DNA of 64,000 nt from Blepharisma stoltei ATCC 30299 (GCA_965603825.1 CBFDEM010000062.1:744001-808000); one strand, 5' to 3'. Counted from the first letter of the stretch, positions 1-64,000 are shown. Notes: generated from the letters alone by a model not told the origin. Translations and numbers: made by a program.

Positions 1-1168
1 AAGTATAATTTTCGTGCTCACAGTATAGTGCAGCTACAGGAGGATGGTGGCTAACTTGTTCGGTAATTATTCGAAAGCCATCCCTTTGTAGCTCAAAGGT
101 TTCACCAAGAAGAGGATTAAATGGCTTCATAGTCCTGCCTAATGTTGTAGCATACGGAGATACAGCGAAGCATGCTACTAAAGCAGCTCGAAGAGAAGGA
201 TCAGGACACTCAGAAGCTCTATTAATAATGCTACTATATGTTAAATCTTCACTATATCGTTGCAGCATAGATAAAGGCTCATTAAAATAGACAGGAACGG
301 CCATTTTGCTTAAATCCTTGCCAATGCTGTCTTTTAAGACTTTTCATATATTGTATTTTGCGTCGGGGTCTTTTTTGCAAGGAAGACAGTCTCGATGATA
401 TAACTCCATTTGATCAGGAATGCTTGGAGACCTGTCATTGACAGGGACGCAAAATGATGGACTATATGAGCTTCTTGCATCAACAAATTCTTCGGTCCCG
501 CATTCACTTACTATTTCGGGGTCATATGATTGTTTTCTATTCATTTGCGCTGGTAGGGTCATTCGTCTATCGTAAATTTGTTCATAATTTATGGTTTCCA
601 TTTCTCTTAGCTTTTCCTCAAGATTTTCCATTTGCTTTTGGCAGTTAGAAGACTCTTCCTCTATTAGATTCACGGTATCCAAAGACAACGATTTAAACTC
701 TTTTGCAGCATTCATCAAATCATGCAGAGACGGAGGAAAAGATGAAATTTCATCTTGCAGCAAGCTTAATTTCTCTTGCATAATTGACTCAAGAACTCAT
801 AATCTGCTTATATAATTTAAAATATTTTGATATTTCTGTTGATCTTCTAAAGGTTCTATTCCTTTTAATTTGTCTTTTGAGCACCGCTCTTCGTCTTTTT
901 GCGTCGATTTATTCTCTTTGAGGGCTTCAATTCAGAGTTTTGCATCATGGATTGTCAAGGCTTTAAGGTGAACTCGGGAGATCCCTGTATTTATTTCGAT
1001 CCTTTTTGGATCTTTATGTGGAATTACATCAGATATATCCAGATGGATTGCACCTTTATAGGGTTTGCCTTTATCATTAGAGTAATATAAAATTCCACTT
1101 GTTAGCACGAAATAGCGCCTGCACCAGCCAGAAACATAGTTGGTCCATTTTAAGAGAAATCCTTCCAT
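1..1168 (-). CDS. Oxysterol-binding protein-related lipid transfer protein (PH + FFAT-like + ORD), runs off window edge
   Basis: PH start MEGFLLKWTNYVSGW. One frame is continuous if TGA at 932-934, 797-799 and 344-346 = Trp. FFAT-like EEFVDARS, then NI(W)KVLKDSIGKDLSKMAVPVYFNEPLSMLQR, KPFNPLLGETFE and the OSBP signature EQVSHHPP. Confidence 0.95.
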
Positions 1169-1271
1169 AGTATTTGCTTGTTTACTTTATTAAGAACTAA
1201 GAAAACTGTATGAAGGAGGGTTATTTTTAATAATTATTTGTTTAGGGAATAATTAAAGAAAGATATGTTTT

Positions 1272-1445
1272 TTATTGCTTTTTCTTACTGAGAATTTTAT
1301 TCACCTCTTCAGAAACTTGATTTTGTGGGCTGGTTTTCCATGATTTCTTCAGCATTAATAAATAAGCTACAAAGCAAAGCGCATGCACTAATAGAAGGAA
1401 ATAAACAAAATATCTGACTTCTGGGCTGAGGGTTTCTGGAAGCAT
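1272..1445 (-). CDS. Small single-pass membrane protein (57 aa), not in ORF track
   Basis: ATG..TAA, MLPETLSPEVRYFVYFLLLVHALCFVAYLLMLKKSWKTSPQNQVSEEVNKILSKKKQ: one hydrophobic helix and a basic tail; more GC-rich than its flanks. Confidence 0.6.
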   Translation of the reverse strand: MLPETLSPEVRYFVYFLLLVHALCFVAYLLMLKKSWKTSPQNQVSEEVNKILSKKKQ

Positions 1446-1858
1446 TTATTTTATTATTATATTGAACCACTTAAAATTTATTTGAATTTAATTTATTAAA
1501 AGTGTATTTGCTGATATAGAAGTGCTAAATAAAGTAGTTTCAATAAAAATATAATTCACAGTGTGCTGATATTAAAAATCATAAAAATAATCTAATTTTC
1601 TGCTTAAAATTTAATTATTGATATGCTAAATGCCTTCTTTATATCAATGCTAATTTGATGAATAGGGTAAAATACGGAATAAAGTTCTTATAAATTTATC
1701 AAAAACAATAGATCATTGATAAATCATATTTTCTCTTATAAAAAGCACAAATTTTTCGTAAAAACAGTTTATCAAGTCCATTTTAATGAAATAATCTATA
1801 CTATTTTTAATTTAAATTATGCTCTAATCGTTTGTATAAATTAAGAGTATTAGGTACA

Positions 1859-2761
1859 CTAAGCTGCCGCTCGCTTTACTCTAACATCATCTTTCGATAA
1901 AAACGTTGTGTTTGGAGAATTGCACTGCAAAATTTCCCAGCTTCCTGCATCAAAAGTTTTCCAACTATTCCCAAAGCCCGAATACCATTTCTGTCCATTG
2001 GGGTCATACACCCAATCTCTTTTATACAGTTCTTCTGCTGATAGCGCTTGCAACATCTCTCCAGGCATATTATAAAAAATATAGAAAAGCGTTTTTATTT
2101 CAAAAATCCCAAACATTTTCATCCTGAGGATTGGCTTGCTGATATAATAGCACGATGGCAGTGAAAATTCTGGCTGCTCTGTAGCGTCAAGTTCCCCATC
2201 TTGGAAAACGTTTGGGAGTGTTGAAGCAAGAATTTCTGAGGATTTCATATTCAGCCCTAGTTTTGTCAAATCTCTTCCTCGAGCAAGCATATGCAAATCA
2301 CTTGTGGTATCCTTTTGTAAGGACAGTATTCCTCTAACCCCAAATGTAAGTTCTTCACTGTCAGGAACTTGCTGCGGAGGAGTTGGTGCAGGAGGAGCTG
2401 GGCTTGGCAGGACGTTAAGTGGCACAAAACTAACTGCATTTGGATTTGGTGCTTTAAGAGTTCTTGGTTGCACTTGAGACTGTGAAAATCCTGGAGGATA
2501 AAATTCTTCTGCTTGTAAATTTGGCAATTTTGGCTGAGATAATTTTGGGAATTCCTCTTCTGATCGATAGAAGTTCGGCACAAACTCATTTGCTGACAAA
2601 TAAAAGTTAGAAGGAGGAGGTCTATACACTTGAGGGCTGTAAAAATCAGCAGAAGGATTCAGATGTTTGCTATATCCATCAGGATCATACACAGGGACCT
2701 TGCCGTTTAAGTTTTCATCTCTTGAGTTAGGATAAAACCCGAGATTTCTATTTGGATGCAT
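1859..2761 (-). CDS. NOT2: CCR4-NOT subunit NOT2-like, with N-terminal PAM2-like repeats
   Basis: FGVRGIL..GRDLTKLGLNM..PEFSLPSCY..TLFYIFYNMPGEMLQALSAEELYKRDW matches the NOT2/3/5 NOT-box. Confidence 0.9.
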   Translation of the reverse strand: MHPNRNLGFYPNSRDENLNGKVPVYDPDGYSKHLNPSADFYSPQVYRPPPSNFYLSANEFVPNFYRSEEEFPKLSQPKLPNLQAEEFYPPGFSQSQVQPRTLKAPNPNAVSFVPLNVLPSPAPPAPTPPQQVPDSEELTFGVRGILSLQKDTTSDLHMLARGRDLTKLGLNMKSSEILASTLPNVFQDGELDATEQPEFSLPSCYYISKPILRMKMFGIFEIKTLFYIFYNMPGEMLQALSAEELYKRDWVYDPNGQKWYSGFGNSWKTFDAGSWEILQCNSPNTTFLSKDDVRVKRAAA

Positions 2762-2812
2762 TTCTTATTATAAATATCCATTTTAAAAGCTATCGTGTTC
2801 TAAAGAAATTGT

Positions 2813-3271
2813 TTAATAATTAGCTTCGCCTTTTCCGCTATAGAAGTCCTTCAAGAAAGAGCTGGAATTGGCATATCTAACGTCATCTAAGTAATTGTAC
2901 CCTCTGTCGTCTATTTTAGGGTTCATAATCATGTGGACAAAGTTATGATGGTGATTATAACACCAAATAGAAGAATGAAGCCAGTCATATCCTCTGATCG
3001 TCAAAGAATCAATAACTCTAGGATTCCTTGCAAATAGAGACTGTCTCAGGAAAGTAGCTAAGTTTAGCTTGGCCTGGGTTGGGTGGATTTGGTTAGTAAT
3101 GGATGAATTTTTCAGGATGTATGGCATTCTTCTGCAAGCGTCTCTATAAAACTTCAAATGCTGAATCTTGGCTTCTGCAAGAGTTTTGGATGGGGTGAGC
3201 CTGTTATGGGTGTAAATTTCTGCAGTCCTGCAAGTGATGTTGTTTGAACCTCTGCCAAAGTACAAGGACAT
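2813..3271 (-). CDS. NDUFA6: Complex I LYR-family subunit, NDUFA6-like
   Basis: FYRDACR LYR-like motif, RNPRVIDSL, C-terminal SSFLKDFYSG; first ATG at 3271. Confidence 0.7.
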   Translation of the reverse strand: MSLYFGRGSNNITCRTAEIYTHNRLTPSKTLAEAKIQHLKFYRDACRRMPYILKNSSITNQIHPTQAKLNLATFLRQSLFARNPRVIDSLTIRGYDWLHSSIWCYNHHHNFVHMIMNPKIDDRGYNYLDDVRYANSSSFLKDFYSGKGEANY

Positions 3272-3321
3272 ATTAAAATTATTACCAATTATTTTTTTAA
3301 ATGAAATAATTTTCAATATAA

Positions 3322-5124
3322 TTAATTTCTTGACTTATTGATCTCTTTAGTAGGATCTTCTAATGATAATGATGCAGCGCTTTCTTCGAGGAATAAATAG
3401 CTTACATCTGATCTAAGTTTTTCACTGATATTCCAAAGTTCGGGGACCGCTATATAAAATTTACCGAATTCTTTAATTCCTCTGTGGCCGATACCATAAT
3501 TTGTAAGGCTTGTGCAAAATGAACTGCAGGTGATTAGTCCTTCATTGTTTTGAAGAGAAAGTGCTTCTTCATAGAGGCGTTCTAGTTGATCTGTGCTTAG
3601 GCTTGGCTCAGCTTTTAGTGCTGCTTGCTCATATTCTGATTGATTTAAATTAATACCGCTTTGGTTGTATATTTTAATCAAATTTGAGACAGCTTTGCAA
3701 TAATATACGTTATAAACTTCTAATAAAGTGGTCAAAAATTTGCATCTGGATATCACATAAGCATTATTTTTGCAATTGGCATAGTATGCTTGGAAGTTTA
3801 TTTTACTGATAAAGTTTTCTTTTGATATAAATCCAAGATTTTTCGGATCAAAAATAGAGCGGAAAATTTGATCGTCGTCCAAAAATACTTTTAGGTCAAG
3901 AATTGACTTTGCATTTGAATAGAAAATCGAAGTTTCAGGTAAATTAGCTAAATTGCTGAGGGCGTCAAATGCTCCATCAGGTGTCATTGCTTGTCTTACG
4001 ATTTTGTAACATAAATGAAATAAAAAGAAATCCTCTTTATTTACGTGCTCAGGCTTTAGTAAAGACAAAATAGCTGTCCTCACTTCTCTATTTGTTTCAA
4101 ATATATTATTTATCAACCCAAACAAATCAATTATAAACGCATCACCCCCCAGCAGTTTATTTGAGCTTTTAGTAAGTCCAGCATTTTTTGATAAATTATT
4201 AAACTCCACCCTCATTTTTGTAATAAAAATTCCTAATGATAACGAAATTGGCTCACTATGGAAAATATGTAGAAGCCGGCACATTAATATTGAATAATGG
4301 TTATGCTGCTTGCAATAATGCTGCAGTGTTGGTATAAGCTCACTTAACGTTTTATACGCTAGTTTTTTAATTCCAAAATGTCTGATTAAATAATCAACCA
4401 TATAGGAGCCAATATCAACCGGTTTTCTTCTCCCAGCTAAATCATTTGCGTCGTTTTCGTATTTTTTATCCATCATTGTTTCACAGGATCTGTAAAGACT
4501 GCTAATCGACATTTGTTTTTGAATTGGGACTTTATGCAGGTTATATTCCTTCATCAGGGTGCTAGAAGCTAATTTATTTTGATAATCTTTTTGAATAAAG
4601 TCTAAGGCAGCTTCTTTATAGTCTTCTTGACTTAAGGTACTTATGGTGCTGTCTTCAGTAATGTTTAAATCGTCACTATTGAAATCTTCTGCTATAATAT
4701 TAGAAGGGATATCTCTTCATTGTTCAATTGCTCAATTAAAGTTCAATTGTCTTCAATATTTATAGTATCTTATCACTGTTTTTGTAGCTGTTCTTAATTT
4801 AAATTTTCTAAAAGCTTCAAGTTCACTTAAGAATTTTTGATTTTGTGATTGGAACTCATTAAGCTCAGTTTTCAGTTTTAGCAATTGCTTTTCAAGTTCA
4901 AAATTTTTGTTTTCAATCGCGGCTATTTTTTTCTCAGATTCCTCATTTTTCGTCAGGATTTTTATTGACTCCGATTTTTCAAAATCCAGCTGTTGCTTCA
5001 GACTTAAATAGTCTTTCTCATATTTTGAGGCTTGAGCGACTGCTTCAGCCTCTTGTCTTTTAAATTTATCTCGCTCACTTAAGGCTTGATTTATTAGTTC
5101 ACCCTGTGATTGGCTGCAGCCCAT
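3322..5124 (-). CDS. N-acylated coiled-coil protein with degenerate EF-hand-like loops (joins ORFs 4753..5124 and 3322..4554)
   Basis: Single frame with TGA=Trp at 4753-55, 4732-34 and 4717-19. MGCSQS N-terminus; DPKNLGFISKENF loop; probable 15-nt intron at 3450-3464. Confidence 0.8.
3450..3464 (-). other. Probable 15-nt spliceosomal intron
   Basis: GTAAATTTTATATAG with TA at positions 9-10, as in the stop-containing introns. It is in frame, so the ORF does not require it. Confidence 0.65.
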
Positions 5125-5495
5125 TTTCTCAAAAGAATTTATACTACAAAGCAGAAATATCGTTATTTTATAAGTAGTAATAATATTTTATAAGCAATCC
5201 GAAATATTAATTGAAATATTTCTCTGAATTTAAAATCTTGCTGATCAAATTTATTTTGCATTAAAAAATATAAATAAAGCAGCTGTATAAATAATTTTAT
5301 TTATGATAAATAAATTAATTTGAAATAAATTATCAATGCCGAATTAAGTTTAATTTAGAGAAAGTCATAGGAATATCTTTTTGTTTTATAAATAAAGTTT
5401 GTTTCTAGAATATAAATAAAAACACAAATTTAAGTTAAAAACATATTTTATTGCCGATCCTAGATATAGCTAAACAATCCTTAAACGCCATAAAT

Positions 5496-7430
5496 ATGGG
5501 CTGTGGAGAGAGCAAAAGAAGCATTCTCGCAGGACTAAATTGCCAAGTTGACCTTGTTAAAAGCCAAAGGCTAAAATTCCAACAAGAAATCGACGAAGCC
5601 AAAAAAGAGCACGAAAAGCATGAAGCTGAACAATCTAAAACCATAAAAAATCTTAATGACGAAAATCAAGACCTTAGGGCTGAAAAGTCAAGAATGGAAA
5701 TTCAGCTAAAAAACCTCGATCCCAAAGCTGACATTGTGAGATCTCAGCTCCACAGCTTAGAAGCTGAATACAAAACCACAAAAAAAGAACTTAAACATTT
5801 ATCCAAAGATCTAAAAGAAGCGGAAAATGAAAAAGAAGCAATTTCAAGCCAATACAAAGAAATATCAGAAGAAATTAACGTTATAATCCAAAATGAACTT
5901 GTGTTGCAAGAAAATATTGAAAATCTTGGTGACGTGGAGGGGTTGCTAAGCGAACTAAATAATACGATTAATAGGCTTGAACAAGAAGTAGTGGAAAAAG
6001 AAAAAAATATACAAAATTTAGAAGAAAAAATTAAGGAAAAGGAAGAGGAGAATAAGAGGAAAGAGGAATTAAAAATTGAAATTAGTGAGGTCTTGTTAAG
6101 CAGTGAGAACGAATCAAAAGTAATGCAAGCAGTGAAAGATGAAATAGTTGAAAATGAAGAATTAAAGAGGCAGGGAGATGAAAAGTCAGCCGAAAATCAA
6201 GGTTTGGAGCAGACAATTAGCTCTCTAGAGATCACACAAGAAGAAATTGAGTCTAATCTTGCACTAGACAAAGAAATCGAAAGACTAACCAGGCTAATTA
6301 ATGAAACCAATGAAACTCATGAAAAAAGAGAAAACTTAGCAAATAAGTTGCAAGAAACTTTAGCGCAGCAAAATCTCCATAATTCGGCCAAGAATAGTCT
6401 TGAAAATGAAATAACTTCAATTCAAGAAGAAATTGATCGACTGAAACGAGAAAAAGAAGAAGCCTTAAACAATAAATTGACACAAGCCATTAATGAATTG
6501 AGTCAAAAAATAGCAGAAAATAATGAAAACTATGGAAAAGAACTTCAAGCGCTACAAGAAGAATTAGATAACTTGCAACAAAAGTTAGATCACAGGCGCG
6601 AAAAAAGGAACAAAAAACAACAAGAAATTAATGAAATGAGAGAAGAGCTAGAAAGAATAGAAAATTCCCCTAAAATAGAAGAAGAGGAATTAGTAGTAGC
6701 TGAAGAAGAAACCCCTAAAAGGCCTGATCCAAATAAAATCGAATATTTCGAAGAAACCAAAGAGCCAGTGCCTGAACCAGCTCAAGCAGAGCCTGAATAC
6801 GACCAAATAGGTTCTGAAATCCCTCAAGAAGCCAACCATTCTGAAACAACCAATGGAGTACCTCACGAAATGATTCCTACACCAGTGAGATACGAAGTTC
6901 CTATCAAGCTGCGTCATTTAAATACAGGCCACGTCCTTCACTCCCACCCTGTTAATTACCATGGAGGTTCAAACCAACAAGAAGTCACCTGCCATGGAAG
7001 CCGAGACGATAATGACTGATGGATAATTAAAGGAGTCCCCCTAAAAAAAGGTGAAAAAATAAAAGGAGGTAAACTCCGTGTCGGTGCTGAAATAGGTAAC
7101 ACTTCATGCATCATTTTACAGCATTTAACAACCAAAAGAAATCTCCATTCACATGCAGGAGTCCAATCCCCTTCATCCCATCAACAAGAAGTCACCTGCT
7201 ATGGCGATTTCGGCAAAGGGGACAGCAATGATTACTGAAAGGTAGAAATTCAAGGCGTGCAAGGCAAAGTGTCTTGGATTTCCAATATGAAAATCCGATT
7301 AATTCATATTAACACCCAGAATGCTTTGCACTCACATGGAGGACATTTCACACAGTCAGGACAGCAAGAAGTGACGTGTTATGAGAACAGAGATGATAAT
7401 GACTTGTGGGTGGTCGAAACCATAGCATAA
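5496..7430 (+). CDS. N-acylated long coiled-coil protein with C-terminal triple MIR domain
   Basis: ATG at 5496 (MGCGES). Three repeats of L.H.NT...LHSH......QQEVTC....D.ND.W; the terminal W is TGA at 7017 and 7236 and TGG in the third repeat. TAA at 7428-7430. Confidence 0.9.
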
Positions 7431-7458
7431 AAATATTAAGTTAATATATCTTCTTTAA

Positions 7459-7827
7459 ATGGGCGAGAAATGGACTGATGATGAAAAAATCGAAATGCTG
7501 CTTCACTCAATAAAAGCTAATACTGCATGTGGAAATGTCAGAAAATCCTTCAACCTCTGTAGAGCTTCCCCATTTGGCAAAACAATTGATCCAGGACTTT
7601 GCAGATTTCAAGCACAAACTTTAATTGACTGTTTCGAAGAAATCAGAAAAATCCCTCCTTCATGCCAAGAAGAATACAGCCAAGCTTTCCAATGTGTGAA
7701 AACTGCACAAAGCGAGTTCATTAGACTAACTACTTGTAATAAAGAAGTAGAAGCCTATGAATTGTGCCCACACCCCGCACAAGAGAATTTTAGGTTTTTT
7801 GATCAAGCATTTAAACGAGGAGAATAA
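7459..7827 (+). CDS. Quadruple CX9C mitochondrial protein, NDUFA8-like
   Basis: Four CX9C motifs in 122 aa. Confidence 0.65.
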   Translation: MGEKWTDDEKIEMLLHSIKANTACGNVRKSFNLCRASPFGKTIDPGLCRFQAQTLIDCFEEIRKIPPSCQEEYSQAFQCVKTAQSEFIRLTTCNKEVEAYELCPHPAQENFRFFDQAFKRGE

Positions 7828-7854
7828 CACAAATTTACTAAAAATATTTAAAAA

Positions 7855-8994
7855 TTAGCCTTCAAAATCACGTTGGTGATGCTGATAGTTCCATTGGTTT
7901 TGGTACACATAAACATTTGTGTATCTATCCCAGTCTTCTTTATATTTATCAGCTCTGTCAGCTGAGCTTAGCTTGTATTCTCCATATCTTCTTTGGAGGA
8001 CGTTTTTAATCCCTTCAATTGTGTCAATTTCTTTTTTTCTGTTTTCTGATTGGGACTCGTGCTGAGATTTCCAGTTTTCACAGAGTTTTTGAACAGAATT
8101 CAATATACTTAAATATCTGCTGTCTTTATCTGAAGCTTTTTCTATTAAGCTGCTTTGAGAGGATATGCAGCTTTGGTGCTGGGAGAGCTGGTCCCTTATT
8201 TTTATTTCTTCATTTTTCAATTTTTCGAGCTCTGAGTTTAGTTTTTCATATAAATCGTTAAATAGCTCAGAAGATTTTTCAGCGATTTTATCAAAATCAA
8301 CTTTTGACTCATTCGAGCTGACCTTAAGATCTTGTAAAAGACGTATAATTCTTTCAAGTGGGACTTTGTCGCCTTGTGAAACTTGGGAAAGCTCTACAAG
8401 TGCTGATATAACAGGGGCTACTTGTGACATTTTCTTTAGCTTTGAGCTCGCTACAATCAAAGATGATGCTTTTTCTGGAAGCTCTGCAAATGCAGCTGGG
8501 GAGACTTTTAAGGCTTCTATTGCATTAATGCAGTCTTCTATAGAATCAGCTAATTGATTGTGGTCAAGAGCTTTGGTTTTATAAGCCAATTCAATGTGAT
8601 TTTTAGCTTCTCCTGCAGTCTCTTTATGGGTTTTTATTGATTCTTGGTCGTTTAAATTGGCTGTTAATTTTCTGTTAAAAATTTCTAACGATGATTCACA
8701 TACACTTTGTGAGGATTTGATTTGGGATAAAATAACATGAGTGTTTCCGAATTCTTTTTGTCTAAATGCAATTTCTTCATCACATTTTTTGACTTGTTGC
8801 TCGTACATTCCATCATGCTCGTTTTGTTCTGAGTGGATTTCTTCTAACAATCGATCCAAGATTTCATATGCATGGGATAGAGGACCTGTGTCTTGGACTT
8901 GTGTCATTAATAGTTTAGGTAAAACTTGGGATGAGTTTTTGATTTTGACTGCTTGGATCAAGCCAAAAACTAAGAGGGCGAGTAAAGTTTTCAT
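7855..8994 (-). CDS. Granule lattice / trichocyst matrix-like secreted protein
   Basis: Signal peptide; coiled coil with spaced Cys; EQNEHD..Y....CDEEI and C..W...HES....RKKEIDTI patterns typical of ciliate extrusome proteins. Confidence 0.7.
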   Translation of the reverse strand: MKTLLALLVFGLIQAVKIKNSSQVLPKLLMTQVQDTGPLSHAYEILDRLLEEIHSEQNEHDGMYEQQVKKCDEEIAFRQKEFGNTHVILSQIKSSQSVCESSLEIFNRKLTANLNDQESIKTHKETAGEAKNHIELAYKTKALDHNQLADSIEDCINAIEALKVSPAAFAELPEKASSLIVASSKLKKMSQVAPVISALVELSQVSQGDKVPLERIIRLLQDLKVSSNESKVDFDKIAEKSSELFNDLYEKLNSELEKLKNEEIKIRDQLSQHQSCISSQSSLIEKASDKDSRYLSILNSVQKLCENWKSQHESQSENRKKEIDTIEGIKNVLQRRYGEYKLSSADRADKYKEDWDRYTNVYVYQNQWNYQHHQRDFEG

Positions 8995-9169
8995 TTTAAA
9001 ATTATGACTGTTAAAGATTTTTGATAAAAAATGAGCTTTATATAAAGAATGGTAGAAATTAATAAGGGGAATATTTATAAATTTAGCTTAAAATTAAGAA
9101 AAAATAATTTAAAAGTTATTAAACGAGGCCTAGTAATTATATAATTTATTTATATATAAAATTTTTTGA

Positions 9170-9610
9170 TTATTTTACTATTACCATGTTGCAATTAGGG
9201 CATTTTTTCTTTCTTGACGTAATAATCCACTCATCAATGCATGAAACATGAAAAATATGTTTGCATTTTGTAAGCCTCAAGGTTTCTCCAGCTTTAAAAT
9301 CCACCAGACAAATAGAGCAAGCTGGCTCTCCTTTGAACTTTTGTTTTGGTGGGAAAAACAATGCAGGCATGATTTTGTTGAGCTCGGCATCTGTAATTTG
9401 AACTGATAACTCGTCCATTACTGAGCCATTATTACTGAAAATTTGACCAGCTTGGTCAGCGGTAGCTCGTCTTCTCAGTTCATTTAATCTTAAATAATAC
9501 CTCCTACAATAGAAGTAAAGAAAAAAAAAGCTAAATAAAGCCTACATTAAAAGTAAAAGAGCAATTACTGAACTTCCAGTGGCTATTAGACTGTTTGTAC
9601 TGTATTCCAT
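9170..9610 (-). CDS. Transmembrane RING-H2 E3 ligase (141 aa after splicing)
   Basis: ATG at 9610 and a TM helix interrupted by a 15-nt intron (9531-9545); CSICLVDF..CKHIFHVSCIDEW..CPNC. Confidence 0.85.
9531..9545 (-). other. 15-nt intron
   Basis: GTAGGCTTTATTTAG; removal eliminates in-frame TAG stops and restores the TM helix. Confidence 0.85.
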
Positions 9611-9821
9611 GTCGTTTTATTATATTTCATAATTTTCGAGAGAATTTCATATTCATTACTTAAGGGAAAGACTAAAAAATAAAACCAGAAACAGCCAGAT
9701 AAAATAAGCTTATTAGATAAAAATGCTGTGAATTTTAAAATGGATATAATTATTTAGGGAAAATAATTAAAAAATTTATTTTTTTAAATATTTATGCATA
9801 AACTGATTTATTTTTCAGCTC

Positions 9822-10178
9822 CTAGCTTTCATTTAAATTCATATTTGTTTTGGCTTCAATTGCCTTTAAAGCTCTTTGCATTCTGTCTTTTATAGCGCTG
9901 CTTCTTGCAGTTGCTGCTTGCATTCTTTTTGCAATACTTTTTAGCCTTTCTTGATACTCCCCAATTCTTTGAAAAGGTTCCCAGTCAAAATCTTGAGGCT
10001 TTTTAAGGGCTTCTTTTTGTTCTTTTAGTAAAGAGTGTGCAGCAAGGTTTAATTTTACGAGATCTTCAGCTCTATAGGTTTCTAGCATACGATATAATTG
10101 CTCTTTTGGAGTTTTTGGAGTCTCTTCTTCCTCTTCTTCTCCCTCACCTATTCCTTCAGAAACTTCATAATCTCCCAT
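9822..10178 (-). CDS. Small coiled-coil protein, possibly BLOC-1 (Snapin/Pallidin-like)
   Basis: Acidic N-terminus; EYQERLKSIAKRM...RSSAIKDRM helix. The product guess is weak. Confidence 0.5.
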   Translation of the reverse strand: MGDYEVSEGIGEGEEEEEETPKTPKEQLYRMLETYRAEDLVKLNLAAHSLLKEQKEALKKPQDFDWEPFQRIGEYQERLKSIAKRMQAATARSSAIKDRMQRALKAIEAKTNMNLNES

Positions 10179-10349
10179 TTTAATAAAAATTATCTAAATA
10201 TTTGAATTCCTCAGTATTTCTAAATTAATTTCTACTAAATATTTTTTTTATTATAGTTTTCTCTATCAAAGTCTAATTCTCCACAAATAGTCTACTTCTT
10301 CGTAAATTCCTTATATTTTACATCTAATTATCCAAATCTAGTTAGATTT

Positions 10350-10814
10350 TTAAAAGTCTCCTCTGCGTGCAATACGATTGCACTCTTCTAAAACTCGATT
10401 TCTTTCAGCTCCAAGTTCAAACTCTGTGCCCACATTTAGCAATTCAAAAAATCTTCTATTATGTTGATTGAACCTTTTTCCGATTTGCCAATAATAAACA
10501 GCTGGCCAAGTTACAAAAAGAGGAGAAAATACAAGCCGCTTGAGGCTCCAGCTCAAGCCTAGCTGCACAAGATTGCCTATGAACATTCCATCAAAAAACG
10601 ATCTCAAAAGCACTGCAAATCTGTACTCCCTCTTTACAATATAAGCCCAATCTCTTTCAGCATCTGTTTTATAGGTGTCTAAATTCTTGTTAAGCACCCA
10701 GTCTTTGACAAATTTCATGCGTAAGTTATCGCAGATGAGATCTGCGTCTTTTTGAGCCTCAGGGGAAAGCTCAGTCTTCTCCTTATAGAAGTACTCTTCA
10801 TCTATGACACCCAT
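10350..10814 (-). CDS. Hypothetical membrane protein (154 aa)
   Basis: Clean ATG-TAA ORF, coding-like composition, two hydrophobic segments. Confidence 0.75.
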   Translation of the reverse strand: MGVIDEEYFYKEKTELSPEAQKDADLICDNLRMKFVKDWVLNKNLDTYKTDAERDWAYIVKREYRFAVLLRSFFDGMFIGNLVQLGLSWSLKRLVFSPLFVTWPAVYYWQIGKRFNQHNRRFFELLNVGTEFELGAERNRVLEECNRIARRGDF

Positions 10815-10829
10815 AATATTTAATTGTAA

Positions 10830-11072
10830 ATGATTTTTGCAGCCATTGGTTCGATACTTAGTTTTTTAGGGGTAGGACTTTCAGTTTGGTCATATAATCA
10901 TCAAGAGAGACCGTACACAAATGCTGAACTTACACAAATGGTAAAGCTGAGAAGGACTGAAGGTGGAAAAGCTAGAAATAGAAAACTTGTAATCACAGTT
11001 GATGAAATCCAGAAGATTGATCCAACATTTAGACCTCCTATAATCCCTGCTTATGGAGAGCCAGATATTTAA
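10830..11072 (+). CDS. Small protein with N-terminal TM/signal anchor (80 aa)
   Basis: Clean ORF with a hydrophobic first 21 aa. Confidence 0.65.
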   Translation: MIFAAIGSILSFLGVGLSVWSYNHQERPYTNAELTQMVKLRRTEGGKARNRKLVITVDEIQKIDPTFRPPIIPAYGEPDI

Positions 11073-11505
11073 GAATTTCTACTTATAGCCTAATACAAAA
11101 TTAAAGAAAATTATGATTTAAATATTTTTAGATTTCTCGAATTTCTTAAGTAAGAAATCTGAAATTTAGCATAAGTTTTTATAATAATTATTATTCACAA
11201 ATTTATGAACAACCTTCAAGCTAAAATGATAATAAAACCAAAAAGAAATCTCGCAAGGAATTATATAAATTTCTTATAGCACGATAACGAATAAGACCAC
11301 CATGATTTTATATAAAAAACATTGGAAATTCTAAATGGGAAATAATGGACCATCATAAATGAGAGATTTCCTAAAAACTGTTTTTTCCTCTACTAGCGTC
11401 CACAGATCTCCGTTCCCCTGCATTTTTATTAATTTCTATTTAATAACGCTATTAAATCTATTTGTAGTAAAATTTCATCGAATTTAATAGCTATAATAAA
11501 AAAGA

Positions 11506-12519
11506 ATGTCAGGCAAGCAGACAGAGGCCGAAGAAGCCATGCCAAAGCGATTTCCAATTACAGATTATTTTTTACACTATGTAGGGAAGAGCAAAATGCA
11601 GCTTCTTTTCTTCTTGATGTTTATGCTGATATTTCCTTTTCTAGGGGTCTTTTTAAGAGAAATCGGTCGAATAATCGAATCACGAAAACTTGAGAATCCT
11701 TCATATCCTTACCCCGAGTACAGTGATTTTTTGCTTGCCTTGACTACCTGTGGCCTATTACTTCTTATTATGCATACTTTTAAGATTAGTTTGAGAGGGG
11801 TTGCTAGAAGTGCTATATCAAAAAGGTATCCTGTTTCTCAAAGAAATGACCGAGCTGATAGATTACTAGACAGGCTATTTAAAGGGATTTATTTTATGTT
11901 TTCATTTGGGTTTGGTTATTATATTGCTAAAGATTTAGACTTTTTCCCACCAGCATTAGGTGGAAAAGGGTCAGCGAATTATATGTTTGATGGGTATCCA
12001 TATCAAGAAAAACAGCCTTTATTGAGGGAATATCTTATGATCCAGCTAGGCTATCATCTTAAATCTTTAGTAATTCACCTATGGAGCAAACCAAGAAACG
12101 ATTTTATGGAAATGCTGCTTCATCACTTTATGACTGTTTTTTTGATTTCCCTTGCATATATGATGAACTACGTCAATATGAGCATCCTTGTACTTTACAC
12201 CCACGATTTTGCTGACATTTTCGGCTGCTTTGTACAGACTTTTGTGGACACTGATAGAGTATATTGTACGCTAACTTCTTATATTTTGCTTTTAATAACT
12301 TGGTTCTATACAAGAATTTGGGTGTTTCCTAATGAATTAATAAGAGCAGCATGCTACGAATCGACGACTGAAATTCATGGATTATGGCTTTTGGGAGGAA
12401 TGCTTCATTTTTTGTTGGTTTTGCATGTGTATTGGTATTATTTGTTTTTAAAAATGGGGTATAAGTTTTTGAAAACTAGTCATGCTGAAGACATTCAACA
12501 TAAAATAGAGACGCATTAG
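11506..12519 (+). CDS. LAG1: Ceramide synthase (LAG1/TLC family)
   Basis: Lag1 motif RNDFMEMLLHHFMT...LYTHDFAD; multiple TM helices. Confidence 0.93.
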   Translation: MSGKQTEAEEAMPKRFPITDYFLHYVGKSKMQLLFFLMFMLIFPFLGVFLREIGRIIESRKLENPSYPYPEYSDFLLALTTCGLLLLIMHTFKISLRGVARSAISKRYPVSQRNDRADRLLDRLFKGIYFMFSFGFGYYIAKDLDFFPPALGGKGSANYMFDGYPYQEKQPLLREYLMIQLGYHLKSLVIHLWSKPRNDFMEMLLHHFMTVFLISLAYMMNYVNMSILVLYTHDFADIFGCFVQTFVDTDRVYCTLTSYILLLITWFYTRIWVFPNELIRAACYESTTEIHGLWLLGGMLHFLLVLHVYWYYLFLKMGYKFLKTSHAEDIQHKIETH

Positions 12520-12859
12520 AGCTTAACATTATAATAAATATTTTTAGGAAATTATGAGATTATTAAAATTGGTGTCTTATAAAATAATTTGACTTAGATG
12601 TCATTATATATTGATATATGTCAGAAATCATTTTATATGAATTTATTTCTTGTTTAATAAATATTACGTTACTAGAAAATTCAATGAATAATTGTGCACT
12701 CATTATACTTTATATATAAAGAATGGCCTTTTCTAATAGAAAATCTGTATAAAATTTCATTATATGTTAGCATATATTCCTCTTTACCGTTAGTGAAAAA
12801 TTTTCTTAAATGTTTTAATTTCTTCCCTTATGTAATTAATTAGGTTTCTAATCATTGAT

Positions 12860-13090
12860 ATGATTTTGATATCTAGCATCACCCTGAATGATTGTTTTGT
12901 ATTCGATCAAATTTAGTTTATTATACTCTAGGTATTTCCAAATGAGATTATTCGAGTGCCTTTTTACGAAGCAACTACTAAAATTCATGAGTTTGGGCTC
13001 TTGAGGGATCATTCATTTTATGCTTGCATTAGCATATATTGGTTTCCTATCTTTAAGAATGGGTAAAAAATTCTTTAAAGCTCGCCCTAC
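12860..13090 (+). pseudogene. Degenerate tandem copy of the ceramide synthase 3' end
   Basis: GTATTTCCAAATGAGATTATTCGAGTG..TACGAAGCAACTACTAAAATTCATG (VFPNEIIR..YEATTKIH) parallels VFPNELIR..YESTTEIH, with frameshifts. Left boundary uncertain. Confidence 0.7.
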
Positions 13091-13654
13091 TAAACAAAGG
13101 AAAAGCGATAACTTTCAAATAATTATTAGTAAGTAAATTCATTAATATATAGCAGGCTTAAATGGCAAATATACTCATGTTTGTTTAATTCATTCAGATG
13201 ATTTGAAAATAAATATATCATAGGTATATCTAATGATAGCATTTAGAAATCAACTTTAAGATTAGGCTTCTACTGATTTCGTCTGATTTTATAAATATAC
13301 TTATCCAAATTATCATAAAAATATAAAAAAATAATGATTCAAGTAAATCACCAATAATTGATTGATTTTACTATAAAATTTTTACTTATCTCTTAATAAT
13401 TTTGAAACGATGCAAAAAAAATATTGTCTATAAGTTTACATTTTCTTAATAAAGCTACTAAATTCAGGCTCAAAATCATGTCAAATGATTCTTTTTGTGC
13501 TTTATAAATATATTTACTTTCTGATTCCTAATTTGATCATTTCTTATTTACTTTTTTTACTATAATAGAAATAATTCACAAAAAATAATACTTTCTTTTT
13601 TTGGCAATTATTTTCCTACACAGCGCTAACTTTGAATTTTAACTATTATAATAA

Positions 13655-14110
13655 ATGGCAGCAGAGCAATATAAAGACTATTGGAAAGGATATACAGATG
13701 GGCATAAAGGTGCAGCTCATGCAAAGAATCAGCCTTGGTATTTATATAGAAATTTCAGAGGTCCAGTACAAACAGTGGTACCAGAGCCAAAGAGACAGCC
13801 TCAAGTTTACAATCGCTGGACAAATGATGCTCGCACAAAGGCAGCGCTTAGATGGTGTGGCAAGTGGCTGTTCGCTACAAGGAAACAACGTCTTTTTATG
13901 GTTATTCTTGCAGCTTTTACTGTCGAAAAGGTTGATACTTGGATTCTCCATTCCATTACAAGATATAATAACTTGGAATGCACCATGGAATACGCTTACA
14001 AGAAAGAAAGAGAATGGAAAGAACACCTGGAAGCTGAAAAAGCTAGAAGAAGAGCTTTAGGACTTCCAGAAGATGGAGAAGAAGAGGAAGTTGAAGAGTC
14101 TGAAGAATAG
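13655..14110 (+). CDS. Single-pass protein with acidic tail, possibly a respiratory-chain (QCR9-like) subunit
   Basis: ATG in A-rich context, one TM segment, E-rich C-terminus; family guess weak. Confidence 0.65.
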   Translation: MAAEQYKDYWKGYTDGHKGAAHAKNQPWYLYRNFRGPVQTVVPEPKRQPQVYNRWTNDARTKAALRWCGKWLFATRKQRLFMVILAAFTVEKVDTWILHSITRYNNLECTMEYAYKKEREWKEHLEAEKARRRALGLPEDGEEEEVEESEE

Positions 14111-14330
14111 ATAACTAACTTTAGGAATTCTAGCTAAAGGAATTCAATTGTAAAAATATCAAAATATTGTGTAAAAAAGTCTGGAAGCATAAATTTTCTT
14201 AAATAATAATTTTCTTTTTACAATTTATTTCCTAACATTTTTCTAAAATCCCCAAATTTCCTTCTCTCTCGTTATTTCTATTAACCCCTCAACCAGATCA
14301 CATCAGAGTATCTCTCTAATAATAATTTTT

Positions 14331-15587
14331 ATGAAATGTCCCAAATGCAATAGTGAAGAAATCGAGTCTGATTCTTCTAAAGGCGATTTAAAATGCACAA
14401 ATTGTGGAAAGGTCCTCGACGAAAGCCAGCTCGCTAATGAAGTCACTTTTTCTTCCCAAGCCGTCGTAGGTACTTTTGTTTCAACAATCGGGCGATCCCT
14501 CAGAACTGCAAAAGGCTACACCCGAGAATCTTCAGAACTCAGCCTAGCCCGCGCCCAACGTGAAATCCAGAACCTCGCTGCAAACATGAAAATCTCCCAA
14601 CAAGACGCCGAAGCCGCACTTAGACTGTATTCTCTTGCAAAGCAGCAAAATTTCATACAAGGCCGAAAAGGGATCCATGTGATTGCAGCAGCTCTTTATA
14701 TTGTCTGTAGGCAGCAGCGTAGCCCATTGCTGCTTATTGATTTTGCTGATGCAATTGGCGGGGATTTATTTGTATTAGGCTCTGTTTATAGAAAACTGGT
14801 AAAAGCTTTGCATTTTGATACGGCGCTGCCTCTGATTGACCCAAGTCTTTTTATTCATAGGTTTTGTGCAAAGCTGGATTTTAAAGAAAAAACGAACCAA
14901 GTTGCTATGACTGCTAATAGAATTGTACAGAGGATGAGGAGGGATTGGATGAGCTCAGGGAGGAGACCGACTGGTCTTTGTGGGGCTGCAATTTTGATAG
15001 CATCAAGGTATCATGGGTTTAAAAGGTCGACACAGCAGGTTTTGCAGGTGGTCAGGGTTTGTAATGATACTATAAGAAAAAGACTAGAAGAATTTGAAAA
15101 TACTATGGTCGCAAGCTTGACTAGGGAGGAATTCGAAACCTTGAACTTAGAAAGTGAAGATTTAGGGGAAAGCAACCCACCTTCATTTAAACCTTTTTCT
15201 AATGATAATCCTAAAGCTATTGAAGATGCTCCTAGCTTGTTAGCACTTCCTAGCACCATTCCTGACAACTTGTCTGATATTGATGAAGACGAAATCGATG
15301 AATTTATATTATCCCCTCAAGAATCCTACCTTAAAAGCTTAGTGTGGCACCAATTAAATTCTGACTGGCTAGAAAAGCAAAAACAAAAAGAATTCACCTC
15401 AGAGCCTCCTCTCAAAAAGAAACGTAAGAAAAAAGTGTCAATTGGAGAAAGCCCAAAAGATCCAGTTGAGGCTATCAAGATGAGTGGTAAACTCAGCAAC
15501 TCAATGAATCCTGAAGTCCTTAATAATCTTTTTAAGAACGAGAATCAAGAAGTGTATACTTATACATCTCTTTTACAAAGGAAATAA
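14331..15587 (+). CDS. BRF1: TFIIIB subunit BRF1
   Basis: Zn ribbon CPKC..CTNCG; cyclin folds with QGRK, IDPSLFIHRF, RMRRDWMSSGRRPTGLCGAA; C-terminal BRF1 block DIDEDEIDEFILSPQE..KSLVW..N..WL. Confidence 0.96.
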   Translation: MKCPKCNSEEIESDSSKGDLKCTNCGKVLDESQLANEVTFSSQAVVGTFVSTIGRSLRTAKGYTRESSELSLARAQREIQNLAANMKISQQDAEAALRLYSLAKQQNFIQGRKGIHVIAAALYIVCRQQRSPLLLIDFADAIGGDLFVLGSVYRKLVKALHFDTALPLIDPSLFIHRFCAKLDFKEKTNQVAMTANRIVQRMRRDWMSSGRRPTGLCGAAILIASRYHGFKRSTQQVLQVVRVCNDTIRKRLEEFENTMVASLTREEFETLNLESEDLGESNPPSFKPFSNDNPKAIEDAPSLLALPSTIPDNLSDIDEDEIDEFILSPQESYLKSLVWHQLNSDWLEKQKQKEFTSEPPLKKKRKKKVSIGESPKDPVEAIKMSGKLSNSMNPEVLNNLFKNENQEVYTYTSLLQRK

Positions 15588-15594
15588 TATAATT

Positions 15595-17763
15595 ATGAAT
15601 ACTTTTAATTATTCTCAAATCTTTAAAACAGCTGAAAAAACTAAAGAAGAAAGTGATAGAGATTCAAAACTCAGAAAAGTCACTGAAATGCTTGATGAAG
15701 ATTTTGAGATGAGCCAAATGAAATCTCGGTCTATATCAACGTCACAAATAACTGATAGGCAATCATTGACAAAAACGTTCAATAAATTGCTGTTTAAAAA
15801 TCAGAAAAAAGCTAAAGAAATCGAGGAACTGAAAGAAATCATTGAAAATTTCAAAAAAGCGAATAATCCGATTGAATTCCAAAGGAAGAAGTCGGAGTTT
15901 TCACTGGTGGAAATGCAGAGCTCGATAAATAGTAGATATATTGTGACGGAAACAGAGAAATCAGAGTATATAGAAAAGCTTAAAAACGAAATAGAAAAAA
16001 TCAATGAAAAGCATGATCAGGAATATTTTATGACTGAGCAGTTAGTTTCTATGAAAGCTAAAGCCAAACAATCAATTGTAAAAACTAAGCAGATTAATAT
16101 GAAGAAAAAAGTCTGGGAAATCCAAATCAACTGTGAATCAGCTAGAAAATATGAAACCAGAGCCAGTATCATGGAAAGAGTTGCAGATAACGATAAAATA
16201 AGGACAAGCTTTAATAATACTCTACAAAGATTGACCATTAAAACTGAAAGAAGGAACCGACAAGATAAATTAAGCTTTTTAGCACAGAAAGAAACAGTAT
16301 TAAAAAAAGATATCGAAGAATTAGCTTTGAAATTCGCTGAAGATACTGTGAAAAATGATGACCAAAAAGAATTTCGCACTGTTTTATCACAGGACTTAAA
16401 AGAAGTTTTATTAGACCATGATGAGCTTAGGGCTATGAGCCAAAAAATTCAATCAAAACTTGAAGTTTATGAAGATGTATTTCGGCATGTAAAAGAGTAA
16501 AAAATATATAGATTGACGAAAAAATCAAAATGCCTAGATGGAGGCTTAGAAAATCCAGGAATTCTCCCACAAGATGTAGTGAATTGTTTTGGCAGAATGA
16601 TTTCAATAGAAACTAAGCTGAAAGAAAGATTTGAAGACCTCACCTCAATTCATAACAAATTAAAATACAAGTGTGATAGAATTACGAATACACTTAGCAA
16701 GCTAAAAAAATCAGAAGAAAATTCTGTCAATGTAGATGATATAAAAAAGAGGGTAAAAGGGATTAGACCTAGAAATGCAAGTGAAGGGGTTACCTTGACT
16801 GATTTAATTGTTTCTTGGGATACGCTTACAGATGATACTGGTAAGCATGAACTTATAGAAAAATATGAAAAAGTTTCAGCTTTTACAGGAAAATTTCTAT
16901 CAGAAACATGCTCAAAAGTACTATCAACACTCCAGAACTTATTTATGCATACTAACGATATAAAAAGTCAAGAAATTTTGCATGGAAATTCTACGTTTCT
17001 GACAGAATTCCAAGAGCCTCCATCTGCTGCTCCAAAAAGTCCTATAAAATCTTTAGATTTTTTTATCAACGAAAACTCAATATTACGCCAAAAAATCGAA
17101 ATTTCCTTAAAATCACTATTAAGATTTTTATCAGGCCACGCAGAATTGACTACTGAAATTGGAGAATCTATAAAATCTTATGATATTCCAGAGCAAAAAG
17201 AAGCAAAAATAATTGAAGTATTATCATTTCCAGTATCAAAGCATAACTCAAAAGCTATTTCTGGCCTTATAACTTCAGCAATAAAAATGAAGATTCAAGA
17301 ATTGATCACAAAAAAAGTTTCGAAGCCATCAGGCCTTAAAGAAGTGTTTGACGATTTTGTTAAAAGATTTAAAATCTGTGAAATTAATATGAATACTTTA
17401 AATACGGAGGATTTAGTTGATGAGACTGATCCTCAAAGCCCTTTAAACTCAGGCCACAATGCTAATGAATCTGCTGGATCTCCTAGATCGAGAAAAAAAA
17501 AGAAAATTTCGCTTCCCAAACTTTACCAAATGCCGTCTAATAAAGACAGAAGAAGTGTTATCCAAGAAATAAAGCTTATTGAATCGAAAATTGATGAAGT
17601 GAAAAAGCAGCATAATAAAGAAAGAACATCTAGAAGAAAAGAAAATAAAAGAGAAGGGTTTATGAGTAGACTGTCAAGTGATAAAAGTCTACCTTCACTT
17701 TCCCAGTCTGGGAGTGAAGCTTTATTTAGAACTTACTCTCATATGTCTACAGGAAGAAGATAA
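15595..17763 (+). CDS. Large coiled-coil protein (joins two ORFs through a 15-nt intron)
   Basis: The intron at 16497-16511 removes a TAA and keeps frame; a second probable intron lies at 16078-16092. Confidence 0.85.
16078..16092 (+). other. Probable 15-nt intron
   Basis: GTAAAAACTAAGCAG, TA at positions 9-10; in frame with no stop. Confidence 0.55.
16497..16511 (+). other. 15-nt intron
   Basis: GTAAAAAATATATAG; contains the TAA that splits two same-frame ORFs. Confidence 0.9.
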
Positions 17764-18469
17764 AAAGATTTTACTAATTAAAAGATCTGGAAGCTGATCT
17801 AGATATTTTTTTATTATTTTAAAATTATTTGCATGTATAATTGATAGAAATTTTAAAAAAGGAAATGGGATTATTTTGAAGAAAATTTACACGAAATATT
17901 TATGATTTATTTTGAGTGAATAAAATGGCGATTTATTTCCTAGACGTAATAAATATATAGCTGATTTTCGAGTTTTAATAGTCAAAATAAATAGTAAAAA
18001 TAATTCTATTTCATAAAACTAAATTTTAAAATATTAATATGAGATTATTTTTTATAAAAAGCTGAGAATTTTATAAAAAGTATGAGAGCTTTCTTAAAAA
18101 TGTCTTGGAGCTATTAAAATGAGGATAACAAAATGTGCAGCCTAATACTTCATAAGTGTTTTTAATACAAAAAATAAAAGACTTTCTTCTACTTGAAAGA
18201 CTTTTTTAGTTTTCTAATCTGAATTTTATTTCTTATTGCGTAATTTCTTTTTTAATTGAAGAGATTTTTTTAGCATAATATATTATAAATTTCAGAGTCA
18301 TTTATATTTTTTCATATTGATTGCTAAGAATATTCTATAAATATCGATTGTTTTATTTTATTTTAGAGTTAAGTAACAATAATTTTATTTTTCTAATCAA
18401 CTCTACCTTTCTCGTAAGATTAATTGTATAAAAAAATAATTTAAGCAAATTTTTCATTTATTATAAAAG

Positions 18470-18566
18470 TTCAGCTTTGAAAATTTAGCTCAATAAAGAT
18501 TATCTCAATATTTGTTGAATTAAATAATTAAACATTTTCGTAACAGCCAGACTAAAAAATATGGAC
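18470..18566. repeat. Conserved non-coding element, downstream of copy 1
   Basis: TTTTCGTAACAGCCAGACTAAAAAATATGGA core with a degenerate first half. Confidence 0.8.
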
Positions 18567-19178
18567 TTTCTGAAATTAAAATTTCAATGATATCGAATGA
18601 TATTGATTGATTTTTTAAAGGCTCTCTATCGACTGGAGTGTGTATCTTTAAAAATTCCTTACGTCAATAATGATTTTAATTTTTAAGATCTAAATCTGTA
18701 TTTTTAAGGTTAAATTAAATAAAACTTGAATTATTTTGTTCTAAATTAATGCTGTTGAAATTATTAATAAAATCAAAAGACAAAGCTGTATCGCATTCAT
18801 GTTATATAATCTACTATTAATGATTATGAGAAATATTACTTGAAGGTTGTATTTAATTTTTTGATAAGGCAATAAATTAATTTAATACAAAAGCATGTAT
18901 TTCCTTGCTTTATATAACAAGAATCTTTACAAGAGTACACAATAAATTCTTTATTTGCATATATTTCATTATTCAGAGAACCTGCTCAGATTTTCCTATA
19001 TTGCGCAATTCTTGTATTATATATACAATTTTCAAAATATAATGATTAATACTTTTTAGCATTGTTCTATTTTTGCAACGAAATAAAATAAGGATTACAT
19101 TACTTAGGCTCCATTTCTTAGATGTATATATTTATTAGTATTCAGACAATTCTGATAACGATTACTTAGAATTAAAGC

Positions 19179-19592
19179 TTAAATTGCCAAATCTTCAGTA
19201 TTAATGGGCTTACAAATCCTGGCTCTATGGTAACTCCGCAAATAGCAGAGCTGGCACATTCCCTTTGCGTAGAGTGAGCGATCCTGGTGTGGGCAAGTTC
19301 AAGCTTTTTTGTCTCTTCCACTTTTATGATAGCAAGAGTTGCACATATTCTTGGCGTAATGACGATTATTGTAATGAGGGCAAGCTGTGACCTTCATTTT
19401 TGGCGACTTTCTCGATCTTTTTTTTTTAGAATTTTTTTTATCCTCTTTCTGAGACTCAGCTTCTTTGACTTCACTCACCTCTTCCATGAATATGTTAGGA
19501 AGCTGTAGATTTGATGTTCCTTTTGAAGACTTGAAAATTAAGGAATACATGCCTGAAAACACTGTAGCTTCATAATCGGATTTTTTATTCAT
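19179..19592 (-). CDS. Twin Cys/His zinc-finger-like protein, copy 1
   Basis: FSGMYSLIF..LQLPNIF..CPH....HYAKNMCNSCYH..(W=TGA 19299)TCPHQDRSLYAKGMCQLCY; TAA at 19179. Confidence 0.9.
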
Positions 19593-20403
19593 CTATAATA
19601 TTATATTATGTTTCTTAAGGTTTTTTAGTAAGAGAACTAAAATTGATATAAATGCAGCTTATCTGATGTGATAATAAGTGCAATGCAGTTATTGGTAACT
19701 TTTTGCTGCTTATATAGAGTGGAATATTATTTATAAAAAAAATTTACAACAGAAATCCTTAATTTAGCATATAATAGCATTTAAAACTGAAAATGAATTG
19801 TACCGATGATTATGAAAAATGATTCCATGAATAGTACTAAATTTGTATTTTTTATTTTAAATCTAAGTTTGCTTATATAAAATTAATAAAGAATAATTAA
19901 ATGTGTTTATAAGTATTCTTGTGTCAAATCAGAAGGAGGCACGAATTTCACTAGCCTTAATTTTTTTTATTACTGATTTATGGCTTTTTCCAAAAACTCC
20001 CAAAAAAATTAGGTAATTTATGAACACATATAGTTTCACTTTTTCTAAGCTACTTCCCAATTACAACCTGCAAAAATTAATATTCGTAAATGCGGGGTAG
20101 ATAAATTTAAAGATCAAAGGATGTGGTTGTATTTTTTATGCTTTTTTATCTTGGATAATTTTGATTAATATAGGCTTTTTTTTCTTTTTATATTGAAAAA
20201 CGGCCTCCTTGCAATAAATATAAAGCATCATTTATTTTAGAATCTATGATTTACCCTGTTGATTACTAAAATGCTTTTTAAATTATTAAATTAGCTATTT
20301 GATATAAAAACATTAATAATTCTTCTTCTATTGATTCCAACTCTCTTTTTAGGGTAGGTGTGTTAGATAAGGTTTCAAGCAAAAATTTCCTTTCATTATT
20401 ACA

Positions 20404-20490
20404 AGTTTAGCCTTATAAGCTTAGGCTCAGTAAAGCAGCTATTTTCATATTTATTGTAATAAATTTTGTAACAGCCAGACTAAAAACATA
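20404..20490. repeat. Conserved element, upstream of copy 1
   Basis: AGCCTTATAAGCTTAGGCTCAGTAAAGCAGCT..TCATATTTATT..AAATTTTGTAACAGCCAGACTAAAAA. Confidence 0.9.
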
Positions 20491-21852
20491 CGTTAAACTT
20501 ATGCTAAATATAAGAATCTTTCATAGAGCAATCTATAAATGAAATTTAAAAGCATTTAAAAATCTATTAATAGATAAGGATTTTCTTTCTTAACTTCATA
20601 GAAATTCTTAAATAAAGTGCGTTGTGCTTTTTAAGCCCTTCAAAATTCGAGATCAAATGAACACTATATTTATCTTTTCATTTACTACATAATAAATTGC
20701 CTTTTCTCATAAATGAATATGTAAAAACTCGAAAAAACTTCAGTAAGGTTTTGCTTCTTATAGTGCCACTACAATAAATACTTCAATTTGATAGCTCCTG
20801 AATTAATGCAACAGTATATAAAAATTATCCATAAACAGGCAAATGCCACAATTTTCAAGCCATTTAATCATTCCAAAACAACATATTTTGCAGGTTTCGT
20901 TCCCTTTCATTCATAAATTATCAATTTTATAATATAGTCTGTAAGTGGTACACGAAACATAAATATTTTGAAGCCTCATTTTTTAGCCTTTCTGGGAAGG
21001 TAATATTTTAGCTTGTGGCGCCCTTTGAAGCCGATTATGGACTAGCAAAGAGAAGCTTTTGCAGTGAATTTAATGAGTAAGAAAAGTAATTTTATAATAA
21101 GGATTATAATGTCGATACCTCTATCTATATCATTAATGCATAAAAATAATGCAATCTGCGAAAATCTATTAAAAATCATAAATTCGGACATAAATTTATC
21201 ATGACAGAAAGAATTTTTGATAAATAAAATGACTGCTTTGGATATCTGACAATTACCATATAATAGCTAATTTAAAGATATTTATAAAATTCATAACTAA
21301 ACAATCTTTTTAATACTAGCTATATAAATCAGTGAGATGGTTTCATTAAGTTCTTATCACAAAGAATGGAGACTAATAAATAATTATAAAATTAAAATCC
21401 CATACAAGTTAATTATAAAGAATAACTCATAGGTTTCTAATTAATGCTAAACTCTATGACATCAAAATTTATTCATAACCTCCAGGCTACCTATAAAAAA
21501 TCACGGATTTAAAAATATATTCAACTTAAAAATTTGCAATTATTTTAATAGATATTACATAAAAATAATTGGAAAAATTGTTTCTACAAATTTCTGGCTT
21601 AAATTCCTAAATTTATTATAGTTCTAATATTCATTATGCTAACTTAAATGGACCTTATCTAATAAATATAAAGTTATAATAGATTATGCTTTACCTTATT
21701 GATTAAATTCAAATAATAATTATCATGCCAACTAGCTATTTAATTGTAAAAGTATTATTTATGTATCTCTCTGATATTTCTGCTATAAATTTTTATCAAA
21801 TACTTTACTTATCAATTTAATTTTTTGAATAAAATATTTCCTTCACAATCAT

Positions 21853-21952
21853 AAGCTAGGCTTTATAAGCCTAGGCTCAGTATAGCAGTAAAATCCATAT
21901 TAATTGTATTTTGGCAAATTTAAAATTCTGCAGCAGACGTTTGAAATATGGA
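21853..21952. repeat. Conserved element, downstream of copy 2
   Basis: GGCTTTATAAGCCTAGGCTCAGTATAGCAG..CCATATT..AAATATGGA. Confidence 0.8.
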
Positions 21953-22298
21953 ATAACAAAACTTAAATTCAAAAATATATTGAATGATAATTATTGATAA
22001 TTTTGGAATTGCCGCCTGCTCAAGCATATTTATTAGTTGATATTTACTTACTTATAAAACAGGCAAAATTACGCTGAGAAATATATCTGGAAAAACTTCA
22101 TTTACCATTTAGAATAAATTTTTATATGAGTTTTCTAAGATAAAATATAAAGATAAAGGCTTTTATACATCCTTTTTTCACAAACTATTATGTCTGCCAT
22201 GAAAAGTAAAACATTTCTATATTGCATAATGCTATTATCGTTTGAGACTAATCTTTTCGATAGCTTATTGAAAATTAATTCTTAAATATTCAAATCTT

Positions 22299-22685
22299 CT
22301 AGATCTTGCGAGGCCTAGACTTATGATAATTTTGTAAATAGCAGAATTGACACATTCCCTTTGCGTAGTGCTGGCGATCCTCATGTGGGCAAATCCATGC
22401 CTTCGTTTGCCTTACTGCTCTATGATAGCAACTGCTGCACATATTCTTAGCATAGTGAGGCTTATTTATATGAGGGCAAGCTGTAACCCTCATTTTGATA
22501 AGCTTTTTATAACGACTTCTGAAAGTCGTCGAACCACTTTCCTTTTTCTCGAATTCTTCAATCTCGGGGTTTTCGTCTGAGGATATATTGGGAGTTATCA
22601 GATTTGATGCTTCTTTAGGAGCCTGAAACAGCAGGGAAAACATTTCTGAAAACACTGCAACTTTATCCCAAAACATTTTATCCAT
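22299..22685 (-). CDS. Twin zinc-finger-like protein, copy 2
   Basis: Same motifs, intact ORF. Confidence 0.9.
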   Translation of the reverse strand: MDKMFWDKVAVFSEMFSLLFQAPKEASNLITPNISSDENPEIEEFEKKESGSTTFRSRYKKLIKMRVTACPHINKPHYAKNMCSSCYHRAVRQTKAWICPHEDRQHYAKGMCQFCYLQNYHKSRPRKI

Positions 22686-23289
22686 CTAAAAATATATTTG
22701 TTGAAATATCTGTGAAATAAAATAATAAACTTAAAACAATAAAAATATTAGCAAAGGAAGAATCAAAATCAAGGTTCCTGAAAAGATTGTATTGATTATT
22801 ATTTTAGTTCAATTTAAAAACAATTTATAAGTCTAAAAATTTGAGTTATATAGTTTAGAATTTTTCTATTTCATTTTAAGGTATTTATTAAACAAATCAA
22901 ACAACCAAAAGTTTTTAAAGATAAATTAATGCATAATTTGCCTTTTTATATATTGAAAGTACTTTAGAAATTTTTCAAATAAATAATTGTGATAAATAAT
23001 GTTAAAATTTAGGCGTTTTACATAATATATTGATTTACATATACAAAATACAGATATTTTATTGCTAGGAATGTTTCTTACAATTTCGATGTGCAATTTA
23101 ATAAATTTTATTAATCTTTACGACTTACATTGAATATAAATTTTGATGATATAAATATTCTTGAAGGGCGGAAATATTTGCACCCACAGAAATTTCATGA
23201 AATCGGACTTTTGGTTTATTTTCTACAGATTTATAATCACATATGCTAATAAGATCAAGAAGTTTATTTTATTTTTGCAAAATCATCAT

Positions 23290-23352
23290 CTTAAACTGGG
23301 TCAGTAAAGTGGTAAACTTCATAAATTTGTAACAGCAGAAGCAAAAATGGAA
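23290..23352. repeat. Conserved element (short spacer), between copies 2 and 3
   Basis: CTGGGTCAGTAAAGTGG..TTCATAAATTTGTAACAGCAGAAGCAAAAATGGA. Confidence 0.8.
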
Positions 23353-23532
23353 AATTGAATTTGAAATATCCCGAATGCTTCAAAGGTGATTTTTGAGGAT
23401 CTTTTGCTCTATCATCCTGAAGAAGCATTTAACTGCTTATTATATGTTTAAAAAAATTATAAGGAGATAAAGATGTCTGTGCTGCTTTATGTCAACATGC
23501 TTAGTTTTTTTAATAATCTAATTGTAAATGAC

Positions 23533-23940
23533 TTAAATCTTTAAATCATCTAATTTGATGACAACCTTGCAAGATTTTGACTTATGATAGCTTCGCAAAT
23601 AGCAGAACTGGCACATTCCCTTTGCATAGAGTTGGCGATCTTGGTGTGGGCAATCCGAAGCCTTCTTGTTTCGCCCGCTTCGGTGATAGCAATTATTGCA
23701 CATGTTCTTGGCATAGTGTTTTTTATTTGCGTGAGGGCACGCTGTAATTCTTTTTTTGGGTACTTTTTTGCGCTTATAAACTTTTTTTAAATTTCTTCTT
23801 TTAATGAATTCCTCAACATCTGTGGCATCGTCAGAGAAGATATTGGGAAGTCGCAGAGTTGGCACTTCTTCTGGATCTGCCAAGATTAGGGAAAATATTC
23901 CTGAAAACACTGTTGTGTTGTCTTTGTTAACTTCTTTCAT
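23533..23940 (-). CDS. Twin zinc-finger-like protein, copy 3
   Basis: Same motifs; linker W replaced by S. Confidence 0.9.
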   Translation of the reverse strand: MKEVNKDNTTVFSGIFSLILADPEEVPTLRLPNIFSDDATDVEEFIKRRNLKKVYKRKKVPKKRITACPHANKKHYAKNMCNNCYHRSGRNKKASDCPHQDRQLYAKGMCQFCYLRSYHKSKSCKVVIKLDDLKI

Positions 23941-24699
23941 ATTTATTATGCTACTTTATCTGGTAGTGAACCTTAAATGAGTCTCTTAAGCCTTAAATTA
24001 ATTAATCGTGTCGTATCGTAAATTATTTACGCACTATTTGCAAATTGCTGTCTTTATTTTTGAGAAACTTGATCTTAAATTTTTCAATAATCAGCTTAAA
24101 ATTTCTTTTTAGTTGATAATTTTTCATCATATATTCATTTTTATTGTTGAAAGCTAAAGTTGATTTAGGCTCAGGTAGTATCAAATAATGATAATGCCAA
24201 TTTGATAATAGTTTTTATTATGATAACATCCTAACTCATAGATGAAAAAATAGAAAATAATAGCAATTAGGACATGATCTAAATTGGCCAAGAATAAGAA
24301 AGCTCTAGAGGATCAATTCTATATTAGTAATTTAATAATTTATAATAACTAGCTAAATAGACTATAATTTAGTTGAATTCTCTACAATTTATGACGATGC
24401 TTTGCCCAAGAACAATAATCTGTGTGTTAGCATTTTAATATTAAAATATAGTCGAAGTATAAAAAACCTTAAGATTTCTAAGAATAATCTCTAATATAAC
24501 TAATCCGTACTAAAAACAGTTCAGCAATAAAAGAAATCAAAGATAAAGGTGAAAAATCTGTATTTCATTTCTCTAAGCAAGAATTAATAAAATGATAATT
24601 TGACTCAACAAGTTTATATTTTTTGTAAAAATTATAATATTATTGCCTGCAATTTCATCATCTTCAGTTTATTTATTTTAAAAGAAAAAATCCCTGTCC

Positions 24700-24800
24700 T
24701 CATCAACCCAGCACAATATATTAGTAAAATCGATGTCACATTTTGCCATTTTTCAAAATTAAATTTTGTAACAGCTAGACTAATTAAGATATTTGGATTA
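24700..24800. repeat. Conserved element, upstream of copy 3
   Basis: CATCAACCCAGC..TTAGTAAA..AAATTTTGTAACAGCTAGACTAA. Confidence 0.75.
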
Positions 24801-25409
24801 ATAAAAATTATAATTTGAAGCATTTATAAAGCTATTTTACAATCACATTACTGCTCCAATCCATTATCAATTTTAATTGTTATCCTTAAACATAAGCAAA
24901 AACCTCTCTCCTAGTCATGAAGTTTTTAATCATAATTTTACACAATTATAAGTTTAATTTATTTAATTTTTATAAAATAAAATATTTGAAAGAATATTTA
25001 AGAGAGAAAAAGAGGAGTGAGACTATTAGATTGTCTTGATATAAAACAATCGTCTTTATTTCTCAATCTAAGAGTATTTTATTTTTTTATTATACTCATA
25101 TATCAACTAGCAAAATATAAGGAATTCATGAATTATTAATATAATGAAGCGCTTTATATATTTTAAGTATTTTGGATTGATTCTTGTATATTTTAGTAAA
25201 TTATTTTCACATTTAACTTAATGCATTTAATAATTTTATAGGTAAATAAATATGACTTATGAGCATATTTATCAATAAATGCTACAGTATCTTGATTTAA
25301 AATAAAATTTTTAAATATTCAAATCTTAAAATTTATTGCTATAGCAAATATCTGTAATATTTTCATTTAAATATAATAAATTTTAATTTGAATTTTCCTC
25401 ATTATTATA

Positions 25410-25503
25410 TCAGCTTTGCAAACTTATACGATCAGTAAGATGGCTAAATGCATATTTTCTTATTTGATAAATAAAATTTGTAACAGCCAGATTAAAAATG
25501 GAA
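25410..25503. repeat. Conserved element, downstream of copy 4
   Basis: CAGCTTT..GATCAGTAAGATGGCT..CATATTT..AAATTTGTAACAGCCAGATTAAAAATGGA. Confidence 0.85.
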
Positions 25504-25815
25504 TATCCAAAAGCCCAATCTAAAAGAAGTTAATACTATTTTTCCTCTTTTACGAGTTATCGGCAACCGCGGTGTTTAGATGTTCCCATTACTTTCTTAA
25601 TAATGATAAAAAGATTTTTATAATGAAATAGCCATATAAATTGATATAATGTTGATGCAAAGCAAATTTTCATATAAGATAATCAGTCAAAGTTAATGAT
25701 AAATATAAAATTGCATGATATTATATTTTTATTATCTTTACTATAAAGCTTCTTGCGGTTTATTTATACATATTATTATCACAATTTTTATAAATAAAAG
25801 ATTTGGAATTAAAAT

Positions 25816-26223
25816 TTATATTTCCAATGCTTCTGATTTAATAACTATTTTGAGAGACTTAGACTTGTGATAGCTCTGCAAATAGCAAAATTGGCACATC
25901 CCTTTAGCGTATAATTGACGATCTTGGTGCGGGCAGGTCCAAGCCTTTTTTTGTCTCCCGCTTCTATGATAGCAATTATTGCACATATTCCTGGCGTAAT
26001 GCCGCTTGTTCGTATGTGGGCAAGCTGTGATCCTCTTTTTATATGCCTTTTTTCGCTTGTAAACTTTTTTTATAATTTTCTTTGGCTCAGATTCTTCAAG
26101 ATCAGGGACTTCATCAGAGAAGATATTAGGAAGCCGGAGACTGCACAGATCTTCTGAATAATGGAAGATTAGTGAATACATCCCTGAAAACACTGTGATT
26201 TTGTCTTTGCAGATTTCTTTCAT
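25816..26223 (-). CDS. Twin zinc-finger-like protein, copy 4
   Basis: Same motifs; closest to copy 5. Confidence 0.9.
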   Translation of the reverse strand: MKEICKDKITVFSGMYSLIFHYSEDLCSLRLPNIFSDEVPDLEESEPKKIIKKVYKRKKAYKKRITACPHTNKRHYARNMCNNCYHRSGRQKKAWTCPHQDRQLYAKGMCQFCYLQSYHKSKSLKIVIKSEALEI

Positions 26224-27030
26224 ATTTAATATATTAAATTTTCACGCAAAAATGTAACACCTAAAACTATGGCATTTATGCAACATAAGAAATTGCACAT
26301 TAAATAGTCTTGAAAAGGTCTAAACTGACCTGAATTTATGATTTATTTATTTTGCTCTTAACTCTACCTAGGCTACTATTTATCAAATATTTTCCAAAAC
26401 ATATAAACAAATAGCCATAAATATAAAAAGGTTTTAGAATTTCACGATAATAATATTAGGATAAATAATAATTAGGCAGCTTTTTATCGAAATTTATACA
26501 ATTAGCAGGGAGATCAAACATATGAATTTCCCATAAAGTTTAAGAATAACAAATTTTTTTAATTTCTATTAAGCTTTCAGTTAGGAAATTGACCTAAACA
26601 TAAACTGATAACTAAATTATTTACGAATTTATGCAAATAAGTAAAAATAATAATTGGCCTAAAAGGGATAAAAAGAGTTTTGACTTATTGTTTTTGCATC
26701 CTAATTTCGTAGAATTTGTAAGCAACTTATTTTATTATAATCTTCAAGCTGCTCGCCTATATTTGCTGGATAGAATTCTCATATAAGCCAAGCTTTATAC
26801 TCATAAAATGGCGAAATTTTTAAGGTGCCATCTGCCAACCAGCTTCATTCACTTTATCTTTTAAATGAAAATATAAGATCAAATTAAATCCTGGAATTAA
26901 CATATTAAATCCTTTTGATTACAATGAATAATAATTTGTTTTATCAAATTGCCATTTTTTGAAAAAATCACAAAGATTATTATTTATTTGCTTTTCTGTC
27001 ATATTTGCGTAATAAAAGAATTATAACTTT

Positions 27031-27060
27031 CATCAATCCAGCCTTATAATCTGGATTTAA
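27031..27060. repeat. Half element, upstream of copy 4
   Basis: CATCAATCCAGCCTTATAATCTGG matches the first half only. Confidence 0.5.
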
Positions 27061-27259
27061 TTTTAATTTGAAAGGAGTTACTTTAATATGAAGCAGGATA
27101 TTTTTATAACACTTTTAGGAAATAGCAAGATCAAACCCAACTTGATATTTTTTTTTAATAGCTTAAAAAATTTTGTTGAAGTGACTTTCTATAACAGTTT
27201 TTTTGTGAAAAAATGAATATAACTTATCAAAAGTATTCTGCTTACTTAAGTTCCTTAAT

Positions 27260-27900
27260 ATCAGCTGGAGCCGCAGCCATTTAAAGAATTGATACAATTG
27301 CATTGAAGATGGCTAAGTATGTTGGGACAGAAGTGGAGTGAAGTTAAACTTGCTAGATTCTTATTTAAACAAGAGATTGCAAAGTAATTGGATTAGGATT
27401 TTAGTAATATTTAAAATTTGCTGACTGGAGTTGATCTGCTTGAAATTACTTTGGCCTACCTTCAAGAAATAAGGTGAAGTTCCCTGAAAATGAATTAAGG
27501 TAGCCTTGCTAAAGCACATTGTTCTATTGGGATCATAGCCTTCACCATGCTTCTCCAGTAAATTTGCATTTTATAGTCTTAAAGTTAGTTTTGTAAATTT
27601 TTTAGTAATACCATTTTCTTTAGAAACTCTTTATCCATTACCTTCAAGGTTGTCTGCGACATTAGTGATCAAAGCTTCAATTCTACAGTTTTTGAAAATC
27701 AATGATAAGCCTAAAAAGCAAGAGCTAAATTATTAAGGAAGGGATAGAGTGGCTGATCTTAAGTGAAATAGTTTTTCTAAGATACTAAGGAAGCAGTTTT
27801 TAGTTTCTTTATTGAGGCAGCTTAGAGTTTCTATAAGGGCACTTGCGAACTAAAGGTAATTACTTTCTAAGAAGTCTTTAGCATTATCTAATGGTTGAGG
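27260..27900 (-). pseudogene. Decayed coding relic
   Basis: Elevated GC and protein-like pieces (IYWRSMVKAMIPIEQCALARLP*FIFREL) with stops. Confidence 0.35.
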
Positions 27901-27914
27901 TTTGATAGGCTACC

Positions 27915-28025
27915 AATACTGAGTATAAGAAATATGCAGATTGCTTTCATATTAATTTAATTATTCAGCTCAAATTTTTTTAATTCTTAAATACAATTTT
28001 GTAATATTCAGTCCAAAATATGGAT
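27915..28025. repeat. Degenerate element, downstream of copy 5
   Basis: GCAG..TTTCATATT..AATTTTGTAATATTCAGTCCAAAATATGGAT. Confidence 0.6.
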
Positions 28026-28315
28026 CATTAAAGCTAATAAGAAAATTTGTTATAGCTAAATAAATAGAATTAGCACGCTTGCAATTTTAAAACAAATTTT
28101 ATTAAGGTTATTACTTTGAGGTACAGGAGTTAATTATTTCCTTAATGGCATTAAAATTAATATGTTGTTATTTGACAAAAATTATGTTTTTATACGAATA
28201 AAGGCAGAATTGAATCATATTTTCTTATGTCTATTATATAAATTTATGCACCCCTAAAAAAGTTTTGTGTATATTATTAGCATTGAAGCATAAATTATAA
28301 AAATTATAAGTTAGC

Positions 28316-28723
28316 TTAAACTTTTAATTCTTCTTTCTTAATAACAACTTGGAGAGACCTAGACTTGTGATAGCACTGCAAATAGCAAAACTGGCACACT
28401 CCTTTTGCGTATAATTGACGATCTTGGTGTGGACAAGCCCAAGCCCTTTTGACTCTCCCGCTTTTGTGGTAGCAATTATTGCACATATTCCTTGCATAGT
28501 GACGTTTATTCTTATGTGGACAAGCTGTGATCTTCTTTTTATAAGCTGTTTTGCCCTTTTTGGCTTTTTTAATAATTTTCTTTGGCTCTGATTCTTCTAG
28601 ATCAGGGACTTCATCAAAGAAGATATTAGGAAGCCGAAGACTATATAGATCTTCTGAATAGTTGAAGATCAGTGAATACATCCCTGAAAACACTGTGATT
28701 TTGTCCTCGCAAAATTCTTTCAT
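28316..28723 (-). CDS. Twin zinc-finger-like protein, copy 5
   Basis: Same motifs, intact ORF. Confidence 0.9.
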   Translation of the reverse strand: MKEFCEDKITVFSGMYSLIFNYSEDLYSLRLPNIFFDEVPDLEESEPKKIIKKAKKGKTAYKKKITACPHKNKRHYARNMCNNCYHKSGRVKRAWACPHQDRQLYAKGVCQFCYLQCYHKSRSLQVVIKKEELKV

Positions 28724-29599
28724 ATTTTATATTATATTCAACCAAAATTTTTACACAAAAATGTAACACCCAAACATGTGGCATTTAAACTACTTGAAAA
28801 ATTACCTCATAAGAATAGAAGCTCAGGTGCTAATTGATCTTAATTAGGTATTTATATAGTTTACACTTATTTATACCAAAAGCTGCAATATTTATCAAAA
28901 TAATTTGCGAAGCATAAAAACTTAAGCAATCATAATATTTAAAGAAAACCTAGAGAAACACTAAATTATTTACTAATTGGTTGATTAAGCAACTTTTTAT
29001 TGAAAATTCGACGATTAATAGGAAGTGAATTATAAGAATTTCTATAAATTTTAGGAGAAGCAATCACCCATTCGATTTCTTTTAAGTTTATTATAAAAAA
29101 TTTGAGGGCTAAGATGAAAAGTGAACAATTCTATTATTCAAATTTATGAATATAAAGTATAAAAAAGTTTTGACTTAAATAATTTGCTTACCTTTTGCAA
29201 TTTTTGAATTTCTTTGTGTCAGTGTATTCTTTAGTATTTTTGTACCAGAATGAAGGTTTAGGAATTTTTTGAGGCAAGAGTTCAATATCCAAAGTAATCC
29301 AGAAGAAGCTAGGGTCAATTAACTTGCACAATTATTATTTTAAAATTAAGAAAAGTTTAGTCACTAAATATATTCTCCCTATTAAACTACAGGCTTTAAT
29401 TTTTCGTGTTTGATGAAAATAGAATTGAAATTCTATCAATACTTTGTAATCTAATAAATCAAAAAATCATTCTATGCTGAAATCGACTTCTTGCTATAAA
29501 AAAATGTAAGAACAGTCTAAAATGTTTTGAAATCAGTAAGATTATTTTTCATTTTATCTCTCAACATATTCCGTGTAATAGCTAAATAGTTCTAATTTT

Positions 29600-29682
29600 C
29601 ATCAACCCAGCTTGGAATCACTATGCCCATATTTTTTTATATTTTATTAGGAAATTTTTGTAACAGCCAGATAAAATTAGAT
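29600..29682. repeat. Conserved element, upstream of copy 5
   Basis: CATCAACCCAGCTT..CCATATTT..AAATTTTTGTAACAGCCAGATAAAA. Confidence 0.75.
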
Positions 29683-31224
29683 TATTCGAAAATGAATTTT
29701 TATGCTTTTATAGGTTTATCATGATTGTTTTAGCTATTGAACCTATTATTATATATTCCTTCCTGCTAGAAATTCATATCTATTGCATCATATTCTAAAT
29801 TTATATACATTTAGTCTCTTAGACTAATATTTAAATAAACTCAATTAAAGGCTAAATCTTAATTCTTTTAATTTGATATTTTAAAAATACTTTTCATTAA
29901 GCACCTTTTAGCTAGCAAATTTCGCATGAAAGTTAGTAATCCTTAATTTCTAAATTCATGAATTTTTGATACATATTAGATATCGTTATTGCGTTTTTTT
30001 AAACAAAGATAAACCTAAATCCTAAATTTTGAGGCTTTTTGTGTCTTGCTAGTATCAAAACTATCAATCTAATAAAAAGATTATAAGTATTTTTTTAAAT
30101 CGTTATAGTTAATTATTGAGATTTTGTTATTTATATGAAGAAAAGGCTTGCTTGATCATCAAAATATATTTTATGCTATTTCATAGTAAAAACTATTAAG
30201 TATAATCAGCAAAAATATTGGGTTTATTATTGAGTATCGTCTCAGACCAATGCTAATAATTGATCTTTTTACAAATATCATCAGCAATAAATAATAAACA
30301 GAATTAATGCAGCTAAAAGCAGTCTTAATAAAAATTTTAAAAAGCCAAAAATCAATATTTTAAAATTATTCAAAGATATAGATTTAAATAGCTATGCTGA
30401 AATTATTTTAATAGCAGCTATTTAATTTTTTAGAAAAGTCTATATTGGTGACTATTAAAGAAAAGCTTATGATGGATATAGAAATAATATATGAGCAAAA
30501 TTCCTAAAAATCTCATTTAATACCTAAACTTATTTGAATGTATACAAAGCAAGGGAGGATTTTTAAATTATTTTACACTAAAAGACTAGTAATTTCAATA
30601 ATAACTCTTACTTAAAATATAATAAAAAATATTAAAAGGTTTTTCAATAAGGCTATTATTTTGTCTTCAACGGAAGTTGATATGGATACTTATAAGAATA
30701 AGAAAATAAAATAAAACCTGTATAATATTTACCAAAAAAAAATTAAAATAAGTATTTAACGTGCTTATCCCTTCCGCTGGATGAAATTTGCTAAGTAATT
30801 TAGATTGTCTTAAATTCTTATCCAAATAATTTAAAAACTTTATTTTGGTCCTTAATTACGGAAACAAAAATATTTTCACCCTAATTATATTTTATATTAT
30901 TTTGATTAGTAACTAATTTTATTATTGTCAAACTTTAAATTTGCAATTCCTAGTCTCTTTTGTTATCAGAGCTTTCTTTTAATTGAATAATCTTCATCCC
31001 TATATTGAAATTAACTTTTAGCGGTAAATTCGAAGTAATCGTAAATTCAAAAAATATTTATATCTAATCCTGCTGATGAAGCTAAAATAGATTTTATCCT
31101 GCCAATTAAATTTTCGCTGCAGAAAGAGATGATATTTGATTTTATTAATAGCAGATATTTTTTATTTAATATTTCACTATCAAAAACATCCCGAAAGTGA
31201 AAATTATCGTTTTTACTAAAGACC

Positions 31225-31318
31225 CAACTTTATAAAATTTAGCCAGTAAAGCAGTGAAACTCATATTTGTTACATTTTAAACTAAAATTTTTAACACCCA
31301 GACTAAAAAATATGGATT
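31225..31318. repeat. Conserved element, downstream of copy 6
   Basis: CTTTATAA..AGCCAGTAAAGCAG..CTCATATTTG..AAATTTTTAACACCCAGACTAAAAAATATGGA. Confidence 0.85.
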
Positions 31319-31493
31319 ATGCAAAATCGAATTATAATATGTTATTCATCGATCTTCAAAAGAATTTCATTTACTGTGTGTTATTCTAGTATCCTTTGCT
31401 TCATAATATTTTAATTTTTGAAATCGTTAGTAATTAGTTTTAGTGAAGGTTAAAATAACTCAATCGAATTTATTTAAAAACCATACATGGGAA

Positions 31494-31539
31494 ATTTTAA
31501 TATAGCCCGTTCCCGGCAAAGATCGGGCTATATTAAAAT
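31494..31539. repeat. Perfect 16-bp inverted repeat with 14-nt spacer
   Basis: ATTTTAATATAGCCCG (31494-31509) / CGGGCTATATTAAAAT (31524-31539). Confidence 0.9.
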
Positions 31540-31762
31540 AATAATTTTTCAATTTAATGTATGAAGGCAATTTATGTATGATCAAAAATCAGTTTTTATT
31601 TTTATATATATTTTTCTTATGGTTATTATAGCAAATATAGCACCCTTATAAAATTAAGTTTATAAAATATTTCTTTCTTTTGAGCTTCATCAACAATCAA
31701 TTCTTAAATTGTATATATTATTATTCCAGACTAATCTTTTAAACGCACAGCTATAATTTAAC

Positions 31763-32173
31763 TTAAATATTTGAGTATTCTGTCTTGATGCTTTTACATG
31801 ATCTAGACTTATGATAGCTCTGTAAGTAGCAAAACTGACACATTCCCTTAGCGTAGAGCTGCCGGTCCTTGTGTAGGCAAGTTCAGGCCTTTTTTTGTCT
31901 CCCACTTTTATGATAGCAATTGCTGCACATATTCTTGGCATAGTGTCTTTTATTTGCATGAGGGCAAGCTGTAATCCTCTTTTTTGTGCCTTTTCCTTGC
32001 CCGCTTTTGGAAGCCTTTTGATCATTTTCTTTTGGCTCCTCTCTTTCGGCTTCACTGTCTTCATAGGAAAATATATTAGGAAGTCGCAAACTTGATCCTT
32101 CTTCTGAGTTTTTAAATATTAAAGAAAACATCCCTGAAAATACTGTAAATTTGTCCTCACAACTTTCACTCAT
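31763..32173 (-). CDS. Twin zinc-finger-like protein, copy 6
   Basis: Reads through TGA 31883-85 (Trp) to TAA at 31763. Confidence 0.9.
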
Positions 32174-33977
32174 CTATATTATGCTATCCACAATTTCGGA
32201 CTAAAATGGACAATCAACATACAATTACAATTAAAATATTAAAGGAATTATAAAATGTATTTCAATTGGTAATGCTGACTTTAATTTTTTTAATTTTATA
32301 TTTTAGTTAGTTATACAAAAAATTATAAAATTCGCGAAAATATAGCTTGAATAAATAGGAAAATATGAGAATTTAGAAAATGAAAAATTCAGTTGAGCAA
32401 TTAATTTTTGGTATGATTTTATCGAATTTTAAAAATTCATAAGAAGAAAGGGATATCCACAGATTAAATTTCACTTTTTAGCATATTTCATTCACGTGCA
32501 AACGTCATCAATTAAATAAAATGGAAGAAAAAGGTTGTGCAATTTGATAATTTTTGGATTTTTAATAGTATTTACAGGGCACTTAAAGATAAATATAAGA
32601 TAATAATCTTTTAAAGATAAATAAGTACTAATATAATTAATGCCTTATTTAAAAATAAAAGTTTTTGATATGGTTATATAATTTATTACAAATTAGCCAC
32701 AAAGTTGCCGAGAAATCTTTTTTAAAGCTTTATTTATTTCTCTAAATATTACGATTCAACTAAAAAACTAAATATCAAAATAATTATTGACTTCTTTATA
32801 GATCTTAAGGTTCTCTATTTATCACAAAATTTAAGAAGTTGAAATTTTTATTTTGAAGTTAATTTTAGAATAAAAATATATCTGTTAGTCTCAAATTAAA
32901 AGGAAAAATCAGAGTTCATAGACATAATTATTACATTTTATTTAGTAATTTTAATTTAGTATATGAGATTTACAGAAAATGAAGTAAAATGGTCGGATTA
33001 TTGCCAAGTTCAATCTCGAAGCATAACCCTAAACTACTTTTGGGTTATTTAAAGGGTAAAGATTATAGGCATTATTATGGACTATTAAGATATAACAAAG
33101 GGTGAGTTTATAAGATTTTTGCATTATTTTAGTCGAGCTGTAAAGTAATTTCTTTTATATTTAAAATTTCGTATTGTAATTTGACATCCAAGGTGTTTTC
33201 TAATTTTAATAGTCTTCATTCTGTACTTTTATAAAAATTGTGTGAAATTAGCATATAAATTAGAATCTTTATCAATTCAATATATTTAGCTCTACTTTTA
33301 ATTCATTAAATTAAGCTTCATTTGCTATTATATGATTGTAACAATTATAAAAAGATAAAGAGTTTCATAGTATACATTTTTACCTTCCATAATTAATTTA
33401 AAAATATTTCACATCAAACAGCTGGTAAATGTTTCGAAATAGCTGCTTCTATAAAAATAATTAAAATAACATCCCATAGTAAAAGTATCAGTTCTGATAA
33501 ATGAATAATATTTCTATTATCAAGCAAAACAACCCTCAGAAAACTAAAATTTCTTATGTTATTTTTTTAAGAGAGCTAAAAACTTACAAAAATTATAGCA
33601 TCAAAAACTTCAAAACTCAAAGGCATTGCTTATAATAATACCCTAGGCAATCAATAACAGGCCCTAAGCTTATTTTTGGCTTTTAAGATGGAAATAAAAA
33701 AAATGTTTTACCTAATGCCCTTTTATTCTGTTGAACTGATTATTGAAATAAGTTATTTCATTATTTTGAATATTTTGGTATTAATTTTAGCTAAATTTCA
33801 TGTAACCAAATAATCATATTCTTAATTTGAAAATGGAATTTATTGATAAAATACCAAGCCAATCAAAAATCCTGAAAGACTTAATATTTTTTTGTTACCT
33901 GTGTGCAGCTAATTTTCTCCCTAATATTCGGGCCAATCAAAAATTAATTTAGGCAATAAATTTCCCTTATTTTTACA

Positions 33978-34075
33978 AGTTAAGCTTTATAATCCTGGGA
34001 TCAGTAAAGCAGCTACTTCATATTTATTACATTTAATTATCAAATATTTGTAACAGCTAGTATAAAAATATGGAT
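33978..34075. repeat. Conserved element, downstream of copy 7
   Basis: AAGCTTTATAATCCTGGGATCAGTAAAGCAGCTACTTCATATTTATT..TTTGTAACAGCTAGTATAAAAATATGGA. Confidence 0.9.
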
Positions 34076-34420
34076 CATCAAAATCATAATTTCAAATGCC
34101 ACTGCTACTTTTTTATCGATGCGTTAAAAATTATCTATTATTTAAATACTGCTGTCTCGCTGTTTGCCTTGCCTCCTGTATTTAATAGCTATTAAAAGCT
34201 ATCTTATTGCGAAGAGTTAAGATTTGAGTTTACTATATGAAAAGTGTAAATTAACTTTATCTAATTATTATGAATCAACATTTAATGGGTTTACTGATCT
34301 AAAAGATTAAAGTTGAATTAAATACTTTATATACTTATAAAAATTTTTTTAAGCAGCTCGATAAAATAATATTTATATATTAGTATTCCAGACTAATTTT
34401 TTAAAAAACTCAACAAAAAT

Positions 34421-34843
34421 TTAGGCTTTAATTCTTAAGCTTTCGGATTTGATGACAACTTTGCAAGATCTAGACTTATGGTAGTTCTGCAAATAGCAAA
34501 ACTGGCACATTCCTTTAGCGTAGAGTTGACGATCTTGGTGTGGGCAACTCCAAGCTTTTTTTTGTCGCCCGCTTTTATGGTAACAATTGCTACACATACT
34601 CTTGGCATAGTGGCGTCTATTCACATGGGGACAAGCCGTGATTCTCTTTTGTGCGCCTCTTGCTGGGCGCCTGTTTTTAGCCTCTTCAGTAATTTCCTTA
34701 GACTCACCTTCTTCTTCAACTTCGCTATCTTCGCAAGAAAATATATTAGGAAGTCTTAGGCTAGATTCTTCTTCTGAAAATTTGAAGATCAAGGAAAACA
34801 TCCCTGAAAAAACATTGAATTTATCCTTACAATTCTCACTCAT
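34421..34843 (-). CDS. Twin zinc-finger-like protein, copy 7
   Basis: Same motifs; recent duplicate of copy 9. Confidence 0.9.
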   Translation of the reverse strand: MSENCKDKFNVFSGMFSLIFKFSEEESSLRLPNIFSCEDSEVEEEGESKEITEEAKNRRPARGAQKRITACPHVNRRHYAKSMCSNCYHKSGRQKKAWSCPHQDRQLYAKGMCQFCYLQNYHKSRSCKVVIKSESLRIKA

Positions 34844-36319
34844 CTATATTATTATATTCACCAATCCACACTATAAATGGAACAACCAACATGAATTTCA
34901 ATTAAAACATTAAGAAGCTAAAAAACTGAAAAGTCAATTAAAGGCTTCTATTGATAAATATTGCTTATTTTCTTTAATTTTAAGATCGTTGCTAGTAAAG
35001 AAAATTCAGAAAATTTTTCCAAAATATAAATCATTTGAATAGATAGAAAAATAGAATTAATTTTAAAAACGCTAATTTTTATCTGGTAATAATTTCTATA
35101 GATGTTTTTTACGAAAAGTTTAGCAAATTACTAAATTTTAATTTTTTTGAAGTATTTCATCCAAACGCCATTATTTGAACAAAATGGAAAATGGAACTTT
35201 TTATGATGTGAGATATTTGGTTTTTTTAAGCTTATCCAGGTTGCGATAATTATGAATAATTAAATTTTGATAATAATTATAATAGCTTTCATTTAGTGCT
35301 CGGATTAGGTTTATAGTTATGTAAACCGAATATAGAGATAGAAAATCTGGAATTTAAATGATATATAAAAAATATATATAATGAATCAACATTTTATTGT
35401 TTTATGTTTAAGATTAAAATATTTATTATAAGTTCCATAAATTATTTATTCATTCGCAAAGCTAGCCGGATTTTTTAGAATTTAATAGTCTTCATTATGT
35501 ATACTCTGATGAATCTTTTTAGATATTACACTAAAGCTGCAAGAATTTTACACTCACAGTCAATTGCCTGGAAATTCCAATGCAGTTCACGAGGAATTGA
35601 ATATTGTTTAAAATACTTCGAGCCATAGTAAAAACCTTTCAAAATAGGATTGGTGAATCTGGTATATAATAAAATCTTAAAGTTTAGATAGATTGCAATT
35701 AATTTAAAATTATTGAGCATAAATCAGCCAATAGAAGCATTAGATTTCTCAACAAATTGAATCATTAAAAAAAGTATTTGACTTTTAAATTCCAAAAACG
35801 AAATTTATAAACTGCACAAAATTCATAATATCTTCTGCTTTAAATGGCAAGAATTAGGTAGAGAAATTTTTTAAGATGAAAATAAAAAAATAGTTTGGGC
35901 TTAATAATTCGTTATTTATTGCACTGTGCACTAAATTATTTCTTTATTATTTGAAAATTTGTTTTTAGGTTCTCATTATCCAGTTATCGAAATTTATATA
36001 AGTATTCTCTATTCTCAACTAGAAAATGGAATTTAGTCTTAAAACATTAGAGTATTTATAAAATATAAAGACATATAGCTTATTGTTTTAAATATAATAA
36101 AATAATTTTTACTTTATTGATCAAATATTTTTATTAAATAGAATTTTATTTAACAACGTGCAGCAAAATATTCGGCCTAGAAGAATAAGTATGCTCACTG
36201 GCGTTCTCTTTGCTTTCAGAAACATCTTTGATCATTTTAAGTTCATTAGTTAATTTCATATTTTTTATTCTTGCTATGCTTTGGATACTCTTATTGCGAG
36301 ACCTTATGGTGAAAAATCA

Positions 36320-36350
36320 ATGGTTCTAGCCTAATAAAAAATGGATTATC
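36320..36350. repeat. Remnant of element, downstream of copy 8
   Basis: CTAGCCTAATAAAAAATGGATTATC only. Confidence 0.4.
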
Positions 36351-36620
36351 AAAACTTTCTAATCAATACTTTTCAAAAGCTGAAAAGATTATTTTTCATT
36401 ATAATTATGCAAAATATATTATTTTCCTTTAGTCTGACCTATAAGCTCGCATGACTAAGTCTACTATTTATATCAGAATAATAGAAAAGATTTAGCCATT
36501 AAGCTGCTTGAACTATACTTACTAAAACTTTTTAATTAAACAAAGAATTTATGATAAAGTCTTTTTAAATTATGTAATTTATTATAACTTCAGTCTATAT
36601 TTTTTGATGTAAAATTAAAA

Positions 36621-37031
36621 TTAAACCTTTGAGCATTCTATCTTGATGCCCTTGCAAGATCTAGATCTGTGATAGCTCTGTAAATAACAAAATTGGCACA
36701 TTCCTTTAGCGTAAAGTTGGCGATCTTTGTGAGGACAATTCCAAGCTTTGTATGGTCTTCCGTTTGTATGGTAGCAATTATTGCACATGCTCTTGGCGTA
36801 GTGACGTCTATCTACATGAGGACAAGCTGTGATCATTTTTTTTGATGCTTTTATTGGCCCACTTTCTAAAATCTCTTTAGCATTCTCTTTTATCTCCGCT
36901 TCTTCGATCTTCTTTTCTTCATAAGAAAATATATCAGGAAGTCTCTTACTAGATCCTTCTTCTAAAGAGTTAAAGATTAAGGAAAACATACCTGAAAAAA
37001 TATTAAACTTATCCTTGCAGTTTTCAGTCAT
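36621..37031 (-). CDS. Twin zinc-finger-like protein, copy 8
   Basis: Same motifs, intact ORF. Confidence 0.9.
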   Translation of the reverse strand: MTENCKDKFNIFSGMFSLIFNSLEEGSSKRLPDIFSYEEKKIEEAEIKENAKEILESGPIKASKKMITACPHVDRRHYAKSMCNNCYHTNGRPYKAWNCPHKDRQLYAKGMCQFCYLQSYHRSRSCKGIKIECSKV

Positions 37032-40000
37032 CTATGGTAGAATATTATATTATCCACAAATCAATATAAATGAAATGCCCAAAAAACTGATTACAATCAA
37101 ACATTAACGAATTATAATAAAGAATTGAACTAAATATTATAAATAATTTTAATTTTATAGATGTTTTTACGAAATTGCAGCTTTAAAATAAAATATATGA
37201 ATGAACTTAAAAAACGCCAAATTTGTTCAGTAACATTTTTTTTAAAGTATTTTATCAAAAACTTTGAAAAATTTGTATAAAGAATGAATTAGGGAAGTGT
37301 CACAAATTAATTTCAATTTAGGCATATATCTTTTATTAGAATGCACAGATAGAATTATCAATTAAATAAAATGGAGATAGGAAATTTTCAAATACGTATT
37401 GCTTTAGATTTAGCATTTATACTAATTATATAAGTATAAGTCAATAGAAAAATTTTCAATTTGTTAAAGATAATTTGCTATGCAATAAGAGATTTGCTTA
37501 AATTCCATTGCTCAATTTAATTAAATTATATAATACCATAATTTTTTAAAATAGATAATTTTTAGCACTCTTCCAGTATAATAGTTTATATCTGCCTTTA
37601 CTCAAACGCAGAGTTTTCCCTTAAATAATCTGGCTGATAAAAATCACCATTACTGTTATTAAATCGATAGACTAATCAAGCATAATAAAGAATTTAAAAA
37701 TAGTTAATTTGTTTATTTTTTAAGTTTGTATGATATATTCTTACTATGTTTTATAAATTCTTTATGCTTGATTTATATTAGTGAGGCTAAAAATTTCAGA
37801 TTAAGGGATTTTTGGTCATGAATATTTTCATTTCATTTGATCAAGTATAATTTTTATTAATTTAAAGTAAATGTTAATCAAATGCTTTTTTCGCTTATTG
37901 CTTGCTAGAAGCTAAATTTGGTGATTTTTGGCGAATTGAATTTTATAAATGGCATAAATATTTTAAATAATTGGTTTAGCAATCAAATTTATGAGGAAAT
38001 AGTAGTGACATCAAGCAGCATTTAAATAATCAATATTATTTATAAGCATTAATTTTTGATTTTTCACTTAAAGCCATTTGATAAATTTTTCAATTTTCTT
38101 TTAAATCATGCTTATCTAATATACTATAGTTAATATTGAAAAAAATTGAGCAAATCAAGGAAAAAATAATATACTTATTAGAGCTTTTATTATCTGATAA
38201 TAAATTAACAAAACTCAAATTTCTTAAATAATTCCATTTTCATGATAAAATTTCTATTAAGAAAAATATCTAAAGTATTTAAATATAAAAGACCTAAAAC
38301 TTCCTTAGTCGTATAGATTTATTTACCTTATCTACATTAAATTCATCTAAAATTACCCTAATCATCTATTGAATACAATAAAATGATGAAAATGTTTGCA
38401 TTTGGGCTTCTTTTTTCATTGTCTTCTCTTAAGTTCAGCTTCTTAAAGTTTGCTTAGCTTAAAATCACTTAGTCTGCTATTAAAAACAGTTACAACTCGT
38501 GATCCTACACTTTCAATTTCAGAAAAAATTAAAATATTAGATTTGTAGAAAATCATAAAGACATTATCAATATTGATGAATTTCACATCGCACAATGCAA
38601 TAGAAATTATGGTTGAAGCAAAATTGGAGTCCATGTGCTAAATTCCAAGATTTTAAAAATAAAGCTTGCACTGTTATCATCACTGTATCAAGCTTTAATG
38701 AAATATTGCTTGAAGAACAATTGAAGGTTGCAACCAAGAAACCCTGATTTCAGACTGAATACTGTATTTTTCTTGGATAACGAAGTGCGAAATGTAAACT
38801 GACAGCTTTTATTGAAATAATTAAATTATAGTTTATTAAGCTTAAAGTGAGCAATTGTGTCAATATAGAATTCGTTTTGACTATAGTTTATTTTATATGC
38901 AAGCAATTAAGGATTATATGAATAATTGCAAATCAATTAAAAAGCAAAGTTGACGGATTTATTTAATTTAATAAAAGTAAAATGAGCCCAGGTAAACAGT
39001 AGAAGGCTAGCCAGAATTTTAAGATAATCGAATTAACTGCTCAAAAAAAATTATGTATATCTGCTTAATACCGAACTTTTTATTTCTTCTAATTTGCTTA
39101 TATGATAATAGTTAGAAAATAAAAATAAATCGATATTAAAAGTGCTTGCAGCCAAAATTCTTCAAATTAAGGCATCTTTTTTGATTTTACTGAAATTTAA
39201 AGTTAATCAAATTAATTTAAAAACATAAATAAAATGGCTATAAATCCTTCAAAAGAGTTTCCTATACTTTCTCAAATGTTTGATGCCAACTTGATACAAC
39301 CTCATCAATGCTGGTTATGAATGATAAAACAAATTGAATCCTAGGCTTCTTCTCAATCTATGGGCTTCTTCTTTGAAATTAAATGTTCAAAAATTAAAAT
39401 CATTAATTAAGCTTCGATAGGATATTTAACCTTATTAATATATAGCTTCCATTTTTGAGTTTAAATTAATGAAGAATGCCTGAGGATCCTTTAAATCAAT
39501 AGATTTTTGGAAATAGCAAGGTATCAAATATAATTACATCTTCACTTGAACTATTAAAACAAATGATTCCTTGTTTACTAATATTGCAATAAATATGATG
39601 CTTTTGAGGTCCTAGTTGATCCATGATATTTCTCGAATGCTTTGTATTTAAATAGATAATAAAATAAAGGTTAAAATAAATTTATACTGGTTTTGTAAAA
39701 CGCTATTTAGTCTTATATTGCAATATTGCTACGCTAAAAATGTTTATGATAAAAAATGTCCTGTTCAGATCGAAATAATATTTTACAAGAAGGAATTGTA
39801 AAAAATAATATTTCGTAATTTTGTTGATTATGAAGACTTGATAATTATATTTTATTTAGAAATGATTCTTCAGCAATTTTCATCTCATTCTCGTCATTTT
39901 TATTCACTAAAAGCATGTCTATTCATTTCTGTCTTGATTTCCAGCTATTTTTCTAACTGAAAATGACAAAAATCTCTTGATAGAGACTCCAAATTAATTA

Positions 40001-40433
40001 AAATTTACTACAAAGACTTAAAACTCAATTAATAACGAAATTTATATAAATTATTTAAAAATTATCCTTTTATTTTTATACTTCTTCAATCAACTTTTAT
40101 AGAAATGTTGAAACTTTTTATTTAGGATCATTACAAGTATTAATGTAAAACGTATGAAAATAATCCTCAAAGAATTTGATAAAAGATGATTTAATATTTA
40201 TAGCAATTTTTGCCTCCATATTAATAGAATGCTGAGCTGTTTAAAACGTGAAAATTTTAACTATTTAAAAATTTTATGAGGCTTGCATTTAGAAAATTTT
40301 TGCCCGTTAAGAGCCGATTTAATAATAATAAATATACAACACAACTAATCTCTTCACAAAATCTATTACCTAATTTATCTAAAATCATCTATATAAGCCT
40401 TTATTCCTATATTATATGTGTGGTGATAATAAA

Positions 40434-42659
40434 ATGTTGAAAGGAACTGTCATTTGGGCCTGCGTGCTCACAATTCTCAGTTTTACAGCTGCTTCATCCA
40501 AGTTTGAAGCTAAGGATCTCAACAGCGACTCTCAGTTCGTATTGAAATCGCTTGCGGAATTTAGCCAACAAGCCTACTTATACGAGCCTTTAAGGATCCA
40601 TACTCAGACGATCGAGGAATCCTTCAGCGACGACGAAGCCAACAAAAATTTGCAGTCAGCCTTAGCCACTTCAGCTAAAATCATATCTGATTTGCTACTC
40701 ACTAAGCCTACAAATGGCAAGCTTACGCTTAGCGAGAATAATCAATGCGCAGATATCATGCTCGGTCAGATGATCCAAAGCGAAGACTTATCTGCAGATA
40801 TCACTATATTCGCTGTTAACAATGAAGAAAAAGCAGAAATTACAACCTCAAAGATATGCGAGGTGAGCGAAGATAAGACTATTAAGTCAATAGTTTTGGA
40901 AATTAATGCTGAAAAACTTATGAAACTAGATGAACTTTCACAGGTAAAAGAACTTTGCACTGCAATCTCTAAAGTCTTATATGAAGATAAGGAAGTAGAA
41001 AAGCAAATGCTGCTGAGTGAAATGGCAAAATTCTTATCAAAAGAGAGAGAAATTAAGATAGCTCCAATACTTGGAGCTTGTGCAGTTGGAGTAGGCGGTT
41101 GTGCATCTTGCGACACTACTAATACAAATTGCCTTATGTGCGAAGCCACCAACTATTATCCAAGCGGAGAAATTTGCTTAGCTTGCACTCCACCATGTGC
41201 AGAATGTGTTGGAACTGAGACTTTTTGTACAACTTGCTACGATGCCATTAACATGATAAATAATGCAGGAGCTTGCATTTGCACTGATCCTAACGCTTCT
41301 TTTAGCACAACATCTTATACATGTGTTTGCAATTCAGGCTACTCTTCAATTGGAGGAATTTGCATTTATTGTGCGGCACCTTGTGCTACTTGCTCTGCAG
41401 GAAACACTTGTTCATCATGCTATGATGAAACTTATATGACATTAACTGGAGGAGTTTGCACTTGCCGTGATCTTAATGCTTCTTTTAGCACAACTTCTAA
41501 TACATGTGTTTGCAATGCAGGCTACTATTCAAACGCAGGAATTTGTATTGATTGTGCAGCACCTTGTGCCACTTGCTCTGACGCAAACACTTGCTTATCA
41601 TGTGATGATGCTCACATGACATTATATGAAGGAACTTGCTCTTGCGATTGAGGCTACTATTTAAATGATGGAATTTGCACTGCTTGTGTAGCGCCTTGTA
41701 GTGTCTGTATTTCAGCAGATTATTGTATAGGTTGTGAAGATCCTGACCATATGGCTTTATCTTCAGGAACTTGCATTTGCATTGATCCTAACGCTTCTTT
41801 TAGCACAACTTCTCTTACATGTGTTTGCAATTCAGGCTACTCTTCAGTTGGGGGAGTTTGCACTGCTTGTATTGCACCTTGCTCTACCTGCCAAACTTCA
41901 CCTTATTTGTGTACATCATGTGATGATGCTGCTAATATGGTTTTAATGGGCTCAGATTGCGTATGCACAGATATTAATGCTTATTTCAATGATGAATCTC
42001 TCACTTGCCAATGTAAGTCGAGCTACTTTTCAAATTCAGGAGTTTGCACTCACTGCGATGCGACATGCTCTACTTGTTCAGGATCCGCTGATTTTTGTAC
42101 TTCGTGCAGAGATTCAGCTCATATGATTTTGACTCCGGATACAGGAGTTTGCTCATGTAAAGATCCAAATGCTAGTTTCAATGAAATTATTGGTAGATGT
42201 CAATGCAATTCAGGCTATATTTCAGATTTAGGCTTTTGCGATGCTTGTGTTTTGCCTTGCGCGACATGCTCTTCTTCTCTTACGTTTTGCACTTCGTGCG
42301 AAGATCCTACGAATATGTATTTAAATACTGTTGCAGGGACATGCAGATGTTGGGATCTTTATGCTTCTTTTGATCAGACTTCTAAAACTTGTCAGTGTAT
42401 TCAAGGCTATTATATGTCAAGCTCAGGAACATGCCAACCTTGCATCTCACCTTGTGCTCAATGCTCTAACTCAGCGACTTTTTGCACAGCATGCAACGAC
42501 TTTGCGAATATGAACTTAAATGCGATCACAGGCACATGCACATGTAAAGAGCCCAATTATCAGTTTAATCCATGGGTGAAAGCTTGCCAATCTAATTCTG
42601 GCTGCAATTGCAATCAGTGCGGCACCATAATAAATAACATCATCAATTTCAACTTCTAA
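40434..42659 (+). CDS. Secreted Cys-rich (furin-like/EGF-like) repeat protein 1
   Basis: Signal peptide MLKGTVIWACVLTILSFTAAS; TGA 41649-51 = Trp joins the two ORFs in frame; CxxC repeats; ends CNCNQCGTIINNIINFNF. Confidence 0.9.
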
Positions 42660-43469
42660 ATAGAGTTAGATAATTTTTTAAAAGTTTATTTTAATTGTAT
42701 TGTATTATAATTATTAATTTAAATTTTAGCATACCCTGATGAGATTAGTGAGAAAGTTTGGTATAATAAGCCCTTATCTTAATCAAAAAAATAAATTTTT
42801 CTACGCTCTGATAAGATAAATAAAGAATGCAAGATGATATTAAATGTAAAATTTAAGCAAAATCAAAATGCCGATATATTTAAAAATTTAAAGGATTAAT
42901 AATTTTTATGTAAGATTGCAATTTAGTATCGCTCGAAATTTATCATAAATTGGCAGGTTAAATCATATGATATTTCTTTTACTTTGCGTTCTTTATGTAA
43001 AGGATTGGCATTATCCTTCAAATTATAAAATAAAATTTGAGAGCTATCTATTGTTATAATAAATATTTCATCATTTAAGCTTAAATAATTCATCTTAATT
43101 AGTTTGTTATAGCAATACTTTGAAACTCTGTATAAAATAATAATTAAGCAGGTTTCTCAACTCAGTGAGTATTAGAAATGTTAATTTTGGCTTATTTTAT
43201 TTTAAAACTTTCAGATGAATGCTATCAATTGAATAAAACTGCAAAAAAGAAATTTTTAAGAATAAAATAATTCGTATTGATATATAGATTTGCTAGCTTC
43301 AGGGTAATTATGCAAAATATAAGTAAATAGAAAATATTTTAATTCTTTAGAAAATATTTGTAAATATTTAAATCTAAAATACTTAAAATACCTAAAATTT
43401 CCTTAAATTCTATTAATCTATTTACCATATCTATATTAAATTGTCCTAATATCTAGTGGCTATAATATA

Positions 43470-46076
43470 ATGATGAAAATATTCGTCGTTTGGGCTTCTT
43501 TTTTCATTGTCCTCTGCTTAAGTTATGTTTCTTCAAAGCTTGACTTAAGTGATCGCCAATTTAGCTTGAAATCACTTAGTGAAAACACTCTGCAAGGGCA
43601 CTTGTATCAGCCTTTAGAAATTCATGTTGAGGCGATCGAAAAATCCTTCAGCGACGATAAGATCTATAAGGCTTTGAGCTCAACCTTAATTGCTTCAGCC
43701 AAAATCTTATCAGATTTACTACTCACCAAGCCATCAACAGAAAAGGTTAGATTTGGCGAAAATAATCAATGCGCTGACATCTTGCTAAGCCAGATTACCC
43801 AAAGAGAAGACATTGATGCAGATATAGCTATATTTGCTGTCAGTAGTAAAGACAAAAGTGAAATAATTACCTCAAGGAAATGTGAGGTAAATGAGAAAAA
43901 ATTTATAAAAGCTATTGCTTTAGAAATTAATGCCGAGGAATTCATAAAACTTGAAAAAATTTCGAAAGTCAGAGAACTTTGCATTGCAATTGCAAATGTC
44001 TTATACGGAGATAATGAAGAAGAAAATCAAGTTCTGATGAAGGAAATAGGTGAATATTTGGCGAATGAGGAAAATATCGGAGAAATGAACAAATTAGGAG
44101 CTTGCAATACTGGATATTTTGTAAGTGGAGGAGTTTGCGTGGCTTGCAATCCACCATGCTCTGAATGCTCTGGAACTCCAGATTATTGTACATCTTGTTA
44201 TGATGCCACTAATATGATAAATAACGCAGGCACATGCACTTGCAACAATTCTCTAAAAACTTTTAATACTGCCTCTTTAACCTGCACTTGCCAAGCAGGG
44301 TATTATGCCTTAGCTAATGGATATTGCATGCAATGTTCAGCCCCATGTGCTACATGTACTTCATATAGTAATTGCATCACATGTCAAGACCCAACTAATA
44401 TGACTCTAAATGGAGGAATTTGTACTTGCACTGATCCCAATAAATATTTCAACTCAGCAGCTCTCGTTTGCCAATGCAGTGGAGGATATTACTCAAATGC
44501 AGGTGTTTGCACTCGATGCTCCTTGCCATGCAGTACATGCTCTACTTCGGCTACTTATTGCACTTCGTGCGTTGATCCCATTCACATGACTCCTCCAACT
44601 CCAACATCAGGAATTTGCGCGTGCACTGATCCAAATGCTTCTTATAGTACTGGATCACAAAAATGCTTATGCAATCAAGGATATTACTCAGATTATTCAC
44701 ACAATGGCTTAGGAGTTTGCACTCCATGTTCAGTGCCTTGCTCTTCGTGCTCGAATTCAGCTACTTCTTGTACCGCATGCGTTGATCCTATACACATGAT
44801 TCTAAATGGAGGTTATTGTGTATGCTCTGATCCCAATGCCTCTTTTAATACTGTATCACTTACTTGTCAATGCAATCCAGGATATTTTTCGCTATCAGGC
44901 GTTTGCACTGCTTGTGGGTCATCTTGCATCTCATGCTCATCCTCAGGATGTGAAGATTGTTATGATCCTTCTAATATGACGATCAACGGAGGACTATGTG
45001 TATGCAAAGACTTAAATGCTTATTTTAATACTGCAACTAATACATGCCAATGCAAAAATGAGTACATTTCAGTTTCTGGGATATGTCAGAGCTGTGAAGC
45101 ACCTTGTAGCCAATGTGAAAATGCTACAACTTTTTGCACAGAATGCGATGATTCCAATAATATGGCTTTAGATTCAGCCTCAGGAGCATGCACTTGCACA
45201 GATCCTAATGCTTCTTTTAATGCAGGAACTCTTACATGCCAATGCAATTCTGGCTATCTTAATTATGGAGGAGCTTGTACCGCTTGCATTGCACCTTGCT
45301 CTACCTGCCAATCTTTACCATATTTGTGTACATCATGTGATGATGCTGCTAATATGGTTTTAATGGGCTCAAATTGCTTATGCACAGATACTAATGCTTA
45401 TTTCAACAAGGAATCTCTCACTTGCCAATGCGAATCGAGCTACTTTTCAAATTCAGGAGTTTGCACTCAATGCGATGCAACATGCTCTACTTGTTCAGGA
45501 TCCGCTTATTTTTGTACTTCGTGCAAAGATTCAAATCATATGACTTTAAATTCGGCTACAGGAGTTTGTTCATGCACAGATCCTAATGCTAGTTTCAATC
45601 AGGTTTTTAATTTATGCCAATGCAATTCAGGCTATATTTCAAATTTAGGCGTTTGCGTTGCTTGTGTTTTGCCTTGTGCGACATGCTCTTCTTCTGATAT
45701 TGCATTTTGCACTGCATGTGAAGATCCTATGAATATGTATTTAAATACTGTTGCAGGGACATGCAGATGCTGGGATCCTTATGCTTCTTTTGATCAGACT
45801 TCTAAAACTTGTCAGTGTATTCAAGGCTATTATATGTCAAGTTCAGGAGCATGTCAACCTTGCATCCCACCTTGTGCTCAATGCTCTAATTCAGAGACTT
45901 TTTGCACAGCATGCAACGACTTTGCAAATATGAACTTAAATGTGACCACAGGTGTATGCACATGCAAAGAGCCCAATTTTCAGTTCAATCCATGGGTAAA
46001 AGCTTGCCAATCTAATTCTAGCTGCAATTGCAATCAGTGCGGCACCACAATAAATAATTTCATTTTCAACTTCTAA
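43470..46076 (+). CDS. Secreted Cys-rich repeat protein 2
   Basis: 868-aa ORF with signal peptide; homologous head domain and C-terminus. Confidence 0.93.
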   Translation: MMKIFVVWASFFIVLCLSYVSSKLDLSDRQFSLKSLSENTLQGHLYQPLEIHVEAIEKSFSDDKIYKALSSTLIASAKILSDLLLTKPSTEKVRFGENNQCADILLSQITQREDIDADIAIFAVSSKDKSEIITSRKCEVNEKKFIKAIALEINAEEFIKLEKISKVRELCIAIANVLYGDNEEENQVLMKEIGEYLANEENIGEMNKLGACNTGYFVSGGVCVACNPPCSECSGTPDYCTSCYDATNMINNAGTCTCNNSLKTFNTASLTCTCQAGYYALANGYCMQCSAPCATCTSYSNCITCQDPTNMTLNGGICTCTDPNKYFNSAALVCQCSGGYYSNAGVCTRCSLPCSTCSTSATYCTSCVDPIHMTPPTPTSGICACTDPNASYSTGSQKCLCNQGYYSDYSHNGLGVCTPCSVPCSSCSNSATSCTACVDPIHMILNGGYCVCSDPNASFNTVSLTCQCNPGYFSLSGVCTACGSSCISCSSSGCEDCYDPSNMTINGGLCVCKDLNAYFNTATNTCQCKNEYISVSGICQSCEAPCSQCENATTFCTECDDSNNMALDSASGACTCTDPNASFNAGTLTCQCNSGYLNYGGACTACIAPCSTCQSLPYLCTSCDDAANMVLMGSNCLCTDTNAYFNKESLTCQCESSYFSNSGVCTQCDATCSTCSGSAYFCTSCKDSNHMTLNSATGVCSCTDPNASFNQVFNLCQCNSGYISNLGVCVACVLPCATCSSSDIAFCTACEDPMNMYLNTVAGTCRCWDPYASFDQTSKTCQCIQGYYMSSSGACQPCIPPCAQCSNSETFCTACNDFANMNLNVTTGVCTCKEPNFQFNPWVKACQSNSSCNCNQCGTTINNFIFNF

Positions 46077-46559
46077 ATAGAGTTAGATAATAATTTTGTA
46101 AAAGTTTATTTTAATTATAATTATTAATTTAAATTTTGGCATACTTGGTGAAATTAATGAGAAAGTTTAATATGATAAACCCTCATTTAATCAGAAATTC
46201 AAATTTTGGCATACAGTGATATGATAAATACAAAATACAAGAAGATATTAAATACAAAATTTAAGAAAAATCAAAAGCTGAGATATATAAAATTTAAAGG
46301 AAATTGTTAGTTTTTATATAAAATTGGGATTTAGTATCACTCGAGATTTATAATAAATTGGGTTTATGGGTGCTGCAATTTGTATAAATAGTTGATTCAA
46401 AGTTAATAGAGTGAAATAAGAACTATATAAGAATAAGTGCTCTATATAAGCAAAAGTGGTATTGAATGCCTGTTACTCTTTGTGAAGTTCTTAATGAATC
46501 ATAAGCAAATTTAAACTATGTTATGTTAGGTTTATTAAGCATCTGACGCTACCAAATGA

Positions 46560-47090
46560 GCTTTATGACTCACTTTTCCTGATCTTCCACAATTTCTTTT
46601 CTTTTTTCTTCATTTTTGTCGATTTCTTTCCTCTCGCCTCATTCTTCAATTCCATTATCTTTACTACCTTTATCACTTTCGTTGCTTCCGTTACTTTACC
46701 AGTTCCACAAATTTCATTACTTTTGTCACTTTTTCTGCTTTCATTTCGGGTTTTTCTAATTCTTTGGATGTTTTGATTTTTGATAGTCTTTTGTTTCAAT
46801 ATTTAGCTCTTTCAACCTTTTCAGTCTTTTCTTTTTTTCTTCTAATTTTACTGATTTTTCCTCAAAGATTTCCTATGCCTTTTATTCATTTCTATTACAC
46901 ATTATTTTCCTAGGCTGTTTTTCAAAGTAGACTATTAGTCTTTCAAATGTTTTGTCTTCCCTTGCTAGTTCCTTCATCGAATCTTTCTTCTTCCTCAATA
47001 TCTCCGATTTCTTCGTTGCATCCTTCTTCTAGCTCTCTTCTCCTTTTTCTAGTATCTCCTCCCACTTAGCTAAAACTTCGTCCAAGCCTT
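46560..47090 (-). pseudogene. Decayed K/E-rich coding relic
   Basis: Strong purine bias on the minus strand with GAA/AAG codon runs broken by stops. Confidence 0.45.
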
Positions 47091-47277
47091 AATCATCTCA
47101 TGAGTACTATTATTTTTTCGATAGTATTTTTTTATGCGAAAATGACACTGTAGGTTTTTTTATAGTATGGTTTTAAAATATTTTTTAATTCACTGTAATT
47201 TACCGATTAGTTATTTTTCATAATTACCTGTTCATATAAGCCTTATTCCTATATTTTATGTGTGTGGTAGTAATAAA

Positions 47278-50154
47278 ATGTTGAAAGGAACTGTCATTTG
47301 GGCCTGCGTGCTCACAATTCTCAGTTTTACAGCTGCTTCATCAAAGTTTAACGCTTGGGACCTCACCAGCGACTCTCAGTTCGTATTGAAATCGCTCGCA
47401 GAAATTCGTCAGCAAGCCCACCTATACAAGCCTTTAAGGATTCATATTCAGATGATCGAAGAATCCTTCAACAATGACGAAACCAATAAAAATTTGCAGT
47501 CAGCCTTAGCCACTTCAGCTAAATTAATGTCTGATTTACTACTCATTAAGCCTACAACAGGCAAGCTAAGGCTTAGCGAGAATAATCAATGCACAGATAT
47601 CCTGTTAAGCCAGGTGATTCAAAGCAAAGATTTATCCGCGGATATCACTATATTCGCTGCTAATAATGAAGAAAAGGGAGAAATTGCATCCTCAAAGAAG
47701 TGTGAAGTGTACGAAAATAAGACTATTAGGTCTTTAGCTCTGGAAATTAATGCTGAAAAATTTATGAAGCTAGATGAACTTTCACAGGCCAAAGAACTTT
47801 GTATTGCAATCTCTAAAGCCTTATATGAAGATAAGGAAGTGGAAAGACAAATGCTGATCAGCGAGATAGGGAGAGTTTTCGCCAAAGAGAGAGAAATAAA
47901 AATAGCACCAATTCTCGGAGTTTGTCAGGCTGGTCAAAACTATTGTTTAATTTGCGCTGATAAAGAGAATTGCCAAACTTGTGATGACGGCTATTTTGTA
48001 AATTGGAATGGATATTGCTCTGCTTGTAATACGAACTGCGCGACGTGTCAAACAAGTGCTGAAAATTGTTTGACATGTTCTGATTCCACTCATATGTCAG
48101 CTGCTCCAGCCTGTGCTTGCCCAGCTAACGCAGTTCTCTCAGGAACTACTTGTACTAGCAACGCCGGCTATTACTTCAGCACTAACACTATTTGTTCTGC
48201 TTGCAATACTAACTGTGCTACTTGTACCACAAGCGCTACTAACTGTGCAACTTGCTCAGATCCCACTCATATGTCAGCTGCTCCAACCTGTGCTTGCCCA
48301 GCTAACGGAGCTCTCTCAGGAACAACTTGCTCTTGCAACACCGGATATTATTTTTGCGCAAACACTTTCTGTTGTGCTTGTAATACGAACTGTGCGACGT
48401 GCCAAGTAAGTGATGGAAACTGTTTGACATGTTCTGATCCCACTCATATGTCAGCTGCTCCACAATGTTCCTGCCCAACTAACGGAGCTCTCTTAGGAAC
48501 AACTTGCACTTGCAACGCCGGCTATTACTTCAGCGCAAACACTGTCTGTTCTGCTTGCAATATGAACTGCGCGACGTGTCAAACAAGTGCTGGAAACTGT
48601 TTGGTATGTTCTGATCCCACTCACATGTCAGCTGCTCCAATCTGTGCTTGCCCATCTAACGGAGCTCTCTCAGGAACTACTTGTACTTGTAACGCCGGAT
48701 TTTATTTTATCAGAAACACTATCTGTTCTGCTTGTAGTATGAACTGCGCTACTTGTATCACAAGCGCTGAGAACTGTGTAACTTGCGCTAATACAACTCA
48801 TATGTCAGTTGCTCCAGCCTGTGCTTGCCCAACTAACGGAGCTCTCTCAGGAAATACTTGCACTTGCAACGCCGGCTATTACTTCAGCTCAAACACTGTC
48901 TGTTCTGCTTGTAATACGAATTGTGCGATGTGCGAAGTAAGTGATGGAAACTGTTTGAGATGTTCTGATCCCACTCATATGTCAGCTGCTCCAGCCTGTG
49001 CTTGCCCAACTAACGGAGCTCTCTCAGTAACAACTTGTACTTGCAACACCGGCTATTATTTTAGCGCAAACACTGTCTGTTCTGCTTGCAATACGAACTG
49101 CGCTACTTGCACCTCAAGCGCTGACAACTGTGTAACTTGCGCTGATACAACTCATATGTCAGCTGCTCCAGCCTGTGCTTGCCCAACTAACGGAGCTCTC
49201 TCAGGAAATACTTGCACTTGCAACGCCGGCTATTACTTCAGCTCAAACACTGTCTGTTCTGCTTGTAATACGAATTGTGCGATGTGCAAAGTAAGTGATG
49301 GAAACTGTTTGACATGTTCTGATCCCACTCACATGTCAGCTGCTCCAGCCTGTGCTTGCCCAACTAACGGAGCTCTCTCAGGAACAACTTGTACTTGCAA
49401 CACCGGCTATTACTTCAGCTCAAACACTGTCTGTTCTGCTTGTGATTCTAATTGCGCTGCATGTAGTGGAACTGCCAATATCTGTTTAACTTGCGTTGAT
49501 ACAACTCATATGTCAGCTGCTCCAACATGTGCTTGCCCAGCTAACGGAGCGCTCTCAGGAACTTCCTGTACTTGCAACGCCGGATATTACTTCAACTCAA
49601 ATACTGTCTGTTCTGCTTGTAATAATAGCTGCGCTACTTGTACCATAAGCGCTAGCAACTGTATAACTTGTGTGGATCCCACTCATATGTCAGCTGCTCC
49701 AGCTTGTGCTTGCCCAGCAAACGCCTCCCTCTCAGGATCAACTTGCATTTGCAACGCCGGCTATTACTTCAGCTCAAACACTGTCTGTTCTGCTTGTAAA
49801 GACTCTACGTATATGTATTTAGATACTGTTACAGGGACATGCAAATGCTTGGATCCTCATGCTTCTTTTGATCAGACTTCTAAAATTTGTCAGTGTATTC
49901 AAGGCTATTATATGTCAAGTTCAGGAACATGTCAGCCTTGCATCCCACCTTGTGCTCAATGCTCTAGTTCAGCGACCTTTTGCACAGTGTGCGATGATTT
50001 TGCGAATATGAACTTAAATGTGACCAGAGGCACTTGCTCATGCAAAGATCTCAATTTTCAGTTTAATCCATGATTGAAAACTTGCCAATCTAATCCTGAT
50101 TGCAATTGCAATCAATGCGGCACCACAATAAATATCATCAATTTCAACTTTTAA
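47278..50154 (+). CDS. Secreted Cys-rich repeat protein 3
   Basis: In-frame ATG at 47278; TGA 50071-73 aligns with TGG (FNPW) in the paralogs; TAA 50152-54. Confidence 0.9.
48016..49785 (+). repeat. Coding tandem repeat, 10 x 177 bp (59 aa)
   Basis: Unit CSACNTNCATC.TSA.NCLTCSDPTHMSAAPACACP.NGALSGTTCTCNAGYYFS.NTV. Confidence 0.92.
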
Positions 50155-50971
50155 GTAGAATTAGATAATAATTTTATAAAAGTTTATTCTAATTTTAATT
50201 TATTATAATTATTAATTTAAATTTCTTTTGACATACCCTGGTGAGATTAATTAGAAAGTTTCAATATGATAAACCCTTATTTTTTAATCAGAAATTTGCA
50301 TCTTGTTGATAAGATAAATAAAAATATAATACTTGGTACATTAAATACATAAAAAAATATAAAATTTAAAGGAAATTATTAACTTTTTATATAATATTGA
50401 AAATTTAGTATAACTCAAGATTTATCATAAAATTGGGGCTATGGGTGCTACAATTTATATAAATAGCTGATTCAAAGTTAATAGAGCGAAATAAGAGTGA
50501 GCTAAACAAATCTAATATTTTATCAGATTAAATCATATGATATTTTTTAAATTTTAAGTAAGCGTTCTCTTTATGTAAAGGATTGGATTATCCTTCAATT
50601 TATAAAATAAAATAAGTTATGAGAGCTAGTTAAAAATAAGAGTGAAACCGCATAATCACTATCTCTTATTTTAGGCTTAAATAATTCATCTTAATTATTT
50701 TGCTATGGCAATTGCTTTGAAACTTATAAATAAAATAATAATTAAGCTAGTCTTCAGCTCAGTAAGTATCAGAAAATGTTAATTTTGGCTTTTATTTCTA
50801 AAACTGCGCAGATAAATGCTATTAATAGAATAAAAAGATAGAAAAGAATAAAATAATGCGTATTGATATATAGATTGGGTAGCTTTAGTGTAATTAATGT
50901 AAATTATAAGTAAATAGGAAATATTTTAATTTTTTAGCAGTAAGTAAAAATTATAATAAAATTCATACTTT

Positions 50972-51580
50972 TGGCTGTATTCTGCTTGCGGTGCAGGCTG
51001 CAAAGTATGTACAAGCTCAACTGTTTGCACAACATGTTATGATACAAGTACTTTCTCAACTCTTAAAAATGGCGTTTGTGGTTGCACTGATCCTAGCCAA
51101 AGTTTCAATGACCAAGGCTTCTGCACATGCAACTCTGGATATTTCTTAAATGCAGATACATGTGTAGCATGTGGTAAAGGATGTAAAACTTGCAAAAGTG
51201 CAACATCATGCAAATTCTGTTGGGATACCAAGAATGGAGTAGCAAAAACCGATGGAACTTGCTCTTGCATATTAGCTGGCCAAGAATATGATTCTACTGA
51301 GCATGCATGTAATTGCCTTGTCCACACTTATGGAAATTACACCACTAAGAAATGTGAAACATGCAGTATAGGTTGCAGCGCATGCACAAACTCTACACTT
51401 TGTGACGAGTGTTACGACTCCACAAATATGCAAGAAGATAAAGACGGGACTTGTAGTTGTAAAGATGACGACCAGAGATTCTCGACTTCGAATGAAAAGT
51501 GCATTGATAGAGGAGATAGTGCAATTGGGTTGACTTTCTCTTGGGTCTTGCTTATTTCTGCAATGATCTTCTCGCTTTAG
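50972..51580 (+). pseudogene. 5'-truncated Cys-rich surface protein fragment with GPI-type signal
   Basis: Open frame of ~200 codons, SACGAGCKVC..., ending DSAIGLTFSWVLLISAMIFSL-TAG. In-frame TAA at 50957-59 and no ATG or signal peptide before the repeats. Confidence 0.75.
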
Positions 51581-53004
51581 ATAACTAATTTAAGCTAGAT
51601 AATTTGCTTCTAATTCGCCCCTTGGCTTACTAACAAAATTATTGAATTTTCTTTAAAATTTACGCTTCAGCACTAAAAGTAAATATCAAAATAATTATTG
51701 GCTTCCTTTATAGGCCTTAAGGTTCTCTATTTATCACAAAATTTAAGAAGTTGAAATTCTTATCTTGAAGTTAATTTTAGAATAAAAATATATCTATTAG
51801 TCTCAAATTAAAGGAAAAACTTAGCTCATAGACATAATTATTATATTTTATTAGCAATTTTAATTTAGTTTATGTAATATTAAATATCTGTAGATATATA
51901 GTTTTCTCTGCAGCTTCTGAAAAGCTAATCTCTTATTTTAGAGTTTTATATAGCATCTAAGTTTCTGAATAATGCCATGAAAAATTAACTAATGAATTAG
52001 ATCTTATGAGATTTTACAGAAAAAGAAGTAAAATGGTCGAATTATTGCTAAGTCCAGTCTTGAAGCATAACCATAAACTATTTTTGGCTTATTTAAAAGG
52101 TAAAAATTATAAGCATTATTATGGATTATTAAGATATAAAAAAGGGTGAGTTTATAAGATTTTTGCATTATTTTAGTCGAACTGTAAAGTAATTGCTTTT
52201 ATATTTAAAAATTTCGTATTGTAATTGACATCCAAGATTTTTTCTAATTTTAATAGCCTTAATTCTATACTGAAAATGAATTTTTAGAATATAAATTAGA
52301 ATCTTTATCAATTCAATATAGTTTAGCACTACTTTTAATTCATTAAATTAAGCTTCATTTACTATTATATGATTGTGCCAATTATAAAAAGATAAGGAGT
52401 TTCATAGTATACATTTTTACCTTCCATAATTAATTTAAAAATATTTCACATCAAACAGCTGATAAATTTTCGAAATAGCAAAATAATTAAAATAATATCC
52501 CATAGTAAAATTATCAGTTCTGATAAATAATAATATTTCTATTATCTAGCAAAAAAAACCCTCTAAAACTAAAATTTCTTATGTTATTTTTTTAAGAGAG
52601 CTAAAAACTTGCAAAAATTATAGCATCAAAAACTTCAAAACACAAAGGCGTTGCTTATAATAATACCCTAGGCAATCAATAATAAGCCCTAAGCTTATTT
52701 TTGGCTTTTTAAGATGGAAATAAAAAAAATGTTTTACCTTATGCCCTTTTATTCTGTTAAACTGATTATTCAAATAGGCTATTTTATTATTTTGAATATT
52801 TTGGTATTAATTTTAGCTAAATTTCATGGAACCAAATAATCATATTCTGAATTTGAAAATGGAATTTATTGATAAAATATCAAGTCAATCAAAAATCCTG
52901 AAAGACTTAATATTTTTTTGTTACCTGTATGCAGCTAATTTTCTCCCTAATATTCGGGCAAATCATAAATTAATTTATGCAATAAATTTCCCTTATTTTC
53001 ACAA

Positions 53005-53100
53005 GCTAAGCTTTATAATCCTGGGATCAGTAAAGCAGCTACTTCATATTTATTACAATTAATTATCAAATATTTGTAACAGCTAGTATAAAAATGGATC
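53005..53100. repeat. Conserved element, downstream of copy 9
   Basis: Near-identical to 33978-34075. Confidence 0.9.
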
Positions 53101-53411
53101 ATCGAATCATAATTTCAAATGACACTGCTACTGTTTTATGATGCACTAAAAATTATCTATTATTTAAATACTGCTGTCTAGCTGTTTGCCTTGCCTTCTG
53201 CATTTAATAGCTATAAAAAGCTATATCATTGCGAAGATTTAAGATTTGAGTTTAATATATGAATCAACATTTAATGGGTTTACTGATCTAGAAGATTAAA
53301 GTTGAATTAAATAATTTTATTTACTTATAAAAAACTTTTTAAGCAGCTCTCTAAAATAATATTTATATATTAGTATTCCAGACTAATTTTTTATAAAACT
53401 AAACAAAAAAT

Positions 53412-53834
53412 TTAAGCTTGAATTTTTAACCTTTCGGATTTGATGACAACTTTACAAGATCTAGACTTATGGTAGCTCTGCAAATAGCAAAACTGGCACA
53501 TTCCTTTAGCATAGAGCAGACGATCTTGGTGTGGGCAACTCCAAGCTTTTTTGTGTCGCCCACTTTTATGGTAGCAATTGCTGCACATACTCTTGGCATA
53601 GTGGCGTCTATTCGCATGAGGGCAAGCAGTGATTCTCTTATGTGCGCCTCTTGCTGGGCGCCTTTTAGAAACCTCTTCAGGATTTTCCTTAGACTCACCT
53701 TCTTCTTCAACTTCGCTATCTTCGCAAGAAAATATATTAGGAAGTCTTAGGCTAGATCCTTCTTCTGAAAATTTGAATATCAAGGAAAACATCCCTGAAA
53801 AAACATTGAGTTTATCCTTATAATTCTCACTCAT
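53412..53834 (-). CDS. Twin zinc-finger-like protein, copy 9
   Basis: Same motifs; lies within the segmental duplication. Confidence 0.9.
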   Translation of the reverse strand: MSENYKDKLNVFSGMFSLIFKFSEEGSSLRLPNIFSCEDSEVEEEGESKENPEEVSKRRPARGAHKRITACPHANRRHYAKSMCSNCYHKSGRHKKAWSCPHQDRLLYAKGMCQFCYLQSYHKSRSCKVVIKSERLKIQA

Positions 53835-55444
53835 CTATATTATTATATATTATCCACCAATCCACCCTATAAATGGAACAACCAACATGAATTACAATTA
53901 AAACATTAAAGAAGCCCAAAAACTGAAAAGTCAAATAAATGCTTCTATTGATAAATATTGCTTATATTTTCTTTAATTTTAAGATCTTTGCTAATAAAGA
54001 AAATTTAGAAAATTTTTCAAAAATATAAGTCATATAAATAAATAGAAAAATAGAAGTAATTTTAAAAAAACGCTAATTTTTATCGAGTAAGGAAGGTTTT
54101 TAATAAAAGTTTAGAAAATTGCTAAATTTTAATTTTTTTGAAGTATTTCATCCAAACGCCATTATTTGAACAAAATGGAAAATGGAACTTTTTTATGATG
54201 TGGATATTTTGTCTTTTTAAGCTTATCTAGTTAGGGATAATTATGAATAATTAAATCTTGATAATAATTATAATAGCTTTCATTTATTGCTTAGGTTTAT
54301 AGTTATGTAAAATCGAATATAGAGATAGAAAATCTGGAATTTCAATATTATATAAAAATCATATATAATGATTCAAAATTTTATTGTTTTATGTTTAAGA
54401 TTCAAATATTTATTATAAGATCCATAAATTATTTATTCATTCGCAAAGATAACCAAATTTTTTGGAATTTAATGGTCTTCATTATGATACTCTGATAAAA
54501 CTTTTTAGATATTACATTAAAGTTGCAAGACTTTTACACTCTCAGCCAATTGCCTGGAAATTCCAATGCAGTTCACGAGGAATTGATATTGTTTAAAATA
54601 TTTCTGGCTATATAAAAACCTTTCAAAATAGGATTGGCGAATCCCAATATACTTTGATGTATAATAAAATCTCAAAGTTTAGATAGATTGCAATTAATTT
54701 AAAATTATTTGAGCATAAATCAGCAAATAGAAGCATTAGATTTCTCAGAATCATTAAAAAGTATTTGAATTTATATTTAAATTCCAAAAACGAAATTTAT
54801 AAATTGCGCAAAATTCATAATACCTTCTGCTTTAATGACAAGAATTAGGTATTAAGATGAAAATAAAAAAAATAATTTTGGCTTAATAATTCGTTCTTTA
54901 TTACGCTGTGCACTAAATTATTTCTTTATTATTTGAAAATTTAATTTTAAGCAAAAATTTAAAAGAGCTTTATGGCAATATCTGTGTATAATGATGGACA
55001 TATTATGTGAATAAATAAAAATTTAGAAATAACCTTAATATGTCGAATATAAATCCTTGCAAACACTTTTACCATTAATTTAATTGCCACTCAGAAACAA
55101 ATTTAAAAGAACAATAAAAATCGATTTTTTCTAAAAATTTATTTTAATTAAAAAAGCTAATTAAAGCTAAATAATTCAGGACATATTAAAATTTCATTAA
55201 ATGGGTTTTTCAGCATAGATCTTGATTTTTAAGGATGGAGTAAAAAAGGGTTTAAGTCAATTTTTTATATATTAACACAACTGAATTAAATGCAAGAATT
55301 CATATTCAATTATATAATTAAAATAATAAAGGATTTAAGAATATAGTCTCGCTATTTATTTAATCATCTAGAATAATTGCATTTTTACTCACTCTTAATT
55401 TTCTCGCTAATATATATATGGCAATCTTGTTCTTTTGTCATCAA

Positions 55445-55530
55445 AGTTCAGCTTAATAGGCCTTGATCAGTAATGTGGCTCACTCATATTTTATATTTGG
55501 TAAATAAAATTTTGTAACAGCTAGGCTTGG
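55445..55530. repeat. Conserved element, downstream of copy 10
   Basis: CAGCTTAATAGGCCTTGATCAGTAATGTGGCTCACTCATATTT..AAATTTTGTAACAGCTAGGCT. Confidence 0.8.
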
Positions 55531-56094
55531 AAATTGCTAGAATAATGAGAAATTCAATATTATGATTAAACTTAATATGTAAAGATTATCTTTTTATTTA
55601 GCAAGATATTGTGTTAGCTACATCCTACTCCATAATACCTTTAAATGCATTTCAGCATAATTTTCGATATTTTCCTGATTTACATTAAAATCAATACAAT
55701 TATATCTACTTAATAAAAGGTAACTCTTAATCGGTCGAACTATAAATTCTGTCATATTTTTCAGGAGAATAGTTGTATTAGAGCAATTTAAGCTCTAAGG
55801 CTTAAAGCCATAAAACAATTTCCAATAAAATAAAAATGTTCTCATTATTGATGACATCACTGTATAAACATTTTTATATAAATTTGTTAATTAAAACCGA
55901 GGATAAAAGGTAAGCAATGCCTTCCTTAGTTTAACCGCTAAAATAGTCCCTCAGACCCACTCTAACTGGATCTAAGCAATTCTTTATTTATAGCAATTAA
56001 CTGATTACTCTAATGCCTTCATCACATAACTCTAAGATTTTATATATTATTGGTTTTACTAGCCATTTTAGATAACTCAACCTAAAGTTAAACA

Positions 56095-56499
56095 TTAATT
56101 TTCTTCTTTAGGCACTTTTGAAGTTCTCATCTGATGATAATTTTTTAAGTAGCAAGCTTTGCACAATCCTTTGGCATAGAATTTGAGGTCTTTATGCGGG
56201 CACATCCAAGCTTCTTTTTGTCTCCCAAATTTATGGTAACAATTGCTACACATGTTTCTGGCGTAATGCCGTTTATTTGCGTGAGGGCAAGCAGTGTTCT
56301 TCCTTCTATGCTGCTTTTTCGTTTTGCTTTTGGGATTATTTTTAACTTTTTTCTCTTCCTTGATTTCTTTAGAATTACTATCATCGTGCAAAAATTGAAT
56401 TTTAGGTAATTTTCGGCTTGGTTCTCCTTCTATAAAATTTGAAATCAAGGAGAACATCCCTGAGAATACTGAAACCTTATCTCTGAAATTTTCACCCAT
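56095..56499 (-). CDS. Twin zinc-finger-like protein, copy 10
   Basis: Same motifs, more diverged. Confidence 0.9.
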   Translation of the reverse strand: MGENFRDKVSVFSGMFSLISNFIEGEPSRKLPKIQFLHDDSNSKEIKEEKKVKNNPKSKTKKQHRRKNTACPHANKRHYARNMCSNCYHKFGRQKEAWMCPHKDLKFYAKGLCKACYLKNYHQMRTSKVPKEEN

Positions 56500-57784
56500 C
56501 TATAATATTATGTCGTCCACGAATTTAAATTTGAAATGGAAGATTATTTTATTAGGTATTTAAAAAATTCAAAAGTTAGCATAATTTACGAAACAATTAG
56601 ACAACTCTGCAATTAGTATTAAATATATATATATATATATTGTTTTATTTTAAGCATGAACCTTACACAAAAATTTATTTGATTTGAAAAAACTTCTTAA
56701 AAAAAATAGCATGATAGAGGGTAGCTTAGGGACACTAGGGATGAAGCAGCACCATGAAGAATTGCCAAAATTGAGAGTTGGTGAAAATAAAACTAATATG
56801 AAAAATTTATTAAGAATTATTGCAAATCAAAAGTCATTTTGGAGAATTTTTGAATTTTTACTATGAATTTTTTGTCCTGAACTTTTCTATTTCACTTTTA
56901 TTTTATATTAATAAAAAACTCGCTTATTCTATCAGCAATTTTTATTTTGTAAAGATGCAAAAACAACATCATCAGATGGACAACTGAAGCAAGATTATTA
57001 GAAATTTGAAAGCTCTAGAATTATTGAATAGCACTAAATATTATTAAATTATACAAAATAATAATCTGTTTTAAAAATAAATAATGTCAAATTTGATTAT
57101 TTTTGGAACTAATTTTAGATATGTGCAAGATATTATAAATAGCTATTTTTGAAAAGTTGATTGAAACTCTTTAAGAATCAATAAAGGAATAGAAATCAGG
57201 CGGAATTAAAGATTTTTAATAATATAAATTATTTCTTAAAATTACTTACCATAATTTATATAAATATATATAAATTTATACAGTTTATTGATTAACTTAC
57301 TCAGTAGCTTTGATACATATTGCCTTTTCTAATTCTCATAAGTATAAATTATGAGATGCTACTTCACAAATAATTTTGTTATAATAAAAGTTAATCTTAT
57401 AAAGCTATTTATTTTTTAAATATTAAAATTTATGGATAAAAGTGATTAAAAACATAATTGTCTTATTAAAATATCTTAAAATACTTTTATTCTTTTGTCT
57501 AATTATTGCTTAAAAAAGCGTATTATAAATTTTCTAAATGTTTTGTTTAAAAAGGTAGCTTAAAATTAAAAAGAACTATCGATATAGGATATCATAAAAA
57601 ATCTCCATTTAGTATATTAAAGTAATTATTTCCTTATAAAAGTGATCATATGGTTTTTTAATATTAAATAGCATAGAAAAATAAAAAAATAAAAATTTTC
57701 TAATATTTTTATAGCAATCCTCACAAGATAACTATCCATTTTATCTTATCAATTAAATTAATATTTTGAATCTTAGCGAATTAG

Positions 57785-57824
57785 TTCCATTTATTTTAAA
57801 TTTGTGGACGATATAATGTTAAAG
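57785..57824 (+). promoter_or_regulatory. Conserved pre-ATG motif of the zinc-finger family (example copy)
   Basis: TTCCATTT-N-GTGGA-N-ATAAT-N-AG|ATG recurs, with variation, before copies 6, 7, 8, 9, 10, 11 and 12. Confidence 0.55.
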
Positions 57825-58208
57825 ATGAGCGAAAATTGCGACAATGGGTTTTCAATTTTTTCAGGGATGTTTTCCTTGATCTTTAAATCACGTGAAGGAG
57901 TACCAAGTCTAAGACTACCAGAAATACAATTCTTCGATGCCAAGGAAAGAAAATCAAAGGAAAAAGACAATGATTTTTTCAACTGCGACTCGAAAAGACC
58001 TAAAAAAATGAAGATTACTGCTTGCCCTCATGTAAATAAACGTCATTACGCCAGGAATATGTGTAGCACCTGCTACCATAGATCTGGAAGACAAAAGCAA
58101 GCTTGAGCATGTCAGCACAAAGATCGTCGGCTGTATGCCAAGGGAGTTTGTAAAACTTGTTACTTGAGGAATTACCATAAAGCAAAATTTTCCAAAGTGA
58201 AAAATTAA
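57825..58208 (+). CDS. Twin zinc-finger-like protein, copy 11
   Basis: ATG at 57825 (MSENCD), TGA 58104-06 = Trp, TAA 58206-08. Confidence 0.9.
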
Positions 58209-58521
58209 AAAAGCTTTAGTTTATAGTCGATAATTTAAAGAATTGTTTATAAAAAATAAGGATGCATATAATTTTAGGATGTATATAATTTTAGGGTCAT
58301 ATGATGCAAGGCACTGATGCTATTTTATTATGATTTATTATTGCTTATTTTTATTAGGGTATAATAAGTATAATTAAAACAGCTTCATATAAGGTTTTAA
58401 AATTTTCTTATGAAAATTAATATAGAGGAGGAAGAAGTAGGTGGCTCTACGCCAAGTCTCAAGAAATGATAGTCCTTAATAAAATTGATAAATAGCAGTC
58501 ATTAAATTTAAAATTTGACAA

Positions 58522-58615
58522 TTCCATATTTTTTAGTCTGTCTGTTACATAAAATTTAATTATCAAATAAACAAATATGAAATTAACTCCCTCACTGAAT
58601 AGGATTATTAAGGCT
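58522..58615. repeat. Conserved element, inverted, downstream of copy 11
   Basis: TCCATATTTTTTAGTCTGTCTGTTACATAAAATTT..AAATATGA..ACTGAATAGGATTATTAAGGCT, the reverse complement of the consensus. Confidence 0.85.
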
Positions 58616-60323
58616 ATCTTGAAATAATAAAAAATATTTTGTTGAAATAAATAACAATAAGCAATAAATTGAAATATTATCTCCTTTTAATAAAGCAGCG
58701 AATTCGCTTCTTGAGTTGATGATCATTTTTGCTAAAATTCCAATAATAAATATTGAGCAATAAAATAATTCAGACTGATGACATCGAAAATTGCATTCTG
58801 AGAAATTCAAAAATTAAATAAACTGCTTTTCGAAGTTTATTTAAATATGAAGACAGGTCTTTTATTTCATCTTCAAGGCTTAAGATATAATTTGAAAAAC
58901 CCTTGCACTACTTGCGTATAATTTTAGAATGCCATGGCTATCTTAGCTTTGGTTATCTTTTTAATTCATATTTCTCAGAATAATTTTTTATATTCTAATT
59001 ATTATTTATTAATTTCTTTCTTAAGCAAAAATAAAGCAAAGCAATTATTCGCTTTAATAAGACAAATCTTCTATAAGTTAAAGCTGCTTGCTTATTCTTA
59101 TAATTATGCATTCAGCACCATTTTTTGCATATATCTTACTCTTATCATTAAGGCTAATATAAATTTTTGCTTATTTAAGCTAAAGAAAATAGTTTTATTA
59201 CTGCAGTGGACTAGAGCACATATTACTTTTTATAATATTAAAACTCTTTGTCTTTTTATCTGAACATTTAAACACAAATCTAAAAAGCTTGCTTTTCAAA
59301 TCTAAAATTTTAAATAAAAATTCTGTCAATAGGGATTTTTTCAACACTGTTCTTCTTCAATATTTTCTTATGCTTATGAAGCTTGCTAATACGGCTTTAA
59401 TTAAAATCATAGGATAGCTTGAATTGAATACTGTTTTTGCAGAGATCATCACCTTTTCTGGGATTGCAATGATTTTAAAATAATATTAATCCCTTCATCA
59501 TTGCATGAGAAACCATCATGTTTTCTTGAAAATCTATAAAGAGGATAATATTTTCAACTTTCTATTATATATCAATAATCAGATATCAAAGAATTTATAA
59601 GAGTTTCCTGTTAATAAATTTGATAATGGTAAATGGAATTGCCAAATCTTAAAAGAAGGAGTAGTTAACATAAATGAAAGCTTTTCAGCAATTTATAAAT
59701 TTTTAGGATTCTGCTAAACAAAATATATCCTAAAAGATAAATTTATATTTGTTCATTTTGGTAGTCCATCTTCCTTATAATTCTTGAAAAATATGATTCA
59801 AAATTAGTCAAAACTTAGAGCTTCTTTTCTTATCCTTGAGTGTATGATCCCAAACAGGACTAAGTTTGTGATTTTTCATCTTATAACTGAACACCCAAAA
59901 TTAAAAATGCTATATTTAATATTAAAAAGAGTTGATTATTTTATTTCTTCTGTTGTATATGTCTTATTTTTGCTCACAAATCCTTTTATGTTAATATGCG
60001 GATCACATAATAAAGATAAACTCAGATTTCCTTACTAATAGTGCTAAAAATTGTGTAAATATTTATTTACAACTTCACCATAAATCTGAGATTTAAGATA
60101 GACCTAGAATATTTAAAATTAACTTTACAAAATTGATTAAAAATATCAGAAAGAGGTTGGCTTTATTTTTCAGCTCTTAAGAATAGATAACTTCATAAAA
60201 TATATTGTAACAAAATTTAATAGTGTTTCGCACTTAAGCAGCTTTTACTTTCAGATTATTATTATTATTAACAGTCCTTTTAAAGAATAAATTTTAATTT
60301 TAGATTTTCACTTACTTTTGAGT

Positions 60324-60390
60324 GTCCGATATTTTTTAGTTTGCTGTTATAAAATTTATATCTTTAATTTAAGACCAGCTTGAGCCAGAA
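60324..60390. repeat. Conserved element, inverted, upstream of copy 12
   Basis: GTCCGATATTTTTTAGTTTGCTGTTATAAAATTT..TGAGCCAG. Confidence 0.65.
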
Positions 60391-61785
60391 TCAAAATGCC
60401 TGAAATTGCATTTTTTAAAATATGCATAAATTTGTGAGCCAAACGATAGTTGCTCATTGGATATAACTATCAAATATAACAAAAATGAATTTACCTGAAT
60501 TTCTGATTAAAGCTTTCTAAGAAGCTAATTTTGTGATAATAAGAAATATTTTGCATAAACCACTTCTTATAGCAAAAAAGTAATAAATAAAAGATTATGC
60601 ATTTTTATAAGAAAAAGTTTATTAAAGATTATAGGCAATCCATATTGCAAACGCAAAAAGAAAAATTCAAATAATAATAAAGTAGTCGGCCAAAAGCCAT
60701 TCTAATAAATTTTTAAATGTGAACGTGAATTTTTTACTCCATTTTCAAGGCTAAACTTTATTTGATATATATTATACAGAGCTCTATGAACTGTTTAATA
60801 TTTTTGAATTTAGCCTCAACAATAATTTTAAAAAATTTAATTCTAATATTATTATTTGATTTTGATTTAAAAGAGATTTTTTAAAAAAGTTAGTGTGATA
60901 ATCATCAGCATGTACAAAGAATTTAAAAGTAAAAGCAAATTGCTTATTTTAAAAAATCATATGACTTGCCTGTGCTTTTCCATAATACTCAGTCTTATAA
61001 TTAAATCTTTTAAATTTGTGTATAGCTTGAAATATTATTTCAGCTGCAATAAACTGAACGAATTTAACCAATTAATATAAAAATTCAACTCACTTTATCT
61101 TCTTTTATAATTTATTTAAATATGATATTTTAATAGGGCTTTCTCATATAGTCTAAAATTAAAGTAGGCATTTTTTGATAGATATTTTATAATTACTTCC
61201 TTTATTCTGGTTTTCTGCATTTGCCCATGTTTATTGCATAGCCAGTCATATCTGAGTATTTCACAGCTATTATAAAATATTAAGCGTGAATTTATAAATA
61301 TGAATTTGCATTGCTATAAGCGAAAAAGAAAGTTCCCCTAAAATTTCATATTTTAACGTCTCTTTGTGAGTTTCTAATAACTCAGCAACTGGTCAAGCAT
61401 AATTTTTTTAAATTCTTCCATTTTAAATCTTCAATAAAAATCAAAAAATTTTAAAATTTCCAAGAATAATCCATAAGTTCATATAAATATGTTAACATTG
61501 TTAATTTTTTAGAAGCTAGCAGTCAAAATAATAATCCAAATTCTATATATTTAAGAACCAAATATAATAGCTATTTTTATTTCTTTATTGACCCAAGATT
61601 TTTGATCTTAAGATGTTTTTAACTGATTTTTTATGTTTTACGTAATAATTGAGACTTAAAATTAAATCGTAAGGCTTTTTTTTTTTTATTTTTTAAGTTC
61701 TATAAGCTTTTTAAATTTTTTAAATAAAACTATATGCTGAAAACTCCATTTATGTGTTAAATTCGTGGATAGGATAATATTATTG

Positions 61786-62178
61786 ATGAGTATAAACTTT
61801 GAGGACAACTCAACAATGTTTTCAGGAATGTTTTCCCTGGTATTTCCATCTAGAGAAGGATCTAGTCTGCGGCTTCCTAAAATAGAACCCTTTGAAGGAA
61901 TAAGTGAAGCTGAGCTAATCCAAAAACCCAAAATTCCATTGAAGAGCATTTCTAAAAAAAGGTCAAGGAAGAGAATCACAGCTTGCCCCCACGTGAATAA
62001 ACGATACTATGCAAGGAGCATGTGTAATAATTGCTATCATAAAATCGGGAGACAAAAAAAAGCTTGAAATTGCCAGCATACAGATCGCCAACTCTATGCA
62101 AAGGGATTATGTCAAAAATGCTATTTGCAGGATTATCATAGCCTTAAATCATGTAAGGCGGATGAGGAGAAGATTTAA
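61786..62178 (+). CDS. Twin zinc-finger-like protein, copy 12
   Basis: ATG at 61786, TGA 62065-67 = Trp, TAA 62176-78. Confidence 0.9.
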
Positions 62179-62486
62179 ATATTTAAGGCTAAAGCCATTT
62201 AAGATCAATCTAAAATTTTAACTGGATATAACTGTGCCTATTGGCTATAAAAGCTATTAAAATATATATTAAACGAATTATTTTTGCCTTTTTCCTTCAG
62301 TTTAAGCTTTACTTTCAACTTAATATTGCTTGCGTGATTCCTTAAAACCTCTTCAAAATTTATTACCTTTTTACATTTTTTTATAATTATATATTACTAA
62401 ATAAATATTACTTCAGCATGCTAAAGCAGGTGCATTATGATTTAGGGATAATAAAATTGGCTTCATTTGATGCGAATACTGAAAAG

Positions 62487-62585
62487 TCCATATTTTCAGC
62501 ATGGCTGGCTGTTACAAAATTAATTATTAAATATAACATTTAACTTACCTACTTTACTGGTTAAAGCTTATAAAGCCAAGCTTGC
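62487..62585. repeat. Conserved element, inverted, downstream of copy 12
   Basis: GTCCATATTTT..TGGCTGTTACAAAATT..CTACTTTACTGG..AAGCTTATAAAGC. Confidence 0.85.
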
Positions 62586-64000
62586 GAAATTTAACAACTT
62601 TTTTCCTTCAGGATGCTTATCTATCTTTATTTATAAGAATAAAATGCTAGAAAGTTGATAAAGAAAAATTTAACGTATTTCTTATAATATATTCCTATAC
62701 TTTTTATTGCTAAGATGAAGTGAATAAAAGAAGTAAATTTAAAAAAATTCAAATAAAATAAGCGGAGATTAAAGTTCGAAAAACAAAATTTTCAGATAAT
62801 AAATAAGCTATTTTGAAAAATTACTGGGAAGACCTTTTCATATATATTCAAGAAAAAATAATTTAATAAAATATGCATTATTTTATGAGATTTGAGGCTT
62901 TTTGCAATTATAGCTAGGTTAGCTTTGCTTATTTCATTTTCTTGAAAATAAAGTCGATTGCATTTTGATTTTATAAACTACTTGCTTAAGTCCCATGATA
63001 ATAAACTTGATAGGGTGCCTTTATATTCAACTTTTTTAAATTGGGTAGAGTTTATTTTGCGATTTACGAATTATTCAATGATATAAAATCCAAATATCCT
63101 TCATTTCAGTATAAACTTGATTTTAATTAAGTTTATATTATAAAGAAAGAGATCAAAGGAGTTCTATTCTATAATAGTTTCCAAGCCAGCTTTATTGCTT
63201 TATAATTTTTATAGCAATTTTTATTAAATTTAATTGATATCTTGATATCGTGAACTTTGGTTTAACCTGAGGGATTATGATTAGCATCTGCTTAAAATTT
63301 TAGACAAAGCTTGATAAGTTTTAAAATTTTTCTAGATATTCCCTATTGATGCTATTTATAAAAGCTACGTTTTTTTGACAACTCCTTATACTTACTGGGA
63401 ACTAGACAATCTTACGGACAGTTAAATATATTATTACAATTTGTTCTTTTATCATATTTAATTTTAAATTATAATTGCTATAAAAGTTCTTTTAGCAATT
63501 AGACTTTAGATTTCATGATATTTAAAAATCCAAAAATTTTAATTAAGGAAATTAAATAAGTATATTTCCATGAACTTATTGAATTTATAAAAAAGGACCA
63601 TGCAAAATTTCGGCTTATATATTGACTATGATGAGAATTAAATATAATTAAGTTTAGTAGGATAGGATTCAGCGTAGATAGACTCAAGAACTTAAAGTGA
63701 AATAAATCCTTTTGCAAATCATATCTTTGGGAAGTTTCTGGAGTAATGCACATGAAATAAGAAATAAAGGCTCCTATGAGCGAAATGGATAAATTTTAAT
63801 AAATTTTTCAGAGATCTCAAAAATAAACACATTAATAAAATTTCTAAAATAAATTCTTTTACTTTTGCACTGAAATAGTGCATAAGTAAAATCTCCCAAA
63901 AGATTCAAACTACAAATTTATACACAGCAATATCATAATAAAGACTTTCATCTTCAATTTATAAATTATTTAATGGTCTAAAGAAAATATCAAAAATATT

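Follow-up and report, generated by a model that had tools for sequence, protein, structure and literature searches.

A conserved, oppositely oriented element past the zinc-finger genes of a single array in Blepharisma stoltei

A bipartite element of ~105 bp lies ~300 bp past the stop codon of nearly every zinc-finger gene in one array of the Blepharisma stoltei somatic genome, on the strand opposite its gene. The element is conserved and confined to this array, and we tentatively favor a reading in which it comprises a compact promoter and the beginning of a tiny convergent transcription unit, duplicated together with each gene. Of four options raised for it in the first-pass annotation, an antisense promoter is the closest to this reading.

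Zinc-finger genes and element copies

The window, the whole 64,000-nucleotide stretch of contig 62 that was analyzed, contains 12 zinc-finger paralogs of 128-140 aa, all located by tblastn. On the minus strand are g1 (19179-19592, 137 aa), g2 (22299-22685, 128 aa), g3 (23533-23940, 135 aa), g4 (25816-26223, 135 aa), g5 (28316-28723, 135 aa), g6 (31763-32173, 136 aa, with one in-frame TGA read as Trp), g7 (34421-34843, 140 aa), g8 (36621-37031, 136 aa), g9 (53412-53834, 140 aa) and g10 (56095-56499, 134 aa), and on the plus strand are g11 (57816-58208, 130 aa) and g12 (61786-62178, 130 aa). The open-reading frame was also used for g1, g6, g11 and g12, as were RNA contigs for g7 (poly(A) addition), g9 and g11 (contig 57846-58225). 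Gene g9 is a recent duplicate of g7, and this segmental duplicate spans ~32750 to 35970, far past the element on either side.

The family is unnamed and uncharacterized, with no Pfam match for the query protein and no Foldseek match for the encoded protein. Both knuckles have the form C-x-H-x10-C-x2-C-Y with a helix after it, and they contain an NMCxxCY like that of A20-type zinc fingers. The first ligand pair is C-x-H instead of C-x2-4-C; membership in the A20 class takes a C-x2-4-C-x11-C-x2-C zinc site that also matches either the Pfam zf-A20 model or the solved fold. The zf-A20 model touched 2 of 73 family members (E 0.017) with scores far below any threshold, and the A20 domains of Rabex-5 and ZNF216 were weak structural matches (VIA-align Z 2.5 and 2.0). 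A20 fingers are ubiquitin-binding, and so faint a likeness (Z 2-2.5) lends no support to DNA binding by the encoded fingers.

An nhmmer profile built from nine copies recovered 11 full copies of the element (E 6e-24 to 5e-10); with ~5-6 partial or decayed ones the total is 16-17, one of them (61548-61602) doubtful, in agreement with the ~17 first proposed. Full copies on the plus strand are paired with g1 (18464-18569, E 3.6e-18), g2 (21850-21955, E 1.7e-11), g4 (25406-25507, E 8e-19), g6 (31225-31320, E 4e-11), g7 (33972-34078, E 6e-24, the best copy), g9 (52998-53103, E 5e-23) and g10 (55440-55540, E 1.6e-20), as is a copy with a deleted spacer with g3 (23273-23353, E 4.9e-10); on the minus strand, full copies are paired with g11 (58520-58624, E 2.4e-19) and g12 (62484-62588, E 5e-19). 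Each of the 12 genes does have a copy, as had been claimed, decayed in two cases: at g8 a plus-strand remnant retains box C and an ATGGAT start (~36262-36372), and the plus-strand g5 copy is reduced to boxes C-E (~27950-28030). Ten full copies sit 183-613 bp past a zinc-finger stop, and the distances from element end to stop for g1 to g12 are 613, 347, 183, 312, ~286, 467, 346, ~250, 312, 573, 321 and 324 bp, with the 467 bp of g6 becoming 370 if its open-reading frame ends at 31690. The strand of the element is opposite to that of its gene in every pair, both plus-strand genes included, so that the orientation is locked and flips with the genes as originally described. An element present in the ancestral duplicated unit would have been copied and inverted along with each gene; orientation and spacing inherited in this way therefore provide no independent evidence of function.

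Other copies lie apart from a gene's 3′ end. A full orphan (20398-20490, plus strand, E 8e-20) is 806 bp upstream of the g1 start, a partial copy with box D only, carrying an exact TTTTGTAACAGC (24753-24783, plus strand, E 0.0024), is 813 bp upstream of the g3 start, and a partial copy with boxes C-D (29621-29672, plus strand, E 2.8e-6) is 898 bp upstream of the g5 start. On the minus strand, a split orphan found with nhmmer (60325-60536) has boxes A-C (60464-60536) separated from box D (60325-60372) by a ~90 bp insertion. A relic search alongside 20398 and 60325-60536 found no zinc-finger gene or relic, so at least two good copies depart from the proposed pairing of gene and element as a cassette.

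Sequence constraint and distribution

In the g7 copy, the boxes run AGCTTTATAA, TCAGTAAAGCAG, TTCATATTT, an AT-rich spacer, TTTGTAACAGC.AG and AAAAATATGGA. The cores TTTGTAACAGC and TCAGTAAAGCAG of the consensus quoted in the first-pass annotation do recur among the copies, but its literal 32- and 22-nt strings have no match at ≤3 mismatches. Across 11 copies, 14 columns are invariant and 20 nearly invariant, grouped in boxes. Mean pairwise identity among old copies is 0.64, near the 0.65 of the zinc-finger coding sequences, versus 0.53-0.56 in five 105-bp flank windows, a flank level equal to that of random spacer 105-mers (0.53 ± 0.03); the element is thus better conserved than its surroundings, as the first-pass annotation had held. 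Individual element identities range from 0.53 to 0.72 and are star-like, the exception being the g7/g9 segmental duplicate, whose element copies are 94% identical. That duplicate aside, no gene conversion patches and no neighbor effect were found among the element copies, and element identity was not correlated with gene divergence (rho -0.05, Mantel p 0.58). All this is consistent with DNA motifs being under purifying selection.

A profile search of the 41-Mb genome placed every hit with E<0.01 inside this array, the best outside reaching E 0.058, and 7 of the 10 genome-wide matches to box D at ≤1 mismatch were within the array. The element is private to this one array. Of the 19 loci of dispersed zinc-finger paralogs, 18 were searched with filters off and the element was not found, the best match scoring 11 bits in the wrong position; it was also not found at a counterpart gene in another organism that has a similar downstream neighbor. 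A family-wide cassette of gene and element, the co-occurrence expected under the original proposal, was therefore rejected, and the element looks most like a feature of one array instead of a genome-wide cassette system. A dispersed repeat or MITE was likewise rejected, since strong hits are confined to the array and there are no paired inverted copies.

Putative start codon, short open-reading frame and putative transcription

At the 3′ end of the element is a conserved AAAAATATGGA, from which frames of 2-46 codons start, and ATGGA is retained in 11 copies, including two decayed ones. The frames reach 41 codons at g1 (from ATG 18561) and g7 (from ATG 34070), 46 at g8 (from 36341), 34 at g3, 26 at g11, 25 at g6 and 18 at g12, while premature stops occur at codon 3 in g2, at codon 12 in g4, and in g5 (ATGGAT at 28020). 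Element ATGs have a median frame of 26 codons, whereas the median at 927 random ATGs in spacer DNA is 11 (one-sided Mann-Whitney p=0.019), and 7 of the 11 copies have frames of ≥25 codons versus 22% expected. In four old copies (g1, g2, g3 and g7) the length from ATG to a shared motif, hydrophobic-hydrophobic-(I/F)-(D/E) in codons 14-17, is identical, and codon 2 is always GAN with the third base varying. The A-rich context of the ATG resembles true B. stoltei starts such as TATAAAATATGGAA; with a start-context matrix, element ATGs were not distinguishable from random ATGs. The g9 frame is shifted by two 1-nt deletions relative to its recent duplicate g7, the start codon is lost from the g10 copy and ATGGA is missing from orphan 20398. 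Beyond the ATG there are short indels (1, 2 and 7 nt), conservation by codon position is almost flat (0.42, 0.53, 0.40), and the 180-610 bp downstream of the element have intergenic composition (GC 0.24, no skew), with no coding conservation by tblastx. Public annotation has no gene model at element sites.

In the promoter reading, the upstream boxes AGCTTTATAA, TCAGTAAAGCAG, TTCATATTT and TTTGTAACAGCCAGAC would be putative factor-binding sites, and the 3′ box TAAAAAATATGGA a putative initiation region whose start codon has the A-rich surroundings usual at B. stoltei gene starts. We infer that the element initiates transcription, which would be directed toward the 3′ end of the adjoining zinc-finger gene. 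Its product could be a hydrophobic micro-protein of ~25-46 residues that has decayed in roughly half the copies; alternatively, it could be a short non-coding RNA directed toward, and perhaps antisense into, the gene. In compact ciliate promoters a short AT-rich region abuts the ATG; similarly, TAAAAAATATGGA resembles the gene starts of long open-reading frames (TATAAAATATGGAA, ATAATATAGATG), and the conserved motifs cover ~100 bp, the same size as the conserved block before the zinc-finger genes themselves. Unlike such promoters, the element precedes only 2-46-codon frames in DNA of intergenic composition, its start is putative and its motifs do not recur in the rest of the genome. The motifs are also unrelated to the promoter of the zinc-finger genes themselves, and the idea that the element is a copy of that promoter was rejected.

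The zinc-finger mRNA does not include the element. At 19-25 nt past the g7 stop, the genome reads T6 but an RNA contig reads T16, and RNA contigs over g9 and g11 terminate at 53387-53406 and 58225. Poly(A) thus begins ~20-25 nt past the stop, indicating that the element is a separate unit and not a 3′UTR, a candidate we rejected. Three small assemblies, apparently of RNA, contain zinc-finger transcripts and have no contig over the g9, g10 and g11 elements or the DNA downstream of them, although these are contigs that weak, short or non-polyadenylated RNAs escape, so that absence cannot be shown. Like convergent or natural antisense units, the element is aimed at a gene's 3′ end from 183-613 bp away in fixed orientation; unlike them, no antisense RNA was observed and the RNA contigs extend no further than the poly(A) site of the zinc-finger gene.

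Since no element transcript appeared in the three assemblies, a non-transcribed cis-regulatory site, such as a downstream enhancer, silencer or boundary controlling the adjacent gene or separating units, is still a serious rival, though a somewhat unlikely one. Factors would bind at two similar putative half-sites, GTAAAGCAG and GTAACAGCCAG. The distance between boxes varies among copies, the spacer having indels of 12-26 nt. Such variation is expected of DNA bound by proteins, under this reading as under the promoter one, and since neither an RNA family nor a conserved structure was found, the constraint acts on primary sequence. The upstream boxes are well kept in the g2, g4, g9 and g10 copies and in orphan 20398 (g5 has only boxes C-E), and thus persist in g10, 20398, g2 and g4, where the ATG or its frame is gone. 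Against such a site, the A-rich ATGGA kept even in decayed copies and the longer-than-chance frames would be left unexplained, well-kept orphans have no adjacent gene, and 19 dispersed paralogs get by without the element.

Less probable readings and possible regulation of the array

It is distinctly unlikely that the element is a functionless relic of a former neighboring gene, whose promoter and 5′ end were carried along by tandem duplications, with slower decay or homogenization within the array mimicking conservation. Frames disrupted in roughly half the copies, confinement to this array, and the decayed or split copies (g5, g8, 60325-60536) are consistent with a relic. However, flanks of the same age have fallen to random identity while the element stands at the level of coding sequence, 34 columns are invariant or nearly so in 11 copies, and uniform identities of 0.53-0.72 give no sign of gene conversion.

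The first-pass annotation had also suggested a small non-coding RNA, resembling either an snRNA that has an Sm-type site or a box C/D snoRNA, which we consider very unlikely. The short matches behind this suggestion are present, with AAUUUGUAA Sm-like (AAUUUGU) on one strand and a conserved CUGA on the other, and small RNAs are readily lost from RNA assemblies. Rfam gave no match at gathering thresholds across the window and none at E≤5 for seven full and two partial copies (a single unrelated hit at E≤5 over 18300-34300 lay away from all elements), in keeping with the first-pass annotation, which could not assign the element to a known family. RNAalifold found zero consensus pairs on either strand for core and extended versions, and the 12-26 nt spacer indels would fall within the putative RNA. 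A box C/D snoRNA has RUGAUGA near its 5′ end, CUGA near its 3′ end and a terminal stem joining the boxes; here the C box is not conserved, TGATGA occurs in the g7 copy only, CUGA lies only ~15 nt from a conserved AUAUGA, and there is no terminal stem. In an Sm-class RNA, a RAU3-6GR site is flanked by conserved stem-loops, and in spite of AAUUUGUAA the element has no consensus pairs, no flanking stems or covariation and no match to an snRNA model. Both classes, spliced-leader RNA among the latter, were rejected.

IESs are germline DNA removed from the somatic genome, in which the element is retained, a point in favor of the promoter reading. Against a germline-inclusive assembly, 19 internal IES junctions were mapped in 28049-42316, and none was inside the two full copies in that interval or partial copy 29621-29672, to which the nearest were 83-95 bp away, so an IES junction or scar was rejected for these three; junctions at 36327-36338 and 36429-36431 are in or beside the decayed g8 remnant. 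A recombination or mobility site, whether it marks where a mobile gene cassette ends or acts as a hotspot driving unit duplication and inversion, is highly unlikely: copies do lie near unit boundaries, those 806-898 bp upstream of g1, g3 and g5 leave these genes bracketed by direct repeats and two units are inverted, but there are no copies elsewhere in the 41-Mb genome, no inverted terminal copies or transposase and no coincidence with IES junctions, while unit lengths are irregular, the copies are old and without recent movement (53-72% identical, one segmental duplicate excepted) and the g7/g9 duplicate extends well past the element on both sides.

Returning to the convergent promoter, a further step, which we regard as unlikely, is that each unit of the array carries a conserved promoter of this kind whose short transcript, either antisense or an mRNA for the micro-protein, regulates the paralog next to it, for instance through transcriptional interference or as input to the 22-nt small-RNA pathway. 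If true, this would provide copy-by-copy or mutually exclusive control of a fast-evolving zinc-finger array, and the element would be one of the first cis-regulatory modules to be defined in a heterotrich ciliate.

Copies of the element and their conservation

A profile built from nine copies of the element, a bipartite non-coding block of about 105 bp lying past the zinc-finger gene stops, was searched against the window with nhmmer and recovered 11 full copies, with E values from 6e-24 to 5e-10, besides several incomplete ones; counting two decayed copies, the total is 16–17. Exactly 12 paralogous zinc-finger genes (g1–g12) were located in the window by tblastn, which confirms the first-pass observation of a recurrent element beside 12 such genes. 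A profile was needed to find the copies since the long consensus strings proposed there have no literal match in the window at up to three mismatches; their cores do recur. Each of the 12 genes has an element copy or remnant 183–613 bp past its stop on the opposite strand, and this includes the plus-strand genes at 57.8 and 61.8 kb. The copies beside g5 and g8 are decayed, with only boxes C–E of the five conserved boxes (A–E) left at g5. Two good copies adjoin no zinc-finger gene, one at 20398–20490 and one, split by an insertion, at 60325–60536, and no zinc-finger pseudogene relics were found beside either of these orphans. Three genes also have a copy 806–898 bp upstream of them: g3 and g5 have the partial copies at 24753 and 29621, respectively, and g1 has the 20398 orphan.

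Among the ten old copies, the mean pairwise identity of the element is 0.64, compared to 0.53–0.56 for the flanks in five windows of equal length and 0.53 ± 0.03 for 400 pairs of random 105-mers from the spacers. As supposed in the first-pass annotation, the element is more alike between copies than its surroundings, and its conservation exceeds chance and composition. The zinc-finger coding sequence gave 0.65 in the same comparison. The island also stands out in the column profile of the unit alignment, in which about 250 bp of unalignable DNA separates it from the gene, and across 11 copies 14 columns are invariant and another 20 nearly so, grouped in boxes. The conserved motifs are AGCTTTATAA, TCAGTAAAGCAG, TTCATATTT, TTTGTAACAGCCAGAC, and AAAAATATGGA, the 3′ end is TAAAAAATATGGA, and conservation reaches about 25 bp further upstream and about 35 bp further downstream. 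This is the pattern that purifying selection on specific positions would leave. Pairwise element identities are star-like and, g7/g9 excepted, bear no relation to gene divergence (rho −0.05), so co-divergence of the element with its gene was dropped; no gene-conversion patches were found among the copies.

Distribution of the element and history of the array

BLAST of the element against the genome returned the window copies only. A sequence-only covariance model gave matches of 60–78 bits confined to the array, and its best match in the rest of the 41 Mb had E 0.058; 150 of 64,788 first-look candidates were scored, such that counts from this search are lower bounds. The box D pattern with at most one mismatch occurs ten times in the genome, seven of them in the array. 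Within the scope of these searches, the element is not a dispersed repeat. The genome holds 19 further zinc-finger paralogs on 13 other contigs, and none of the 18 of these loci that were searched, with filters off, has an element at the expected place; a single gene of another organism falls in the array clade, and its locus is a different one that lacks the element. A metagenome scan for the box D–E pattern returned 49 matches, all at or below 20 bits versus 60–78 bits for real copies, and these are thus chance matches. Profile scanning for co-occurrence with the gene family yields strong matches in the array only, and the proposed family-wide or genome-wide cassette system was not upheld. 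The element is a private, co-duplicated conserved non-coding block of one array.

The proteins of the array (128–140 aa) carry a conserved N-terminal VFSGMFSL motif and two C-P-H-x5-Y-A-K-x-M-C-x2-C-Y knuckles, and belong to a family of more than 330 members that includes Stentor, eukaryote transcriptomes (MMETSP, EukProt), and environmental assemblies. The family has no Pfam model, and no assignment was obtained through Pfam, PDB sequence search, the protein atlas, or Foldseek. An AlphaFold model is confident over the fingers only (pLDDT 85–95), and Foldseek with this model returned no match. Each knuckle (C-x-H-x10-C-x2-C-Y, with NMCxxCY; protein at 34424–34843) faintly recalls A20-type ubiquitin-binding fingers, to which the modeled fingers may bear a slight likeness (Z 2.0–2.5). 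Nothing found supports DNA binding by the array proteins, or argues against it. In-frame TGA codons in otherwise intact paralogs agree with the reading of UGA as Trp in this ciliate.

In the gene tree, a supported clade (95/84) unites the array genes with a single-copy paralog on contig 16 (C16:354518–357928) and with one gene of another organism, and the array members have much longer branches. The contig 16 gene is 90% identical to an MMETSP transcript and 60% identical to a gene in a Logan contig (SRR24908292), and both it and its Logan counterpart have a convergent EF-hand-like gene downstream; the array copies are merely 50–75% identical to one another. With the single-copy relative conserved and the array members diverged, the array is a local expansion that evolves much faster than the contig 16 gene. 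A recent segmental duplication of about 3.2 kb, 90–95% identical throughout (32750–35970 and 51800–54950), carries g7/g9, the element, and an annotated 79-aa ORF (35526–35765). Between the duplicates lie approximately 16 kb with large Cys-rich genes whose GC content is higher. The array genes are separated by spacers of 1–3 kb at 24–26% GC (17800–40400, 50100–64000), in which there is neither an ORF family nor a coding signal.

The window is the somatic, IES-free version of this DNA, and the germline-inclusive assembly GCA_914767885.1 is identical save for inserted blocks, 19 of which (IESs) fall within 28049–42316 (contig CAJZBQ010000062.1). One IES, about 294 bp long, interrupts the coding sequence of g7 (junction 34745–34748) and is annotated in that assembly as if it were an intron; others lie 7–9 bp upstream of the g7 and g8 start codons (34850–34852, 37038–37039) and 44–53 bp past the g7 stop (34371–34380).

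Candidate functions of the element

Most likely the element is a regulatory, promoter-like sequence that does not represent a new class. At somewhat under an even chance, we tentatively read it as a compact promoter-like module joined to the region where a tiny convergent transcription unit would initiate. Such a module would have belonged to the ancestral repeat unit and been copied and inverted together with each gene, and might give rise either to a micro-protein that is in decay in half of the copies or to a short RNA that runs into the zinc-finger gene from its 3′ side. The terminal ATGGA is retained in 11 copies, decayed ones included, and the codon after the ATG is always GAN, with the third base free. 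Long-ORF genes of B. stoltei start in similar A/T-rich contexts, with a TATA-like block 10–25 nt before the ATG; a start-context weight matrix was too weak to discriminate. ORFs opening at the element ATG span 2–46 codons, with a median of 26 versus 11 for random spacer ATGs (p = 0.019), and reach at least 25 codons in 7 of 11 cases versus 22% expected. Four old copies share a hydrophobic-hydrophobic-(I/F)-(D/E) motif at exactly the same distance from the ATG.

Other features of these ORFs count against a protein-coding role. Indels of 1, 2, and 7 nt occur after the ATG. The ORFs of g2, g4, and g5 stop early, that of g9 is missing one nucleotide at each of two sites when compared with g7, its young duplicate, and the ATG is lost from the g10 element and the orphan at 20398. 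Conservation across codon positions is flat, the DNA downstream of the element is intergenic in composition, and the 41-aa ORF has no exact match among public gene calls. A hidden second protein gene in the spacers was rejected, since tblastx gave only stop-ridden matches, with no coding signal, and composition is intergenic. The upstream boxes are still well conserved in g2, g4, g9, g10, and the orphan at 20398, and their retention where the ORF or ATG is broken suggests that selection falls mainly on the DNA boxes rather than on a peptide. No contig covers the elements of g9, g10, or g11 in three small RNA assemblies that contain zinc-finger mRNAs; as rare and short RNAs tend to be lost from contigs, this counts only weakly against transcription. 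A DNA site that is not transcribed, perhaps working through two similar half-sites, GTAAAGCAG and GTAACAGCCAG, is the main and a serious rival to the promoter-and-start reading, though less likely than it.

Narrower versions of a promoter or transcript were also weighed. A canonical TATA box at −32 with an initiator at TCATATT was dropped, because the TATA-like block of real genes lies 10–25 nt before the ATG and because box A stands at no fixed distance from the ATG, with differences of up to about 30 nt among copies. A diverged copy of the zinc-finger gene's own promoter, considered for the shared TCCAT..TAGT.TGG, was rejected as a profile of 11 gene-upstream regions matches no element. The zinc-finger genes have a conserved upstream block of their own, GTTCCATTTAT..TTGTGGAT.ATAATAT..AGATG, within about 50 nt of the start (34844–34900 and equivalents, every array gene), which adds a further group of candidate promoter motifs with no relation to the element. 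Nor is the element part of the zinc-finger mRNA, as RNA-assembly contigs cover coding regions only (g9, g11; g7 by sequence). One RNA contig ends in T16 where the genome has T6, 19–25 nt past the stop (34397–34402 / 53406), and this poly(A) addition about 20–25 nt after the g7 stop is direct evidence for very short 3′UTRs in B. stoltei.

The decay seen beside g5 and g8 might be expected of a functionless relic, a reading that we consider improbable beside the excess of identity over the flanks. A small RNA gene is more doubtful still. Rfam returned nothing at gathering thresholds or at E ≤ 5, a tRNA scan found none, and RNAalifold predicted no consensus pairing on either strand, whether for the core or for extended versions, which sets aside known and structured RNAs. 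The likeness to Sm-type and box C/D RNAs noted in the first-pass annotation finds no backing here, the C-box-like TGATGA occurring in a single copy, and a Pol III gene with a T-run terminator was dropped with T4 inside the putative RNA in several copies. A recombination or mobility site is very improbable. Nor is the element an IES boundary: of the 19 internal IES junctions mapped over 14 kb, none interrupts either of the full copies in that stretch or the partial copy at 29621–29672. Two junctions do lie in or beside the decayed g8 remnant.

A replicated map of constrained positions

To our knowledge, promoters and other cis-regulatory DNA are scarcely characterized in ciliates, and hardly at all in heterotrichs. 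The element reveals no new genome-wide system, and if there is no convergent transcript, it is no more than a conserved non-coding block of local extent. Duplication has nevertheless yielded about a dozen old copies of one putative regulatory block, and since the flanks have diverged to randomness, the conserved positions are visible almost base by base. The copies in this sense serve as natural replicates that show which positions are constrained in a ciliate regulatory region, and the motifs AGCTTTATAA–AAAAATATGGA are ready for reporter, binding, or 5′-end-mapping work in Blepharisma. Should the element drive convergent transcription, the array would offer a compact model of antisense or micro-ORF control in rapidly diverging paralogs.
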